A stretch of 64,000 nt of DNA, from positions 6,821,632-6,885,631 of the forward strand of contig CM119271.1 of the NCBI GenBank assembly GCA_051294375.1, in the 5' to 3' direction. The number at the start of each line of letters is the position of its first letter. The stretch's first letter is position 1. Below the pieces are notes generated by a model, which was not told the origin of the DNA, ran no database searches, and saw only the letters and a list, made by a program, of their open reading frames with translations. The position numbers were made by a program, and so were the translations under genes. The stretch comes from Paraspadella gotoi. Its lineage: Eukaryota > Animalia > Chaetognatha. Of this stretch, positions 1 to 64,000 are shown one piece after another.

Positions 1-3000
1 TTGCTTCAGTCAGTCCATCATTAACGCTCGGCCTCAAAGGAGTGTCTGGTAAACGCCTGTTGGGGCGGGTGTAAACGTCAACCGTTAACACTTCGCCATA
101 TCCGTGCCTCGTCTTCGCCTTTATTGTAAATGTATAATATTGCTCGGGGTCTAATCCGTAAGCCGCAAAATATCGAGTTTCCGGAGACAGGTCTCCAGAT
201 TTAAGGGGGTTTGCGGAGGCTGTCCCGAAGTGAGACTTCAGAAGATACTCAATGGCGTAACCCAAGATAACTCCGTTGGGGCGAAGTGGGGGCTTCCAAA
301 TAATCGTCGCCGATGTTTCATCAACTTTAGAAAACATTACGTCATAGGGTGGTCCCGGTTTGTCCTCTCCCGTCAACGTCCTAATGGCGGGGCTCTTGGC
401 ACCAACTCCCATTCGCGTGTAAGCGGCGACGGAGATTTCGTATTCAACAAAAATCAACAAAGACGAAAGGCGAGCCGATCTGGACTGTTCACCAACGACA
501 TCTTTCTCCCCAACGTTTTCCCCGTTTGATGAAGAATATAAAATTTTAAATCCCTGCAATTGACCGTTTTTAGAATCAGGGGGTAGTTCTCCCCAATCAA
601 CGAGGATGGCCGAGGCGACTAATGGGTCGTTCACGGCCGTAACATTGACGGGGCCTTCACTTGGAACGTCCTCCATGGTTCTCTCTTGCCCGGAGTCAAC
701 AAAATCGGAGGAGCCGAAGTCATTGAAAGCCGCCATTGCCACATAATAAATTGTCCATTTATGAAGAGGTTTTAAAACGACGGTGTTCAAATTAGGATCC
801 GCCAATTGTTTCGTTTCTACAACTCGATTCTTGGAATTTTCATAGCGCACTTTATAACCCTTTGGATTGCCGTTCCAGGCTTGGGCAGGAAGAGGAGTCC
901 ACGAGACACGAATAGCGGTAGCGTTTATCGCGCGGAGAATGACATTCTCGGGAGACCCAGATGGCGGAGCCTGCTCGGTGCGAAACGAACGACTAGCCCC
1001 GGAGGGAGCGCTTCGGCCAACAACATTTATCTTAACAATTCTCAGCGAATATCTGGTATATGGCCGAAGGTTTGGCACGATAATCCTGTCCGCAATCTTC
1101 ACGTCTGATGTCGAAAAAATCGTTTGCCACGAGAGGCTCTCGTCGACGAGCCCCTCGACAATCCATTCGGAGATTGTCGTTTTGCCATTTGAACCCGGTT
1201 CGAACTCCAGCTTGACTGATGTAGCTGTAATTTCGCTGACCGCAAGAGAAGTAACAGGTTGCGGTAGTTCCGGTGGTTCTCCAGAAGTAACGGAAGAGGT
1301 GCGTCGAGGTCCCTCTCCGACAGAAGTGGTCGCCGTTACGGAGATGGAGTAACGAGTTTCAGGCTGGAGTCCGGTTATGATTAATTGGAGACGTTCCGGC
1401 GGAAGAATGACCCTCTCCTCCAACCGACTCGAGTATATCGAGTGGTAAACTGTGTAATTTATGATGACGCCGTTGGGAGAAATCGGATGTTCCCAGGCAA
1501 CCGTGATAGACGAGTCCAATACTTTGGGAAAATTGAGATTGTTAATGACGTCGGGTAAATCCTCGTCGGTAACGATGGCGACAAAGGGCGACATCACGCC
1601 ATCCCCGGCCGAGGTGAAGCAGGTTACCGAAACGTTGTACGCCGTAAATTTGGATAAGTTTGAAATGTAGCCTTCGTGACGGGAGTCGTCATTTTTCGTA
1701 TTCGGTAGGACGACGATCTCCTTGGCCAACACGCCAATATTTCCAAAGCCACGACAGTGAATTGGGCAAGAGGCGGTCACACCTTCGCCGCGATAAGCGC
1801 GGACCTTGTAACCCTGGTTGATGCCGTTGATGGTGTGTCGAGGGGGCGGGATCCAGGAAACTAGCAAAGAAGTAGAGTTGACCACGACAATAGAGACGGA
1901 CGATGGCGGTTGAGTAGGAGTGCCTTCGAGAGTACGAACAATCAAGGTGGGTGAATATACGCCCACTCCTTTGTCGTTAAAGGCGGCAACGCGGACGTCG
2001 TAATCTTTGTAAACCAAAAGATTTGTAATCAAGTAAGAACTCTGTGCTGGATCGGATACGTTCTTGCGTTGCCAGTTGATAACATGGTACCCCGAAAGTC
2101 TGTAATCAACTACGTATCCCCGCAAAACGCCGTTCCACCCTTTAGGCGGCGGTGGTTGCCAAGCAACGCGAATGGTCGAAATACTGGCAGAGGAGGCGCT
2201 GGTCCGCGGTGGCTCAGAGGGAGCTTCTTGCGGAATCGTCAGTGGATTAGATGCGACGGAGGCCTTTCCTTCGCCGACTTTATTTAACGCAGCAACACGA
2301 AATCGGTAAGTCACGGCGGGGGCCAGATTTTCTAGTTCATACTCTGTAGGCGACGGAGGAACATTGCTGACGAGCGTCTCCCATACAGAAGCGCTGGCAA
2401 TGAGAGAATCGGCTGCAGCGGGGGAAAGACTGGGATTGGTCGTCGCGTTATCGGGAACTACGGTCGTCGAGATGTCAGAAAAAACTACTTGCTGGCCCTG
2501 TATGAGGTAGGCTTGGATTGGAGAATTTCCGTCAAAAAAGGGAGCAGTCCACGTTACGATTACGTTTCTGGAAGTTGTGGACGAGAGTTTGGAAGAAACG
2601 CCTGCGCGATCGAAAATGTCACATAAAAATTAATGTGATACGATGTGAACGTGATAACGATTAATTTGAGCAGTAAAAAACTTACCCGAGGGCGGGAAAG
2701 GTAACTCGATAACGGTTAAATGAGCTGATCGTGCGTCGTTGCCATTGCTCGATTTTACCGAGCAGGTGTATTCTCCCTTATCGTCGTAATTGATATAATT
2801 AATTTTCAAGGTACCGTCGGCCAATTTCTTTCTCCTATTTAGAGACAAAATAATGTATTTTTTCTTCACTTATCCGTAAAGCAAAATCGTTCAAAATTAG
2901 ATATAACACATGAAAATTTTTCAAGGAATTTCGTTAATGATATCAAATTACCTATAGAATAAAATAATCATAAAAAATATTAGCTTCTAAATTTTACATT

Positions 3001-6000
3001 TCAGCCATTATAACCTACCTGTCATCCAGAACGATTTTTGTCCATTTAACAGCCATTCAAGTTCAATGGGAACATTGGGATCATGAGAAACTTTGCAATG
3101 AAACTCTACCGGTGTTGATATAATCACAGATGTGTTTGAAGGGGGACCTATGATAACGGTTCGTTCAGCGACTCTGTATTAAAAAAAAGCATATAAAAGT
3201 CATTGAGAATAAAAATATATTTTGATGCCGCAATGAAGTTTTCCACTGGAAAAAATTTTAATAATAAATATAATTATATAATATACAGTCCTGTGCAAAA
3301 AAAAAAGAGGACACTCTTCAAACATTAAATAGCGCTCGTTTTATGACACAATGAAAAATGGCGTAACGTTATGTTCCGTGCATAAAAAAAATTCACTGTT
3401 CAATATTATTATATTTCTTTTTATTTTTTGAAACGTTATAGTTTCATATGTCGATATCCAAAATATCAATGCAAAATCTTTTTTGTTTTTTAGAAATGAC
3501 CAAATATAGGGTGAAAGATAATAAATTTTTTTAAAAAGTTACTTATTCATATTTATTCCTAAAATTGTAATAGAAAAAAATAAAAAAAAATAATAGTACC
3601 AATAGTTGGTATTATGTCTCAAATAGATGGAAAAAAAACCTCATTTAAAAATTCGATCGGGAAGTGGGGTAACTAAGGCTTACCAATGGCATCCTCCACG
3701 CCGATTGTTCTCTCAAATAATTTTTTTATTTAATACATTTGAAAGGGAAAAAAAGAAAATTCAAAATTCAGGTTGTATAAAGGGTACAGATAATCTGGAC
3801 TTACTGACATGAAAACCATGACCTTATATATCTTGTGAAATGGGGGCAGTAAAGATATCTAAAAAATTCGATCATTAAGTCAGTCAATGAACCCTTTCTA
3901 ATGGGCTATTACGAAAAATATTTTTTCTTAATTAAAAGGATGATAAATAATAGAATTAAATTCCTTGCTATATTTAAAAGAAAATTATCAATACAATTTA
4001 ACTTTGTCAAATATATTGCCAGCTATATAATTTTTTAAAACTTTATTATGATAAACAAGCAGTGTGTCAAGCTTTTAGTTTGCAGTTAAAGATAATAAAA
4101 AATGCCGATTTTTTTTTCACAGACAAGAAGGTAGATGTCCAGACTGTTTATATCAAGCTGAAAACATTTTTGTATTTATCATTTTTGATATTTAAAAAAA
4201 CATTTTATCAAGCTACAACATAAATTTTTGCTTGTTTTTTACTTTAACTTAAAAATATAAGCAGTTTTATGGAATAAAGAAAATTTAATAATAATTAAAA
4301 TGTAATTCAGTCTTTCCTTTTTCAAATTACAAAAGAAAAATAAAAATTTCATATGCCTTCATTGAAATTTTTAAAGCAAAAAACTGTTATACTTTTAACT
4401 CTGATTTAAACAAAAGCTGTGTAAAGATTTATGGATTTAATTTAATAAAACTCTTTTAGAAAGTGTCCCATGATTAGGGCTTTAATTTGATACCACACCC
4501 ATCTTGCTAGCTCTTTTCTTTCAAAAGTTATTAAAAAAAATAACTTTTTTCAAACTACGCAGTACAAATCTTTGTTAAATAAAATTTTGGCAAAGCGGGG
4601 GTATCTCACTTATTTCTATTGATACAATACTTAAATTTTAAAATAAAACTTGAAGAAAATTTTTTTGTCATTTAGAGACATATCACTTCAGATGTACCCA
4701 TCTTATAATAATTTATTTATTTATTTCCCCAAAAAAAGCCTAATTAAAAAAGTTGAAATTTTTAAAAATTGTTGAAAAAAATTTCTCCGACCTATGCTCA
4801 TGAGAATAATGGTTTTGCATAGAAAATCAAATATCAAAAAAATAAAAAAATCAGCCTCTAGAAAAATCGAAAGGCGAGAGGCTGATTTTTTTAGAATTGC
4901 AAAATTTTTTTCCTAACTCGAAATCCATTATTCTCAAGTTTCAAAATATTTTTTTCTAAAATCATTCAATCAATTTTTTTTATTAATTTAAAATGTTTTT
5001 ATGATGTTGTTTTTGTTTGAAAGAATTGAAAAAAAGTGAAAAATATAGTAATTATATAAGGTTTTTGGAAATACCTCTAAAATATTAGATAATTAGACAC
5101 AAGGGGAGTAAGCAGAGAAAACTTCCCATTCATAAAAAAAATTGAAAATGAATTTGTCATATTGTTATTTAGATTAATTGACTAATTACAAACATATGAT
5201 TCATATAAATTGAGGAAATGATGGGTAAAAAATATTCATCTTGGTCTCGGTTAACTATTAGGTTATCGTTAAAGTTTTGTTTTAATAATATTAATTTTTT
5301 TTTTGCATTTATAAAAGCAATGGTCTAAAATTTTGTAAGCGTTTCGAGCTATATTGCTTCATATTTTTTACTATTTTTGATCTAGTTAGCTTTTTTGTTG
5401 ATGGTCAAGGTTATGGTCAGAAACAGTAATGTCCAGTAGTGTATATCGCACATATTACCAAAAGTAATAATCAATTAATTTGGCTCAGAAACAATTTTAA
5501 AGGGACAAAATCAGCACTAGACCGTAACGCCACGTTATTTTTCATTGTGTCGTATGCACATATACAATTATAAATGATAAATGTGGTTTTTACAATAAAA
5601 AATTCATGTGTAAGTTAAAAAAAAATCGGTCAAAGCATTCAAGAGCTGTAGCTTCTGAAAGACAAGTGGTCAAAAAAAACTATTTTTAAAAATATTTTTA
5701 ACCTTAATTTATGAACATTACATTTATTTTTTTAATTATGAATGGGAAATAAGGACTTAAAAAAAAAAACATGTGTAACTAGAAAAAAATTGTTCCAATC
5801 ATTCCTGAACTACAGCACCTTAAATATAAAAGGTTAAAAACCGAGTAATTACTTTTAATGGATTAACCAAATTTATACCAATAATTCTTTTTTTATAAAT
5901 GTTATTTATTTATAATATCTTTCATTTTAAAATAATTAATTTGATTTATTTTCATAATGTTTTTGGGTGTCCTTTTTATTTGCACAGGACTGTATAGCGG

Positions 6001-8008
6001 AAAATTATCTTACCTAACATGAGTACAGCCAATGTCTGAACCCAAGTTGTTGACAGCTCTGCAACAGTAACTTCCAGTGTGACTAAATGTTGCACGAGGT
6101 ATTATTAATCGCCCCGACTTTGAATCAATGGAGGCACCATCACTTTGAGATATCTGTAAAGATTGTGTTCAAAGATCAAGATAAATTCATTCAAGATAAG
6201 GTTGATCATCAATCGCACATTTTAGCTTAAAGTTAAAGATTTTTCTCACATTGAAAATAGAAAAAAAAACCCGATTTTTCAGAAGAAATGAAGAGTAAAA
6301 ATTTGTACCTGAACCCCATCTTTGGACCAAGATTTATCAGGGGAAGGCGCCCCGGTCGCGTTGCAATCCAACACTATTGAGTCCCCACTGATAACTGTGT
6401 TGTTCTTGGGCATGAGTTGAATAGCAGGTTCAACGGAAAGTACCTTTAATCAAATAAAAATTGACAGAGATGAAACCTCAGTTAATATTACAACGTTAGT
6501 CCAAAACCTCACCGTCAAAGCCGTGTGCATTGAAGCTGACCCCACCACATTATGGAAAATGCATTGGTAAACACCGGCGTCCCCTTCCCTGGCGTCAGCG
6601 ATGATGAGGCTATTGTTCGGCGTAAAATGTATCCGCGCCGTCGCATTAGCCGATTTCGGTATCGTCGCCGCATCCCTGTACCAGACGGGCGTTGGAGTTG
6701 GGGCTCCGTCAGCTTGGCATGGAAGTTCTATGCGGCTCCCGGCAAAAACTTCGGTCACTATCTGCGGAATGACATCCTTGAGAATTCGTGGTGCAAGGTG
6801 GACCGAGAGCGTAGCTGATTTGGAATCTGTTTCGCTGGTTATGCTCTGGTCCAAAATCTTCGCGAGGCAGGAGTAGACGCCGGCGTCGGCGGTGGAAACG
6901 GATTTGACCAACAAAATCCGTGGGTTAGTCAAGTCGTATTTGGAGTCAGTATTCAAAGGGGCACCGTCTTTCGACCAATGGTAGCGCAAAAGATTGAGAG
7001 GTTTGGCGTTGGCGACACAATCAAAACGTGCAGTTTCTCCCAGGGGCACAGCGGCGTCGCGGGGAACGATCACAATTTTGGGGGGAACGATGGCAGCGGA
7101 GTTGGGCGACAACTGGAGTCAAAGAAAACGAATAGTAGATAGTGCATTGTGCATTGTGAAAGGAACTGAGGAAAATAATACTTGAAAACACATGATCTTT
7201 GTCTGCCTATGTTTGAAATTTGTTAAACTTACACTTATCTTCCAAAATGGTGTATCCTTGAATACTTTGAGTGTGGGATTGCTTATCGTCGCTCTGATCA
7301 TCCTCCCTTCGTCACTTTGCTCCAAGTCTAGGAGAGCCAAAGAATTTCCACCAACGCCCAAAGCTCGGTCTCCCCCGTTGTCTGCAACTGTTCTCGGTGT
7401 CGTCGGGGAAGCCACCGAGTATTCCCGCCAAATAACGGTGGGTAAGGGTTGGCTGTCGACCATTAAATCCAAGCTTAACGACACAACCACGAATGAGCCT
7501 TTCGAAGACGTTCGCGTGACATTGATCGGCACGCCGCCGCCGACGGCCTCAATTTCTAGTCGGGCACGGACGAGGCTGACGCGAGGACCGACGACGCTCC
7601 CGAAGAGGTTCGACGCAACGCATTCATAATCGCCGTAGTCGCCGGAACCGACGGGATCTATCCGAAAGGCGCCGTTGGGATTTTTCGACGAAATGTAGCC
7701 CGCGCCTAGTTTGATCCATTGGAACTCGGGAAGTGGGTTGCCGGACGCCTCGCATTTTAAGGTCACGGCATCCCCAGGACGGATGTAGAGGACGCGAGGG
7801 GAAAATCGAGAAAATAGGGGTGGAGAACCGTAAGCTAATGAAAATAGAGAAAGAAATATGAATTAAAGCTAAGAAGGGAAGACGCAAAAACAAAAGAATT
7901 ATATAACGACTCACCTGATGACACGAAAATAATAAAAATAATGAAAATAAAAAGCCTCGGATTCAGTCTTTTCCTTCGGAACGGAAGGGAAAAATTTTCG
8001 AGCCTCAT
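1..8008 (-). CDS. sdk: Sidekick-like Ig/FN3 cell-adhesion protein (multi-exon; 3' part runs off the window start)
   Basis: ATG 8008 gives a signal peptide (MRLENFSLPFRRKRLNPRLFIFIIFIIFVSSAYG, phase-1 intron after 7915). Ig exons follow (VTLKCEASGNPLP...DYGDYECVASN; ARFDCVAN...DAGVYSC; IELPCQADGAPTP...DAGVYQC; DDKGEYTC). One long exon (2601 to <1) encodes FN3 repeats with Sidekick-like motifs (FDGNSPI, WNGVLRGY, VRTLEGTP, INGINQGYKV). Confidence 0.85.
3286..5992. mobile_element. Non-autonomous Tc1/mariner-like DNA transposon in a sidekick intron
   Basis: Terminal inverted repeats CAGTCCTGTGCAAA...AGGACAC (from 3286) and GTGTCCT...TTTGCACAGGACTG (to 5992), each flanked by TA. AT-rich interior with no transposase ORF. 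Confidence 0.8.
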
Positions 8009-8243
8009 TTTCGGATTTTGGCAGGATTGTGAATGTCACATAAGAAGCAAGACATGACGCGGCAATAATAAAACGATACTAAGAAGGCACGTTCGGTGTG
8101 GTTTTTAAGTTTCAAAAACTCATTGGTAGATAAGGACGCTTAAGGAGGTTGATTCTTAAGTAGATTGTCACCAGCCGAAGCCATCTATAAAAAAAAGTAT
8201 ATTATCAGTGAAAAAATTCAATAATTAACGGGAAAAAAACAAG

Positions 8244-11200
8244 TCATAACGTTTCCTTCAAAAGGGAAAGAAGATTTCCGAGTCGTTTTGACTCTGAACC
8301 CTTCTCGAGTTTTTCAATTTTAATTTTCAACTCTGCCTCGAAGCCAGTACAAGCGTTTTCCCGTCGGACAGAGATCAAGCAGGTAAGTGCGCTGAGAACA
8401 ATTGCGTCTCCACGAGCCGTATCCCCGAATTTGCGGTCGAGGAGACGAACGACGCGATCGTAGTTATCGCGTCTATCAACTCCGTCGATGACGGTTCGCA
8501 CGACGCTCGGTCCGCCAGAAACAAGGTTGCATAGTCCTCCGACGCCAAATTCCACCAGAGCCTCGTCGTCGGCGGAAAGCGCAGAGAAAAATATTTCAAA
8601 GGCGCCCTTATCTCTTCAAAAAGGGTTAGGGAGGAGGTTTTTGGAATCATGTCGCGACAGTTAATATCTAGAGTTTTTTTATTTTTAAGTACATATGCAA
8701 TTTCTTATTTTCTGAAGACGACATCGATGCAGTCGTCATCTTCCATCTCGTGACCGAGCGCAGTGGATCGGGGATCGATCGTTTCTCCGTCGAATCTAAA
8801 ACTCAGAGTGGAAGAATCCTCCACACCCAAGGCTGCCGCCGCTTCCGTCATCATCGTCTTCAAGGGATCCGAGGGTTTCACCCGCACCACGACGAACTGA
8901 CCGAGTTTGGAGTCGAGCGATTGGATTTTGAGATTTATGCGGTCGTCGCCCGAGATATTCTCTTCTCTTTCGTCGCCGCCCTCGCTCACATCGTCTCGAA
9001 TGACGACGCACTCGACGATGTCTGCGATGGTCAGTCGCAGTTCGGCCGGAGTATCTGTCTCTCGGACGTCGCGCCCGTCGGCCAACGTGAGCGCGATCCG
9101 TGCCACGTCGCACTTTTCCGTCTCTGCCATCGCGGCAAAGACCTTTGCGAAAGACTCGCTCTGTTCGAGAAGAACGCGTTGAACGCCCGACGCTGTACGC
9201 ACTTTCACGAGAATTGAGGACGAGGAGGCCTGGGATTCCCTCACGAGACTAGTATCTAAACATTCGACGAGGTCGCGCTGGTGGGCCGCCAACTGATCGC
9301 GCCACATGAGGTCGTTGTGCATCGATCGAAGCTCCTGAACGGCCTTCAGCCCCTTGTTGACCTTGGCCGAGCGACGGGGCTGCGTTGACTTGCGCTTCCT
9401 CCTTCCCCTGCCTGTCCCACGGCCATTCTCCTTAGACGCGATAGAAGCAGTGGCAGGGAACTGTGGCGGGGACGGTGATCGATTGGATCGAGAACGGGAG
9501 GGAACGTCGTCGTCGTCGTCGCTGGAACTAGAGGGTGGAATAAATATCGGGCGCGGTCTATTCTTTACGTTTTTTGTGGCATCGTCATCTATCCGGATGA
9601 CGTCTAAAGTCGTTTTTTTGGTTTTCAAAATGGCGCCAGACTGGATAGCTTGGTCTTTAGTGAGAAAGTCGCTGGAAAGGCTCGTCAAAGATCCCGAAGG
9701 AGCAGTCGCCAGCTCTCCGGATTCCTCGCCTGTGGCATCAGGAACGAGCTTTCGTCGCTTTCGGGACGGACGCGGAACGACGACCTCGTCGTCGGAAGAG
9801 TCGGACATCTTATCTTTGCTATTTCTGGCATTTATGAAAACACGGTAAATGGTAAACTAAATCCCCTCGCTTGAAGAAAGAAAAACATAAAATCGAAAAT
9901 AAAATTCAACAACAAAAAACTCAGTCGAAAAAGTCCAAAGTTTCGAAACCTTCAGGAAGATAAGTCTGTTTCTCGTCCTCGCCCTTCGAGCAATCGGGAT
10001 TATACGAGTAACCCTTTCCGTATCCCATTTCTCTCATCATCTTGGTCGAGGCATTCCGCAGATGCAATGGAACGGGTGGCAATGCCCCTTCGCCCGCTTG
10101 TCGTTCAATCTCTGCAAATGACGCGTTCATTGCTCGATAAACCTCCACTGATTTTCGTGCCCGAGCCAGATATACGGTGACCTGCGCTAAAATCACATCG
10201 CACTCTGGCATTCCAACAGCCATAACCGCCTGATGGGCCGCCGTAGCTTGAATCAGAGCTTGTGGATCACCAAGGCCGATGTCCTCCGAGGCGATACGAA
10301 TTAAACGTCGCGCGATGTAGCGGGGATCCTCGCCGCCTTTTAACATTCTCGTAAGCCAGTAAAGGGCGGCGCTGTCGTCGGAGCCGCGGATCGACTTGTG
10401 AAAGGCAGAGATCATCTGGTAATGTTGGTCGCCGTCGCGATCGTAAGCATAATGAGATTTTTGCAAGCTTTGCTTGATAAGATCGGCATCGATGCATGTG
10501 GCCGAATTTAACGGCGAAGTCAAAAATATTCGCACGGCCGTTTGAAGGCTGTTGAGAGCGACTCTTGCGTCGCCTCCGGAAAATCCCGCCAACGCATTGA
10601 GCGCATTTTCTTCAATGGCGACGCTTCCTTCATCATTTACCTTCTCACCCGATTCCCGTAAAATCTTCAGTCTCAAATATTCGGCCCCTCGTTCCAATAT
10701 TTTGGTCACGTTCTCCGTCGAAAGGGCATCCAGCGCCACGACGCGGCTTCGACTGAGCAGCGCCGAGTTAAGGCTGAAAGAGGGATTTTCGGTCGTGGCG
10801 CCAAAGAGAACGATGGTCCCGTCCTCGACAATTGGCAGGAAAGCGTCTTGTTGGTTCTTGGCAAAGCGATGTATCTCGTCCATAAACAGCAACGTGCGAC
10901 GCTTAAACATCTTGAGCTCATTTCGTGCCACTTCCGACTGCCTCTTGACTTCGGCTACGCCAACCTGGCAGGCGGAGAGGGAGACGAAACGGTAGGGAGA
11001 TTTTTTATCGCCGGCGTAAGCTTTTGCGATAATCTTGGCAATCGTGGTCTTGCCGCAACCCGGTGGTCCCCAAAAGATTATAGAAGGAAGAGGGGCTTTC
11101 GAGGTGACGAGAGCCTTCAGCCAAGCAATATCAGCTTTTCGGCATTGACTTACTTTATTCTCACCAACTGCTGAATCTTGGCCAAAGAGTTTATCCATGG

Positions 11201-12340
11201 TCTGAGGTCTCAAAATCTGAGCCAATGGAAGGGAATTCTCTTTAAGAGCGTCCGCGGTTTTCCTCATCGTGGATTCCGATTTTCGCTCCTGCGTCACAGA
11301 CGAGTTCGATCCCTTTCTGCCTTTCCGCCGGGAGGCACTTTTAAAATTTTCCGAGTCGCTTCTCAACTCCTCGGACTCGGGTTTCTCGACAGCTTGACCC
11401 CGTGACGGAACAGCTGTTTCATCGGCTTGACTCTTTTTCTCGTGTGCTTCTTCTTCCGATTCAGACCAATCAAAAGCCAATGAGGCGTTAATTCCGGCGT
11501 CTTTTACCTCGACTTCATCGGGGGCGTCGTCTTCATCGTCCTCAAGAAAATTCTCCTTGTCTCTTTTGAGCTTTTGTTTCGTCTTGGAACCGCGACTCAA
11601 ACTTCGAGACTTGCCCACAGCTTTGGCGGTTTTTGCTCGTGGACTTCGAAGACCTAATCCGGACCAGGCCGCCACTTGGTCTTCCTTCTTTACACGTTTA
11701 GCGCTTTCATTAATCGCCGATGCTTCGCCGATTTCTTCATAACGAGCAGCCTCCCCCTCCGCCAATCGCTTGCTCCGAAAAGTCTTTCTCGAGGGACGTT
11801 CTTCCTGCGAGGCCAAACATTTGTCCAAGTGCTGGGAGACTTTAGCCTCGGTCTTAAAGGAAAGGTGACAAACCGGACACGGAAAGCTGGTATCGGACAT
11901 CTTCCAGTTGGGAATGAGTTCTACTTAGTCATAACGTAGGAAAAAATAATTTATTAGAGTTTTGAGAGAAAAAATGCTCATAAGTGTAAGCCTAACACAA
12001 TAACGTTCAACAACTATTTTTCACCCTTTTCATTTAATTCAGCTTTAAATTGTATGTATGAAAAAAAAATCAATGGTGCTCATAAAAAGGACGTACTTCT
12101 CTTTTACATTAATTGATCACTTTGAGCGAGTTCAAAGATAACGACATGATCCCAAAACCTCAAATAGAAAAAATTGATAGGGTCGTAGGCAAAGTTGGCC
12201 AAATTTGCCAAAACTTGCTGTTTGTCGATAAGCGATGTGCTTTCGTCGTTGTACTCATCGATCAGCATTTTGATGAATGACTCTCTGCCGATTCCGTGCT
12301 GACCAGTTTTTTTGTCCAGGTACTCTTGTTTGCTAAACAT
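8244..12340 (-). CDS. ARMC7: Armadillo repeat-containing protein 7, two exons (12340-12159 and 8613-8244) joined across a 3545-nt intron
   Basis: Exon 1 ends ...KQQVLANLANFAYDPINFFYLR at AG|GTTTTGG. Exon 2 follows CCCTAAC...TTTTTGAAG| and continues in phase 2: DKGAFEIFFSALSADDEALVEFGVGGLCNL...IVLSALTCL. This is colinear with human ARMC7 as I recall it (QVLANLANFAYDP..YLR..ETLVEFAIGGLCNL..VLSAITTL). Confidence 0.88.
8705..9808 (-). CDS. NFATC2IP: NFATC2IP/Rad60/Esc2 (RENi) tandem SUMO-like domain protein, intronless, nested in the ARMC7 intron
   Basis: 367-aa ORF with a low-complexity acidic/basic N-terminus and two C-terminal SUMO-like domains (DTPAELRLTIADIVECV; LSFRFDGETIDP...MEDDDCIDV). 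Confidence 0.85.
   Translation of the reverse strand: MSDSSDDEVVVPRPSRKRRKLVPDATGEESGELATAPSGSLTSLSSDFLTKDQAIQSGAILKTKKTTLDVIRIDDDATKNVKNRPRPIFIPPSSSSDDDDDVPSRSRSNRSPSPPQFPATASIASKENGRGTGRGRRKRKSTQPRRSAKVNKGLKAVQELRSMHNDLMWRDQLAAHQRDLVECLDTSLVRESQASSSSILVKVRTASGVQRVLLEQSESFAKVFAAMAETEKCDVARIALTLADGRDVRETDTPAELRLTIADIVECVVIRDDVSEGGDEREENISGDDRINLKIQSLDSKLGQFVVVRVKPSDPLKTMMTEAAAALGVEDSSTLSFRFDGETIDPRSTALGHEMEDDDCIDVVFRK
9921..11900 (-). CDS. WRNIP1: WRNIP1/Mgs1 AAA+ ATPase, intronless, nested in the ARMC7 intron
   Basis: 659-aa ORF with an N-terminal UBZ finger (CPVC...HLDKC), Walker A WGPPGCGKTT, Walker B FMDEIHRF, ATTENPSF, and an MgsA C-terminus (ISAFHKSIRGSD, ASEDIG, VPLHLRNA). Confidence 0.96.
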   Translation of the reverse strand: MSDTSFPCPVCHLSFKTEAKVSQHLDKCLASQEERPSRKTFRSKRLAEGEAARYEEIGEASAINESAKRVKKEDQVAAWSGLGLRSPRAKTAKAVGKSRSLSRGSKTKQKLKRDKENFLEDDEDDAPDEVEVKDAGINASLAFDWSESEEEAHEKKSQADETAVPSRGQAVEKPESEELRSDSENFKSASRRKGRKGSNSSVTQERKSESTMRKTADALKENSLPLAQILRPQTMDKLFGQDSAVGENKVSQCRKADIAWLKALVTSKAPLPSIIFWGPPGCGKTTIAKIIAKAYAGDKKSPYRFVSLSACQVGVAEVKRQSEVARNELKMFKRRTLLFMDEIHRFAKNQQDAFLPIVEDGTIVLFGATTENPSFSLNSALLSRSRVVALDALSTENVTKILERGAEYLRLKILRESGEKVNDEGSVAIEENALNALAGFSGGDARVALNSLQTAVRIFLTSPLNSATCIDADLIKQSLQKSHYAYDRDGDQHYQMISAFHKSIRGSDDSAALYWLTRMLKGGEDPRYIARRLIRIASEDIGLGDPQALIQATAAHQAVMAVGMPECDVILAQVTVYLARARKSVEVYRAMNASFAEIERQAGEGALPPVPLHLRNASTKMMREMGYGKGYSYNPDCSKGEDEKQTYLPEGFETLDFFD

Positions 12341-12447
12341 CTAATGAACGTAAATAAGAACGAATTAAAAGTTTTAAAAATAAAGTAAAACGGTAAAAAA
12401 TTCGACTAGAAATGCAAAGACAACACGGTACAATAGCTTCCAGAGGT

Positions 12448-15400
12448 TCACTGGGATCTGGCAATGTCGGAAAAAAAATCCAAGAGGTCTTGAATGGTAA
12501 AGTTGAGCGTGATCATCGAGCCCGGGTAGCATTTGTTGATGAGTTCTTCGAAATGTTTGTATTGATTCAAGAATTCCAACTGCATTGAGTGCCAAACGGT
12601 TTGATTCAAGTTCTCCTCCTCGCATAGATGCTTCTCGACTTTTTTGTAAAGCAGCTCGATGTTCTTTTTTACGTCTTTTTTCGGATATTCATCGATTACC
12701 TTTCGCAGTTCTTGCCTGTTTAAATGCAAACGAAATGGGATTAATTCGGTGAGTTTCATGACCAATGTAAATAATAAATGCAGTTAGACTGTCGCGCGTC
12801 ACCTTGAAAAGGCCATCTGGTAACCAATCTCCTCCATCTTGACCCCTTGGGCGACTTTGGATTGAATTCCTTCGAAAAAATAATTTAATTTCTCCAATGG
12901 ACGTCCCAATTGCATGGTCACATAAGTATTCAGATGCTCTGTATATTTCGCCTTAGCGTTCTTTCGTTGCTCCTCCAGACATGGAATCTTGAAAAAAGAG
13001 AAGAAAAATATAATTTGCTTTTGAATTGAAAAAATAATGAAAGGGAAAAACTCGACCAATTTATGTACTTTAAATCTGGCGAGGAGGTCGTACATGTGAT
13101 GATAATTTTCCATCATAACGACGTCCTTGGGGTTTTTCTGCTGCTCGGCCGCGCATCGAAGAATGTTGTTAAAAATAGTTCCAACGATGCGAGTGTAGGC
13201 TTTGTCCAAATCGGTCTTTCTTTCCGAACCTGGACCGAGCGAGAAAAAAGTTGCAGTTTAAACATTTAAAATGACAGACTGGAAAAACCAATCGCTTAAC
13301 AAAGAAGCAACCTTGGAAATAAACGAGCCATTCCTTTGGAATGAAAAGGACAAAAGTATTCTAAAAAAAATCCTATTACGTTTTTACCTGTTTACATACA
13401 TAGCAAGAAAACTATAAAAATAATAAATAAATAAATAACTAACTGCAACTAAACTGCAATTCTTCCTGATATTAATTGAAATAAGTTCGCGGAGAAACTT
13501 ACAGCCAATCCTCGGTTGCCTTGTCTTGGATAAACATTTATCTGTTTAACGAAAAATGATACATTCTTACGCAAAGAAGCAATTTAAGGCATCTGCTAGT
13601 AATTGTATATCGCCTAACGTAAAATATCAAACCTTTAAAGATTGTCTCAGCCTCGGAAACGAATTCTTCGAAACTGGCGACAAATGGCAGAATCCCACAT
13701 CTTTTGTTCTTGGCGACGCGGCAATCCTCGATGGATTTGAGGTGAAGATTGACGAGTTGATCGAAGTTGCGCTTCGCCTGTCGAGCGACAATTGATATTG
13801 TTTTCATCTAGCTAAATTTTTAAATTTCTAAATTTCTACTCTTCAATTCTCAACATACATGCACAACACAACATGTCAGGAACAAACTTGTGGAATCTCG
13901 ATTGGAACTTTGTGGAAATCCGTATAAACATTTGTGGATTTAATTCATTCATTGATTGTCTTATTTAATTAAAGATTCATAGATTATTCATTCTTTCGTC
14001 AAGACCAACCAACCTGAATTAAACATGATCCGAAGGTGATTCCCAAAAACGATCCAGATTGGGAGAATGGGCGGATGTGACTCGCTCGCTCATCCTGACC
14101 TAAAAGCCATTAATTTTATAAACGAGAGAAGAAAATAAATAAAATTAATAAAATTAATTACCAAAGCGTAAAGCGAGTTGTAACCGTCGATGGAGTGACC
14201 CTGGTTGAGGAATGACATCAGCTCGATTTCGAGGTTGGGGAAAAGAGCCTCCAGAATGCGTTTGAGCGGATTGTTCTTCAGCTGCCAAAACTCAACAACC
14301 TTGGCCAACGTCGCAGCCTCCATGTCGTTTTCTTTGGGCTCAACGGAATCCGGCGGATCACTATAAACAAGGTATTTCATGAAATTGGTACAACCAATAT
14401 AAAAATATATACCGTATCTTGCCCCTGACTATTTTGACAACTTCTTTATCATTACAACTGCAGTGCAAAAAATGTAACCCCCATATAAGATAACTATAGC
14501 TCTTTCAAAAAACTATTGATTGAAACCAAAAATATAAATTGATTTAGCAGCAGAATTAAGCAATTCTTTTAAATCTAAACTGATGCTCACAATATAGAAT
14601 TGATATAATGATAATGTAATTAACATATATAAAAGGGTTAGAAATAAATCTGCTTTACCTTTTAAAACAAAAAAAAAAAAAAAAAAAAAAAAAATTTAAT
14701 TGCTGCCAAAAATTAATTAATTATTAATTATTAATTTTAAAAATTAATAATGAAAACAATCATTTTTTAAATTAAATTAAAATCAAAATAATTTTATAAT
14801 AAAATATAAAACAATTCATTTATTGTGTATTGATTGTGACATTATGTTGAATCAACACTGTTCTTGTGTATCACTGTATCGAATTCTTGATATGAAATAA
14901 AATAAATATATATATATATATTACTCTGCTTAAACACGAAATGACTTCAGGAAAAAATTTAAAAGTCAAAAACTTTTGAAAGTAACCTAGGGCAAGTTAT
15001 CACTTTGATGAGCTTAACTGTTTAACTTAACTGTTTTTTTAATTTTTAAGAGAACTTTTCCTTACAGGTTCAATTATTTTAATTTGATTTTGTTTAAAAA
15101 TCGTTGACATGACACACACTGAATATGCTCAGCCAATTTAATATTATAAACATTTTATAATAAATAAAAGTTTTAAACTTTTTTAACTAAAACTAATTTT
15201 TTATCTTCATATTTTTTATACCAATCGACTTGGACGTGCTATAACTTTAGAACGCTTGGCTAAATTTTAATGGAACTTGGACCAATCGCTTCATATTTCA
15301 ATAAGCTTTGTTTTATTTTTCTATATCCTTAAAGTTCAGCCATCCAATACCGATTTGTTACTTTTTACTTTTTTTTGCGTCGAAGTGAATTTATAAACGC

Positions 15401-17684
15401 GACTTACTTCAAATGAAAAAACTTTGTGCAAAAGTCCTGCTCTTGCTTGCAAAATGGCTCCAGTTCGTTAAGAACTTTTTCCAGAACTCGATCGAAAGAT
15501 CCGCGTCCTGCTGGATCACCGAAGCTTCGACCGCCGGACTCAGAAGACGAAGTGGGCGACACAGGAGACATTTTATTTAAGCTGCTCGATGAACCGTCGA
15601 GGCCTCTGAACGAAAAACCGTATCGTCAACTTCCACAGCTGCACACTTAGTGCACAGTTAGATCGAAAACTTCTCATCAAACAGAGAAAAATCGCGTACC
15701 TGGAAATATTTCCAGGAGCTAGACGATTGCTTGCAGAGATTGAGGCGCCGGAAGCAAAGCCAAGTCCCAAACTGTTCTTCGCTCGCTCGAAAAAGTCGTT
15801 AATTTGCTTTTCGTAAACTTTGCTGATACTTGAAATGTAAACCTTATAAGTTCCTTCGAAGCGCTTCATGTCAACTTGTTTCAGCCAAAACATCAAATCA
15901 CAGTAATCCAGTAGTTCTTTGTGAGCGGATCGATGCGAGGGGATCTTTAACTCTTGGGCGTGATAACTTAGCGTACCTTAAAGATAAGATCGAAAGAGTA
16001 CTTTCTTAAATCATAAATCAGACTGACTAAAGAAATGTTACTTTTTTAACATTACCGGTAACGGACAATTCGTTTCCTTGTTGAATGAATTTGCTCGTGA
16101 TGAATTTAACGAATCGATTTTGAAAGACTTGACTCAATTTTTCTAATTTCTTCTTTTGATCTTGAACCGCTTTCATTTGGCTAAGACCTGACGACCAAAT
16201 AAATAAATTTAATAATCGATAATATCATAGATAATCGAGACAAATGAGTGAAAGTGAGCGGACTCAAACCCGGATGCAACGAGGAGGCCATTGCCGCTCG
16301 AAGGCTCACGGCAGCAACAGAGCACTGGTGAATGCCGTCGGGCTTATCGAGGGCGCCGTCGGTGAGCGCGGCCTCGTGAGTCTTGCTGAACTCCAGCTGG
16401 TCGACGACCTCTTGCAGGGTGGACATAAGTGACTCCATGTTAACGTTAACCGTCTGCAAACTCCCGTCTCGCTCCTCCATTGCTTCCATGTAGTCGCGAA
16501 CGGTCTGCAACTGGCGGTCGTAACAATCGAGGTTCTCTTCGATGGAAGTAGCGTGGGCCAAAGCACTTAAGGGTGAAAGCGCTATTTATTAAGTACGTTA
16601 TAGATTGCATATTTTATTTCTGCCATTTTCAAAACTACCCACTTGTCCAGTAAAGACATCAGATCGGCGACAGCGGCTTCAGAAGCCAACAAAGAATGAA
16701 TCTGGGCCTCTTCCAAGACGCCCAAGTCTCCTTGGAGGCGTTGCAGAAAGAGCTCCGCGTTGCTGACGGCAGATTCGCATTCGGACATCAGCGTTTCTAG
16801 ATCCTCGGCTTCGCTGGGCGTGATAGCCTAGAGATATTTTACAAAAAAATAAAGCAAAGCTCAAAAGTTGGGTGAACCGTTTGAAGGTAATAAGCAATTA
16901 CTTGATATTCGGCCCCTTGTTGAAGATTAACAGGAAGACCGTCCACATCGCTCTCGTTCTCGTTCGAGCCGATGTCATCTCCACCGGCGCTGTCGGGCGT
17001 CGCTCCCGGAATCGCGCTTGCCGAAGAGATCACTCCACGATTCACTTCGTCTTGTAATCTCAAGGGAAAAAAGTCAAACCGTTAAAAATTTAAACATAGT
17101 GAGAAACTTTAAGACTTCCACCTCGATCGTCTCTCACCTTTGCGAGATGTGAAGAAATTGTGGCTTTTGCCGCGTCAAATAGCGATTGCAAAGCTTGATG
17201 ATGGAAAATATGAATTCGTCCTTTTCCTTGGGCGACGAGGCGACCCATTTGAACAGCTTGTCGAACTGCAGGTCAAATTCGCCCTTGTCCGAGTCTTTGG
17301 CATCCACACAACGAAGCTCTCGCAGTCCCCAGCTCGTTTTCTTTTTATAGCTGTCGCCCCGTTCCGCTTTTTTTATCTGGATAAATACAGTTAGTAGTTA
17401 ACGGTAGTTACAGTAGTTGAAAACGTAAAAGCGAGAATAAGATGTAAAAAAGACATTTTCGAGTCAGGCTTAGAAGAAATTCTCAAAATCTTCTGTGAAT
17501 TCTCCGTGAAGTCACGTCAGACCTGGTGAATCTGAACAGCAGCGGGTTGCTCCGTCGTGACGGTAATACAGAGTAAAGATACTTTTCGACGACGACCGAA
17601 TTTGGTGACGTGGACGACACCGTGTAGACGTTCGTCGTGGGGGGAAAAGACTTCACGTTGAAGAGTGTGTCGAATCGCCGCCAT
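12448..17684 (-). CDS. EXOC1: Exocyst complex component 1 (Sec3), multi-exon
   Basis: Start [20 protein letters not shown]. Internal exons include [20 protein letters not shown] and [14 protein letters not shown]. The C-terminus [15 protein letters not shown]...[27 protein letters not shown] is typical of Sec3. Confidence 0.95.
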
Positions 17685-17809
17685 TGTTTTGCGGCTTTTT
17701 GTTTTTCTTATCAATAATTTACTAAAACGAGAACGAGAATAAGCTAAGAATCAAATGTGAGAAACGAGCATTGAAACCATGTTGATAGTTAAATAAAGAC
17801 GTCACCCAA

Positions 17810-20800
17810 CTCAACCGTGCAAAGTTCCGACCAAAAGTTTTTCAACCCGAAATGACGTTAAGTACCGATTTGTCTGCTCAAGGGCTATTAATCGCACCAA
17901 ATTCGATACTTGAAAAAACGCCACGGGGTGGATCAAAAGCGCCAAAGTCACGTGACTTCCGGTTATCTCCAATTTTTTTGGTTTCGTTGATTTTTTTTTA
18001 AAAGACAAAAATTTAAAGATGAAAATAGTTAAAATAGTAAGAATAGATAGTAATATAAAGAAAAAACAATATAAAATATTTAATTGGTAAAAAATAATTA
18101 GAAAAAACCTAATATAAAGTCAATGTTACACGATAATAATGAAAGAAATTACCGTTTGTTAGCTATTGTTTTTAGTTTTATCCACCTAGCGAGTTATACA
18201 GAATTTTAATTTGATTTTATAGAAATTTATTTAATTTGAATGTAAATTTGATTTTATATCTATATTCTTATAACAGGCACAGTCCAATATGAATAGTAGA
18301 AAACCGATATCAGCTGATTTTGGAATTGGCACCGCTATTGACAATTTTCCGTCCCCTCCATGCCAGCCACACAAGGGGAAAGCAGTGATTGAACGTTTAC
18401 ATGGAGTGTATAACTCTGCCAGAGAGATTTTAGCAAAGCAAAAACGCAAGTCGCTCAGGAACTGATGATACTGTGGCGAAAAGGTGACGAAACGATTCCA
18501 CTTCAGTGCAAATTGAAAATTGATAAATTCCGTGAAGATTTCAAAGTCGTCCGAAAAAAGTGCTGAAAAGTCGTCCGAAATATACAATTGCAGTAAGTTT
18601 CAGTATTTTTGAATATCTCAAGAAAACTTAATAAAAGTATTAAAATTTTTTTAGCATAAATCGTTTATGTCGACGGAGGGATTCATATTTTTGACATCTC
18701 CGCTGAGGACGCTATTGATATCGTTCTCCATGACTTAACAAAATCCAAGAAAGACCGAGAAGAGGACGCCGAATTTCTACGGCGCTTACGCCGAAATGAT
18801 CATGTTGCATTCGGCAATTTTGATATCAAGCGGCTCGAGAGATTTAAACGAGCTGCAAAGCGTCATTTGGAGCACCCAAGCAAGAGATGGAAAAGAAGCA
18901 AAGCGTAAACAGGTATATGATTCTAGCATACAAGCACATAGCAGTAAATTGTGATAATTTTTACTTTAAATGTCATACTAATTGGTAATTCATAAAGGAT
19001 GACAATGCGACTGTTTCGTCAGAGATCATTTGCGATATTGACCCTCCATCTGTCGCTAAAGATACTGATCCTACCTGGCAACCAATAGACAAAAAAAGAG
19101 CTAACTTCCAGAGGAAATAAACATCGTTTTAAAGAAAAAGAGCTGGATCAAACCTGCAATCCATGCGCCGATCGAGCTGGCGTGTCTACGGACAGTCTTT
19201 TCCATATTCTCCTGCGCTTTGCTCTCATCGGCAATGGTGTCGAACTAAAGGATGTCAAAATTTCACCTTCACTTATTAATGAGTTGCGACGGGAAGTTCA
19301 TTTGGAAACTGCAACATCGGTCAAAGTAATAATCAGATAATAGAAATTTATTGACTATTAAAAATAATAATTGACTTGTTAATAATAACACATATTACAA
19401 ATTTTTTTGTAGGAAAATTTCCAATTTCCACCTTTCCTGCAAATACATTTCGACGGAAAAAAACGACAAGATCCAATTACTGGCGAATTCAAAGAATATA
19501 TTTCTGTTGTCATTACTGGACCCGGCATGGTATCTGAAAAGTTTCTCTTAGATGCACCAACTGAGGCAGGAACAGGATTTTTATCGCAGAAACTGTTTTC
19601 AAAGCAATCGTTGACTGGGATTTGGTTTCTCGCGTTGTTAGTTTTTCTTTTGATACTTGTTCGGTGAATACCGGAATACACGGAGGTATGAAAAAGTAAA
19701 TTAAAAAATGGGTCTAATAAAATCAAATTTGATTAAAATATACTTTATAGCCGCGTGCATGCATATTGAAAGAATGTTAGGGAAACCTGTAATTTGGATG
19801 CCGTGCATGCATCACATTTTGGAAGTCATTGCTTCATCATTTATCCAAGTTCGCTGGAAAACCTCCGGACCCAAGATTCCATTTATAAGCGCTTCAAAGC
19901 TTCATGGCCACTTATTCTAAAGCGAATGGACGAAATTGTTGAAAAGGCTCATGAAAAAGTTTCCCTTTTGACTCCAGAAGACGACGTGACTCGACGACTT
20001 CACAAATTTGTAACAAGTATTTTTACAACTCATTGGTTCCTCTTCAGTTTTAATTTGTTTGGCCTCGTCAACGTCCTCAGCCTCGTCTAATACAGAAGCC
20101 ACTCGGAGAGTGGAAGTATTATCGAGGAGATTATTTAGAGTTTATCAAACTTGTTAAGGTAAACTTTGCAGTCTTGAAAGTCAAATTAAAATAATTATAT
20201 TTTTATTTCATATATGTTTTTTTCCCCCGATCTCTTTGTCGTGATCAAAGGATTGGTAATTAAAAAAAATGTTAACATCCTTTTTAAGTAGTCTATACAG
20301 TAGCTTAGCCTTAGAATAGACTAGACTCAGAGCTTGATAAGAGTTTTTATACTTTATTCTGGCATACAACAATGTACAGTAGATCAAACTGAGTAAAAAA
20401 GGGTACATTTTTATCATTAATTTTCTTAGTTTTTGACTGGAAATACGCAAATCATCAAAATGGCACAACGAACTGTCTGCTACCCACCACGCGAGGTGGA
20501 TGGGAAACCTATTGTACATTTTGAAAATGCTTTTGTGTCAAGGTCCTGAATTTAAGCTCAGCCCAACCAACAACAAGATATCATTGCGATGAGCTTTTAT
20601 ATTGTAATATATCCACTTTCCGTACTGGTAAAAAAATATTAAAAGAACTGCAAACATTGTAAGAATAATTATTTTTTAATCGTGATTTATAGGTTTGTTT
20701 TGGCAAAACTGCTGACGCTCCGGTGTTGACGCTTCAACTGCATCGAGATTTGGAAGACTGGAAGTCTCGTGATTCAGCTGGGGCACGAGCGGCCATTCGT

Positions 20801-21775
20801 AAATTGGATCTTCATACCGACTACTTAACTGGAAGGTCCGTTATCTTCGCACTGGCTTCCGATAAGGTTGATGACACAACGAAAGCAGCCATGTCTGTTG
20901 CACTTAAAATCTATTTTCGTCGGTTCACACTGATGTTGGCAAGCCTGCTGCTCCGAGAGTCTACTCTGAGGATACGTTAGATAATTTTATTAACCATGAG
21001 TCCTGGCTCTTTTTTAAGGTAACACACTTATATATTTTATATTAAGTAGAATATATATTAAGGAAATCAATCCTTTCTTTTTCAGTTATGTAAAGTTGAG
21101 CCGGCCTTTCTTTCAATTCCTGTAAAGGATTGGCCTGCGGACGAGTCTTAACAAGCTGTTCTGCTTTCTTGTCAACGGATTTTCGACTGTGAATGATGCT
21201 GCGAAAGAGGATTAAATTTGCTTCGGACTTTCACGGCCGCATTACCCCGCGACCAAGAGCAAACACAGCGGAATGCTTCAAGGGATAGAGAAAGCACGGA
21301 AAAGGCATTCTAAAGCGACTAGATTAAGCTATTGCTAAAATCTTTTTTGAAAATTATGTCAATAATTGTGGATAATCGTTCTGTTTTTTTAATTTGATAA
21401 CCTGAAAAATAGCATTTTTGACGCGGAAAAACCGGAAGTTGTTTTTTCTAGTATTATGTTTTGAAACAATAAAAATAGGAATGTTCGTGTTTATTCTTAT
21501 ATTTTCTTGAGAAGAAGTATTAAAAAGTGTAGGTAAAATATTTTTTTTCTTTTGAAAATAATTAAATAACCTTCCCATAATTAAATAACCTTCGAAACCC
21601 CTATATTTGACGCTCGTGGCACTTTGACGCTCTTGATCCACCCCGTACTGCATTTTTAAAAAAATGAAATGGGCACCATTCGAAAGACCTCGATCAGACG
21701 AATCGGTAGACTACGTCATTTCGGGTCTAAAATGATTTTGGTCGGTGGGCAAAGATCCTACGTGCACTTTAGTAA
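17810..21775 (+). mobile_element. Degenerate DDE DNA transposon (hAT-related, CxxH/RW-type transposase) with long imperfect terminal inverted repeats; ends approximate
   Basis: 17827-17949 is an imperfect inverted copy of 21620-21745 (CCGACCAAAA, ACCCGAAATGACGT, TACCGATT, ACGGGGTGGATCAA). Frameshifted, intron-broken plus-strand remnants: IHFDGKK, FSFDTCSVNTG, WMPCMHHILE, HHARWMGNLLY, TVNDAA. Confidence 0.75.
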
Positions 21776-22170
21776 TAAGGGGAAAAAATATGAATTTTTT
21801 CATAAGGTTATACCAAGTAGTACAAATTTAATGCTTGAAAAAAAAATTTAGTATAAAATTATTAAATAATAAATATATACTATTAACAAATATTTTGTCT
21901 CCTACATAGTAGCATTATTAACGGAATAGAGTGATAGGTAAAAAAAAGTAAAAAAAAAAAAAAAAAGCCAAAATCAATAGATCAATAGATCAATCATCGA
22001 GTCGTTAATATTCGTGAAGCGAGGGAAACGAGTAAAAAATTGGGGAACAATACCTATGGCTGACATAATAAAAAAAATATCAGACGGTGGCACTTGGCGA
22101 TGAATCAAGACCTAATTGTAGCGGTAAAAAATCGTTTCTCGTTGAAGGCGATCGTTGCTGATCGAGAGGA

Positions 22171-23205
22171 TCAACTGGTTCGCGCCAGGGCCAGCATGGA
22201 GAAGTGAAACTCTTCCGGATCTCGCTTCATGAACTCGGCGCAGACCTTGGCGGCGTCGTTAAGAAATGAGTGCGGAGTCGAGGAACCGTGGTTGATGGGA
22301 AACGGCTTGCGACCGTCCAATTCGTAGAGGCTCCCATCTAGTTTCAAAGTGGGATATTAAAAATTAACTTAAGGTGTCGCTAAATGATGACTTAAGTCAT
22401 CCTACCTTTTTGTACTAGAGATACGAAGTGGAGATTGGTTCTGTGCATGTTGGAGGGCGCTTCAGTTTGTCCTATGGGGATAAGGGGATGACAAATAAAC
22501 CTAAATACGGATACAGTACGTGGAATGTTCAGTAAATTGTGTAAAAACCTTCTTGAGCAGATGCGCTGTGAACGTTACAGATTCCTTCGTCGCTTTCCAT
22601 GTACTTGGCTTTCTCCTCAGGATCCATCGAAGAGGTCACGTTGAGAAATTTTGAGAGGTAACCAGTTTTATCTAAAATCAGGCGAATTAAAAGAGGAAAC
22701 GGTCAGGCGTAATAGAAAGAATTTCGTCAGTTCTTTAACGTAAGCTATTCTCACCTTCGATGGGAATTTGCTCCGTGTTGTTAAGAATACTGTGAAGCAG
22801 GGCGACTGTGCCACAGGCATTTCCGATCGTTTGCTTCATGAAGTAGACCTTAGGACTGACTTCTTGACCTTCGGCTCGAAGTTTCTCTTCTTGGGCCACT
22901 CGGTGAGACTCGTACTTTTCATTGATGGGGAATAAGAGAATCATGGCGACGACAGGCTGGGGCAGAAAGGCGAGAAGATCTGGATCTAGGCCGTACACAT
23001 CCACTAATTCCCAATTCTGGGAAACTCCTATAGAATAAAAAATGGAAGTTTTTAAAAAAAAGGATTAAACAAAATTTTAAAAAAGTTTAAAAAAAATACC
23101 AAGAGCCCCTCTCTTACCTAACTTATGGATAAATTTATTAAGAACCTCGGGGTTGGATTCCAGTGGCACCCATCGGTTTTGACCTTCTCTCGTTTCTTCT
23201 GTCAT
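22171..23205 (-). CDS. UCHL3: Ubiquitin C-terminal hydrolase (UCH-L1/L3 family), multi-exon
   Basis: MTEETREGQNRWVPLESNPE, DVYGLDPDLL, catalytic QTIGNACGTVALLH, LHFVS, YELDGRKPFPINHG, stop at 22171. Confidence 0.93.
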
Positions 23206-23413
23206 GTTCAATTATCAAGAAAGTTCTACTGTCAAAAAAAGTCACTGTTCAAAATCTGCGGGAAGGGACAAAAAAGGTTCTAATTAGTTCTACTTATAAT
23301 ATGAGAAACGCGAGCATTGACATATTCGCGAAACGGAAAACGCGAAAACTTGTTTTCGTCGAAATAATTTTAAAAAGGATTTTTTTTGTAAAAATAAAGA
23401 AAAATGGAAAAGT

Positions 23414-24007
23414 TTAAGCGGACTCATCATCGTCTTCATCATCTTCCTGGACGGGGTTCTTGAGCAAGACTCCCATATTCCTGTAGTGCGCCTTAGACTT
23501 CTCGACAAGATCAATCGCTTTTGTCCCATCCTCTCGACCGATGAGTCTCTGAGCGACGGCGTCCATGTCAACGTCCCCGCCCTCGTCCTCTTCTTCGTCG
23601 TCATCTTGGTCACGGCAACCAACGAGTGAATCTCCGTCTCGCCGGTCCGAGCAGGCCCGTACGGGAGACCTAGCCCGGTAGGGAGTCTTGGGCTCCTCGA
23701 TCTTCATGAAACCGTAGTCTTTGTCTGGCGGGTGGTATGTTTCTTTGACGTTCTCCTCGTCGAAGCAGGCCGACTTGCCGACAATACGGGAGTCGAGGAC
23801 GTGGCTGGTCTTGAGTATACCCCTGGGAGGCTGCGAGGCACTTCCTTCGCCGCTTAAGCCACCGACGTCCGTCTTCTTCAAAATGCCTCGAGGTGCACGA
23901 TTGAAAAGGATCGCAGGCGGGGCTTGTCCGATTCGGTTCTCTATGTCGGATATTTTCTCGTCGTCGTCCATGTCGACGTCGCTCGGAAGACCGCCTTCAA
24001 GACTCAT
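23414..24007 (-). CDS. PPP1R2: Protein phosphatase 1 inhibitor-2-like protein, intronless
   Basis: Two GILK motifs, KSACFDEENVKETYHPPDKDYGFMKIEEPKTPY, and a C-terminal KAHY motif. Confidence 0.85.
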   Translation of the reverse strand: MSLEGGLPSDVDMDDDEKISDIENRIGQAPPAILFNRAPRGILKKTDVGGLSGEGSASQPPRGILKTSHVLDSRIVGKSACFDEENVKETYHPPDKDYGFMKIEEPKTPYRARSPVRACSDRRDGDSLVGCRDQDDDEEEDEGGDVDMDAVAQRLIGREDGTKAIDLVEKSKAHYRNMGVLLKNPVQEDDEDDDESA

Positions 24008-24386
24008 TTACACACCCCCTCTCCTCACATTCAAAAATAACGCAACTAAACTCCTAAAAACTAAAAAAAACTTTTAAACGACCTATTGTATTTGCTAGCT
24101 TCTCCTCATAGACTGTAATTAAAAGGAGAAAAACAAAACAAAAATACAATAAAAGTTTGCAACAACAAAAAATTGATTGGGAAATAGTTTTGAAATCACA
24201 GTTAAATTGTACAATGCATCTTGTAAATTGAATAAATAAATAAAGAAAAAACATATGTCAAGGTAATTCGATCACGTGAAGAATTAGGGATAAGCGCAGC
24301 CCAATGCCCAATGTTACTTTCTCATTTTATATCCATGAGCCAAAGGAAAAAAGAATTATGCGCACGAATACAGGTATAAATTGAAT

Positions 24387-24959
24387 TCACAGAATCCAGC
24401 ATCCCCTTGGATTAAACTCTTTTAATTCTCTGTCATGGGCCCAGTTGTCATCAAAGGGTGTCACGTCTTCGATCTCAGCGTCGGTCAACGTCCAGGCATC
24501 GACGGCGAATCTTTCCGTCATCGTTCCCTTTGAATTCGCGCGCAACCGGTCCTTAGCAACCGCGGGCTTAAGAATATAAACCGAAACCTGATAATCAATC
24601 CATTTTTCACCATCACAAAAGCTAAAAAATACCATGATGTTTTCCGGGCGTAAAACACTGACGCTTAGTCTTTCATGTGGTAAACGATCCCTGTTATCAA
24701 CTTTGGAACCTTCAACATCGCCGGAACCGAATTCGACGTCGCTCAGCACTACGCGCGAAGCATTTTCCCCCGTCAAACGTATCCCGGCGATATGGACTCC
24801 TCCGACAGAGACTCGAGACGACCTGGGAAATACGGGCGCCACGCCGTGAGTCTCGACATTGATGGCGCAGTCGAGAAGACCGAACTCTTTATCAAGATCG
24901 CGCGGCTTGATCTTGACGGGCGTCGCCGCGTCTGGCCAAATCGTCACACAGCGAGCCAT
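24387..24959 (-). CDS. Uncharacterised ~175-aa protein ending in a CaaX motif (CWIL)
   Basis: GC-richer coding-like stretch from ATG 24959, with a probable 45-nt GT-AG intron at 24632-24588. No family recognised. Confidence 0.6.
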   Translation of the reverse strand: MARCVTIWPDAATPVKIKPRDLDKEFGLLDCAINVETHGVAPVFPRSSRVSVGGVHIAGIRLTGENASRVVLSDVEFGSGDVEGSKVDNRDRLPHERLSVSVLRPENIMVFFSFCDGEKWIDYQVSVYILKPAVAKDRLRANSKGTMTERFAVDAWTLTDAEIEDVTPFDDNWAHDRELKEFNPRGCWIL

Positions 24960-25348
24960 TGGATAAAGGTATCTTTTTGGACGGTGACTAAACGTGAATA
25001 ACAATAACAATAAGGAACAACAAGAAATGAGACTCGGGCGAGTATGAAGCGAGTTCCGTAGGGCCCAACTAATGAAATAAAAATAAATCACTCGGCCGAT
25101 TTGTCCAAAATATCTCAAAAAATGTTTCAAAAAGTAATTGATCTTCCAGAATAATGTAATCCAGTTGGTGGTCTTTTTTTAATTTCAAGAACAAAAACTT
25201 AACGAAATTGCCTCCGACTATCTACTATCTAGGTTTTCCATGTTTTCCGCTATTTGTGCCATCAACTATTTTACATTTAGCCATTTCAGTTTAAACTAGT
25301 GCAACTAAAGAAGCAAAAATACAAACTAAATTATATTCAGAGAAAAAT

Positions 25349-27084
25349 TCACATCCAACATTTACCCGCGACACGCGGAAATGGAATGCATTCCCTGATG
25401 TTCGCGACTCCCGTCAAGTATTGCAAGTATCTCTCAAAGCCGACGCCGAATCCTCCGTGTGGGACGGAACCGAACTTTCGAAGATCCACGTACCACTTGA
25501 GCCTCTCCTCCTCGTCCTCTGGGTCCATCATTACACCTTTTTCCCTCATGTTGTAAACGAGATTGCCGTAAACGTGCTCGCGAAGGCTTCCGCCGCACAC
25601 CTCGCCGACTTCGGGTAAAAGGAGGTCGAAGGAAGCGCATGTTCGGCCATCATCATTACCTGATAGTTAATGAACATGAAGGTACTAATACTACCGATTA
25701 TCTAGGGTAGCCAAGCATTCGCAATCACAACCATTCACGAGAAATGTATCGGCCTCAACACTTCGCTCTACCCACACCTACCTTTTGCGTAAAATGCCTT
25801 CAGCGAGGCCGGGAAGTCGGTAATAAAAACGGGCTTTCCTACGTGTTCGACCAAAATCTTCTCCATTTCCTTGTTGAAATCGTCGCCCCATTTTAAAGTG
25901 GAAAAATCGTTGGATCTCTTCAAAATGTCCAAGGCGTCCGAATAGGAAATTCTCGCGAAGCTCGAGTTCAAATCGGCGACGATGCCACTTTGTGCCGTTG
26001 AGGACAAAGGGACGGTCCCACGAAAAAGGGCCAGTTCCTCGGCCCGAGAAGTCATTAGGGATTGAGAAACAGTCTTGAGAAGATCCTCCACGAGGTCGCA
26101 CAAATCCTGCGTTGTCGGATGGAAGAACCAATAAAGGTAAAAGTCTTTATTAATGCTGAGCACAACGATTAAAATTGTTAAAAAAAGTACCTCGACTGAT
26201 TCCACAAACGCCACTTCAGCCTCCGCCATGTAAAACTCGGACAGATGCATGCGAGATCGGCTCTTGTCTGCGCGGAAGGTCGGTCCGAACGAATAAACCT
26301 TCGACAAACCGTGAACCAACGCTTCGAGGTGCAACTGACCCGAAACGGTTAGAAAAGCGTCCGTGTGAAAATAGGATCGTGACTCCCCGTTTTCGCCTAT
26401 AACTCCGTCGTCTTTGGCCGTCAACCGAAAGACCTCGCCGGCGCCTTCGCAATCGTTGGAGGTGACGATGGGCGGGGCGACTAGAAGAAAGTCTCGGCGT
26501 TGAAAAAACTTGTGAAAAGCCAGCGTCGAGTCGTTGCGAATCTTGAGCATGGCGGTGCCGAGCTTTGTGCGGTGCCGGTGTTCTGGCGCTTCAGCGCGGA
26601 GGTATCCGGGCTGATGTCGAGTCTTGGCCTTGATGGGAAACTCTTTGGAGCTCACTTCCCCGAGAACCTGCAGTTCGTCACCACGTAACTCGACTGTCTG
26701 CTGAGGATGACGACTGGGAACGAGAAGTCCGATTACTTCGACAGCGGCGCCCAGGGCAATAGCGTCACCATCGACGTCGGCGCTCTTTACGACGACTTGG
26801 AGGTGACGAACACCAGATCCATCAGTCAAGTCGACGAAAGTGTTCTTTTTCTGAATCCTAGCGCTGGAGATCCATCCGCGGACGCGAGCGTTGAGCCCGG
26901 CTTCGTCGACAGAAGATTCCAACAATTGTTGAACGGTGAAGCGTGGAAATTCCGAAATGTTTTGAGATGGTATCGGAGTCGCTGAATCGCCGATACTGGC
27001 GCAGAGTCTTCGCAAAAGAATAAAGTTTCCGAGACCATTGTGAGAGGGATTGAAAACGAAGCTGAAGATACGATTAAATAACAT
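25349..27084 (-). CDS. NARS2: Mitochondrial asparaginyl-tRNA synthetase, multi-exon
   Basis: Presequence-like N-terminus, OB fold (VRGWI...LTDGSG...LQVV), SNDCEGAGEVF, FLTVSGQLHLE, GPTFRAD..RSRMHLSEFYMAEAE, WYVDLRKFGSVPHGGFGVGFERY. Confidence 0.95.
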
Positions 27085-27302
27085 AACCAATCACTATGAA
27101 AAACTTATCGGAAAAAGGGGGATATTAGAATATTACCATTTTCATAACAACTTTAAAATGTGCAAAATTAAAGATGACCTACAAACGAATGGATCACCAT
27201 GGCGACTTAGTTTGTTGCATTGATAAGTTGCCTCGAACAAAAGGCAAACAAGATATCTTCGGAAATTAAAACCAAAGCATTCAAGAAATCATCGACGGAG
27301 CG

Positions 27303-29445
27303 TCACTGAGGGTATCGCTCCAAGAGACCGCCGTAAGCGTGGCCTCCCGCGGCGCAGGCAGCGAGGAGGGCGAACTGCTTGTCTTCGGCGATCATGCGAT
27401 TTGCGGCCGTCGTGGTCAAGCGGACGCCGGTGGCCCCAAACGGATGACCTTTCGATTTTAAAGACAGTTTAACGATCTTCCGAATATAAAATTTCTTAAT
27501 TGCGTAAAAAGTCAACTTATTCCTAAAGCACACACAATGATTCCCAACTCTCTCACCAATGGAAAGGCTTCCACCCCAGAGGTTAAACTGTTCCATTGGC
27601 GGTGGCCCAATCTTCTCTGGCAGCTTCATCATGTTTTGGCAATACCAGTCCGAATCGAGGGCTTTCAAGTTGGCCAATATTTGACCGGCGAAGGCTTCGT
27701 GAAATTCGTAGACCCCAATGTCTTTGTACGATTTTCCCGACATCTTAAGGATTTTGGCGGTGGCGTGGGCTGGTCCCAGGAGCAACTGGTCCTTGGGATC
27801 CAAGGCCACGTAGGTAGCTTCTCTGTTTAGGATAAATGTTCGTTAAAAGACTAACCTTCTAGGATTAAAGGCTAAAAACACAACGAAACCGAAATCATCT
27901 TTTTTCGTACCTTAAGTAAGCTTTAGGTTTGAATCCCAACTCCTTAGCCTTCTCCTCGGACATGATTACGCAGGCCGAGGCTCCGTCGGTGAGGAAAGAA
28001 GCGTTAGCGGCGGTGATCGTCCCGTGAGGTTTGACGAAAGCCGGCTTCAACGAAGCTAGCTTCTCGGGGGTGCCGACTCGGATGCCGTTGTCCTTGTCGA
28101 CAATGGTCGCCTTTCCTGGGATCTTAACCGGGATAACGTCGGAAAGGTTGCCTGCCTCTTGCGCCTTCTGAGCCAGGGTGTGTGATCTTTATCAACGTAA
28201 AAAGGGATCAAGTCAAATAAAAATAAGAAAATGACAAGTGCCAAACAGACAAAAGGCTTACCTCAAGGCAAAATCATCCTGTTCTTTCCTCGAGACGTTA
28301 AAGGCCGCAGCAAGACGATCCGCGGAGTGACCCATGGACTCGTTTGTCGAAAACTCCGCAACGGCAGGAAGCTCTATGTTGAAAAGTACTTTCGGACTCA
28401 ACATCTGAAAGGGAAATCAAAAAATTATTTTAAGCAGTATAGCCAAAACAACAATGCTGCAAAAAAAAAATTAGTACAAATTTAGTACATACAAGTACAA
28501 AATATTTTCACTTTCCGTCGATGAAAAGGGAAACCAAACACCGACTACCGACCTTGGCGAACAAAGCGAGTTGTTTCTGCGGCCCCTTCGCCTTGGGCAA
28601 GGACATCATGAGTCCGCGCATTTTGCGGGAAAATCGGATGGGAACGTCGGACATGAACTCGACGCCGCCGGCGATGACGACATCGGCGACTCCGGTCGCG
28701 ATCATCCCCATTCCGCTCGTGATGGCGACGTTGGAGGAGATGCAAGCGAGGGTGACGGTGTGACATGGAACCTTTTCCGGTATACCGGCGCTCAACGCCG
28801 CTTCCCTGGCGATGTTACTAGTCTTCACTTCCATGATGACGGTGCCGCAAATCACGTTACTTACTTCGTCCACGGGTAAGTTCAATTTTTTAACGAGACC
28901 TGAAGGGTAATTCATTCAGACAAGACAAGTTCACCGTCCAATCCAGGCAAGTGCCAAAACTATGGACCTGACTGTAGGACTAACCAGGCTGTCTCTCTAA
29001 TAAGAATCAACCTGGCGCCAACCAGAATGGAGGGATGTGTGGGTGCATTACTGCAAACGAATGTCTCGGAAGAGTGGCGGTATAAATACAGATGGTAAGA
29101 ATTAAATCTTGGGACGGTTTGTAAAGTTCCCATTTTAAAATACCTTTAATGGCTTCCCGTTGTAAATCGTGCGGCATCATATCTTTATAATCAGTACCAG
29201 AAGTGAGGAAAGGTGTGCGTACGCCATCGACAAGAACGATATTTTTACCCTAAAATATTTAGCATTAACTTTTAAAATCATTTAAATATTAAAAAACCTA
29301 AATTACATAATAGGTACAAATTAGGCAAAACGTACAGTGTACGTACCTGGGAATACTTTCGAGACCATAAATTATTGAGGTTGCTAACCGGGGCGATGGC
29401 TGTCCGGGCGCCCAATTTTACACAATGGCTCAAGCACAACGCCAT
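27303..29445 (-). CDS. HADHB: Mitochondrial trifunctional enzyme beta subunit (thiolase), multi-exon
   Basis: [85 protein letters not shown]. Confidence 0.96.
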
Positions 29446-29582
29446 TTTTAAAAAAAAATACTATTGAAAAACAAAACATTTTATTAAAATTAGCGACCAA
29501 CGTTTATATCCGGCGTTAAGCGGGAATCACATCGAAAAAATAACACCCCGGTGGGAAAGTTTTAGACTAAATTTCGCAATTT

Positions 29583-30910
29583 TTATTTGATTCCGGCCAT
29601 TCTGACGGAAGGGGCGGTGACAAGTCCCTTGCCCTCGATCTTAAAAAAGGAGCCCTTGAAGGTGGCGACCCCTTCGGCGTTGACGAGGAATTCGGGCTGA
29701 ATCGCCTCGAAGATCTTTTTTTTAGGATTGATGAAAGGGAGATCGGGTTCGCCCTCGTAGCCGTCGAAAGAGATCTTATCGCCGACGATCGCCCCCGCGG
29801 GCGGAACCAAGATCTCCACCTTGTCAGGCGTGTTCGCGCACATTATCATTCCTCGATAGAAAAAAGACGTATGTATTTACTACAAATCTGAAAATCTTTA
29901 ATTCAACTAAACCTTACCTTCGGACAGAACGCCCCTCATTTTGGCGGGTTTGAGGTTGAGTAAAAATACGGCGACTCTGCCGCGCATTTCCTCGAGGGGC
30001 ACATGCTTGACCAAACCACTCACGATCGTTCGCAGTTTTTCTTCTCCCACGTCAACCTTTTCCACGTAGAGCGAATCCGCACCGGGGTGTTTCTCCACCT
30101 AAATGAACTTAAAATTTTTAAAACATATTGTTGACAATTGAACCGAAAAACCCTGATAAACTCTCGTGCCTCCATGATTTTGCCGATTCTCATATTGAGC
30201 CGAGAAACGTCGACGGGTTTTTCCGGCTCCGCATCGCCGTCGCCTTGCTCCACTTTTCCGGCTTTCTTCTCTTTTTTCGGTTTTTCTTTGGCTTTATTTT
30301 CCGGCGATGCCGGGACGGGTGATGACAAGTCAGTCGCAGGTTCGGACGCTTTTGGAAATGAAAGGAAAGGATTGGGGTGAAAGAACAGTTTAAAGAAAGC
30401 ACGGGTGAAGGCGGATCTCTTTTTCTTAAATACCCTTGGGTTTGGGTGACGCTTTTTTCGATGGCTTCATCTTTTCGCTGTCCGGGATAACATTAGATGG
30501 AGCTGCAGTTGGCGAAGTGATCGGCACCTGCTTGATGCCATGGCTTATCTCGACGGCAATAAGGTCATTTTTTAGAGTTTGAACCTGGAAGGAATCGCTC
30601 ATAACTTCAATATCATCCGTTACCATCGTGTCGTGTTTATGATAAAATGATATAGAATAAAGTTTGAAGAGAGATTTAACAACGATTTTTATTTCATAGT
30701 GAAACGGACATGTTTCGACTCACATACGAGTCTTCTTCAGCGCCAATTCAATTTGTGAATTTTAAGAGAATTTTGTGCATAAAGAAAGAGAGAGAGAGAG
30801 AGAGACAGAGCAAAGTTTCCAACACAGAGTTTGGGAGAAAGGATAGTGTTCAGTTTTTTTATTAGGGACAGGTGAAGGTGAGGACAGAGATAGTTTGTGA
30901 AAAGAAATTG

Positions 30911-30975
<65 letters not shown>

Positions 30976-33033
30976 CAGTGATTGAAAATATAATACATTA
31001 TGAAATGTACAACAATGTTAAAATTTGGTAAACTTTAATAATGAATAATATCAACAATTAGCTACAGTAATAAATTAGCTGAAGTGCCTACCGCGCCCAC
31101 CACAGCACACCTGGAAGATAAGCAGAAGCGCCCAAAGAACGTAGGTCACTTGTCCCTCCCCTACCACCAGGGGATCACTGAGTCATTGGTGCGGGTGCTA
31201 GCAAAGCAGGGGATCTTCACCTCAGTGACGGCCCACGGCTCTCTGCGTGAGCTATTGGTGAAACCGAAAGATAAAATCCCCAGACCGAAAACATCAGGAG
31301 CCGTCTATTGGGCGGCCTGTGCAGGGGCGGGCAACCAAGCCTGCACAGCAGCATATGTGGGCGAGACAGGAAAGTCTAACTGACCGCTTCCAGCAGCATA
31401 CGAGACCCTATCGCCACTACCTATCTGCTATAGCCGAACACACGGCTAATACTGGCCATCTATTCAGAGAATCAGACTGTCTCATGCTGTCCCAGGACCC
31501 AAGCTGGTTCTCAAGAGGTATTAGAGAGGCAATCTACATCAAAGCCCTCGAGCCCTCTTTGAACCGTGATGGAGGACGATTCAATCTCCCTCCAAGCTAT
31601 GATTCGCTTATCAAAAGCGTGGTGGAGGCCCCGTCTCCACCACGTCCGCACAATGATTCCCCCATCTCCACTCAACAAAATAGGCGGAGACCCTTGCGCA
31701 GGCAATGGGCAGACGATACCTCTCCTTCAACTGCAGCAACTCATTCCCTTCCTCTGTGGACTGAGCACCGCCCAAAGCGACGGCTGCAGGAGGAAGGGGG
31801 GGGAGGCCACCACTCCTGTCGCGAAAGTGGCAAGAATGGACAGCCGCCCACCTTGCCAGCCGGCAAGAAGAGGGCAGTCGGCAGGTGTACCAGGCCAGAG
31901 AGATATCCGAGTAGCATTTGGTTTCTTCCCGCAAGGAAGTCTTCCCAACTCTGCACAAGTAGGCTCCACCAACCTGTCCTCTCAGCCAATGACACACCAA
32001 TGACCCGACCTTATCAATCTAGCCTTTCATTTGTTCATAACCAAGGGGGGCGAGCTCATTTTGAGCTCTTTCTTATTACTTGAAATTTCCCTTTTCCTAA
32101 TTACTTAGTTATCCCTCACTAACAATAAATATTTCACATTTCTGAATTTCTTTTTCATTTCACTAATTTATTACTGTAGCTAATTGTTGATATTATTCAT
32201 TATTAAAGTTTACCAAATTTTAACATTGTTGTACATTTCATAATGTATTATATTTTCAAGCACTGTCTCTCTCTCTCTCTCTCTCCATTTCAATTTCTTT
32301 TCACAAACTATCTCTGTCCTCACCTTCACCTGTCCCTAATAAAAAACTGAACACTATCTTTTCTCTCAAACTCTGTGTTGGAAACTTTGCTCTCTCTCTC
32401 TCTCTCTCTTTCTTTATGCACAAAATTCTCTTCAAATTCACAAATTGAATTGGCGCAGAAGAATACTCGTATGTGAGTCGAAACATGTCCGTTTCACTAT
32501 GAAATAAAAATCGTTGTTAAATCTCTCTTCAAACTTTGTTCTAACCCAAATCACAACGAAACAGAGGAAAAAACACGATAAAATGATAAAATTGCAAAAT
32601 TCCCAAGTGCTTCTCTATTTTAAGTTTTAGATTTTATAATATTAATTAAAATTACTTATTGCAAATTCTTTATTTTTTATTTTTATTATTATTTTTTACA
32701 AATTTTTGTTTTGGATAATATAAATCTGAAAATATTATATTATTATTTTCTTCTGGAAATAGAGGGAGCATCTATAAAACAAGGTTATATTACTTCCGGC
32801 CCTAGTTTTCGAAATAGATATCACACATCAGTCACACATCAGTCAGCTGGTTTTATAAAACAGACCTGTTCCTGAAGCCTCATGGTTTCTTGGCTTGCAA
32901 ATTCCTTCTCTTGTTCCGCTTTGTATGATAGAACATTGTCCAGAAAGTGTAAATCCTTTTGCAAAGTTCTCAGAAGGTTTTCTGCTTTCAAAGTTCGACT
33001 TTGAAATATTTTCAAGAGTTCTTTCGAAGACAT
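29583..33033 (-). CDS. AIMP1: AIMP1/p43 (EMAP-II tRNA-binding domain), multi-exon; intron 1 carries a Penelope-like element
   Basis: N-terminal coiled-coil exon (33033-~32866), then [17 protein letters not shown], a Lys-rich linker, [56 protein letters not shown]. Confidence 0.9.
30703..30744 (-). ncRNA. Minimal type I hammerhead ribozyme motif in the left pseudo-LTR (intact core)
   Basis: Minus strand reads GGCG-CTGAAGA-A-GACTC-GTATGT-GAGTC-GAAA-CATGTC-CGTT: CUGANGA and GAAA core, 5-bp stem II, palindromic ACATGT, GUC cleavage triplet, short stem I. Confidence 0.75.
30916..30976. repeat. (GA)n microsatellite within the pseudo-LTR
   Basis: Long GA run. A shorter GA run lies at 30788-30809 and the mirror TC runs at 32265-32285 and 32390-32410. 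Confidence 0.95.
32452..32493 (+). ncRNA. Second hammerhead copy with a mutated core (probably inactive)
   Basis: GGCG-CAGAAGA-A-TACTC-GTATGT-GAGTC-GAAACATGTC-CGTT: CTGA changed to CAGA, plus a stem II mismatch. Confidence 0.6.
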
Positions 33034-34345
33034 TGTTCAAGAAAATACTCTTCTAAAACCGCAATGTAATTTAAGTCAAATCCAACAAATGGGATTGTAA
33101 TATGGTAACCGCGCATCGAAATCAAATCCTATTAACTATGAAATTGGTACAACTATATTAGATTAAGATTTGCTAAGTATCGATACCTCATATAATACCC
33201 TCTTTTTGTCCTTCGTTCCTCGTTTTTGGCTGAAAGAAAACTTTACTTACCAAAAAGGCAAACTGAAAAAGATTTAAACGACGCAATTCGGTCGCTTCGG
33301 GATTACGTTTCGAGAAACTTGATCTCGGTATCTTTGCCTTTCATAAACTCCTCGATTTGGTTTCAACTTCCGAATGATTTGGTTTTTGACTCTTTGCCTT
33401 TGCCTTTGTCTTTGCCCTACGGTACCAAAAATGTTCAGTCAGTATGGACCACAACGACTTAAAACAACTTGGTTTTGATTCAAACTTTTATTTAAGAGAT
33501 TTACACAAGTGAAAATCAACTGGGTTAAAACTAAATGGTAGAACGAAAAAAGGCTGGATGAAAAAAAGGCCATGCAATAGGAGAAAAAACTAGAATTAAT
33601 GAACTTCACTCCTTGTACTTAACGTTTACAACAGATCTAAAGATCGGGTGAAAATTCGATGAAGAAGTACCTGTATCGAAACAGGTGTGGATACAATGAT
33701 CGTTAATGTTCAAAGAACTTTTTCGCCCAGCTTTTCAATCATTAAATAAAATATCAAATTTATTTAAAGGTGAAAAAGTTCTTGGTCGTTTAAGAGCGTT
33801 TCAAATCGAGGTCAAATCACAACGTCGATGTGAAACATAATGAAACACAATCGATCCCTATAATCAAAATTGTGAACCATTCCAATGACAATCTTCATTT
33901 ATAATTATAGCGCGAAATCAAAACGTCGAATGAAAAGTTAAGGAATAAAATGAAAAAAAACAATTATACATCGGCCAAAAATTACAGTGATACAGCGGTT
34001 TTTAGCTCGACAATTGGGGATAAGACTAGTCACCAACTTCATATTATATTATACTAAAGCCTAGAAATTTTAGAGAAAAACAGACAATGAAGGTTTAACG
34101 GCTCAAAACCAAAAGTTCTGATATTAAAAACCGCCGGATCTTGCTGTATTCGGGGGGGGGGATTAGGGGGGCTGCAAAACACTAACCCTCGAGAGGTTGA
34201 CCTCTTGATTCAACGAGCGTTTTGAAAGAATCGGGAAGAGAAAGATGCCGGGAGGGAGAAGCAGATGGACGGTGGAGCGTCAAAATCAATTGAGATGCGG
34301 CCTTCCCTCGACTCTTGCCACTGCCATTGGGTTTAAAGCTTCCCG

Positions 34346-35162
<817 letters not shown>

Positions 35163-35548
35163 TCAAACTATTGTATAAAAGAGAAATTTATGCCAATAAC
35201 AAATTAACTTTAATAAATATCGTAAAATAATCAGTCAGACCCGTAAATATAAAATAAATGAATTTAAAAAGTTCCCAAAACATAGATCTGATGTGATGAA
35301 GCAGGAGAGTGGCATGGTCGATAACAATTAGTAAATATCAAAATAAAAAAAATATCAATGAAAATTAATCCATTAATAATAACAAATTATTCCAGAGTGC
35401 ATGTAACATGAACAATAATAGTAGTAAAATATTTTAAAATAAAAGATATTTTACTTAATTATCACAGAGTAATTTTCAAATAACAATTGTATAAAAGATG
35501 AATAGAAAAGTTCTGATACCCTATTTTATCCTCGCATTTCTCTCATCT

Positions 35549-37090
35549 CTACCGAGGATCTCGGGCCAAACTGAGAATTAGCTCGGCCTTGACTCCCGGC
35601 TGGGTGGAAGCTGGCCGCAAGTCAAAGAGGTGAGGCATGCTGGCGACAAACTCAAACGCGTTGGCGAATCCCAAGCGTTCCAGAGGAATGTCCCATCGCT
35701 CCTCTTTCCGAAATTCGAACGAGAGGCGGGTGAGGAAAATGCCACGAGGCCGCTTTTCGAGTACTCGTCTCACCACGGCGGTAACGTGGTTCTTAAGGCT
35801 GACAACGCCGACGTCGAGGGGACGATCCGCGGGGAAGCCGCGCAGCCGCACTGTCGAAGTTCCGCTCGGATGCTTGGTGAGGAGGACGTCGCCCTGAAGA
35901 ATCGAGGGAGGCTTTCAACGTTTATTTCCAAAACCCTATGAACATTGATCAGATACCGTCAAACACTCGAGAAATGCCGTCAGGGCGTCGTGAGGGGCCA
36001 GAAATGTCGGAAGCTGCCTTTTAAACTTTGCGGAATAAAGATCCGGCAGATCCCGGACGAGTACTCCTTTAGGCAACTCCCCCAAAATTCGCAGAAGATT
36101 GATACGGATGTCTTCGGGAACGGGAATTTCGGAGGTCGATCTCCGCGGGGTCGAGGTCACCATCCTCGGGTTAGACGTAGAAGAGCGAGGAAACTTGGAA
36201 TGACGCCGCGTGGATGAGGAAACGACTTCGGCGGAAGAGCGGTCAGTTCCGATGGGTAGCGACGAAAGAGAGCGACCACGGCGGCGGGGGATCGGATGAG
36301 GGGCCGAATCGATCTTCGACGGTGGAGCGCGGTAGTCATTAACGGAAGCGAAGGCGAGGCGGCTGCGCGAACGCTGGTGGCGGGGACGCCCTCGAAAAGC
36401 CAGTGCCTCGTCGATCCGTGAAGAAACGTCGGCAGAGGGAGGTGGCGGCGAGCTCGCATCGAATGAAGAAATGACGTCCGGACGACGAGAGGAGGGGGCG
36501 CGGTTTCTGTCAGGCGAACAATTGTCATTCTTGTAACGCTTGGCGGACGCTGGACAGCCTTCGGCAAAAAGGAAATGGAAATCATAATACATAACATTAA
36601 TAATGAGGAAGCTATGAACGAACCTTCGCTTTCATTCGAACATGATAACCGTTTGCTAGGCCTCCTGCTCTGCGTCGGCGACTTTTGTTTGGTAACCAAG
36701 CGCCAAATATGATGCGTTGTCGCCGTCGCTTTGGCTCGATAAATCGGTTTCCCATTTTCCCATGAGAGCTCGCAAACATTAGGTAGTGATTCAAGAAAGT
36801 GAACGATGTCCCTGTGCTCAAGTTTAAAAAAATTGTATTCAAAAGAAGGACGAACCATCTTTAAGTCAAATGAAAACCACTTACTTGTAGCCTAATATTC
36901 GGTAAGGGATTGGCGATCCAACTAAGTAGAGGTAATCGTATAGAATCTGCTTCGGAGTTAATCCTGCTTTGGAGGACAATAGTACCGAACGCAAATGTGC
37001 CACCGTATCTTCGAAAAATTCTCTTTGCTTCTTCGAAGAGTCAAAAGGATGCGATTCTTTCGCCAACGTTCCCGTCATCATGGCCGCCAT
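35549..37090 (-). CDS. Protein with three LOTUS/OST-HTH domains (TDRD5/TDRD7-like N-terminus), no Tudor domain seen
   Basis: LOTUS 1: LRSVLLSSKAGLTPKQILYDYLYLVGSPIPYRILGYK|DIVHFLESLPNV. LOTUS 2: LLRILGELPKGVLVRDLPDLYSAKFKRQL. LOTUS 3: VRRVLEKRPRGIFLTRLSFEF...IPLERLGFANAFEFVASMPHLF. Confidence 0.8.
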
Positions 37091-37465
37091 ATTATTTTCG
37101 GCAAGGAAAAGAAATATGTGTAGTTTTTTCCTGTTTTACCTTTAAAAGGAAGAAAAAGATTAATCCATTATGTAATGGTGAAATATAACACTGAGCGAAT
37201 AATTATTTTTTTTTGCCTGGAAAGATTAGCGGGAGTAAAAGATTCCTAATCTACGTGGTTATTCGCCAAGATTATAACTATTTTAGGCTTAAAGAGAGTG
37301 CATTAGTTAGAAAAAATTCGATAGGTATAGCGGCAAAATGAGAGATGATACATAAGAGAAAGGCTAAAGAAGATATTGTTGTTGTACATAAAGGACAGGT
37401 ACATTTATTCTCATAATCGCCAAATATTAAGAGTCTGGCGCAATAAAGAAAACCAGACCCCCTTA

Positions 37466-39025
37466 TCAGCTGTAAATCATGTTGAGCGGTGATTTTTTCA
37501 TGGTGAGGTGCCACATGTTGTCCCGTTTTCCGTTGATTTCCAAGGCCCGTCGCCGGCGCATCGCCTGAAATTTGGCTCTCAAACACATGAGCAACATGAC
37601 GAGGAAGGTGATGCCGACGAAAACGGAGCAGATGACGGCGAGGGTGACGAAGGTGGCCGTGCGAATGAGCGGCTGCTTCTCCGCCACCCGCTCCGGATTC
37701 ACATGGACGAGAGAGATATTCCTGGCGACGCCGCCGACGCGCAAACGCAAAACAGAGAGATTCGGATTCCAGCCGCGCAAAAACGACGACGAAGACGCTG
37801 ACGCCTTCTGGGAGGCGTTGAGACGCAACGTCACCCGCGCACCGCCGTCGATCGGTTCGATATCTTGAATGAATGTGTAATTGTGCGATCGAGAGGCGGC
37901 GTCGCGTGGCAGCGGCCTGTCAGCTATAAAGTTCCACTCGAGGTCCCTGGCCGCCGGGAGAGGGTAGGCTAGGACGTCACAAGAGACGGCCGACTTTCGC
38001 GAGCGAATCAAGACCGACTCTGGGCAAGAAACGAGCGGGCCGAAAGCCTTTCGAAGAGTCACGATCTTCATGACCGAATGGCTGCGACCGCGGGCCGTCA
38101 CCGTCACACGACGAGAGGCCCGATTAAGGGCGAAGAGACGAGTGTCAAGTCTAATGATCACGCGAAAGCCGTGGGGAATCTTGACGAGGGTCAGGCGGCG
38201 CTTTCGCTCGTCTTCTGGTAAATCAACTCCGGAAAAAGACCATGAAACATTGGACTCATCCAGAGGCGGGTTTGAAAGGGCTTTGCACTCCAGGTCCACG
38301 TATGGACGGTCCATGTACACGGCATGAGAGGCCGGGCAGTGGAGTTTGGGGCCGAAATGGACGTTTATACGAGGCCAACCACAGGAAGGTTGCTTCTCGC
38401 TCGAATTCCAGTAAAATCCATAGTTGACGTTACAATAAAGACTTTTTCCGTGTTCCTCCAAAGATGGCGTCAATTCAAAGGTGGAGACGAGTTTGTTTCC
38501 TTCCCAAGATTCACGTCCTTGATATTGATCGCGTCCCAACGACCAAAATATCTTGGGTCGAGGTCGGCCCCCCACTGCGACTTCGCAACGGACCTCGTGC
38601 ACGGCCGATTCGGCAAGGCGTCGTACGTCCGGCGGTGCGCAACGCGCGGGCCCCGCAACTAGCAACGTAACGTTGACGACATTGGCGCACTTGTAACCCC
38701 CGGCATCTGCGGGTGTCACGCCCTTAATGGTCATCACGTAGGCATGGTCGTGTTGAGTGAAATTGAACTTTCCCGGGTCGATGCTCGTATCGAAGGGCCG
38801 GCCGCCGAACGACAAAAGTTGATTACCATCATTTTTGATCCAGATGGCCGGACGGTCGGACGCGCACTCGAATCGGGCCGTTGACCCGGCTGGCAGGGCT
38901 CTAATGAGGTGTTCGGCGGCGGACGGGAGAGTGGCGAAAGGTTGAATAAAGAATAAAAAAATCCAGGGTGAAAAAAACCGCGCGCAGAAAGGATGGGATG
39001 GATTGAGGCGGAAAAGAAACGTCAT
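37466..39025 (-). CDS. Single-exon type I membrane Ig-superfamily protein
   Basis: Signal peptide (WIFLFFIQPFA), Ig domains (ARFEC...AIWIK...DAGGYKC; VRCEV...PKIFW...LYCNV; LECKA; VSCDV), TM helix FVTLAVICSVFVGITFLVMLLMCL, short basic tail. Confidence 0.8.
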   Translation of the reverse strand: MTFLFRLNPSHPFCARFFSPWIFLFFIQPFATLPSAAEHLIRALPAGSTARFECASDRPAIWIKNDGNQLLSFGGRPFDTSIDPGKFNFTQHDHAYVMTIKGVTPADAGGYKCANVVNVTLLVAGPARCAPPDVRRLAESAVHEVRCEVAVGGRPRPKIFWSLGRDQYQGRESWEGNKLVSTFELTPSLEEHGKSLYCNVNYGFYWNSSEKQPSCGWPRINVHFGPKLHCPASHAVYMDRPYVDLECKALSNPPLDESNVSWSFSGVDLPEDERKRRLTLVKIPHGFRVIIRLDTRLFALNRASRRVTVTARGRSHSVMKIVTLRKAFGPLVSCPESVLIRSRKSAVSCDVLAYPLPAARDLEWNFIADRPLPRDAASRSHNYTFIQDIEPIDGGARVTLRLNASQKASASSSSFLRGWNPNLSVLRLRVGGVARNISLVHVNPERVAEKQPLIRTATFVTLAVICSVFVGITFLVMLLMCLRAKFQAMRRRRALEINGKRDNMWHLTMKKSPLNMIYS

Positions 39026-40634
39026 AGTTTTTTTTTGTTGACGTAACCAAGAAAAAAAGGCGAGAATTTTTACCAACTTGATTCACTTTTGTCATTAAAC
39101 GTTGGTGAAAGCATGAAAGGAAAAAGAAAAACAGGACAGAAGACAGAACAATAGTTTTGAAAGCGTAACGAAAGCTAGGTGCCCAAATGAAAATAGACAT
39201 TTTCTACGCAGCAAGTACCTGCTATTTTTATGACATTACTTTAATATTTTATGACACTAGTATATTCAACAATCTACACCATACAAAAATTTGTCCTTCA
39301 TAAAAATTTTAACGAAAATGTCCTTTTTCTTGCTTTATTTCAAGTGCGAAACATCGAATGCTTTTATTTCCAAATACGGTAAAAAGATATTTACGTAGAA
39401 GACCAACCTACCTTCATTTCGCTTGTCGACGAAATCGAGAAAGCAGAAAACAACCGGCCGTTTTGTTCGAACTTCGACTTCATAACTCGGAGAAAGTTTT
39501 TTTTTTAAACTGAAATAATTTGGGGAAAGTCACAATAACAGTTTTTACTGTTAGATAGAAACAAAGCAGATTAACAAAAATTTTACTACCGTAAACAAAA
39601 CCCAAAAAAGGCATGCCTCACCAACGACCCTAATAAAAACGAAGCTTTCTACCAAAAGGAAACGACAAAGACGCACAAAGGGAGTTGCACGAAGACTACA
39701 AATGGCTTACAAGGACGAAAGAATAACCGATACCAAAATTAGTTCTCATTCTAAGCGTAACTATGAGTCCCAAGAGTTTAACTATGGCAGTTAATTAAAA
39801 GATTTGTGACCACAGAAAATAAATAAAACAGATTTACCAGCCTCTTTTAGATGTAAATGATAAAATATTATATCATGTTTGAAATATCAAAAAATCAGGA
39901 CTCTACAACAATTTAATATGTTGAGGGTTTTTAATTTCATTATGAGCACATGAACGTTTTGACATCTACATTTCGAACAGTATTTTTTAAAATTACTTTT
40001 TTTATCAACGGCGGGAAGTGCATGCAATAAATCTCGAATAAAAAGAAGAAGGACAGAATTGGCTCTTTTTCCACTCCCACTTTAGTGAAGCGATTTAGCC
40101 AAGCATTATTGTCTAAAAGAGTAAAGGGAATAAAAGCCAGATCTGTCGTTAAATAGTCGAGTTTAAGAAACATAAATCATCATTACACAGAGGAAAAAAC
40201 AGAACTCGACCGAATGGTTTTTCTCCCCTTATGTGTTGCATTGTGTTACAAAAAGAATCAACCACACTCAATACAATTACATCATAGCAATACACTGGAA
40301 AATTATTACTGTCAGTTGCCCATGGGAAAAACAACGGAGTATCAAAGGTTCCCATCGAAGCTGCAGAAGCTAAGATCGGCGAGGGGAATTGTATCTGGTA
40401 ACTATCAAAACTGTCCAATGAAATTAACTTTTAACACAAAAAATAAAATTGAATAATCAGAAATTTTCTATAATTTCTATAATTGCCTGCTATTTGACGA
40501 TAGACATTACTATGTAAAATTTATAAGTCGAAAATATAATTTGAATAAATCTTCTATGTTGTATATTCTACAATGTAGAATCTGAAAAAGATACCGACTC
40601 CCATGGCTCGTTCTAGGATATAGCCACTGCAAAC

Positions 40635-43231
40635 TCAATCCAAGTTAATAAGGTTTTCGGGTATCTCTTGTTTGTTGCTGTTGGCTGCTTTGGTAATAAG
40701 CTGGCACCATTCCAGAGCCTTGCCGTTCGTGCCAGCTCGGAACTTGTACTGAGTGCCATTGTCGTTGCTAAGCATGAAAGAGTCGGGCTCTGGCTCGGTT
40801 TCGTCGGACGTGAGGAAAGTCATCCATCCTAAAATGGACACGACTTTCGATGGATCGCTTTTGAAAGACGGGCGATCCATCCCACCCAAGGCTTTGTTCG
40901 GGTAATATACGAGATACGGCCCGCGGAGTTGAACCTAAAAAAAAAAAAAAAAAAAAATTATACATACATCAACTCGGCTGGTAACGACTATAGTTGCCAA
41001 ATAACTTACCCAATACTTGGTCCAATTCTTGACCGTGGGTTTTTTTCCGTGTTTCAAGAGGGGCTTTCTCTTCAAGCAACCCTCAAAAACGACGGGCTTT
41101 ATCCGGTAATCCTGCACATCAACCCGTTGGCCCAACTTAAGATCGTGGATCTTTGAGGCGAGAGCGAAGCGATCCTCCCTTGTTTCCCCGACCGAACCAA
41201 GGGGACCAGCGTCTGGCTTAAAAGAGGTCGATGTGGTGGTAAAGGCGCCACCACCGCCGCCGGCATCAGATCTGCTGGTAGAGTCAGCGAAGCGTCCATG
41301 GGAGAGGGAGCCGGCGTTGCCGCTGCCACTAAGCCCGCTCACGCCGGACTCTCTGCTGCCGCCGTAGCGCAAGCTTCCGTGGCGTGAGCCCAGCGTATCG
41401 CCGCTCGAAGAGTTGCCCCTTGATGAGGCGTTGAGTGACCCTGGCGAATCCATGACGCTGCCGTCAATCAAGTGTCGACTGGGATCGATGTTCGGCGGGA
41501 GACTCGAACATTTTCCATCATTTTCGTCCTCAGCCGACGAGATTTGGCCGACGTCCAGAACGTAGTTAAAATCCTTGCCCAGACTCCGAGTCTTCCGGTG
41601 GCCTGGAACGAAAACGTGATCAGGATCTCCCCCGCTTTTGGCGGCCGTCTCGATGGCCGCCGCGCAGCTTAATTGCGGAGTGAACAAAAGATGGGCGCAT
41701 CCCTTTTTAGGCTGCGGGGAAGAAAATTCGGCGATGCCCCTGAACGATTTAGCGGCGAGCTTCTCGTGGGGCGAATGGCTAGACGTGGGAGGCTCCAGTT
41801 TTTTCGAAAGGCGAAAATTGTCGTCCTCGATAAATTTCTGAAGTTCCTCGATGTATCGGAAAGAGTTGAAATATGACTGAACGTGAGGCATGAGCGGTCC
41901 CAGATCCATCTTGCACGAGTCCTGGTAATCGGCGATGACGCGGAGAATGTTGTTCATGGCGTTGCGACGCGGTGCGCTCTCCATGCCGCCCGAGTGCGGG
42001 TGAGCGACGTCGATGTAAACCAAATCCGTCAGATACATTCCCATGTGCGGGATGCAAGGCTGCAAGCGGATGCTCTCCATGTGCTCCCGAATTCTCTTGA
42101 AATTGTGGGCTTCGCTGAAAACATCTGTAATCTTCTCGAAGGTAGCTCGGTCCCGTTTGGAAGTGTGCATCCAGGTTTTGGTCAGGCGAAACACCGCCAC
42201 GGACTGGAGAGCGGAGACGATGGCCATCGTCGAGTGCAGATTGTTGAGGTCGAAGAGTTTTTTCGCCACTTTGATGAAATGAGACAAGACTTCTCCACGA
42301 ACCTTTAGGCTTTCTTTGGAGAGAATTTCCTTTTGTACCCAGAAGTTGATGTGATTAAAGCGACGCGTGAAATGAACAATGTTAGGGGCAAGCTTGGTTT
42401 TGTCCTTCCTCGTCCAAGCACCTATTGGGATATGTTAAGATAAAAATTGATTTAAAAAAAAAATTCTAAAAATATAAACAATCAGTTTATTGATCTCAAT
42501 GAGTCGCAGAGGATAGACTCACAGCTGGTAAGCTCCTCCGGTCCGATGGCCTTAAACACTGGAATGTCCATCAGCGTGATTTGGTGCGCCAACTCCTCGG
42601 CCGAAACTTTTAAAAGATCGAAAACAGCCGCGTCGAAGCTTTTGGTCCCCGAATCATCTGGAGGTAAGTACAGAAAATCGGAGTCATCCAGAGCGCCGAC
42701 CTCGCCGCACGGTGGGTCCACGGAGATGGCCGAGTCTCGTCGACTGTGAGAACCGCTACTCCCGATGTCCGCTGCCGCGTTGGTGGAGAGCATGCCGACG
42801 GATTTCGGCTCGGTCGAGGGATGAATGACAGGAAGAAACTGAGCATCTATCTTGGGCGGAAAATGGCCGGCCGACCGGGGCGTCGCGGGTCGCGGGACCG
42901 CGTGGGTCGGTGTCGAGGTGCGAATCTGTGGGAGTGGAGCGCCGGAAGAAACATCGTTGTGACAAGCGCTGCCGAAGGCTGACTGGAGTTCGCGGGATAT
43001 CGACGAATCCTCGGCGTCATTAAAGTGAGACGCGACCGGAAAGGGCGCTTGACTTTCAGCTGGAGTCTGTACAGATGTCGGGAACTGCGAATCGTGCACG
43101 GACAGTTGGGCCAACTCTTCGGAATCGTCCTCACCACCCCCAACTCCGAAGGAGGCGATCCCACGGATTGGCAGGACATGGCGACCACCGGAGTTTAGCG
43201 CCAAACTGCGGAAGACGTTGGAGCGACTCAT
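40635..43231 (-). CDS. RALGPS1: Ral GEF with PH domain (RALGPS1/2), multi-exon
   Basis: [39 protein letters not shown]25 domain ([43 protein letters not shown]), PH domain ([21 protein letters not shown]), C-terminal PENLI. Confidence 0.93.
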
Positions 43232-43569
43232 GGTGGCCCTCCTGATCGGAACGGTCGAGGTCCGTTATGAGCCACCGTTGGCATGACGACGGCGACGTGA
43301 TATGATTAGATAGTGTCACAAACGAGAAGGGAAAAAAAAGGCACGGGAATTTTGTCATGGTGAATAAACTTGAAGCGTCATTTTGCTAGTCGGGAGGTTC
43401 AATGTGAAAGTTATGGCTAAGCATTGGATTGGGCTGCATGGTTTAAAGCTAAGGGGCTGAAAAAAAAAGTCAAAAAAATATAATAAAAGTGCGATAATTT
43501 AAAAACAATTAATTCAGTTCATGAATTCGAGTATAAAAAAAAGTGGAAAATGGACGGAACAGTAAAAAT

Positions 43570-46500
43570 TTAGTTTCCGGCAGTTGGTAAACATTGCATA
43601 CTCTCGCACAAACTATACACCTGTGTTTTTAGAAAAGTTACATCTACTTTCTTTAATTTGGAACCTTCAACTTTCGATCTCTGATTCGAAAGCCTCAACA
43701 ATAAGAGATTGACAGTTTTTTGTAACTTATTTTTATTTATTTTTTCTTTCAAGTGCAATTGCTTAGACATCGTCCGCAATGCGATCACGCTCTTCAGAGT
43801 CACACATAGCTGGTCTTCGTCCGGCGACAGACGCGACAACAAAGCTTCCACGGCGTTGACCGAAAGCAAATCCTCGTCAAAAATAGACGAAGTAGCCGCA
43901 AAAACACCAAGAGCGTCGGCGGCGTTTTTCCTTACACCGCAATCGCTATCCTTTAATAAGAGTTGGACCACAACGGGAATTAAAGGTCTCAGCTGACTGC
44001 AATACTCTTCCTTTTTCTCCGTAGCCAAATTTGCCGAGATGACGATAGCTGTGTTGCGAATGACGGCTTGCGGGCTTAAAAGAAAATTACGCAAAGAGGA
44101 AACGGTAGATTTTATTAGACTTAGAGTCTCTGATTGGTACAAAGAGGCAATCAATTGTCTTAAAACGTCAACCATAGGATTAGTCATGCTAAGACTATGT
44201 TTTACTAAGATAGCTGGACTCCCATCAAAAACTTCTTTCCACACAAATTCGCTGTGGTTTGTGGAAATTTCGGACAAAACCGTCAAAACGTCAAAGACTA
44301 GATCAGAAAATTCGTTTTTTGTGGTCTCTAACAATCTTTGGAAAATTAAATTAACCTTTGGTATGTTCTTTAGACTCCAAATGCAATGTTCTATAAATTT
44401 TGTATTAGTTCGGACCAGACTGGATATTAACGTGAAAACGTTTCGCAGCATATCACAATGATCGGCGGAAAGTTCTCCATCCAAAGAAACCTGATTGACA
44501 CTCGCGTGAAGAAAATATGGTACCACTTTGTAGCTGTAATAAGCAATAATTAATGCGCTTAAAACTTCATGGGATAATCGGGCAGAAAATGGAAGGCTCA
44601 GTAACTTCGCGAACAGCGATATTGTCGATAAAGAGCTTGCCTCTCTTTCCCTTAGACGGATTTGAAAAAGAAACTTGGGTGCGAGGACTCTTTGAAAAAA
44701 GGTTAGACAATCATCGGTTCCAATTATCAAGTCAACGGCAGAGAGTGTATCCCTTGAAAAAATTTCTAGTAAGATTTGCAGAACTATTATAATTCCTGGT
44801 GGCGAAAAGTCTGTCCACTCAAAAATAACGAATCCGCAAGCGGTTTTAGTTGATAAATTTTCTTGTTCTTGAAGAAACAAAGAAACGCGCTGACATATTG
44901 ATTGGGACAACGCAGTTTGACTTTTCAATTCGTACGCATTTCCCGACAGCAAAGAGTGATAAAGCAGAATAATCAAACCGTCACTGCTACCGTATTCAAA
45001 AGGAAATCTGACATTCTCAGATGAACCTTCGCCAGAATCTCCGGCCTCCATGATTTCAGTGCAAGCCTGAATCAAAGATTTTCCATCGATATGTAGATTG
45101 TTTTCGCGTAAAGAAATTGATAAAAGCGACGCCAAGAACGCAGCAGACTTACGAACGACGATGCCGGTTTCGGAATCCATAAGCAAAGCCGCGATGAGGT
45201 TTTTTCGTGAAATCGTAAAAAGACTGGGCTCAATGTCCGCATGGACGACCATTACGGCCAATATTTTGAGGGCAAGCTCGACTAATGGGTCTTCATTCTC
45301 AACTGGGAAGCAATTGATAAACTCCGATATGAGATCAAACAATAAGGCCGAAAAGTCTTCGAAGGAAATAATGATAAGCGTTAATTTTTCCGACACCTGC
45401 ATCAACGCGTAAAGAGCTTTCATGGCGTTTAAACGGTGAGATTGATTTCCACAAGCATTTATAAGATTATCGAGTTCGGGTTCGTGATCAGACGCGCATA
45501 AGTGTTTTGCAACGATTGAAGCCAACATTATTTTTGCATTTATGACGTTTTCACGATTTATAGATTCGTCGCAAATTTTTGTTGGAATGTCAACCAATGC
45601 AGCGATGCAGGCAACGGCCATGTAAACAGAATTAGAACATCGTTCTTTCGCTGCGTCTTCCGCTCCCACGGAGCCCTCAATTTCCAATGCCTCGGACACT
45701 GCTTCGACATCCACATAAGTCAAGTCCTTCACCAACGAAAGTATTAAAATATCAAAATATTCGGGGTCCATCAAAACGGTTCCGAACAGAGAAGCTCCAC
45801 GGAACTTGACAGGAAAATGACACATGGCGTCGCACATTAGAATAAAGCAGACTTGACTTTTATCTCGCAGTTGCAAATCTCCGTCGACTTCACAATGCAT
45901 AGTACATGGCAGTATGGAGCAGGTGGAACAAAGCACGTTGTGGTAAAATTCCAAAAAAGAATCGTCAGATGCGTTAGCGGTAAAGTTTTCCCCAATAGCA
46001 ACAATTACTTCTAAATTAAATGTGAGCAAATCCAAAAGGATTTGACGCGACCAGGGTTGATTTTTTACATCGGGGACGAGCTCGCCGTCGCTGAACAAGG
46101 TTTCGAGAAGATTCGTGGATCTAAGGACGAATTGTTTTTGGTCGTTTAGGAATCTAATCAGCCTCGACTTGTCTTCGGCGTGGCCCACAAAACCGACTAA
46201 TGACGATGCGACGCTGAGCAACGATCGCAACTTCGCCGCGCCAACCAGCTCACCAGCCAACATTTTCACCGTAGCATCGTCGAAAGACGAAGAAAAACGT
46301 TGCAAAAAGTCGTCCTCCAACAATTTGGCAACTCCTTCGACGGAGACGTTACTGCTTTGCAAATTATCGGCCAATAGAAGCCATTCGTCGTCGTTGTCGT
46401 CGTCGTTGTCGTCATCATCGACTTCGTTCTCACATCCACCTTCTAACGAGTCTTCCAAATCATTCTCGCTCTTATTCACTTCATCCTCAGCTACAATAAT

Positions 46501-47637
46501 TCCGTCAACCGGTGATTTCTCGTCCGACGTAGAGCGATTATTCATGGCTGCAATTATATTTTCTCCCTGAGCTTCGTTGACGACTTTGCTACTATCTCCG
46601 CTGCCGTCTATCGGAAGTTTTTTCTCAGCTTCGGGCGAATGTTTGAGCTTCGTTTCTCCAACTTGTTCTTCCCTCTTCTCACCGGCCAGAAGTTTCGCGT
46701 CATTTTCCTTCCGTTTCACTTTCGACAACAACCGCGATTGACCGGGATTATTTCCGCGAGACTCGAGCTTCTCCCTCATCTGCTCCTCCTTGGCGAGCCT
46801 CTGCTTTGGCGTAAGAGGGACGGTGAAAGGACTTCGCGAGGGGAGCGAAGACTCCAGCACCACGACCCCGTCGGCGACGAACGGGTGGGAGAGGAGTTGG
46901 GGCCAAGACAATCGTTTTGACGAATCCTTGATCAGAAGGCCCGAGAGAAAACTCTGAAAGTCGGAGTCAACGTTTTCGGGCCACTTTATAGATTCCTTGA
47001 GGATCATGTTGACCAGCTGAAAAATACTGTTCGTGTAGTAAGGAGGCTCTCCGAAAAACAGTTCGTAAAGGATGCAACCCAGAGCCCAGAGATCAGCGTT
47101 GTGGTCGTACGGCTTTTCTTCAACCAATTCCGGGGCCATGTAAAGCGGTGTACCTTTTATAGACGTCAGCACCATAGTTTCGATACTCATGGCCCTCGCG
47201 AATCCGAAGTCGCAGAGTTTGATGGAATTCGTGGTCGAGACGAGAATGTTTTGGGGTTTCATGTCGCGATGGAGAATGCGATTTGAGTGAAGGTAGTAAA
47301 GGGCGGAGACGAGTTGACAAGCGATGGATTTGACTTGGACCAAGGGCAATCGCCCGTCGTCCTCGAGAATCTGAAAGAGTTCTCCCTCGCAGTATTCGCA
47401 GACGGAGACGACGTCCTTCTCCGTTTCGAAAGTGTCCATCATCTTAACGATGTTCGGGTGCTCCAGCGTCTTCATAATGTCTATCTCTCGCTTGAGGTTG
47501 CGCAAGTCGGCCTCCGACTTTCCCGATTTGCTGATGAATTTGAGGGCGACGATATGACCCGAGTACTTGCGCCTCGCCTTGTAGACTCGCCCGAACGATC
47601 CCTCGCCTATCATGGCGATAACATGATAGTCTTCCAT
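43570..47637 (-). CDS. STK36: Fused/STK36 serine/threonine kinase with C-terminal HEAT/ARM region, intronless
   Basis: 1355-aa ORF: MEDYHVIAMIGEGSFGRVYK, HRDMKPQNIL, DFGFARAMS..TMVLTSIKGTPLYMAPELVEEKPYDH. Confidence 0.95.
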   Translation of the reverse strand: MEDYHVIAMIGEGSFGRVYKARRKYSGHIVALKFISKSGKSEADLRNLKREIDIMKTLEHPNIVKMMDTFETEKDVVSVCEYCEGELFQILEDDGRLPLVQVKSIACQLVSALYYLHSNRILHRDMKPQNILVSTTNSIKLCDFGFARAMSIETMVLTSIKGTPLYMAPELVEEKPYDHNADLWALGCILYELFFGEPPYYTNSIFQLVNMILKESIKWPENVDSDFQSFLSGLLIKDSSKRLSWPQLLSHPFVADGVVVLESSLPSRSPFTVPLTPKQRLAKEEQMREKLESRGNNPGQSRLLSKVKRKENDAKLLAGEKREEQVGETKLKHSPEAEKKLPIDGSGDSSKVVNEAQGENIIAAMNNRSTSDEKSPVDGIIVAEDEVNKSENDLEDSLEGGCENEVDDDDNDDDNDDEWLLLADNLQSSNVSVEGVAKLLEDDFLQRFSSSFDDATVKMLAGELVGAAKLRSLLSVASSLVGFVGHAEDKSRLIRFLNDQKQFVLRSTNLLETLFSDGELVPDVKNQPWSRQILLDLLTFNLEVIVAIGENFTANASDDSFLEFYHNVLCSTCSILPCTMHCEVDGDLQLRDKSQVCFILMCDAMCHFPVKFRGASLFGTVLMDPEYFDILILSLVKDLTYVDVEAVSEALEIEGSVGAEDAAKERCSNSVYMAVACIAALVDIPTKICDESINRENVINAKIMLASIVAKHLCASDHEPELDNLINACGNQSHRLNAMKALYALMQVSEKLTLIIISFEDFSALLFDLISEFINCFPVENEDPLVELALKILAVMVVHADIEPSLFTISRKNLIAALLMDSETGIVVRKSAAFLASLLSISLRENNLHIDGKSLIQACTEIMEAGDSGEGSSENVRFPFEYGSSDGLIILLYHSLLSGNAYELKSQTALSQSICQRVSLFLQEQENLSTKTACGFVIFEWTDFSPPGIIIVLQILLEIFSRDTLSAVDLIIGTDDCLTFFQRVLAPKFLFQIRLREREASSLSTISLFAKLLSLPFSARLSHEVLSALIIAYYSYKVVPYFLHASVNQVSLDGELSADHCDMLRNVFTLISSLVRTNTKFIEHCIWSLKNIPKVNLIFQRLLETTKNEFSDLVFDVLTVLSEISTNHSEFVWKEVFDGSPAILVKHSLSMTNPMVDVLRQLIASLYQSETLSLIKSTVSSLRNFLLSPQAVIRNTAIVISANLATEKKEEYCSQLRPLIPVVVQLLLKDSDCGVRKNAADALGVFAATSSIFDEDLLSVNAVEALLSRLSPDEDQLCVTLKSVIALRTMSKQLHLKEKINKNKLQKTVNLLLLRLSNQRSKVEGSKLKKVDVTFLKTQVYSLCESMQCLPTAGN

Positions 47638-48556
47638 GTTTTCTTTGATTTTTGCTCATTTGAAAAGGCGAAAATAATACTAAAACAAAAACATCGAAAT
47701 AATGTTTTTTTATGACACGAGTTAAAGAAAGTGACAGGATAACGGTTCTGAATCATATTTCATAAATTTTATTCGATTTTATTATTAAATAACAGAATTA
47801 AAACATTCGTGAATCATCAAATGTCAATAAGCTTAACTATTATTAGTGCCAGAATATCATCCAAACTAATTGGATTTCAACAACAAAAATTGTGCTACGT
47901 TAAAAACTTGAAAATTAATCCTAAGACTTCCGAGGCTTTCAAAAAAATGCTTACAAAAAACATTTTTCAATAGTAGGTATGAAACTGCCCAATCACCCGG
48001 AGACGTAAAACGTTATTTGGCATTTCGAATCAAAGTTATTAATGTGAAGCTCGGCGCATCATGCCGACTGGCTTGACGGCTTTCAAAAGTGCCAAAAAAA
48101 TTTTAAAAGTATAACGATCTCGCCAGACCTTACTATCAAAGAAAATTATTGAAAAAAAAAAACGAATGATTGATGCAGTAATGAATTATTGATATAATAA
48201 TAATAGATTATTAATGTAATAATAATTGTTATGCCAAAAAGATCATGATTATTTTTCACGTTTGAAACGTCGCGAGAGAGAGAATTGTGCCTCTCGAAAA
48301 CCCGGACGTTAAACGCTTTTAACATAGCGTTGGTAGTTTCCATTTTAAAATCATATTTAATCGTTTTTAATCCTACGTTTTTAACTTTATAATCTCGAAA
48401 ATTAAACTCGTTAATTTCACAAGTCTTTTATAAACTCATTCATGTCGCCATTTTTAATTGTTGATAATAAACTGACCAACGGTTCCAAAATCCTAATGTC
48501 CTTTGATGAAGACTAAAGGTCAGCCAATGAAAAAGTACAGTGAGAGGCACAAACAG

Positions 48557-48830
48557 TGATTATTGATGTAATAGTAATTGATTATTGATGTAATAGTAAT
48601 TGATTATTGATGTAATAGCAATTTATTATTAATGTAATAACAATTGATTGATGTAATAGTTTAAATTGATTATTGATGTATTAGCAATTGATTATTGGTA
48701 TAATAGTAATTGATTATTAATATAATAGCAATTGATATTAATATAATAGCAATTGATTATTAATATAATAGCAATTGATTATTGATGTAATAGCAATTGA
48801 TTATTGATATAATAGCAATTGATTATTAAT
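48557..48830. repeat. AT-rich ~22-bp minisatellite (~12 copies)
   Basis: Unit approximately ATTGATTATTGATGTAATAG(T/C)A repeated in tandem. Confidence 0.9.
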
Positions 48831-49082
48831 TTTTAAAAAAGCGTGACGACGATGACGATGGCGGCACGAAGCAGAAACGAACCAAAATCTCGCCCAAAAC
48901 GGGCCTTTGCCCGTCTGGCGAGATAAAAAGATCTTAAACGTCTCACCGGCAAAATTGGAAAATGCTACAAAACTACAGATAGCATTTATTTGAAGACAAA
49001 GCTTAGTTTCTTTTAATTAATTTTAACACGTGGTAAAAAATAATTACCACCAACAAAAAATAAATAAGACCGCTCAATCTTA

Positions 49083-52000
49083 TCACTCTTGAGGCGTAAA
49101 CAACTGAATCAATCCCACTTCGTCGGGCGAAACCTCCAACAATGGTTTTTTCTCGGGCTTTTTTTTAATTATCGGTGGCAAATTATTAATCGACATCGTT
49201 GAACGGAAGCGTTGTCCAACGTTCTTCCCGATGACGCTCTCAACGAGATTTTTAAAAATATCCCGCTTCCTTTTATCGTTCGGTGTTTTGCCGTCCTTGG
49301 GAAGAATTTTCCCGTTGAACTCCTTGATCTTACGTTCGCTAACATCAGGGACTTTGCCGAGTGCCGCCACTAAAGAATTTTGGTGTGTCGGAGCCATGGC
49401 TTCGTAAAACTGAAGGCCGAGAGTAAGGAGGTTCGCCTGAAGCGCGTCGTGCTGCCCGTTTTCGAAGAGACCCTTAAGAATATCCATAAAAAGCTTCTCC
49501 ACAACCTCATTCGGCAGCGTGACTCGAGACACAATTTCCTTGACGAGAGGTAACGCCAAGTTGGCGCATTTGCCGCAGGTCGCCGTGTCTTTCCAACTCA
49601 AAGCCTGAAACGCCAGAAACAAAACGGAGGTGCATAGTGCCTCTTCCTGACAAACCATCTTCCCAATCTCGCCGATGGGGGAATCAACAGACTTCGCTGG
49701 CGCTGAGTCGACGACCCCATCGTCCCCCTCCATGGCGGCGTCGCCTTCGTTCGCTTCCTCCGATCGGGCCGTCGTTTTTTCGAAGCAGATAAGCAGAAGC
49801 AGATCCAAATATTCGCGAGTGAGTAATCGGACGACGGCTTCGTCGACGACCTCGTCGTTCGTCACTTCCGGCGCGTTATCATCCCCAGAATTCTCTCGGC
49901 CATTAATGGTCTCCCACTCGACGACTAGTCGGCGGGTCAGGAATGGGCAAAATGAGCGTAAAATGGTCAGAGCTACTTGAGGGTGGCCGCGAGGCAAGTT
50001 TTGAAAAAATGGTCTTAAGAAGTAGCGCACGATTAGTCTAATTCGATAATTAGGAACCAATTCGAGATCGAAAAATACGTTTGAGTCGATAAAAGACGGG
50101 AGTCCTTCGAGCATGTAGTATTGTTGCCCCAAGGATCCGCCGCATATGCCAAGGATTTGGCAGCCTGTATCGTAGATAGCGAGACAAAACTGCTGGAGCC
50201 GCTCTTGGGGATTTTTGGGAGCTCCAAAGGACTCATGGACCGAAACGTCGACGACGCTAGCGGGCGATGTAGTAATTCCCACCAGCTGCTTCTTCTCTCC
50301 TTCTGGAAGCGACAAAGCCCGAGTGTAATCGGGATGAAGACGGGACATCCCAGCATGGGTCCACATGGCGTTAAGATTCCGCAACATAAGGCAAACGTTT
50401 TTGAGCAAAGGAATTACGTGCGGCGTTGCTGGATTTCGAAAAATAGCTCCCGACGGTTCAGCGAGGCCGTCCACGACGAATCCGTTATCCCTAGCCAGCG
50501 AAAGATTTTCTGATACCTTAGATATCACACTGGCAGTTCTTGTCACAACTCCTCTGATCATGTTTAGACAGAGGACGATATTAGATCTGTTAATGCCGCA
50601 GATGTCATCGGCGCTTGGTTCAGACGCCGGCTGATCTAGCCCGACGTAGGTCATAAACTTATGCGGAGGATGATTATCTTCAAACGCGAGGAGCATTTCC
50701 TCCGACTGCCATAGTCGACGTATAGGTTCGAGGACACTGCTTAGGAAGGCACTTTGCTTGTCAAAATTTTCGAATCGGTTGGAGATCAGAATGAGTGCTT
50801 CGTATAGAGTAACTTTCTCCATTTGAGATAATTGGCCGGAGGCATCAAGATTCGTGATGTAGTCAAAGAGGACTTGGAATTTTGGAAGCATAAAGTCGGC
50901 GTGCTTTTTACAGATAGCGACGAGAGAAGAACAGGCATGGCGACGCAAGTTCTTGGTGGCCCTAGATCGAGTTGCTTTCGTTTGTCCCCCGACATTAAAT
51001 ACGACGGCACTGAACAACTTTTCGAGCGTTGCGAGAAACAAAGGGGCTTCGCAACTTCCGTGAGTCAAGCAAGGAAAGAGTGCTGAGACGCAAGACAACA
51101 TAGAAGAAAAGATGACAGGGTCGTCGGAGGTGACGTCGAGGAGCGATTTTAAGAGATCCATTGCCTTTTGTGTAAGAACTTCGTCGGAAAGATTAATCCT
51201 ACTCATGACGCAGTCCAACAGAGTGGCACATGCGTCCCAGCGTTGAACGTCGTTGGATTTGTTACCGAGATCTCCGATAAGCTTAATGAGCCACTGCGAC
51301 GCAACTTCCACGAGTTCGCGGGGAAAGAATTTTGTTCCTAGCCGAATGTTTTGAGAAACGCTGGCGCGCAGTTTCGCGAAAAACTCGAAAAAGTCGTCGT
51401 CAGAGTCGAAGTCCATTTTGGAGTAAGTGCAGGAAGGATGATCATTGGCAGAGGGAAACCCGACGCGAATTAGTTTTGAAGGCAGACCCTTCATCAGTCG
51501 CGGAAGAACATCAAGGAAGTACGAGTCACGAGAAATTAAATTATGACCGAGAAAACTGGACCACAACGGCATCGCCAAGTTGTTAAGCACGTGACTGTCG
51601 TGGAGAGAAAATTCGACCAAAGATGAGAGAAAGATCTGAAAATTTTCTGGTGGAGTTTGGACGTCAACCTCGGAGGAACCCCATAAAACGATCAATTGGC
51701 CTCCAAGCGCAACGAGCACTTGGCAAAGGCGTTTGAGGAAAAGGAAGTTACGTTCGTCCGTCGGGTGGGCGGTCTCCATGACTGCGCGAAGGATGGCGCG
51801 CATGGAATCTGCGCGGAAGACAAAAGGCACGAAAGGCGACCGCTCGGCGTGCTTTCCTTTCCGACCAACAATTAAAAGAAGCACCTCCACGGCGTTTTGT
51901 CGTAATTGCGTCTCCGACAAAAGCTCACATAACATCCGCAGTAGCAGAGCATCGTGTCTGACAAGGTATTCAACCGGAATCCATTCCACGTAGCCACTGA

Positions 52001-52700
52001 GGGTCCTCAAAACAACCGACGAGATTTGGCACGCGGCTTTACAAACATTTTCATCAAAATTTTTTTCCCTTTTAGTTTTGTATAAGTGAACATAACGGTT
52101 CAACAACTCCAAAAGAAAGTCAAAAATCTGACTCATGTTCTGAGTCAAAGCCTGTTGAAGCTCTCTTCTGCGTTGGCTGGGAAGATTTTGAAAAACGACC
52201 ACATCCTCCGCCAAACGAAGAAGTATGTAAAGAACGAGTTCTGTTTGAGTATCACCTAATGCTGCTAGCTGTTCCAATTCTTGCAACATCAAAGGCCATT
52301 GTTGTGGCCACTCACGTTTGATAATTTCAACAATGAGTCGAGAGAGTGCGTCCTTGATGTGTGCCGGTTCCACCAGCAACGCGTTAGTTCCATTGGCCAT
52401 CAACGTCATGGCGCTGTTCTTCACGAACACTTTGTCTTCGATGCTCATATTATTCCACTGAAACTTGATGCTATGCTCAAAGAGTTGCAATCCGAAATGG
52501 CGTACCATAGGGGAAAAGGATTTTCCTGCGAGGACCATTCCACAAGGACCACAATTAGGAGAGGACTCTTTAAAACGTTCGCAAAGGAGGTACGCTTGTT
52601 GTCGAATCTCCATCGAGAGAGAGGATGACGGATCGAGAGCCGTTTCTACCGCCGAGGCAAGCTGTTGCACGGTTTCAGGGTCGACGTTCATTTGGCTCAT
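49083..52700 (-). CDS. XPO5: Exportin-5, intronless
   Basis: 1205-aa ORF: VRHFGLQLFEHSIKFQWN, HIKDALSRLIVEIIKREWPQQWP, LLRLAEDV, RRHACSSLV, C-terminal VIGKNVGQRF. Confidence 0.95.
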   Translation of the reverse strand: MSQMNVDPETVQQLASAVETALDPSSSLSMEIRQQAYLLCERFKESSPNCGPCGMVLAGKSFSPMVRHFGLQLFEHSIKFQWNNMSIEDKVFVKNSAMTLMANGTNALLVEPAHIKDALSRLIVEIIKREWPQQWPLMLQELEQLAALGDTQTELVLYILLRLAEDVVVFQNLPSQRRRELQQALTQNMSQIFDFLLELLNRYVHLYKTKREKNFDENVCKAACQISSVVLRTLSGYVEWIPVEYLVRHDALLLRMLCELLSETQLRQNAVEVLLLIVGRKGKHAERSPFVPFVFRADSMRAILRAVMETAHPTDERNFLFLKRLCQVLVALGGQLIVLWGSSEVDVQTPPENFQIFLSSLVEFSLHDSHVLNNLAMPLWSSFLGHNLISRDSYFLDVLPRLMKGLPSKLIRVGFPSANDHPSCTYSKMDFDSDDDFFEFFAKLRASVSQNIRLGTKFFPRELVEVASQWLIKLIGDLGNKSNDVQRWDACATLLDCVMSRINLSDEVLTQKAMDLLKSLLDVTSDDPVIFSSMLSCVSALFPCLTHGSCEAPLFLATLEKLFSAVVFNVGGQTKATRSRATKNLRRHACSSLVAICKKHADFMLPKFQVLFDYITNLDASGQLSQMEKVTLYEALILISNRFENFDKQSAFLSSVLEPIRRLWQSEEMLLAFEDNHPPHKFMTYVGLDQPASEPSADDICGINRSNIVLCLNMIRGVVTRTASVISKVSENLSLARDNGFVVDGLAEPSGAIFRNPATPHVIPLLKNVCLMLRNLNAMWTHAGMSRLHPDYTRALSLPEGEKKQLVGITTSPASVVDVSVHESFGAPKNPQERLQQFCLAIYDTGCQILGICGGSLGQQYYMLEGLPSFIDSNVFFDLELVPNYRIRLIVRYFLRPFFQNLPRGHPQVALTILRSFCPFLTRRLVVEWETINGRENSGDDNAPEVTNDEVVDEAVVRLLTREYLDLLLLICFEKTTARSEEANEGDAAMEGDDGVVDSAPAKSVDSPIGEIGKMVCQEEALCTSVLFLAFQALSWKDTATCGKCANLALPLVKEIVSRVTLPNEVVEKLFMDILKGLFENGQHDALQANLLTLGLQFYEAMAPTHQNSLVAALGKVPDVSERKIKEFNGKILPKDGKTPNDKRKRDIFKNLVESVIGKNVGQRFRSTMSINNLPPIIKKKPEKKPLLEVSPDEVGLIQLFTPQE

Positions 52701-52993
52701 TTTTTTCTTTCACAGATTAGGCCTACTGTTTATCACAGATCTGAAAATTTTCAAAAACGTAACAATAACGGGTTTCCTTATATGAAAGGATTTTATTATT
52801 AAAACAATCAATAAATCAATTCAATCTAATGACCTTCGATAAATACGTGGGAAATGAGGAACTCTGTTCTTTTTAGGTTAAACTAATACTATAAAAACTC
52901 GAGAAATATAGGCTTAGATCCCTAGACTTTAAATCTGGACAATCCAATCTAGAAATCCCCCACTCGAATATTTATCACAGTTGCTAACAACGT

Positions 52994-55900
52994 TCACATG
53001 TCTTTCTCTCTTTTCACATGCTCGTATATTTTCTCAAAAAGGCTTCGAGAAACCTTTCCTCCGGAACTCTCAACTAGTTCATTAAACACTTTCTCTTTCA
53101 TCGCCGCTTCTTCTCGAGTTTTTCTTTCGTTCTCTTCCTCTTCGTTTTCCTCCGTCTCGCGCGCTTCCACATCGATCCAACTCCCTCCAGAATTTTCCTG
53201 CAAATACACATTAAGTTTTTCTTTCCGTCCCTCGGCGCTTTTAGACCGCGACGCTTTCTCGGCGAACTCCTTGACTTCCTTCATTCTTTTGAGAGGATCC
53301 GGCTTTGCGCTATTTTTCCTCTTCTGCATTAGTATTTTGGTAATGTTGATTATGCCGAGGCTGATCATTTCCGTCAGCTCTTGCTGCAAGTCGCGGACCA
53401 TGGTGGCGTCGGGAAATTGATCTGCAAATCGGAGACTCAACCAGAGATACATGTCGCATACGTCGTACACGCACTCCATGTGAGCCAATTGCACGATAGT
53501 TTCCGGAGTTTTAAGCGGCCAACCCAAGTGTTCCGCGAACCAGTTAAACGTGATAGGTTCGTTATTGGAAAATTGGCGGGAAATTTTGAGAAACATGGCG
53601 CAAGCGAAAGGTTCTTTTTGAGAAATAGGCGAACAGCAAAGTACATATTTCTGTTTGATAGGGATCGGAATGTGCTGAATTGTATCGGCGAAAAACTTTA
53701 GATCCTCAAGGTTGCACATGAAAAACATGTCGTCGTCTAGTTTTGAGAGTGACATGAAGACGTCTATGAGGTTGGATAGGCTAGCTTCGGGAAGATGAAA
53801 AGCAAAGAGTTCCAGCTGATCCGCTGTCGGGTTGAGACCAACTTGTCTGACTGATTCCACAGGAGACTCCAGCAACTGCCTTATGTAGGCCAAATCGTTA
53901 TCCGACATCGCCGAAACATAGCCGTGTGGAAATTGAGTTCTGAAACGGCCGGCGCGCCCGGCTATTTGTTTGGCGTGAGTGGTACTGAGTTTCTCCATAG
54001 TTTTCTCGCCTTAAGTAATGAAAACAGTTTTTATTATGATCGATGACTGGTGAAAAAAGGGAATAATTGACAAAATACTCACCAGTTTCTAATAAAGTTG
54101 GTTTCAAAAGGGTGTTAAAAATGACTCTCCGAATGTTGAGGTTGAGGCCCATTCCGATGGCGTCGGTTGCGACCAGAACTTTGCAAGGATTTTCGGGGTC
54201 ATTGAAGATTTCCGATTGTTTTTTCTTAACTTCAGGTGGGAGGCCACCGTAAATGACTGCACTCTGAACGCCTAATCTATCCAATCGACGCGAAATGTCA
54301 TAGAGTTCGCTTTTACTGAAGGCCACCACAGCGTCGCCTGAAACAACATAGCAAAAATGTTTTTTTTAGAAAAAAATAATGTTTTGAAAACATTTTCAGA
54401 TTCAAGTACCTGGACGCACATCACTATAAGACTGCATGGGCTGAGACTCAATGGTCAAAGGAGTTAACCTGTCGTATTTTCTAATCTCCACTTCATCGCC
54501 GGTCATTAGCATTAACTTTTGGACAACTGTAGAGTAGAATGTAGAATGTATGTAGCTTAATTAAACGCTGAAGCCAACCCGCTTAAGAATATTCGAATCA
54601 TACTCTCAATGGCCGAGGCGTCGCCGCAAAGATGAACCTCGTCGGCGGCGATGCCAAGAAGCGCCCGCGTCCACGCCCACCCGCGTTGCAGATCCGCCAG
54701 CATTTGGATCTCGTCAATGACGGCGACTTTGAAATAAGAGTTCGTCGGCGCCATTTCAACAGTGCACGACACGTGCGAGCAGGGAGTCCCGTCCTGATAA
54801 TCAGTTATCTCTGAGATTCATTACGGGAGTGAGGAAAGTAAATGTGTATAGTGCATAAAGCAGCAACATCATACATTTCGTTTATAGAAAAAAATACTTT
54901 TGTGATCTAATCCAAGATAGATGTACGACAGACGTAGTTACGTAAGTAATTTTAGATTTTATTTCTCGTACTATTTCGTAATTTTTTATAACAAATCCAT
55001 CAAAGTGTTGCGCCGCAATGACTTTCTTACGCGGACGCATTTCCCGAGTATGAAACCTGCACAACAAGCAATGCTTGTCAAGCATCTTATCTTCTTAAAC
55101 AACCCAACACGGCATTTCCTTTCTGATCACGTGACCGTAGTTCTGCATGATCACGTAACTATACAAATATGTAACATATGAAATACTGAAGCATTTCTTA
55201 ATTTGCATGAATTTCCGGTCATATGATTGATTTTTCAGATTATCACGTGACTACAAGTACTACTATGAAACATATACACATTAAAGGACTCATGGTTCAT
55301 CTGAACTTAACTGATGAAGTATTACCCAAGTTATGTTAATTCAAAACATAAGTGGGAAAATCAGACGGACAGACAGACATACCGGCCAACTGACGCCCAA
55401 GAAAACTAACTCGTCAAATACCTACTTCATTGTGGAACATTTGGCACTCGCCAGTGACCAGATCGCAAGGAGTGTTATTCGCGTTGCTCTTGTGAAAAAT
55501 CTCAGAAGCCAGCATCCTCAAAGGGCCACAATATATGCCCGTTCGAGCGGTAAGAAAATTTTCAATGGCGTGGTGCGTCTTCCCGCTGTTCGTCGGGCCC
55601 GCGTGATAGATTATCTTTCGCGAGATCCCTCTTGCTTCGGAATACCAATTAGAGGGTCGGCGGAGGTCGCATATGCTCAGTAACTCCTCCATGCAGACGA
55701 GATGCGGGAACATCTTCGTGGCGTGCTGATAAAAGTATGGAAATAAGTCGTCGACGTGCCCTTCGCCGTTAATGATGTCGCTCAACGTCACGTGTAGTTC
55801 GATGGGCAGCAACTCGGAATTGACGCAGAATTCCCGAAAACTGTAGGGTTTAAAACATTTTCACTTTCGGGTTATGCTACAAATACTGGCATCAATATCG

Positions 55901-56431
55901 TCGCCTAATTTTAGTTATTAACTCATACATAAGTCATACTCGTAATTCAAACAAGCATAACCTCCCTCACTTCATGTAAGATTTGGTCAAGATCTTCTCG
56001 TCCATTCCCCTCTGCTTCGCCAAACTCGACGTCGTTGATTTTCGGAAGAAGTTAATGAGAACTTTGAGAACGGCGGCCTTGTCCAATTTGCCGGCCAACT
56101 CCTCGCCAACGTTGATGTCGTCTTCGGTGAGCGACTTTGGCTTGACAACGACGGGTTTGATGATGTCTGCGAAGGTCTGTTTCGACAAATCTCTTGGTGT
56201 TTCTTTTTTATTTTGCGATTTCCCGACGGATCCAGAGAAAATTTTGTCGATGCCCTCGTCGAAGGTCCGCATTGGAGCTCCGCTGGATGGAGAGTGTCGA
56301 CGACGGCGAGAGAGGCACTGAGCGGTGGTGAGAGAGCGGGTCGCCCGCTCCGACCATGGTGAATGGGAACTAATTCGCCGAAAGGGAGATCCGCAACGAA
56401 TGCAGGTCGAACGACGTAGTTGCGAAAGCAT
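52994..56431 (-). CDS. SUPV3L1: Mitochondrial Suv3 RNA helicase, multi-exon
   Basis: [73 protein letters not shown]. Confidence 0.96.
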
Positions 56432-56770
56432 TGTACCGCTACTCTTTCTCCCCCAGAGGAGAGAAACTATAAATAAAATGGCAAAAATATACGTATATCA
56501 ATTTATAGAAATCCATTGTCTTGAAATAAATTTATGAACACGAATGCGGGGAAAGATGAAAACGAATTCTAAATCATGATTTACGCAAGACTCCGAAAAA
56601 CATTGAATGAAAAAAAAATTGTAAAAATTTATGAAACTAGAAAAAAAATCGATCGATTTGGCAAAAAAAAAAAGTGGAATCATAGTCAAAGATAATGAGA
56701 TACCTAAGTCTAAAAAAACTATCCGTTAATGCAATTAATGGCAAGTAATAAAAACGCTAAAACCCATGTT

Positions 56771-57247
56771 TCACATGTTGAGGGAAGAGTTAGAGTCCTC
56801 GTTGGATTGGCTGGAAAGGGTAGAGCACTGAGAGTCTTCGTTGTGCAATAAAACGGATGAAGGTCCGCGACCGTTGGTAGGCGTGGCTGTTCCTCCGGTA
56901 CCGTGTCCGTTGCTTCGGGGCGTAGATGGCGAGTTGGGACCGGTGGAAGCTACATTATTTGAAATGGCGGTCAACGGAAGATTCTGATTCAACGAGAACT
57001 TCTCTCCCTCCTTCTTACCTTTGGTGGCGGTTCCCGACCCAAGTCCTTGCTTGAGGACGTCTCTTTGGAACCCGTTATCGCCGGTCATGGCGATCGGAAC
57101 CCATTTGTAGATCTTCATGGTAGTTTCGCCTATCGTCACCCACTTTTTCTCCCATTTCCGAACTTTGCCGAAAGATTGTTTGACCTTTTTCACTTCGTCC
57201 TTCGCCCGGGCTCGAGTCTCCGCCCGAACGGCGCGAGAAAGAGACAT
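56771..57247 (-). CDS. BCL7: BCL7 family (BAF complex) protein, intronless
   Basis: [19 protein letters not shown]...[24 protein letters not shown]. Confidence 0.93.
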
Positions 57248-57782
57248 CGTCTTTCGTTTGGTTTGGCTTTTTTTATCGAAACCAACACTCAGCTGTTAGT
57301 TTAGTATTTCGTCGCACAATTTAAAACCTGCAAAAATTTTTTATAAAAACGCACAAATGCATATTAGTATGTAGATGTCAATATTTTGTCTGTCCAAACT
57401 AAAAAAATTTGGATAGCTACAATCATAAAAGAAAATTAATTTTTTTTCATGACAAACAGATCTGAAATAAACCTTTTCTTCAGTGGGCGTCAATCAAAAT
57501 TACTATTCACGCCTCATGATTAATAACGATTGCATGTATAATATATGTAAAACTATAACCAACTATAAAATAAAGTTAATATCTCTCGCCAACTAATGTA
57601 CTTAATACCAATAAAATGAAACTATAAAAAAAACGAAAGAAAGAGAAAATAAAGTTATGATAAAAAATGTATTAAACAAGATTCATCCTCTTTCTTTCAA
57701 ACTAATTAATTCGAGCTCATTTGCCGTTGGAATTGAATAGTCTGAGACTAGTAGTCTCCCAGAAAGGTAACAAAATAACGAC

Positions 57783-59444
57783 TCAAGCCTTTGCCTCCGG
57801 CTGATACACTTCATAGAGTACATACTCTTCCATGAAGGACGGCGCGTATATGGTGCGGGCCTTGAACTTAAGTCCCAGGGCGGCGATGTCGGCTTCGACG
57901 CGCTTGTGGTAATCCTTGGCATTGAGGCAATTGCCGCGAGCCAGGAATTTGCCCGTCCCCTTTCTCAAGACCTTCAACGAAAGCTCGAGAATGAGATTGT
58001 TAGTGACGAAGTCGTAGCCAAATCCCTTGATAGCCTTTTCGACGGGATACTCGGTAAGATCATTGATAACGAAGTCGACCTGAGAGTGTCCAAAATACTC
58101 GTTGTTTAAAAAGAGTTCTCACGAAACGAGGATCGTTATAAATGAAACCAGAAGACCTTTTTTCCTTGATCAGCAAATTCCTGAAGAACCTTAACGCAAT
58201 CGTCCAAAACTATCTCGTAGTTATCGCCTTTCAATTTGTCCAGAGAGTCGCCGCAAACTCCTCGCAGATGTTGTCGACAAGCCTTGATGACTTCGAGATC
58301 GATCTGATACCAGAATATTTTATTTTATTTTCAATTTGGAAAAAAAAATAGATGAACCATACCTCCGCCATGGTGATAAATTTAGGATTTTCCTTCTGCA
58401 ATTCGTGAAGAATCCCGCCGTCCCCACCGCCCAAAATCAAAACTTCCTTATTTTGATAATTCTCTTTGTGCATATCTTGATTGTCTCCAATGCCGCACAA
58501 TACGGTAGTGTAGATCAAATCGCTTTCTGTATAATCGTCAATGGCCAAGTTTATTTTAAAATCAATACAAAAAAATAAAGGGCTTCAGTCCTGACCCCCT
58601 AACATGACGTCGTCGTCCAGCACCAAGATGTTGCCGTTGCTTGGCGAGTGGACGATCTTAATATTTTGGTAAGTGGAGTCAGAGTCGAAGATGATTTCGT
58701 CCCAGTCGGTCTCGATTATGCGATGATCAGCGAGTATGTTGTAACTCCAAACCTTCGTCCCACGCCGAATCCCTTGGAAATGAGGTTGTCGCGTTGTGAA
58801 AAGTAGAGGGGACAAGAACTTTCTTTATTCCACAAATATTACCTGAGTTGAGGATATTACATTCCCTGATTTCGTTAATTTCAAAGCCCTTCAAGAATCG
58901 AGCCTGATATTCCCTGCTAGTTTCTAAAGTGAAGTTTTTGAGGCTAGTGAATTGCACTTCGACGTTGATTAGCCCGTCGGAGTAGAATTTGATGGTGGCG
59001 TGACTCCCGTCCTGAATAAATGAAGATTTTGTAATTTGTCATTTAGTGCTCCCACTTTTTTTTACGCTCAAGAAACAATGTGGATTTCTATCTGAAAATA
59101 TAAAAAAAAAACAATTGAATTTAACAAAAATATTTGTACACGGACAATGGCAACAGATTTGTTAGGTTTTATTACCTAATCCATGACAGTAAATAAAATC
59201 ATCTCCCTCTTCGACTTACGCAGGACACTGAAATCACCTCAACATGATAAAGAATCATAGCGACGGCGCGGGATTTCGGCCCCGAGAGGTCGATGAATTT
59301 TTTTGAGATCTCTCGCTCTGCTTCGTCCAACAGAAACAGTTTGCGACGGATGTCGTCGAATCGTTTTTCGATCCTCCTAAAATCTTTGATCATATCGGGG
59401 TCCACCCTCATGTAGAACACCATCGTGTCAGTGACAACTGCCAT
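57783..59444 (-). CDS. SMS: Spermine synthase, multi-exon
   Basis: [24 protein letters not shown]|[48 protein letters not shown], plus a metazoan-type N-terminal domain. Confidence 0.9.
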
Positions 59445-59832
59445 TTTCTTTTGACTGATAAACGTTCAAGTCGGTCCAACGATTCTTCGATGAAACGTAA
59501 AGCAAATTAATAGAAGAGAAGAGAAAGGTTCGAGCACATCTCCTGAAATGTATCGCTCTTCCTCCTCGCCAACAGAAATGAAAAGACTGGTGAGGTATTG
59601 TGAAGGTGTTTGCGCCAAACAACCAGTTACAGCTAATTTGTTAGTAGCCATTCGTTATTACCGAGAAGCTTCAAACCAATAACGTGCAAAATAACAATAA
59701 CGAAAAAAATTAAAACCAAAGTCCACGAGCTTTGCGAGCAAAGATTTTTGGACATCTATGGGGAAAAATTCAAAAACTTGGTAATCAACCTAAAACAAGA
59801 AAAAAAAATCGTACAAAAATCGCCAATTCCGA

Positions 59833-60968
59833 TCAATACACGGAACCGAGATTTTTGGCGAGAACCCACTGGTCGACTTGGTGTCTCAAGTAATTGACGA
59901 TCTCCTCGACCATGGGCCGCCCATTGGAAGCGTTTCTCCGAAAAAAGACCTTTCCGTTTTCGTCCGCGTAGAGGCTGAGGAACGAGGCTCGCTCGCTCGT
60001 CGCGAAGGGCAAAATCTCGATCTCGACGACGTAGGGGAGCGGAGGGACGGACTCTTTGCTGCGCAGGATCTCCACCGCTCGTCGATCGCACCAACAATAC
60101 TCTTCGGAGCGAAAGAGGTGGAACCGGCGTCCGGCGTCGTGATTTTCCCGCGCTACGGGCGCGACCCGGCGAAAAAAATCCATGTCTTCCGTCATCCACT
60201 CGTGGGAAACGACGGGAACGAAGCGAAGATTCCATCGATTCTTTGACGCCGGCGGATCGAATCGCGAAAACAGATCCTCGAGGTTTTTTCTCACGTGTTG
60301 CTTCTGATCCTCTGAAGTGAAAGAAGAAGGATAAAAAATTATGGCCGATAAGGGTAGGGTAAATAATTCTCATCATACCTGTTAAGAGCATTCCCTTGAC
60401 GAATCCATTGTCTAAAACTCCGAGGAAGACCGTGCCTCCGTGAACAGTATTCAAGAAAGCATTGAGGGTGGAAGAAACCGGCTTTCTGGTAGAATCCATC
60501 TCGTCTAATTCGGTCGACTGACTGGATCGGGGACATTCGTCCTTCGCTAGCGAACGATGGCCTGTTGAAAAAAAAATTGAATCTACAGTAGTATCGCTTG
60601 CATGAAAAACTCAAATTTATTAAAAACTAAACTTTTAATAAATCATAATTTGATATGCGTATTGATCGAACCGAACCTTTAAACTCGAAGTAACGGTCCT
60701 CGTCGAAGGGCAATTCTTTATTGCGAACGTAAAACTGTTGACCGTCGGCGTCTTCGACTTTACAGTTAGAGAATCTGTCGACGGTGAGGGTTCCATCTTC
60801 GTTGACCTCTCTGGACCCAACGACGCGGTAATCGACTCGGTCCCCGAAAAACTCAGTCGTATCAACGTGTAATTGATTCACTCGCGACGTGGAACTTGTG
60901 AAAAATGGAGAAACGGTAGAAGACGTGCGAATGTCCCCGTGGGGAATTTTACACGACCATCGCTCCAT
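59833..60968 (-). CDS. Stand-alone Schlafen/AlbA_2 domain protein, three exons
   Basis: LPFDEDRYFEFK|GH, LNAFLNTVHGGTVFLGVLDNGFVKG, LFSRFDPP, YVVEIEI, VFFRRNAS. Confidence 0.8.
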
Positions 60969-61071
60969 GACGGAGTGACTTTGTAACTGTGACTGGAAGA
61001 ATAATTTGTACATTGAATATTTAAAGAAACAAACCACGATAAAATCAAAAGCAAGGCGATCAAAAGGAAAT

Positions 61072-62361
61072 TCATTTCTTCCTGTCACGGCGATCGAGTC
61101 GGGATCTGTCTCTATCCCAGCCTTTTTCAACTCTGTGTGGAGAGCGAGAATCACCGTTGTGATAAAAATCGCGGTCTCTTCTTTCCGAAACTTCCGTTGA
61201 TCTTCCTTTCGGCCTTGTCGGAGTCGGTTTACGATCTGCTGAAAGGGATCGTCGCCTATATCCAGAAGGCGACCGAGACCGTTTTTTAAATCTGCCAGTC
61301 GATAGCGACTTCATCGCGGGAGATCTTGATCGTGATCTTCGCCGACTAAACGACGGTGGCGACTTTAGAGCGGGAGAAATCGACCGCCGCCTTATTCTGT
61401 CTCTCGTTTTGTCGTCAGCGCCGCGTGGCGATTTCGGGAGTCCCCCGTGATAATCTTTCAAGTCTCTTTCCCTTTTATCTTCGTCAGATTCGTCGTCGTC
61501 GTCCGAATTATCGCGCTTTTTAGACTTCCGTTTCTTTTCTTTTTTCTTTTTCTTTTTATTCTTCTTTTCTTCCGACCCTCCGTTCTGTAGCTTTAAAAAT
61601 TTTTTCATCAATTTTTTCTTTTCTTTTTCGGTCAAGTTTCTAATGAAGGCGATTTCGTCCATGTCGTCGTCGTCGCTCTCGATCATCCTTTCGTTTTCTA
61701 TCTCCTGGTCGAGGGGGCGCTCCTTGGCGTTTCGCTTCAGCACCAGGTTATCCTCCTCCATGCCATCGAGAATCTCGTCTCGCGTTAGAGTTTTGTCGCT
61801 GGTTTCGCCGTCGTCGCGACGATGACGCTGCTGGTTCTTCTTGCGTGCCTTCTCTTCCTCGATCTTGGCCTGCACCTCCAATTGCTGCCCTGCCTCTTCT
61901 TTGGACAGGCCAAACATGGGGCAGATGCGCTGAGTGTTGAGATGTCCCCACTGATGGCACTTGATACACCGAACGTTGCGAACCTCGATGCCGAACGGCT
62001 GATCGCGCACCTCCTCGTTCCCTTTGGCGATATCCTCGCGCGGGGCATTGTACTTGCGTTGCCACTCGAACTTAACCTCTGCCTGGCCGAGGGCGGCGGC
62101 CTCTTTGGCCTCTAAGTCCTGTTTCCGCGCCCCGGGCGGAGGTTCATACATGAAGGAGAGGCCAAGTTTAGCCTTTTCGTTACCGAGCAGCTGCTTGTTC
62201 TGAAACAATTCCTGTTCACGCGCGTATTGTGACCGAAGATCCGCCTCTTTTTGCTCCCGCAGCTTCTTCTCCTCCTCTTTCATCCATATTCTCTTTTGGT
62301 TGTCACGATTGGCAGGATGAAAATCCTTTTTCATCATAAAGTTCTCGAATCCCTTCCCCAT
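61072..62361 (-). CDS. CIR1: Corepressor interacting with RBPJ 1 (CIR1), intronless
   Basis: MGKGFENFMMKKDFHPAN, LSFMYEPPPG, KFEWQRKYNAPRE, DQPFGIEVRNVRCIKCHQWGH, Lys/RS-rich tail. Confidence 0.95.
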   Translation of the reverse strand: MGKGFENFMMKKDFHPANRDNQKRIWMKEEEKKLREQKEADLRSQYAREQELFQNKQLLGNEKAKLGLSFMYEPPPGARKQDLEAKEAAALGQAEVKFEWQRKYNAPREDIAKGNEEVRDQPFGIEVRNVRCIKCHQWGHLNTQRICPMFGLSKEEAGQQLEVQAKIEEEKARKKNQQRHRRDDGETSDKTLTRDEILDGMEEDNLVLKRNAKERPLDQEIENERMIESDDDDMDEIAFIRNLTEKEKKKLMKKFLKLQNGGSEEKKNKKKKKKEKKRKSKKRDNSDDDDESDEDKRERDLKDYHGGLPKSPRGADDKTRDRIRRRSISPALKSPPSFSRRRSRSRSPAMKSLSTGRFKKRSRSPSGYRRRSLSADRKPTPTRPKGRSTEVSERRDRDFYHNGDSRSPHRVEKGWDRDRSRLDRRDRKK

Positions 62362-62577
62362 CTTGGCGGTTCGGGTTGCGTCTTTTTGAAAACGAATAAA
62401 ACTTGCTAAATGAAAATAAAATGTCAATATCATGAGCAATTGCTTATATCAACATTGGTTACAGAATGCATATATGTTTATGCAAGCAAATGAAGAAAAA
62501 ACTATCGGCTAAAAATCTAAATAACATTTTCTTTTCTACGACATGAAAATTGTCCACATCACGCAGAAGTCCGGCGG

Positions 62578-63600
62578 TCAATGGCCTCCAATCGGGGGTA
62601 TCTCGCCTCCCCACTGAGCACAAAGGGTCACGTAGACGTATGCCTGGATGAGGCAGACGGCCAACTCAAGGCCCATGAACGCCGTTTGGGCGAGGAACAA
62701 AATGGGACCTCCGATCATCCCACAATTCTCGATTCCCTCAGAACAAAGTGCCAGCAACACATGACCCGCCGTCATGTTGGCCCCGAGACGAACGGTCAGC
62801 GTCAGAGGTCTAATCAACAGGGAAATGCTCTCGATCAGAACCATGGCAGGCATTAGAACGCCGGGGGTTCCCACAGGTACCAAGTGAGCGAGCATATCTT
62901 TCGGCGTATGGGCCCATCCGTGGATGAGTTGGGCCGACCAAACGCAGACTGAAAGACAAGGAAGGACTGGAAGAATCAGGGCCACCGGCGCGGAAGTCAT
63001 TGGGACGATGTAAGGAATGAGACCGGCGAGATTGAGAATAGCTATGGAGAGCATCAGAGGCGGGAGAGGAGATAGGGCTAATTGCGTCTTTCTCTTGGCA
63101 TCGAATGCAGAATCCGTCCAGAGGTCCCAAATATTATCGCCGTAGCCTTTGACGACGGCATTGTAAGCGTGACCGTTGCCGCCCAAGAAGATAAAGCTGC
63201 TGTGCGGATGATTCTTGGGAAGTCGCCCAAAAAGGAGTTTCATCTTGTCTTTTGACTTTTCCTCGTAGCCGATCATAGGCTGAAGCTGATCTGGACCCGT
63301 CTGTATCATTAAAATCTTTGGCAAAAATATAACGCTGCCAACGGAAAGAGCGTAAAGGAGACCGGTGGTCCCAACTGGATCGAATCCCATGAAGATGGTC
63401 CTCCTCTGCCGGACAATGCAATTGAGCCCAAAGCGACTATCCCCTAGCAAAAATTTTCTGTTGGTAGCAAACCTTTCTAACTTTTGACTTAAATAGGACA
63501 ATGACCCATAAGCCTTTTGGCAAGTTCTAAACTGATAACTGTTAACGACGTTAAAAAGTCCGATTTTTCCCGCTAAAGCTCTGCCCGCAATGGTTGCCAT
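62578..63600 (-). CDS. ATP6: Nucleus-encoded F0 ATP synthase subunit a (ATP6) with N-terminal presequence-like extension
   Basis: 340-aa intact ORF in the standard code: LNLAGLIPY, LAHLVPVGTP..LMP.MVLIESISLLIRPLTLTVRLGANMTAGHVLL, LELAVCLIQAYVY. The N-terminal ~70 aa are Arg/Lys-rich and acid-poor. Confidence 0.93.
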   Translation of the reverse strand: MATIAGRALAGKIGLFNVVNSYQFRTCQKAYGSLSYLSQKLERFATNRKFLLGDSRFGLNCIVRQRRTIFMGFDPVGTTGLLYALSVGSVIFLPKILMIQTGPDQLQPMIGYEEKSKDKMKLLFGRLPKNHPHSSFIFLGGNGHAYNAVVKGYGDNIWDLWTDSAFDAKRKTQLALSPLPPLMLSIAILNLAGLIPYIVPMTSAPVALILPVLPCLSVCVWSAQLIHGWAHTPKDMLAHLVPVGTPGVLMPAMVLIESISLLIRPLTLTVRLGANMTAGHVLLALCSEGIENCGMIGGPILFLAQTAFMGLELAVCLIQAYVYVTLCAQWGGEIPPIGGH

Positions 63601-63779
63601 TTTTCGAAAATCAATTAATTAAAAATCTGCAAATAAAAAGAAGACATTTTTATACAAACTCATACGATAATCTAAATTTGATATCATGATTAAAGTATTT
63701 TAAAAGCTTAACCAACACTTCATAAATGCTACAGTTGGGTACACTTCTTATATTTAAAAATAAAAGTTAGTGACTTTTT

Positions 63780-64000
63780 TTAGTGTCCACCCTCTGGGGG
63801 AATCTCTCCGCCCCATTGCGCGCAAAGGGTGACATAAACATAGGCTTGGATCATGCAAACGGCCAGCTCGAGTCCCATGAACGCCGTTTGCGCCACGAAG
63901 CCCAAAGCGCCGCCGATCATCCCGCCGTGCTCTATGCCCTCGGAGCAGAGAGCCAGAAGAACGTGACCGGCCGTCATATTCGCCCCGAGACGCACGGTCA
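63780..64000 (-). CDS. ATP6: Second tandem nuclear ATP6 paralogue (3' end only; rest lies beyond the window)
   Basis: TVRLGANMTAGHVLLALCSEGIEHGGMIGGALGFVAQTAFMGLELAVCMIQAYVYVTLCAQWGGEIPPEGGH*, colinear with the first copy. Confidence 0.9.
   Translation of the reverse strand, partial: TVRLGANMTAGHVLLALCSEGIEHGGMIGGALGFVAQTAFMGLELAVCMIQAYVYVTLCAQWGGEIPPEGGH

What the first reader, a model, noticed from the sequence alone, without database searches (positions are those of the whole stretch)
1..64000. All 24 host genes are on one strand with tiny spacers: candidate giant polycistronic (trans-spliced) cluster in an animal
Seen: every recognisable cellular gene across 64 kb is on the minus strand (about 1e-7 if strands were random and independent). 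The genes are unrelated apart from the ATP6 pair. Stop-to-start gaps are often very short: WRNIP1-NFATC2IP 112 bp, EXOC1-ARMC7 107, CIR1-Schlafen 103, AIMP1-HADHB 137, ATP6-ATP6 179, PPP1R2-UCHL 208. Known: SL trans-spliced operons occur in nematodes, tunicates, flatworms and chaetognaths but usually hold a few genes, whereas long directional gene clusters are typical of kinetoplastids. Inference: these gaps leave little room for a promoter plus a 3' UTR, so the region may be one or a few very long polycistronic units.
Basis: partly seen in the sequence, partly recalled or inferred. Interest (0 to 1): 0.88.

Follow-up and report, generated by a model that had tools for sequence, protein, structure and literature searches.

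The report
Arrow-worm chain of 24 co-oriented genes
Twenty-four mostly unrelated genes, likely from an arrow worm, lie head-to-tail on one DNA strand and are likely read as a few shared transcripts that leader splicing cuts apart, a known arrow-worm habit that may run longer here than any case found in print.

Summary
All 24 host genes lie on the minus strand, and the six quoted gaps are exact. Only degraded mobile elements lie on the plus strand.

The window is very likely from a chaetognath: an mRNA-like contig of the ATP6 orthologue begins with 25 nt of the published chaetognath leader SL2.0. Chaetognath SL operons are already described (18% of genes, longest nine genes).

Spliced RNA contigs run unbroken across 8 of 17 spacers examined, one through five genes. 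Three contig ends fall at orphan splice acceptors.

Of 23 gaps, 19 are under 600 bp and four are 1.3-4.5 kb. That gives five blocks (at least 8, 2, 3, 6 and 5 genes). Five blocks share a strand by chance 1 time in 16, so the 1e-7 figure overstates the case.

Best reading: a chain of ordinary but long SL operons. A single kinetoplastid-like unit is neither shown nor excluded. No whole genome, raw reads or promoter data were available.

Side findings: WRNIP1 and NFATC2IP sit on the same strand inside the ARMC7 intron, and ATP6, lost from chaetognath mtDNA, is nuclear here.

The parts
1..8008 (-). Sidekick/DSCAM-like Ig-FN3 gene (block E, last gene; runs off the window; the name Sidekick is recalled)
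   Evidence: Pfam Ig and fn3; first exon lies on the same spliced contig as WRNIP1 and NFATC2IP
8244..12340 (-). ARMC7, split: exon 1 12340-12159, exon 2 8613-8244, with a 3.5-kb intron holding two genes
   Evidence: Exon 1 matches 7dvq_K residues 10-53 (E 8e-8), exon 2 residues 59-85 (E 0.001), collinear; GT at 12158, CCCTAAC at 8631, AG at 8614; the spliced joint was not among the listed joints
8705..9808 (-). NFATC2IP (single exon, nested in the ARMC7 intron)
   Evidence: Pfam Rad60-SLD; contig unbroken 12146-7915
9921..11900 (-). WRNIP1 (single exon, nested in the ARMC7 intron)
   Evidence: Pfam MgsA_C and AAA
12448..17684 (-). EXOC1 (first gene of block E)
   Evidence: Pfam Sec3 domains; splice joints
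17813..21760 (+). Degraded DNA transposon-like element with terminal inverted repeats, inserted about 130 bp upstream of the EXOC1 ATG
   Evidence: Inverted arms 17910-17948 and 21621-21659; broken ORFs; unspliced RNA-run contigs at depth about 20; ends approximate
22171..23255 (-). UCHL-type ubiquitin hydrolase; ATG 23205; predicted trans-splice exon start 23255
   Evidence: Pfam Peptidase_C12; the upstream PPP1R2 contig ends at 23255 with 6 unlaid letters
23414..24007 (-). PPP1R2 (single exon)
   Evidence: Pfam IPP-2; own 858-nt contig
24387..24959 (-). Orphan two-exon gene
   Evidence: No Pfam hit; intron 24567-24632 spliced in RNA
25349..27084 (-). NARS2
   Evidence: Pfam tRNA-synt_2; on one contig with HADHB
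27303..29460 (-). HADHB; ATG 29445; predicted trans-splice exon start 29460
   Evidence: Pfam Thiolase; contig 5' end inferred at 29462
29583..33033 (-). AIMP1 (first gene of block D); an intron holds an inverted repeat around a retroelement fragment
   Evidence: Pfam tRNA_bind; inverted repeat 30653-31078 and 32163-32543
34346..35153 (-). SR protein, SRSF10-like (name recalled)
   Evidence: Pfam RRM_1
35549..37090 (-). LOTUS-domain gene
   Evidence: Pfam OST-HTH
37466..39025 (-). Ig-domain membrane protein (first gene of block C)
   Evidence: Pfam Ig; strong donor-like site at 39411 suggests an upstream 5' exon
40635..43231 (-). RALGPS-like RasGEF-PH gene
   Evidence: Pfam RasGEF and PH
43570..47679 (-). 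STK36/Fused kinase (single exon); ATG 47637; predicted trans-splice exon start 47679
   Evidence: Pfam Pkinase; contig starts at 47679 with 5 unlaid letters; best acceptor
49083..52700 (-). XPO5 (single exon; last gene of block A)
   Evidence: Pfam Exportin-5; on one contig with SUPV3L1
52994..56431 (-). SUPV3L1
   Evidence: Pfam Suv3 domains; 5 listed joints
56771..57247 (-). BCL7
   Evidence: Pfam BCL_N; contig 3' end 56485, 19 nt before the SUPV3L1 acceptor
57783..59444 (-). Spermine synthase
   Evidence: Pfam; 7722-nt contig
59833..60968 (-). Schlafen AlbA_2-like gene
   Evidence: Weak Pfam hit; two spliced introns
61072..62361 (-). CIR1 (single exon)
   Evidence: Pfam Cir_N
62578..63626 (-). 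Nuclear ATP6 copy b with N-terminal extension; ATG 63600; predicted trans-splice exon start 63626
   Evidence: Pfam ATP-synt_A; orthologue L001 begins with chaetognath SL2.0; acceptor
63780..64000 (-). Nuclear ATP6 copy a, 3' end
   Evidence: Pfam ATP-synt_A; 64 of 72 residues identical to copy b

Best explanation
The window holds 24 co-oriented genes, likely of a chaetognath, that likely form a chain of up to five spliced-leader (SL) operons (at least 8, 2, 3, 6 and 5 genes), each predicted to be transcribed from one upstream promoter and cut into single mRNAs by SL trans-splicing. Shown: the strand, the gaps, cis-splicing of the introns, RNA contigs running through many spacers, and an SL on the ATP6 orthologue of a relative. 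Inferred steps: (1) Pol II runs through a block. (2) Introns are removed. (3) An unpaired AG a few to about 100 nt before each downstream ATG receives a roughly 36-nt SL. (4) The upstream mRNA's 3' end forms at or close to that acceptor. (5) The common strand is reinforced because a promoter-less newcomer (a retrocopy, the mitochondrion-derived ATP6, the two genes in the ARMC7 intron) is expressed only if it lands in sense orientation in an existing transcript. Promoters most likely lie in some of the four long gaps (XPO5-STK36, RALGPS-Ig, SRSF10-AIMP1, UCHL-EXOC1).
For: Lineage: L001, 74% identical over 340 aa to the window's ATP6, starts with the last 25 nt of chaetognath SL2.0, and L002 (71%) with the last 7. 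Chaetognath mtDNA lacks atp6. Operons are documented in the phylum: 18% of genes, up to nine per operon, and only 3 nt between the poly(A) site and the next acceptor in Spadella. RNA run X1 is spliced (27 GT-AG introns). Single listed contig pieces cross 8 of the 17 spacers laid, including a 7722-nt contig through SMS, SLFN, CIR1 and both ATP6 copies, and an 8449-nt contig through WRNIP1, NFATC2IP, ARMC7 exon 2 and the Sidekick-like first exon. Intron depth is only about 1-3.5. 3 of 13 contig ends in spacers lie within 2 nt of an acceptor-like site (background 5.4% of positions; binomial P 0.03, or 0.01 for 3 of 9 without the transposon ends; post hoc). The STK36 contig's 5 unlaid leading letters equal the length of the suffix shared by all published chaetognath SL forms. 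ATP6 relatives' proteins sit mostly on 1.2-1.6-kb contigs, the size of a single mRNA. Five blocks share a strand by chance with p = 1/16. 8 genes have single-exon coding regions.
Against: No SL was seen directly on a transcript of this locus: the unlaid letters at STK36, HADHB and PPP1R2/UCHL were not displayed, and 122 loose-end rows were hidden. Acceptor-like sites before the ATGs are not significantly enriched over dinucleotide shuffles (P about 0.08). Contigs from short reads can join overlapping or read-through transcripts, and a spacer could be bridged by a few pre-mRNA reads. 9 of 17 spacers were not bridged by a listed piece, though the tables were cut. With the genome-average operon rate of P. 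gotoi, a run of 24 is expected only about 0.02 times per genome, so the block model needs local clustering of operons, which was not tested. RNA cover upstream of STK36 (about 26) and across the transposon (about 20) is well above intron level and fits read-through between blocks. Two Ig-family genes sit in the run although P. gotoi operons are depleted of neural and developmental genes. The phylum call rests on one gene family.
Confidence: 0.63

Rival explanations
1. The whole run, or two very large parts of it, is one directional transcription unit of kinetoplastid scale (more than 11 and up to 24 or more genes); the long gaps are long 3' UTRs or insertions, not promoters.
For: Run of at least 24, open at both ends, against an average directon of about 2 genes in animals and about 30 in trypanosomatids. 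Expected only 0.02 times per genome under the average operon rate. Without the transposon the UCHL-EXOC1 gap shrinks to about 540 bp, and EXOC1 is still expressed with the element about 90 bp before its acceptor; blocks D and E would then total 11 genes. Transposon contigs are unspliced across candidate plus-strand introns at depth about 20. Depth about 26 upstream of STK36. The five-gene contig runs 1813 nt beyond the window end.
Against: The transposon contigs differ from the window by about 2% with many indels and may come from other copies. The Ig gene has a strong upstream donor-like site, suggesting its own 5' exon. The longest published chaetognath operon has nine genes and about half the genes get no SL.
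Confidence: 0.2
2. Each gene has its own compact promoter inside the upstream gene's 3' end or the spacer; many mRNAs are SL trans-spliced as monocistronic outron genes, and overlapping UTRs or read-through merge the contigs.
For: In P. gotoi most trans-spliced genes are not classed as operonic (3,565 genes in validated operons against 10,197 trans-spliced). Contig depths differ about tenfold along the run (56-550), although contig depth is a poor measure. Acceptor enrichment is not significant.
Against: It does not explain why none of 24 genes is on the plus strand (1e-7). Spacers of 103-137 bp must hold a 3' UTR, a promoter and a 5' UTR. The PPP1R2 contig runs right up to the UCHL acceptor.
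Confidence: 0.14
3. The arrangement is an assembly artefact, for example transcripts concatenated into a scaffold.
For: Eight genes lack introns in their coding region.
Against: The window holds ordinary introns, transposons and repeats, and independent RNA contigs cross the same spacers base for base.
Confidence: 0.02

Closest known systems
Chaetognath SL operons (Paraspadella gotoi, PMC12460157; Spadella cephaloptera RPS14-PCNA operon, PMC2481426)
   Same: Very likely the same phylum; same leader family on the ATP6 orthologue; tight head-to-tail housekeeping genes; upstream 3' end abutting the next acceptor in at least one case.
   Different: The published maximum is nine genes. Here a strand run of at least 24 contains blocks of at least 8, 6 and 5 (11 if D and E are one), includes two Ig-family genes, and has two genes nested in an intron.
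Ciona intestinalis operons without intercistronic DNA (PMC2760879, PMC7986045)
   Same: Upstream poly(A) site directly abuts the downstream trans-splice acceptor, as the PPP1R2 contig end at the UCHL acceptor suggests; no operon-specific SL.
   Different: Mostly two genes, largest six or seven; different leader sequence and phylum.
Trypanosomatid polycistronic transcription units / directional gene clusters (bioRxiv 10.64898/2026.07.29.740908)
   Same: Long run of functionally unrelated genes on one strand; the local run length (at least 24) is near their mean of about 30.
   Different: There the pattern is genome-wide and genes are largely intronless. Here cis-introns are abundant, four gaps can hold promoters, and the genome-wide run length is unknown.
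C. elegans SL2 operons
   Same: Spacers of about 100 bp resolved by trans-splicing (PMC7986045 passages).
   Different: Use a dedicated SL2 leader; P. gotoi has no operon-specific leader.

Membership tests
SL-resolved chaetognath operon | Adjacent genes on one strand with very short spacing | tested here: met
   24 of 24 on the minus strand; 19 of 23 stop-to-ATG gaps under 600 bp, 9 under 250 bp
SL-resolved chaetognath operon | The lineage uses a spliced leader | tested here: met
   Orthologue contig L001 begins with 25 nt of SL2.0, L002 with 7; shown in relatives, inferred for the window's species
SL-resolved chaetognath operon | Downstream genes of this locus receive the SL at an unpaired acceptor | tested here: inconclusive
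   Contig ends at 47679 (5 unlaid letters) and about 29462; letters not displayed; acceptor enrichment P about 0.08
SL-resolved chaetognath operon | RNA spans the intercistronic spacers | tested here: inconclusive
   8 of 17 laid spacers are crossed by one spliced contig piece; contigs do not prove single molecules
SL-resolved chaetognath operon | Upstream 3' end abuts the downstream acceptor | tested here: inconclusive
   PPP1R2 contig ends exactly at the UCHL exon start with 6 unlaid letters; BCL7 contig ends 19 nt before the SUPV3L1 acceptor
SL-resolved chaetognath operon | One promoter per block, no internal start sites | not testable with these tools
   Only assembled contigs were held; no CAGE, ATAC or raw reads
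Kinetoplastid-type directional gene cluster | Tens of unrelated genes per strand run | tested here: met
   At least 24 in this window, open at both ends; local only
Kinetoplastid-type directional gene cluster | Such runs are the genome-wide rule | not testable with these tools
   No whole genome held
Kinetoplastid-type directional gene cluster | Genes largely free of cis-introns | tested here: not met
   27 RNA-verified GT-AG introns, median 81 nt
Kinetoplastid-type directional gene cluster | Single start and stop for the whole run | not testable with these tools

The most novel reading that the evidence does not exclude
Chaetognath chromosomes carry trypanosome-like directional domains: 11 to 24 or more unrelated genes, including neural adhesion genes, a nucleus-relocated ATP6 pair and genes nested sense-wise in another gene's intron, read from one promoter and resolved by SL trans-splicing. 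These would be the longest polycistronic units known in an animal.
Probability: 0.2. Interest if true: 0.85.

Novelty: new variant of a known kind. Interest (0 to 1): 0.5.

Why it matters
If the run is a chain of operons, it shows that operons cluster into long one-strand housekeeping domains in arrow worms, with blocks at or beyond the published maximum of nine genes. It also suggests how leader splicing lets promoter-less newcomers (retrocopies, a mitochondrial gene, genes inside an intron) be expressed. If the run is one unit, an animal would have converged on trypanosome-style transcription, where expression must be set after transcription. That can be tested with a strand-run count on existing chaetognath assemblies plus SL-aware long reads.

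Tried and rejected
Genome-wide strand runs: no genome held.

RNA runs: no holder is on record as RNA. X1 proved spliced. X2 and X3 are other organisms and gave only short repeat matches. Only 40 of 64 kb could be laid; 27.7-44.0 kb and 1-7.8 kb were not.

No SL-like stretch in the window (25-mer, up to 6 mismatches, both strands). No Rfam family at gathering score.

Acceptor enrichment against shuffles was not significant (P about 0.08); against the antisense strand the mean score was 1.0 versus -0.6. AATAAA is not enriched in short spacers (4 in 5225 nt), which is uninformative because the chaetognath signal is unknown to me.

Homologue search with ARMC7 exon 2 found nothing; PDB searches settled it. 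The transposon ORF has no Pfam or PDB match. L003 is a weak match over 69 residues with no SL and was dropped. Three listed joints (46409-61655, 15327-23583, 64000-63161) were set aside as repeat or paralogue artefacts.

Earlier scan notes held nothing for this genome or this ATP6. A recalled paper on unusual C. elegans operon arrangements was not held.

The 1e-7 statistic was rejected as a measure of surprise, because strands are not independent where operons exist.


Full report
OBSERVATION. The window is a compact animal locus with short GT-AG introns (median 81 nt for 27 RNA-verified introns). I count 24 host genes, all on the minus strand: 22 with Pfam hits, ARMC7 by PDB match and one orphan with a spliced RNA joint. 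The six quoted gaps are exact. Across 23 junctions the median stop-to-ATG distance is 338 bp; 9 are under 250, 19 under 600, and four are long: XPO5-STK36 1445, RALGPS-Ig 1609, SRSF10-AIMP1 1312 and UCHL-EXOC1 4486. None of 59 plus-strand ORFs in non-exonic regions passes a Pfam cut-off. The plus strand carries only a degraded element with terminal inverted repeats and a retroelement fragment.

ORGANISM. No genome was held. The window encodes two ATP6 copies in the standard code with an N-terminal extension. Nine unnamed relatives are 63-80% identical; the nearest named hits are arthropod mitochondrial ATP6 at 43-49% over about half the length. A metagenome scan returned 3 loci. L001 (74% over all 340 residues) begins with the last 25 nt of chaetognath SL2.0, L002 (71%) with the last 7, and L003 (weak partial match) with none (leader table from PMC2481426, section 12 read whole). 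Chaetognath mtDNA lacks atp6 (passages of PMC5470650 and PMC5633667). The window is therefore very likely from an arrow worm; the species was not determined, and the call rests on this one gene family. L001 also shows that this gene is SL trans-spliced in a relative. Related proteins lie mostly on 1.2-1.6-kb contigs, the size of one mRNA, a few up to 3.5 kb.

RNA. One run, X1, holds the window. It is listed only as 'RNA?', but 27 of 30 listed joints are minus-strand introns. I laid 44001-64000 and 7800-27700, covering 17 of 23 junctions. Eight are crossed by a single listed contig piece: ATP6a-ATP6b, ATP6b-CIR1, CIR1-SLFN and SLFN-SMS (one 7722-nt contig that runs 1813 nt beyond the window), SUPV3L1-XPO5, HADHB-NARS2, WRNIP1-NFATC2IP and ARMC7-Sidekick. 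NARS2-orphan is crossed by inference from record coordinates. The other eight are not crossed by a listed piece, but 488 and 208 rows were hidden. Intron depth is about 1-3.5, so DNA contamination is low; still, a few pre-mRNA reads could bridge a 100-bp spacer, and a contig is not a molecule.

CONTIG ENDS. The STK36 contig starts exactly at the best predicted acceptor (47679) with five unlaid letters, the length of the suffix shared by the published SL forms. The HADHB contig start is inferred at 29462 against an acceptor at 29460. The PPP1R2 contig runs through the whole spacer and stops exactly at the UCHL acceptor (23255) with six unlaid letters, as expected if poly(A) is added there. That is 3 of 13 spacer ends within 2 nt of an acceptor-like site (P 0.03; 3 of 9 and P 0.01 without the four transposon ends; post hoc). 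The unlaid letters were not displayed, so SL and poly(A) are inferred. A sequence-only test for acceptor enrichment was inconclusive (P about 0.08).

HOW LONG ARE THE UNITS? Cutting at the four long gaps gives blocks of at least 8 (ATP6a to XPO5), 2, 3, 6 (AIMP1 to UCHL) and 5 genes (EXOC1 to Sidekick-like). Five blocks share a strand with p = 1/16. With the average P. gotoi rate of operonic junctions (13.8%, derived from 2,151 candidate operons with 5,061 genes) a run of 24 is expected only 0.02 times per genome, so operons must be locally clustered or longer than published. Some data point to longer units. Without the transposon the UCHL-EXOC1 gap is about 540 bp, EXOC1 stays expressed, and unspliced contigs cover the element at depth about 20. 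Depth just upstream of the STK36 acceptor is about 26. Against this, the transposon contigs differ by about 2% and may be other copies, an outron from an STK36 promoter would give the same signal, and no listed contig crosses a long gap.

NESTED GENES. ARMC7 is split: exon 1 (12340-12159) matches residues 10-53 and exon 2 (8613-8244) residues 59-85 of 7dvq_K, collinearly. Its 3.5-kb intron holds single-exon WRNIP1 and NFATC2IP on the same strand, with 258 bp from the donor to the WRNIP1 ATG. The spliced ARMC7 joint was not among the listed joints. The likely mechanism is competition between cis-splicing at a weak donor and trans-splicing inside the intron (inferred).

MECHANISM. Most likely Pol II transcribes each block from one promoter, introns are cis-spliced, an SL is added at an unpaired AG before each downstream ATG, and the upstream 3' end forms at or near that acceptor. 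Promoter-less newcomers would be expressed only in sense orientation, which would lengthen one-strand runs; 8 genes have single-exon coding regions. A Hydra case of a transferred gene joining an operon appears in a search listing (PMC3273482, listing only).

COMPARISON. P. gotoi: nearly half the genes trans-spliced, 18% in operons, longest nine genes, no operon-specific leader (PMC12460157: outline, passages and section 10 whole; three supplementary PDFs searched; the spreadsheet with the operon table could not be read and may bear on length and orthology). Spadella: 3 nt between poly(A) site and acceptor (PMC2481426 passage). Ciona: abutting genes, largest six or seven (passages of PMC2760879 and PMC7986045). 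Oikopleura operons are defined at up to 500 bp (PMC11067885 passages). Mean directon length is about 2 in animals and about 30 in trypanosomatids (preprint passages). Searches listed no report of a chaetognath or other animal run of this length; the library lacks most subscription papers.

VERDICT. The feature is real and works like known chaetognath SL operons; membership is likely but not proven at this locus. It fails the intron-poor criterion of kinetoplastid clusters and cannot be tested genome-wide here. Chain of long operons 0.63, one or two giant units 0.20, separate promoters 0.14, artefact 0.02. Interest 0.5.

Noticed in passing
window 62578-64000 (-); L001, L002: Two tandem nuclear ATP6 genes in the standard code, with an N-terminal extension that likely targets mitochondria; the orthologue is SL trans-spliced. 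Chaetognath mtDNA lacks atp6. Searches and passages gave no report of the nuclear copy; PMC11384887 names only ctenophores for nuclear atp6. Possibly an unreported transfer in a bilaterian.
   Followed up: partly
window 8244-12340 (-): WRNIP1 and NFATC2IP, both single-exon, lie on the same strand inside the 3.5-kb intron of ARMC7, which has a weak donor and a clear branch-point motif.
   Followed up: partly
window about 17813-21760 (+): Degraded terminal-inverted-repeat element with candidate plus-strand introns, inserted about 130 bp before the EXOC1 ATG; covered by unspliced contigs at depth about 20 with many single-base indels against the window. It resembles hAT-like 'Cc8K15.2' proteins (recalled, untested).
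   Followed up: partly
window 30653-32543: Near-perfect inverted duplication of about 430 bp of AIMP1 intron sequence around a roughly 1-kb retroelement-like fragment (Penelope-like by recall; no Pfam hit); could fold back in the pre-mRNA.
   Followed up: no
window 48160-48850: Two arrays of a 22-bp AT-rich tandem repeat in the XPO5-STK36 gap, also abundant elsewhere in the RNA run.
   Followed up: no
window 3270-6010: AT-rich insertion with nested inverted repeats (arms 3267-3308 and 5970-6011) in an intron of the Sidekick-like gene; likely a non-autonomous element.
   Followed up: no
window 24387-24959 (-): Expressed two-exon orphan gene of about 170 aa with no Pfam match.
   Followed up: no
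window 43570-52700 (-) and others: Large genes that are intron-rich in vertebrates (recalled), such as XPO5, STK36, CIR1 and WRNIP1, are single-exon here, as retrocopies would be.
   Followed up: no

Follow-up and report, generated by a model that had tools for sequence, protein, structure and literature searches.

The split introns of Giardia separate two coding halves that carry a GT donor and a branch/AG acceptor, share extended pairing and, as described in PMC5224939, place a 3'-end signal beyond the 5' arm; a fission model has been put forward for them, and diplomonads are known to have long cis introns that pairing shortens (PMC6679479). Among animals with leader operons, C. elegans possesses in eri-6/7 a split gene that, according to the account in 10.1101/2024.01.15.575659, is mended by repeat-mediated pairing and trans-splicing. 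The docking-site/selector system of mite sDscam is described as one in which short pairings within introns direct cis- as well as trans-splicing, with compensatory mutations as proof (PMC9258826). Whole genes lying within a host intron in the same direction have been reported in animals (PMC2330155, PMC11694760), and chaetognath operons, which are resolved by spliced leaders, are reported to hold same-strand genes with housekeeping functions less than 250 nt apart (PMC12460157, PMC2481426). Finally, the terminase gene of mirusviruses and an alloherpesvirus is described as consisting of halves that have other genes between them and are spliced together at canonical sites (PMC12768974).

The ARMC7 locus of the chaetognath Paraspadella gotoi, analyzed here within a window of 64 kb (the whole stretch of DNA under study), resembles each of these systems in part. 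The halves in Giardia are far apart and separately transcribed, whereas those of ARMC7 are collinear, 3.5 kb apart and likely part of one operon transcript; moreover, the predicted ARMC7 helix overlaps the donor, and the ARMC7 splice is itself a prediction from sequence. In contrast to eri-6/7, described as involving opposite strands and ~930-bp Polinton-derived direct repeats, the ARMC7 locus has both halves on the same strand, a repeat of 20 bp and two housekeeping genes in between. The mite system, in the account cited above, concerns alternative exon choice in a paralogous cluster, with no unrelated nested genes and with pairing that is intronic rather than over the donor. Nested animal genes are described as lying mostly in long introns, but the ARMC7 gap is 87% filled, with operon-like spacers and complementary ends. 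The reports on chaetognath operons mention no nested or split cistron in the text relevant here, the word 'nested' giving 0 matches in the main text of PMC12460157 and the gene names of the locus 0 matches in three of its supplements. As for the viral terminase, its halves lie ~30 kb apart or on opposite strands, and the description at hand includes neither operon processing nor pairing (PMC12768974).

Organization of the ARMC7 locus

The genes of the locus and the signals that flank them are, in the direction of transcription, as follows.

17962-17949, minus strand: CCGGAAG / CACGTG promoter-like site upstream of EXOC1, which we take to consist of ETS/E-box-like motifs; candidate operon promoter
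17704-12448, minus strand: EXOC1 (Sec3), the upstream cistron, with its stop 107 nt before the ARMC7 ATG
12340-12159, minus strand: ARMC7 exon 1, with codons 1-60 and the first 2 nt of codon 61; ATG at 12340, with an AG immediately 5' of it
11900-9921, minus strand: WRNIP1/MgsA-type AAA+ ATPase, 659 aa, intact and intronless; Pfam MgsA_C, AAA_assoc_2 and AAA
9808-8705, minus strand: NFATC2IP/Rad60-type SUMO-like-domain protein, 367 aa, intact and intronless; Pfam Rad60-SLD
8633-8614, minus strand: branch-like CCCTAAC (8631-8625), short pyrimidine run and acceptor AG (8615-8614), with an in-frame TGA immediately before the AG
8613-8244, minus strand: ARMC7 exon 2, from the rest of codon 61 to the stop, 122 further codons, without in-frame ATG
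8186-6450, minus strand: Ig-domain gene, downstream and continuing leftwards, with a T-run acceptor-like AG (8186-8185) and a likely start ATG at 8008

The names WRNIP1 and NFATC2IP were assigned from domain layout. Elsewhere in the window, a nuclear gene for ATP synthase subunit a, extended at its N-terminus, was found at 63600-62578 on the minus strand; chaetognaths have lost the mitochondrial atp6 (PMC5470650), and the nuclear gene thus points to a host from this phylum.

The sequence-only reading had noticed that the frame at 12340 loses similarity after FYLR, and sequence comparison bears this out: the match of exon 1 to human ARMC7, a minor-spliceosome protein (PDB 7dvq_K, residues 10-53), stops at FYL. 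The missing half was found where that reading had placed it, 3.5 kb downstream and behind CCCTAAC, the open reading frame at 8615-8244 matching 7dvq_K residues 58-85 from its fifth residue onward. Joining GT 12158 to AG 8614, as that reading had proposed, restores the frame and the human register, with residues 61-65 falling exactly on human 54-58, and gives an open protein of 183 aa. Twenty-three in-frame GT/GC-AG or AT-AC pairs were enumerated, eight of which were scored against a profile of 65 full-length homologues; the 12159/8613 join came out on top (142 bits, against 135 for the runner-up), and both halves match the family in register. Other donors, at 12145, 12142 and 12107, were lower both on profile score and on U1 pairing.

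Exon 2 lacks an in-frame ATG, and a stop immediately precedes its AG; it is therefore usable only via splicing, and its independent translation was ruled out by the missing ATG. Of 20,000 base shuffles, 43 left its 122-codon frame free of stops; exon 2 keeps 15 of 28 family-conserved columns, through to the C-terminal end, and its single listed SNP is synonymous. It is also divergent, with a mean identity of 23% to 85 homologues (mean 31%; only two are lower). Neither half matched Pfam, none of the 78 candidates in a protein search with exon 2 was significant, and of the 57 longer proteins recovered with exon 1 35 were significant and none was close in both halves, so that searches with each half yielded no full-length protein close to both. 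No second ARMC7 piece was found within the window and no paralogue at 80% in the contigs of DNA run X8 or RNA run X9. With coding halves in register, a donor (albeit a weak one) and branch/acceptor signals, the two pieces are probably joined at 12159/8613.

The best of 174 matches to exon 1 was P0055 (69% identity, with the same one-residue insertion), which is its sister at 88 in an N-half tree that is itself too weak for placing the host (124 of 184 sequences, 60 columns, quick method). P0055 departs from the ARMC7 family right after YLR, at the same codon, and its next residue is compatible with a same-phase GT donor; its tail shows a weak resemblance to the 5' arm described below (129 of 5000 shuffles). 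In the same weak 60-column tree, the full-length P0235-P0237 group near exon 1, their C-halves being no closer. Contigs of the related species X10 and X11 matched only EXOC1, WRNIP1 and NFATC2IP at 80%, not ARMC7, and a metagenome scan returned one match in 518 stretches, a spurious ABC-F.

As the sequence-only reading had held, WRNIP1 and NFATC2IP nearly fill the intron: on the same strand as ARMC7, they occupy 87% of the 3545-nt gap and are whole genes between the two predicted host exons. Most of their listed SNPs are synonymous (three of four in WRNIP1, nine of 13 in NFATC2IP). The spacer between donor and WRNIP1 (258 nt) is the longest of the set; 112 nt separate WRNIP1 from NFATC2IP, 91 nt the NFATC2IP stop from the ARMC7 acceptor (about 90 in the earlier estimate), and 58 nt the ARMC7 stop from the acceptor-like AG of the Ig-domain gene. 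Together with the 107 nt after EXOC1, these distances are below the 250 nt of operon genes, the 258-nt spacer excepted. A motif scan, which is a weak method, found no ETS/E-box-like promoter site in that spacer. The spacers also contain candidate processing signals:

11955-11950, minus strand: AATAAA between donor and WRNIP1, where the exon-1 piece might be ended
11940-11921, minus strand: pyrimidine tract holding two AGs (11925-11924, 11922-11921), where a leader could be joined to WRNIP1
9890-9870, minus strand: pyrimidine tract ending in CAAG at 9870, where a leader could be joined to NFATC2IP
8683-8678, minus strand: AATAAA, candidate poly(A) signal, 22 nt past the NFATC2IP stop and 24 nt before the 3' arm

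A further AG lies immediately 5' of the WRNIP1 ATG. AATAAA is frequent locally (eight matches in 10 kb), with none after WRNIP1. Since the motifs at 11955 and 8683 lie between the two arms introduced below, cleavage there would spare both arms, or nearly so.

A predicted helix between the intron ends

A 20-bp inverted repeat, new here and missed by the sequence-only reading, would pair the donor with the branch-side stretch.

12161-12142, minus strand: 5' arm, spanning donor positions -3 to +17; donor GT at 12158-12157, weak (GTTTTG)
8654-8634, minus strand: 3' arm, complementary to 12161-12142 and ending 3 nt before CCCTAAC

The predicted helix has an energy of -33.2 kcal/mol, a value equalled in none of 3000 shuffles of either arm, and none of the 12,769 windows on both strands surpasses it (next, -30.1), although it ranks seventh among the 106 inverted matches in the window when position is ignored. 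With the pieces folded as separate molecules, pair probability is 0.99-1.0 across 12 consecutive pairs and the gain is ~-19 kcal/mol; the helix also appears when the whole 3641-nt precursor is folded to minimum energy. In the second haplotype, which lacks the bulged base 8638 and carries a change at 8653, the helix reaches -31.0 kcal/mol, again equalled in 0 of 3000 shuffles; the change at 8653 breaks one pair, and X8 holds no compensating change. Comparable pairing is missing from eight of the nine RNA-verified introns (z from -1.3 to +1.3), and the ninth, AT-rich and 62 nt long, reaches a z of -3.5 but only -9.7 kcal/mol. The intron halves share an extended complementarity.

The donor pairs with U1 at -4.2 kcal/mol, and eight of the nine verified donors pair more strongly. 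As it is both weak and covered by the helix, the helix could block splicing instead of promoting it. Furthermore, the paired helix leaves ~20 unpaired nt between the splice sites, less than the shortest verified intron (62 nt), and must hence open before catalysis. CCCTAAC, 12 nt from the AG, presumably resembles a U12 branch site, yet a U12-type intron was rejected: the donor reads GTTTTGGG, and RTATCCTT, which we take to be the U12 5' splice-site consensus, does not occur on the minus strand of the window. Rfam gave 0 matches in the window, and a further inverted repeat (17910-17948/21621-21659) was ruled out on inspection as a second split gene.

RNA and DNA contigs

The single RNA run of the species (X9), whose RNA nature is shown by its joints, contains 10 GT-AG joints nearby. 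One contig is unbroken from 12146 to 7915, over the inner genes and exon 2, and spliced beyond, although an unbroken contig does not amount to one transcript; the ARMC7 acceptor is passed unspliced. The 12159/8613 joint is absent from the X9 contigs, which drop rare forms. There is no X9 contig on 12147-12443, the long contig beginning at 12146, and we do not use this gap as evidence, since the filter and the heterozygous sites 12442-12443 and 12371 can explain it. Among the listed contig loose ends, none showed a spliced leader at a gene start, a result that concerns contigs only. The proposal of an operon within an intron consequently stands in part: the spacers of 58-258 nt, the one promoter-like site, the unbroken RNA contig and the chaetognath host favor it, but no leader has been seen.

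Regarding the DNA, no single contig covers the whole stretch, as a misassembly would allow, but contigs of runs X4, X5 and X8, from three studies, bridge or overlap every gene boundary in the same order, and the arms match across the gap. Misassembly is improbable to the point of being negligible. No raised depth or repeat-like loose ends were found at the arms in four DNA runs, a check that would miss copies shorter than ~30 nt elsewhere.

Alternative explanations

The foremost alternative, and the reading nearest to the earlier one, is helix-aided cis-splicing, in which the intact 3.5-kb intron is looped out and the transcript gives either ARMC7 mRNA, from a minority escaping inner processing, or the inner mRNAs, perhaps matured from the lariat. 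Verified introns span 62-273 nt, so that an intron of 3.5 kb would need pairing help, for which diplomonads offer a precedent (PMC6679479), and the helix forms in the whole-precursor fold. In addition, the RNA is unbroken over all inner spacers, which points to persisting precursors and makes cis-splicing feasible. Nevertheless, transcription would reach the 3' arm only after passing two candidate poly(A) sites and two acceptors, all of which an intact intron would have to escape, and the junction contig is absent; we regard this route as possible but somewhat doubtful. The same helix might conversely act as a repressor that hides the donor by covering positions -3 to +6, most transcripts being processed as an operon and ARMC7 being made only when the helix is opened. 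The unspliced acceptor, the missing junction contig and the U12-like look of CCCTAAC, 12 nt from the AG, are consistent with this, but the U12 5' consensus is absent from the minus strand throughout the window, and an arm beside the branch point can pair only once the right acceptor exists. Even with ARMC7 being a minor-spliceosome protein (7dvq), which would allow for minor-spliceosome feedback, such repression seems very unlikely.

Disruption of ARMC7 by an inserted two-gene block, with the repeat as a transposon-end relic, decaying halves and a copy elsewhere or lost minor splicing as compensation, would account for the absent junction contig and for an exon 2 that is among the most divergent of 85 homologues, and transposon inverted repeats are said to underlie the eri-6/7 case in the account of 10.1101/2024.01.15.575659. 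Against this, the two reading frames remain intact and in register, and GT, branch-like motif and AG are all present; P0055, at 69% identity, breaks at the identical codon; and X8 and X9 hold no ARMC7 paralogue at 80%. Since the 3' arm stops 20 nt short of the intron end, the arms lack a flanking target-site duplication and depth in the DNA runs is flat, without repeat-like loose ends, an origin from transposon terminal repeats was rejected, and we deem disruption unlikely. Ordinary same-strand nesting, with a separate promoter in the 258-nt spacer driving WRNIP1 and NFATC2IP while ARMC7 is cis-spliced normally, gains from the position of the longest spacer just before WRNIP1 and from the start of the X9 contig at 12146. 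The sequence-only reading had held nested genes to be mostly antisense; a bias does exist, but the portion of the literature considered makes it only moderate (75 parallel against 152 antiparallel human pairs in Table 2 of PMC2330155) or puts orientation near even (PMC11694760), so that parallel nesting is not rare. Yet the spacer lacks an EXOC1-type promoter motif (a weak point), spacers of 112 and 91 nt and read-through RNA into exon 2 suit an operon better, and the position of the helix over the donor is left unexplained, all of which renders plain nesting quite unlikely.

Proposed mechanism and implications

We tentatively favor a helix-bridged and probably discontinuous, Giardia-like ARMC7 intron within an operon, a reading that may, though by no means assuredly, be correct; given a real join, the odds lean slightly toward the discontinuous route and away from a 3.5-kb lariat that stays intact. 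One transcript would start from the EXOC1 promoter, and leader trans-splicing and 3'-end cleavage would free WRNIP1 and NFATC2IP, leaving an exon-1 piece and an exon-2 piece whose arms would pair into the predicted 20-bp RNA helix between donor and branch-side stretch. The nearer acceptors of WRNIP1 and NFATC2IP would ignore the weak donor, which would be delivered only to the arm-bearing acceptor, and the spliceosome would join 12159/8613 with the help of the helix, likely often after removal of the inner genes. U1 pairs with a donor in register from -3; the arm, covering the donor from that very position, may, speculatively, substitute for U1, as the stems of spliced-leader RNAs are thought to do. 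The earlier view that one precursor must choose between splicing ARMC7 and processing the inner cistrons, or that the inner mRNAs mature from the excised intron, may hold in one form or the other, but the helix offers a third route that it had not considered: pairing can keep the halves together, or bring them together, once the inner cistrons have been excised, so that no choice is needed. It is possible, though a bolder conjecture, that exon 1 serves ARMC7 as a private spliced leader, its weak donor being captured by an exon-2 piece with a U1-like guide while leader trans-splicing and polyadenylation remove the inner genes, so that trans-splicing of two kinds would produce the mRNAs of ARMC7, WRNIP1 and NFATC2IP from one polycistronic transcript.

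Interleaved genes of this sort resemble two fragments or a loss in annotation, and the host gene is here itself a minor-spliceosome factor. The locus would bear on the choice between cis- and trans-splicing within one transcript and on the origin of split introns, the loop-fragmentation model for Giardia becoming testable in an animal. If the proposed mechanism is true, chaetognaths would have genic trans-splicing, and operons would offer genes a way to become interleaved: leader-dependent operons could interleave with a single gene, and a 20-bp helix would decide which acceptor a donor receives.

Organization of the ARMC7 locus

The two halves of ARMC7 enclose two intact genes on the same strand, as the sequence-only reading had proposed, and the gene order is borne out at each boundary by bridging or overlapping contigs from three studies (DNA runs X4, X5 and X8 and RNA run X9, with DNA run X1, possibly the source of the sequence, left out of this count), no single contig of which spans the whole stretch. 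The split-gene anatomy is real and surprising, and with such contigs across every boundary its origin in misassembly is exceedingly improbable. The inner genes, identified by Pfam domain layout, are presumably WRNIP1 and NFATC2IP, whose known domain makeup they share.

Genes of the ARMC7 locus
EXOC1: stop at 12448, minus strand; upstream neighbour of ARMC7 exon 1
ARMC7 exon 1: 12340-12159, minus strand; similar to human ARMC7 (PDB 7dvq_K) residues 10-53
WRNIP1: 11900-9921, minus strand; Pfam domain layout
NFATC2IP: 9808-8705, minus strand; Pfam domain layout
ARMC7 exon 2: 8613-8244, minus strand; similar to 7dvq_K residues 58-85
Ig-domain gene: downstream of ARMC7 exon 2, minus strand

Both ARMC7 exons align to 7dvq_K, and the register is exact over the proposed 12159/8613 join. 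Among the 23 in-frame donor/acceptor pairs enumerated, eight were scored against a profile of 65 full-length homologues, and the GT 12158/AG 8614 pair already picked out from the sequence came first (142 bits vs 135 for the next). Exon 2 by itself scores 39 bits (profile positions 73-177), contains no in-frame ATG and has a stop in frame immediately 5' of the AG.

Spacers from EXOC1 through the Ig gene measure 107, 258, 112, 91 and 58 nt. CCGGAAG and CACGTG occur as a pair just once in 7900-18100, upstream of EXOC1; that the inner genes use independent promoters is quite improbable. No spliced leader was observed among the loose contig ends listed. In chaetognaths, trans-splicing affects about half of the genes and operons contain 18% (PMC12460157), and the leaders listed in section 12 of PMC2481426 carry no ATG. 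The Ig gene likely starts at 8008; a short upstream ORF (8184-8134, minus strand) lies directly 3' of the acceptor-like AG preceding it.

Elsewhere in the window, all Pfam-matched ORFs tested are on the minus strand, and very long intronless ORFs (43570-52709, minus strand; a fused/ULK-type kinase of 1361 aa and an exportin-5 of 1208 aa) stand beside intron-rich genes. Within EXOC1, an intron holds a high-copy repeat (13873-14001; depth >10x background in X1 and X4), and a small exon (~13502-13541, in 13226-13633) is both included and skipped in X9. An intronless nuclear ATP synthase subunit a gene (ATP6; 62578-63600, minus strand) encodes a long N-terminal extension; 9 of its 54 protein matches are the same long form (63-80% identity), followed by animal mitochondrial ATP6, and a mitochondrion-to-nucleus transfer is likely. 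Ctenophore mitogenomes are not known to carry atp6. It is absent too from chaetognath mitogenomes (PMC5470650). Since the named ARMC7 matches are bilaterian, the nuclear ATP6 makes a chaetognath the likely host.

A predicted helix between the intron ends

The sequence-only reading had recognized the branch-like CCCTAAC and missed the complementarity next to it: self-comparison pairs 12161-12142 with 8654-8634 (minus strand) over 20 pairs, with one bulge and one G-U. The 5' arm spans the donor (-3 to +17), and the 3' arm stops 3 nt before CCCTAAC. When either side is shuffled 3000 times with dinucleotides preserved, no shuffle reaches the duplex energy of -33.2 kcal/mol (means ~-14.5), and of 12,769 windows searched over the two strands, the 3' arm pairs best with the donor. 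Comparable end pairing is lacking in eight of nine RNA-verified introns, the ninth reaching only -9.7 kcal/mol. Predicted pairing probability is near 1 for two separate pieces, and the helix also forms in the 3641-nt whole-precursor fold. Position aside, it comes only 7th among the window's 106 inverted matches, so its evidential weight lies in its placement. In the second haplotype (the alternative allele in X8 and X9) the bulged base is gone and one pair is broken, for a net -31.0 kcal/mol; these changes are tolerant, not compensatory.

The 5' arm could alternatively pair with the last EXOC1 codons (12450-12480, minus strand; -26.8 kcal/mol), which might compete for it before the precursor is cut; the match is probably fortuitous. 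Other inverted repeats include a 39-nt pair (17910-17948/21621-21659; 3.7 kb between them without clear genes), one arm of which adjoins the EXOC1 promoter-like site and which may derive from transposon termini or from duplication of a promoter element; nested repeats in an AT-rich stretch (3267-3376, 5123-5161, 5520-6011), likely a non-autonomous DNA transposon; and long repeats (30653-32543) flanking a plus-strand ORF (31262-32083) without Pfam match, which we take to resemble the end of a Penelope-type retroelement.

Relatives of ARMC7 exon 1

Named matches in the ARMC7 search are bilaterian. The best of 174 exon 1 matches, P0055 (79 aa, 69% identity, from a 624-bp contig), shares a one-residue insertion with the window's exon and departs from the family directly after YLR, the next residue being GT-compatible in the same phase. 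By reading, none of the other short homologues among the matches listed has a GT-compatible break at that codon, several breaking ~8 codons further on. The P0055 tail resembles the 5' arm weakly (129/5000 shuffles). Three full-length ARMC7 proteins (P0235, P0236, P0237) group nearest the window's exon 1. One of them is encoded without interruption on a 40-kb contig, possibly the unsplit state in a related lineage.

Probable joining of the ARMC7 halves

RNA had been proposed as a check on the junction. The X9 contigs, from the only RNA run of this species, show 10 GT-AG joints, all within EXOC1 or the Ig gene, and include an unbroken contig from 12146 to 7915 that runs on into spliced Ig exons; the 12159/8613 joint is absent from them, which is the main result against an ARMC7 splice. 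Because contigs lose rare forms and cannot be equated with transcripts, X9 neither demonstrates nor rules out that splice. Also counting against it are the weak donor (eight of nine verified donors have better U1 pairing) and the divergent exon 2, with 23% mean identity, lower in only 2 of 85 homologues; exon 2 keeps 15 of 28 family-conserved columns, whereas exon 1 keeps 26 of 31. A disrupted ARMC7 is nevertheless improbable, and we consider it probable that the halves are truly joined.

How they are joined is a more tentative matter. It may well be, though we hold this with some reserve, that the join is discontinuous, with the halves on separate pieces. One transcript from the EXOC1 promoter would be broken up through leader addition and 3'-end formation; transcription would pass two candidate acceptors as well as candidate poly(A) signals at 11955 and 8683 before reaching the 3' arm, so the gap has probably been cut by the time the arms meet, and the predicted 20-bp duplex would suffice to hold the pieces. 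A strong donor would risk capture by the WRNIP1 or NFATC2IP acceptor, giving out-of-frame products with stops at codons 131 and 102; a weak donor brought by pairing would escape such capture. The helix would have to open near the donor ahead of catalysis. U1 pairing begins at -3 of the donor, and the same start of the helix hints that the 3' arm might act as a U1 stand-in. Cis-splicing within an operon, aided by the same helix, is possible but on the unlikely side, and action of the helix as a repressor is very unlikely.

Relation to known systems

The arrangement would resemble Giardia split introns, whose halves pair and whose 5' arm is followed by a 3'-end signal (PMC5224939, PMC6679479), and would work like C. 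elegans eri-6/7 (10.1101/2024.01.15.575659) and mite sDscam pairing (PMC9258826); ARMC7, read from sequence and predicted pairing, is a candidate member of these kinds. Mirusvirus terminases offer a viral parallel (PMC12768974). Nesting of genes on the same strand is, by itself, nothing unusual (PMC2330155, PMC11694760; glass sponge PMC10282587); PMC4824033 and PMC3730108 provide context only. In the largely open-access literature covered, we found no chaetognath cistron described as split or nested, and no account of paired intron ends around same-strand operon genes. The proposed helix-bridged join would constitute a specific and testable mechanism.

Follow-up and report, generated by a model that had tools for sequence, protein, structure and literature searches.

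The absence of atp6 from chaetognath mtDNA has been known since 2004. Chaetognath mitochondrial genomes are described as lacking both atp6 and atp8 (PMC5470650, PMC5633667, PMC7194472, PMC5374615, PMC5856267), and in the sections of the reviews that deal with it, atp6 is counted among the lost genes and no nuclear counterpart is named. Our literature search, which had subscription journals outside its reach, yielded no report of a nuclear chaetognath atp6; we rate a prior mention as conceivable, though improbable. In the accessible text and the three PDF supplements of the arrow-worm genome paper, "atp6" occurs 0 times, and the large spreadsheet accompanying that paper may list the gene through automatic annotation. 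Elsewhere, nuclear ATP6 has been described for ctenophores, chlorophytes, and apicomplexans in a preprint (bioRxiv 10.64898/2026.08.04.742770), the available text of which contains 0 occurrences of "chaetognath." The ctenophore genes (Mnemiopsis and Pleurobrachia) are considered here second-hand, as described in PMC5633667 and bioRxiv 10.64898/2026.08.04.742770, and chlorophyte nuclear ATP6 has been presented as a natural model for allotopic expression (PMC10809612). In macrodasyidan gastrotrichs, both atp6 and atp8 are reported missing from mtDNA, and atp6 matches were found on nuclear contigs; these candidates are ~155 aa long, four with premature stops and three with predicted targeting signals, and are described as "pending further validation" (PMC12862867).

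Within the window, that is, the whole 64,000-nt stretch of DNA that was analyzed, we characterized what is very probably an intact, polyadenylated nuclear ATP6 gene, likely of an arrow worm, the product of which is predicted to be imported via a cleavable 70-residue leader and which likely replaces the atp6 missing from chaetognath mtDNA. As reported for ctenophore nuclear ATP6, atp6 is missing from the mtDNA of the likely host phylum, the protein has a predicted N-terminal targeting sequence, and the helices are less hydrophobic; unlike the ctenophore genes, as known from their description, the present gene has a bilaterian-type sequence, most likely goes back to a separate transfer, shows no threonine enrichment, and carries a ~45-aa insert as well as a tandem duplicate in an operon. 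With the chlorophyte (Chlamydomonas and Polytomella; PDB 6f36_M) and apicomplexan nuclear ATP6, it shares the organization of a subunit a with a presequence, here a predicted one, and the same fold, but it is distant from them in sequence and the threonine enrichment reported for these groups is absent. Unlike the gastrotrich candidates, the present gene is full length and is accompanied by transcript, selection, and family evidence. It also resembles protostome mitochondrial ATP6 (sea spiders, insects, and Artemia, PDB 9b0x), with 43 to 49% core identity, shared catalytic residues, and the FDP motif; from these proteins it differs in the standard genetic code, the leader, the insert, a 5-aa insertion in the hairpin, and a smaller fraction of Leu, Ile, Val, and Phe.

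Coding sequence and genetic code

The intronless coding sequence, hereafter copy A, occupies 62578–63600 on the reverse strand; read from 63600 to 62578 in the standard code, it yields 340 aa with zero internal stops. The match of the product to the Pfam family ATP-synt_A (PF00119; E = 3.9e-29, 102.5 bits against a curated cut-off of 33.9) is, at the sequence level, far beyond chance, in agreement with the intact subunit-a frame reported in the initial annotation. Compared with named subunit a proteins, copy A scores 91 bits against brine shrimp, 68 to 76 against mammals, 43 to 48 against yeasts, and 39 against Polytomella. The subunit-a core (residues 178–330; 62611–63069, reverse strand) contains H239, E257, R271, N275, H280, E312, and Q319. 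The essential arginine that had been recognized in the VRLGAN motif is R271 (codon 62788–62790), and it aligns with human R159, whereas E257, N275, H280, E312, and Q319 align with human E145, N163, H168, E203, and Q210, respectively, with residue numbers counted from the printed alignment. All six of these proton-path residues were checked and are present in copy A, and none of them varies in either of two alignments, of 18 and 56 rows.

Animal mitochondrial codes read TGA as Trp, and the invertebrate mitochondrial code would read AGA/AGG, ATA, and TGA as Ser, Met, and Trp, respectively. As noted at the outset, copy A has no in-frame TGA; all five of its Trp codons are TGG, and TGA (62580–62578) serves as the stop. 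The invariant R264 is encoded by AGA in copy A and by CGC or CGA in two relatives, the R67 codon is AGG, CGC, or AGA across copy A and its relatives, and I186 and I334 are encoded by ATA in copy A versus ATC or ATT in the relatives. An invariant Arg encoded by AGA, conserved Ile encoded by ATA, Trp encoded by TGG throughout, and a TGA stop show that copy A has been recoded for translation in the cytosol. The GC content, previously described as nuclear-like, is 0.51 (0.57 at third codon positions), within the ranges of 0.45 to 0.52 and 0.50 to 0.59, respectively, covered by the five neighboring genes measured.

A zero-gap operon with two atp6 copies

The stretch or part of it is contained in 13 sequencing runs from five studies, none of them registered as RNA; two runs (X10 and X11), containing a small share of it in pieces of only 44 to 280 nt, were left out, and two others (X8 and X9) represent one sample. 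The GT-AG spliced joints of the neighboring genes are found in X1 (nine) and X8 (eight of nine) but not in X2 (zero of nine), indicating that X1 and X8 contain mRNA-derived sequence and X2 genomic sequence; the RNA origin of X1, X8, and X9 is deduced from the spliced joints and poly(A). One X1 contig, from a 2018 study other than the possible sources of the assembly, covers 60676–64000 unbroken and with no differences, and contigs of X1, X2, and X6 join atp6 to the downstream CIR1-like gene; in all three runs atp6 is linked to spliced genes, as expected for a nuclear location. The depth of X2 is flat (37.6 to 38.7 on atp6 versus 28.7 to 51.9 on the neighbors from 55602 on), which speaks, if only weakly, against an organellar origin; X2 may itself be the source of the assembly. 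Animal nuclear genes in the window encode an Ig/FN3 protein, exocyst Sec3, thiolase, RasGEF, a kinase, exportin-5, SUV3, BCL7, spermine synthase, and the CIR1-like protein.

Four long housekeeping genes on the reverse strand are single open frames, namely, the MgsA-family AAA ATPase (9924–11924), the 1361-aa kinase (43573–47655), exportin-5 (49086–52709), and the CIR1-like gene (61072–62361). Among the other features of the window are a ~1.9-kb element (30653–32543) with long terminal inverted repeats that are 94 to 99% complementary and decayed ORFs, presumably derived from a retroelement, that have no Pfam match, and an AT-rich minisatellite array of 22-nt units (48158–48852) between the kinase and exportin-5 genes.

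The boundaries of the atp6 transcripts are marked by sequence that is not templated by the genome. In X8 and X9, poly(A) tails are joined at 62403 and 62406 for copy A, where the genomic sequence has no A run, and at 63626–63631 for a second copy lying upstream, copy B. The 3′ UTR of copy A (62406–62577, reverse strand), in which no AATAAA-like signal was found, ends at the AG acceptor of the next gene (62407–62406), and that of copy B (63627–63779, reverse strand) ends at the trans-splice acceptor of copy A (63627–63637, reverse strand), the AG of which (63628–63627) coincides with the copy B poly(A) site, as defined by the ends of X8 and X9 contigs. At this acceptor, joined at 63628, X8 and X9, hence a single sample, carry 18 nongenomic letters, and this leader is absent from the window even when up to three mismatches are allowed. 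The resemblance of the acceptor to those of the neighbors, part of the original description, holds for four other gene boundaries nearby (compared with 63637–63627), and the proposed check for poly(A) expression has a positive outcome, with non-templated poly(A) on both copies and a nongenomic 5′ leader on copy A, given the deduced RNA status of these runs.

The next gene, intronless and located at 61072–62361 (reverse strand), encodes a Cir_N domain (PF10197; E = 6.2e-09), and we take it to be a CIR1-like corepressor; an X9 contig has 22 unaligned letters behind 62405 at this gene. Farther downstream (57390–60993, reverse strand) lie an unnamed gene and the spermine synthase gene (PF01564), both with GT-AG introns supported by spliced joints in X1 and X8. 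The former, at 59756–60968 between the CIR1-like and spermine synthase genes, has two introns and no Pfam match, although we presume that one of its motifs recalls Schlafen/AlbA domains. Five transcript ends (63627, 62406, 60993, 57390, and 56467) each fall on a pyrimidine-rich AG, and the cluster 56467–63627 (reverse strand) is a trans-spliced operon devoid of intercistronic DNA; a contig spanning several genes is by itself no proof of a single transcript. Together with the single open frames of the long housekeeping genes, the absence from atp6 of an intron that its relatives probably have makes lineage-wide intron loss in operon genes possible. In the zero-gap operons of Ciona, as described in PMC7986045, the poly(A) site of one gene is likewise the trans-splice acceptor of the next, and by analogy, trans-splicing may itself set the 3′ ends here. 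Unlike in Ciona, the zero-gap arrangement is found here in a likely chaetognath, a phylum for which the papers mention, in the parts available, only short distances (<250 bp).

Copy B extends from 63780 to beyond 64000 on the reverse strand, so that its last 72 codons (63780–63998), closed by a TAA stop, are in the window (PF00119; E = 4.2e-13). It lies ~1,202 nt upstream of copy A, in register with it, and is 77% identical at the nucleotide level over 205 nt. Contigs of X1, X2, X6, X8, and X9 pass position 64000 and, after 362 letters, match copy A again (63161–63225). The copy B contigs are 1,101 nt long in X8 and 1,078 nt in X9, and the 422 letters 5′ of the renewed match in the former, compared with 421 in copy A, indicate that copy B is full length, including a 5′ part the size of the leader. 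A 7,722-nt X1 contig runs 1,813 letters past the end of the window, ~1 kb beyond the expected start of copy B, so the operon probably contains a further upstream gene. Copy B, the ~45-aa insert, and the lineage were not part of the initial annotation.

Between copies A and B, pN is 0.085 and pS is 0.78; the saturation of synonymous sites points to an old duplication, and both copies are constrained. In the final 72 aa, copy B shares more identities than copy A with each of the 13 relatives compared (65 to 70 versus 60 to 65), and at 12 sites where at least 29 of 30 relatives agree, copy A has a different residue, marking it, as judged from these comparisons, as the more divergent of the two. 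There is a smaller but appreciable chance that the family is a true nuclear ATP6 but that most of complex V depends on copy B, with copy A being a paralogue that is diverging or confined to certain tissues. The age of the duplication and the changes at family-fixed sites fit this scenario, but copy A retains all catalytic residues, is polyadenylated, and bears a leader, and its pN relative to the relatives (0.12) is only slightly above the value between two relatives (0.095). Being compatible with a functional transfer, the paralogue scenario bears solely on the share of copy A.

Relatives, lineage, and origin of the transfer

Among 7,997 scored candidates, 76 matched at E ≤ 0.001, including nine clusters with 161 members that we refer to as the atp6 family; these clusters are 63 to 80% identical to copy A over 81 to 100% of the query and score 370 to 569 bits, compared with 113 bits for the best match outside the family and ≤60 bits for bacterial-type matches. 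Most family members are on contigs of ~1.4 kb, the size of an mRNA. In the alignment of 30 full-length relatives, taken from 70 listed, 184 columns are invariant. A metagenome scan produced 47 pattern matches that resolved into three loci, two of which are true relatives (L001 and L002); the third (L003) was rejected because its contig is unrelated and matches the motif by chance.

L001, which is 74% identical, opens with 25 nt that equal the end of the chaetognath spliced leader SL2.0 without a mismatch, and L002 starts with the 7 nt that end leader forms 2–4, as listed in Table 3 of PMC2481426. The 18-nt leader of the locus itself (63628, X8/X9) has no match among the chaetognath leaders of that 2008 table, and its motif was found in 0 papers; it is possibly species specific. 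The assignment to a phylum therefore rests on the relatives. In the mature part, identity to the family with the exact chaetognath leader is 79 to 84%, and the family stands on one long stem with 100% support, leading us to assign the lineage with high confidence to Chaetognatha, one of the two animal groups mentioned in the initial annotation as lacking mitochondrial atp6. That the host is instead another trans-splicing bilaterian, which shares the transfer or received the gene, seems most improbable, even though its own leader is unmatched in the available 2008 table, macrodasyidan gastrotrichs are also reported to lack mitochondrial atp6 (PMC12862867), and the named matches of the Asn-tRNA ligase encoded nearby reach only ~40% identity; the identity and the shared stem argue against it, and only some of the three arrow-worm leaders are common to different species according to the genome paper. 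The ligase, of the mitochondrial type, is encoded by an intact, intronless gene at 25771–27090 (reverse strand), with unnamed matches at 49 to 63% and a search in which the phylum was not named among the ~40% named matches. Such an intact gene is unexpected, given the description of chaetognath mtDNA as stripped of many, or nearly all, of its tRNAs (PMC11886574).

All five N-terminal fragments of relatives seen in ENA, two of which may come from one species, diverge from the family at one shared codon, and a Val (GTN) stands at the break as seen at the protein level, which likely reflects a phase-0 GT intron in the relatives. The coding sequences of copies A and B both lack this putative intron.

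When copy A is compared with L001 and L002, pN is 0.12 and pS is 0.74 to 0.79 in the mature part, whereas pN is 0.38 to 0.47 in the leader; with pN across comparisons of 0.085 to 0.125 and saturated pS, the mature part bears the signature of strong purifying selection. We regard it as extremely unlikely that copy A is a nonfunctional nuclear mitochondrial insertion (NUMT) or a redundant copy, with atp6 still present in the mtDNA. This explanation is already largely refuted by the standard-code recoding, the TGA stop, the leader, the poly(A), the low pN with saturated pS, and the 161 relatives. A scan of the window under codes 1 and 5 detected no further mitochondrial ATP6-like piece, and neither a retained mitochondrial code, nor neutral decay, nor accompanying mtDNA is found. 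The functional transfer from mitochondrion to nucleus put forward in the initial annotation is instead supported by the recoding, the poly(A), the 5′ leader, the linkage to spliced genes in more than one study, purifying selection, the family, and the likely intron in relatives.

In a subunit-a phylogeny, suggested earlier as a check, the family forms a fully supported clade; the tree did not fix the placement or the donor. It comprised 27 rows, none of them from a ctenophore, alga, fungus, or gnathiferan. Placement of the family next to the five bacterial rows, which amounts to a basal position, had an AU p of 0.445, and grouping with deuterostomes had an AU p of 0.133. An isopod sister seen in a quick tree disappeared in the careful one and was rejected as a long-branch artefact. 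The basal place beside the bacterial rows, in a tree of this composition, is what could be cited for a contaminant, a chimeric contig, or horizontal transfer from a bacterium, alga, or fungus. However, contigs of three runs connect atp6 to the CIR1-like gene, animal mitochondrial ATP6 ranks first by similarity, led by brine shrimp and well ahead of the bacterial-type matches, and the N-terminal F-x-x-F-D-P motif aligns with that of protostome mitochondrial ATP6, leaving a foreign origin only a minimal probability. The first rank of bilaterian mitochondrial ATP6 makes the animal's own mtDNA the likely donor. We further infer that the transfer was separate from that in ctenophores because atp6 is still mitochondrial in other bilaterians and because bilaterian mitochondrial ATP6 provides the best named matches.

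Leader, insert, and membrane helices

Residues 1–70 (63391–63600, reverse strand) constitute a predicted mitochondrial presequence with 12 Arg and Lys and 2 Asp and Glu, ending in ...VRQRRTIF, as anticipated by the earlier description of a basic N-terminal extension. The R-x-I-F motif precedes MGFDP in 16 of 16 family members printed and likewise in all 30 aligned full-length relatives, and MGFDP, directly after the leader, aligns with the start of mitochondrial ATP6. Cleavage is predicted near R67-x-I-F, just ahead of MGFDP, and the composition and conserved motif, as sequence features, fit a mitochondrial targeting sequence. A search for the leader's donor among shorter proteins returned, among seven candidates, only four fragments, all of the atp6 family itself; borrowing of the leader from subunit c found no support in this search.

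The first membrane helix (approximately residues 79–97; 63310–63366, reverse strand), defined by the alignment and the model, is followed by a hydrophilic insert of ~45 aa (63181–63309, reverse strand) that separates it from an amphipathic helix, the boundaries of the insert in the alignment being uncertain. The insert is conserved: the segment 71–178 comprises 108 to 109 aa in each of the 17 family rows, compared with 53 to 70 aa in 25 mitochondrial ATP6, and there is a 5-aa insertion in the hairpin relative to protostome mitochondrial ATP6. None of the five pieces of leader and insert searched against Pfam had a match at E ≤ 10, and a PDB search with both yielded no match. In the structure model of copy A (pLDDT 64; core blocks 76 to 90), the insert is modeled at pLDDT below 50, and the long tilted helix-hairpin fold of subunit a is present; all 18 Foldseek matches at E ≤ 0.001 are ATP synthase entries (best E = 2.6e-06, TM 0.52/0.62), an agreement that is not independent because ATP6 homologues were in the alignment used for the model. 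A full-length model was discarded (pLDDT 36). By standard subunit-a topology, the insert is presumably on the matrix side, where the ATP8 tail of other animals also runs. It is speculation, and in our estimate unlikely, that the insert stands in for the ATP8 tail, so that one nuclear gene would cover both missing subunits and represent the first well-supported functional bilaterian nuclear ATP6, importable via Pro, Gly, Ala, and Cys rather than Thr.

The membrane helices of the family are less hydrophobic in several, though not all, respects. The highest 17-residue GES window is 1.94 to 2.08 in 16 family rows versus 2.10 to 2.51 in 26 mitochondrial rows (from 39 matches, less 2 unnamed rows and 11 elephant rows that nearly duplicate one another), the mean Kyte-Doolittle value of helix 6 is 1.18 to 1.35 versus 1.56 to 2.44, and the two hairpin helices contain four and three prolines versus at most two and two. 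The hydrophobicity of helix 1 is unchanged, the Kyte-Doolittle maximum of helix 4 is higher (2.35 versus 1.94), and the core mean of copy A (1.18) overlaps the mitochondrial range (1.15 to 1.50). Over five membrane segments, Leu, Ile, Val, and Phe account for 38 to 41% of residues in the family versus 44 to 54% in 19 protostome or unnamed rows and 45 to 48% in 5 vertebrates, with Ala, Gly, Pro, and Cys taking their place. Thr makes up 4.2% (3.9 to 5.2%, 17 rows), compared with means of 5.0% (1.4 to 8.6) for the 19 protostome or unnamed rows of mitochondrial ATP6 and 11.3% for the 5 vertebrate rows; threonine enrichment was thus not found relative to these comparators, which include no gnathiferan. 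This composition analysis omitted the echinoderm row; its family rows are not independent of one another, and arthropods are heavily represented among its comparators. Prolines have been reported to favor transfer to the matrix (PMC2171449).

In the probable sequence of events, atp6 was transferred once, early on the chaetognath stem, and was then recoded and gained the leader and the ~45-aa insert. A position within a trans-spliced operon would have provided a promoter and a 5′ end at once while separating the mRNAs. After cytosolic translation, the long basic leader would drive TOM/TIM23 import, and a matrix peptidase would cut near R67-x-I-F. The prolines would stop the hairpin from arresting in TIM23, and the proline-rich, less hydrophobic helices would pass to the matrix; a chain not arrested there could then be reinserted by Oxa1, as is ATP6 made inside mitochondria, and be assembled against the c-ring, where R271 would lie between the half-channels. 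The import steps invoked here (TOM/TIM23, matrix peptidase, and Oxa1) are established import biology.

Few mitochondrial proteins are as hard as ATP6 to express from the nucleus, and allotopic gene therapy is being directed at human MT-ATP6 disease; with 161 relatives showing which changes are fixed, a natural bilaterian version would offer a ready template for allotopic ATP6. By lowering hydrophobicity other than through threonine, the family also tests the 2026 claim, as it appears in bioRxiv 10.64898/2026.08.04.742770, that threonine substitution is a convergent solution. A nuclear copy is partly expected because the subunit is essential. The gene described here likely closes the gap left by the missing chaetognath atp6 and adds another transfer of ATP6 to the nucleus, in a bilaterian.
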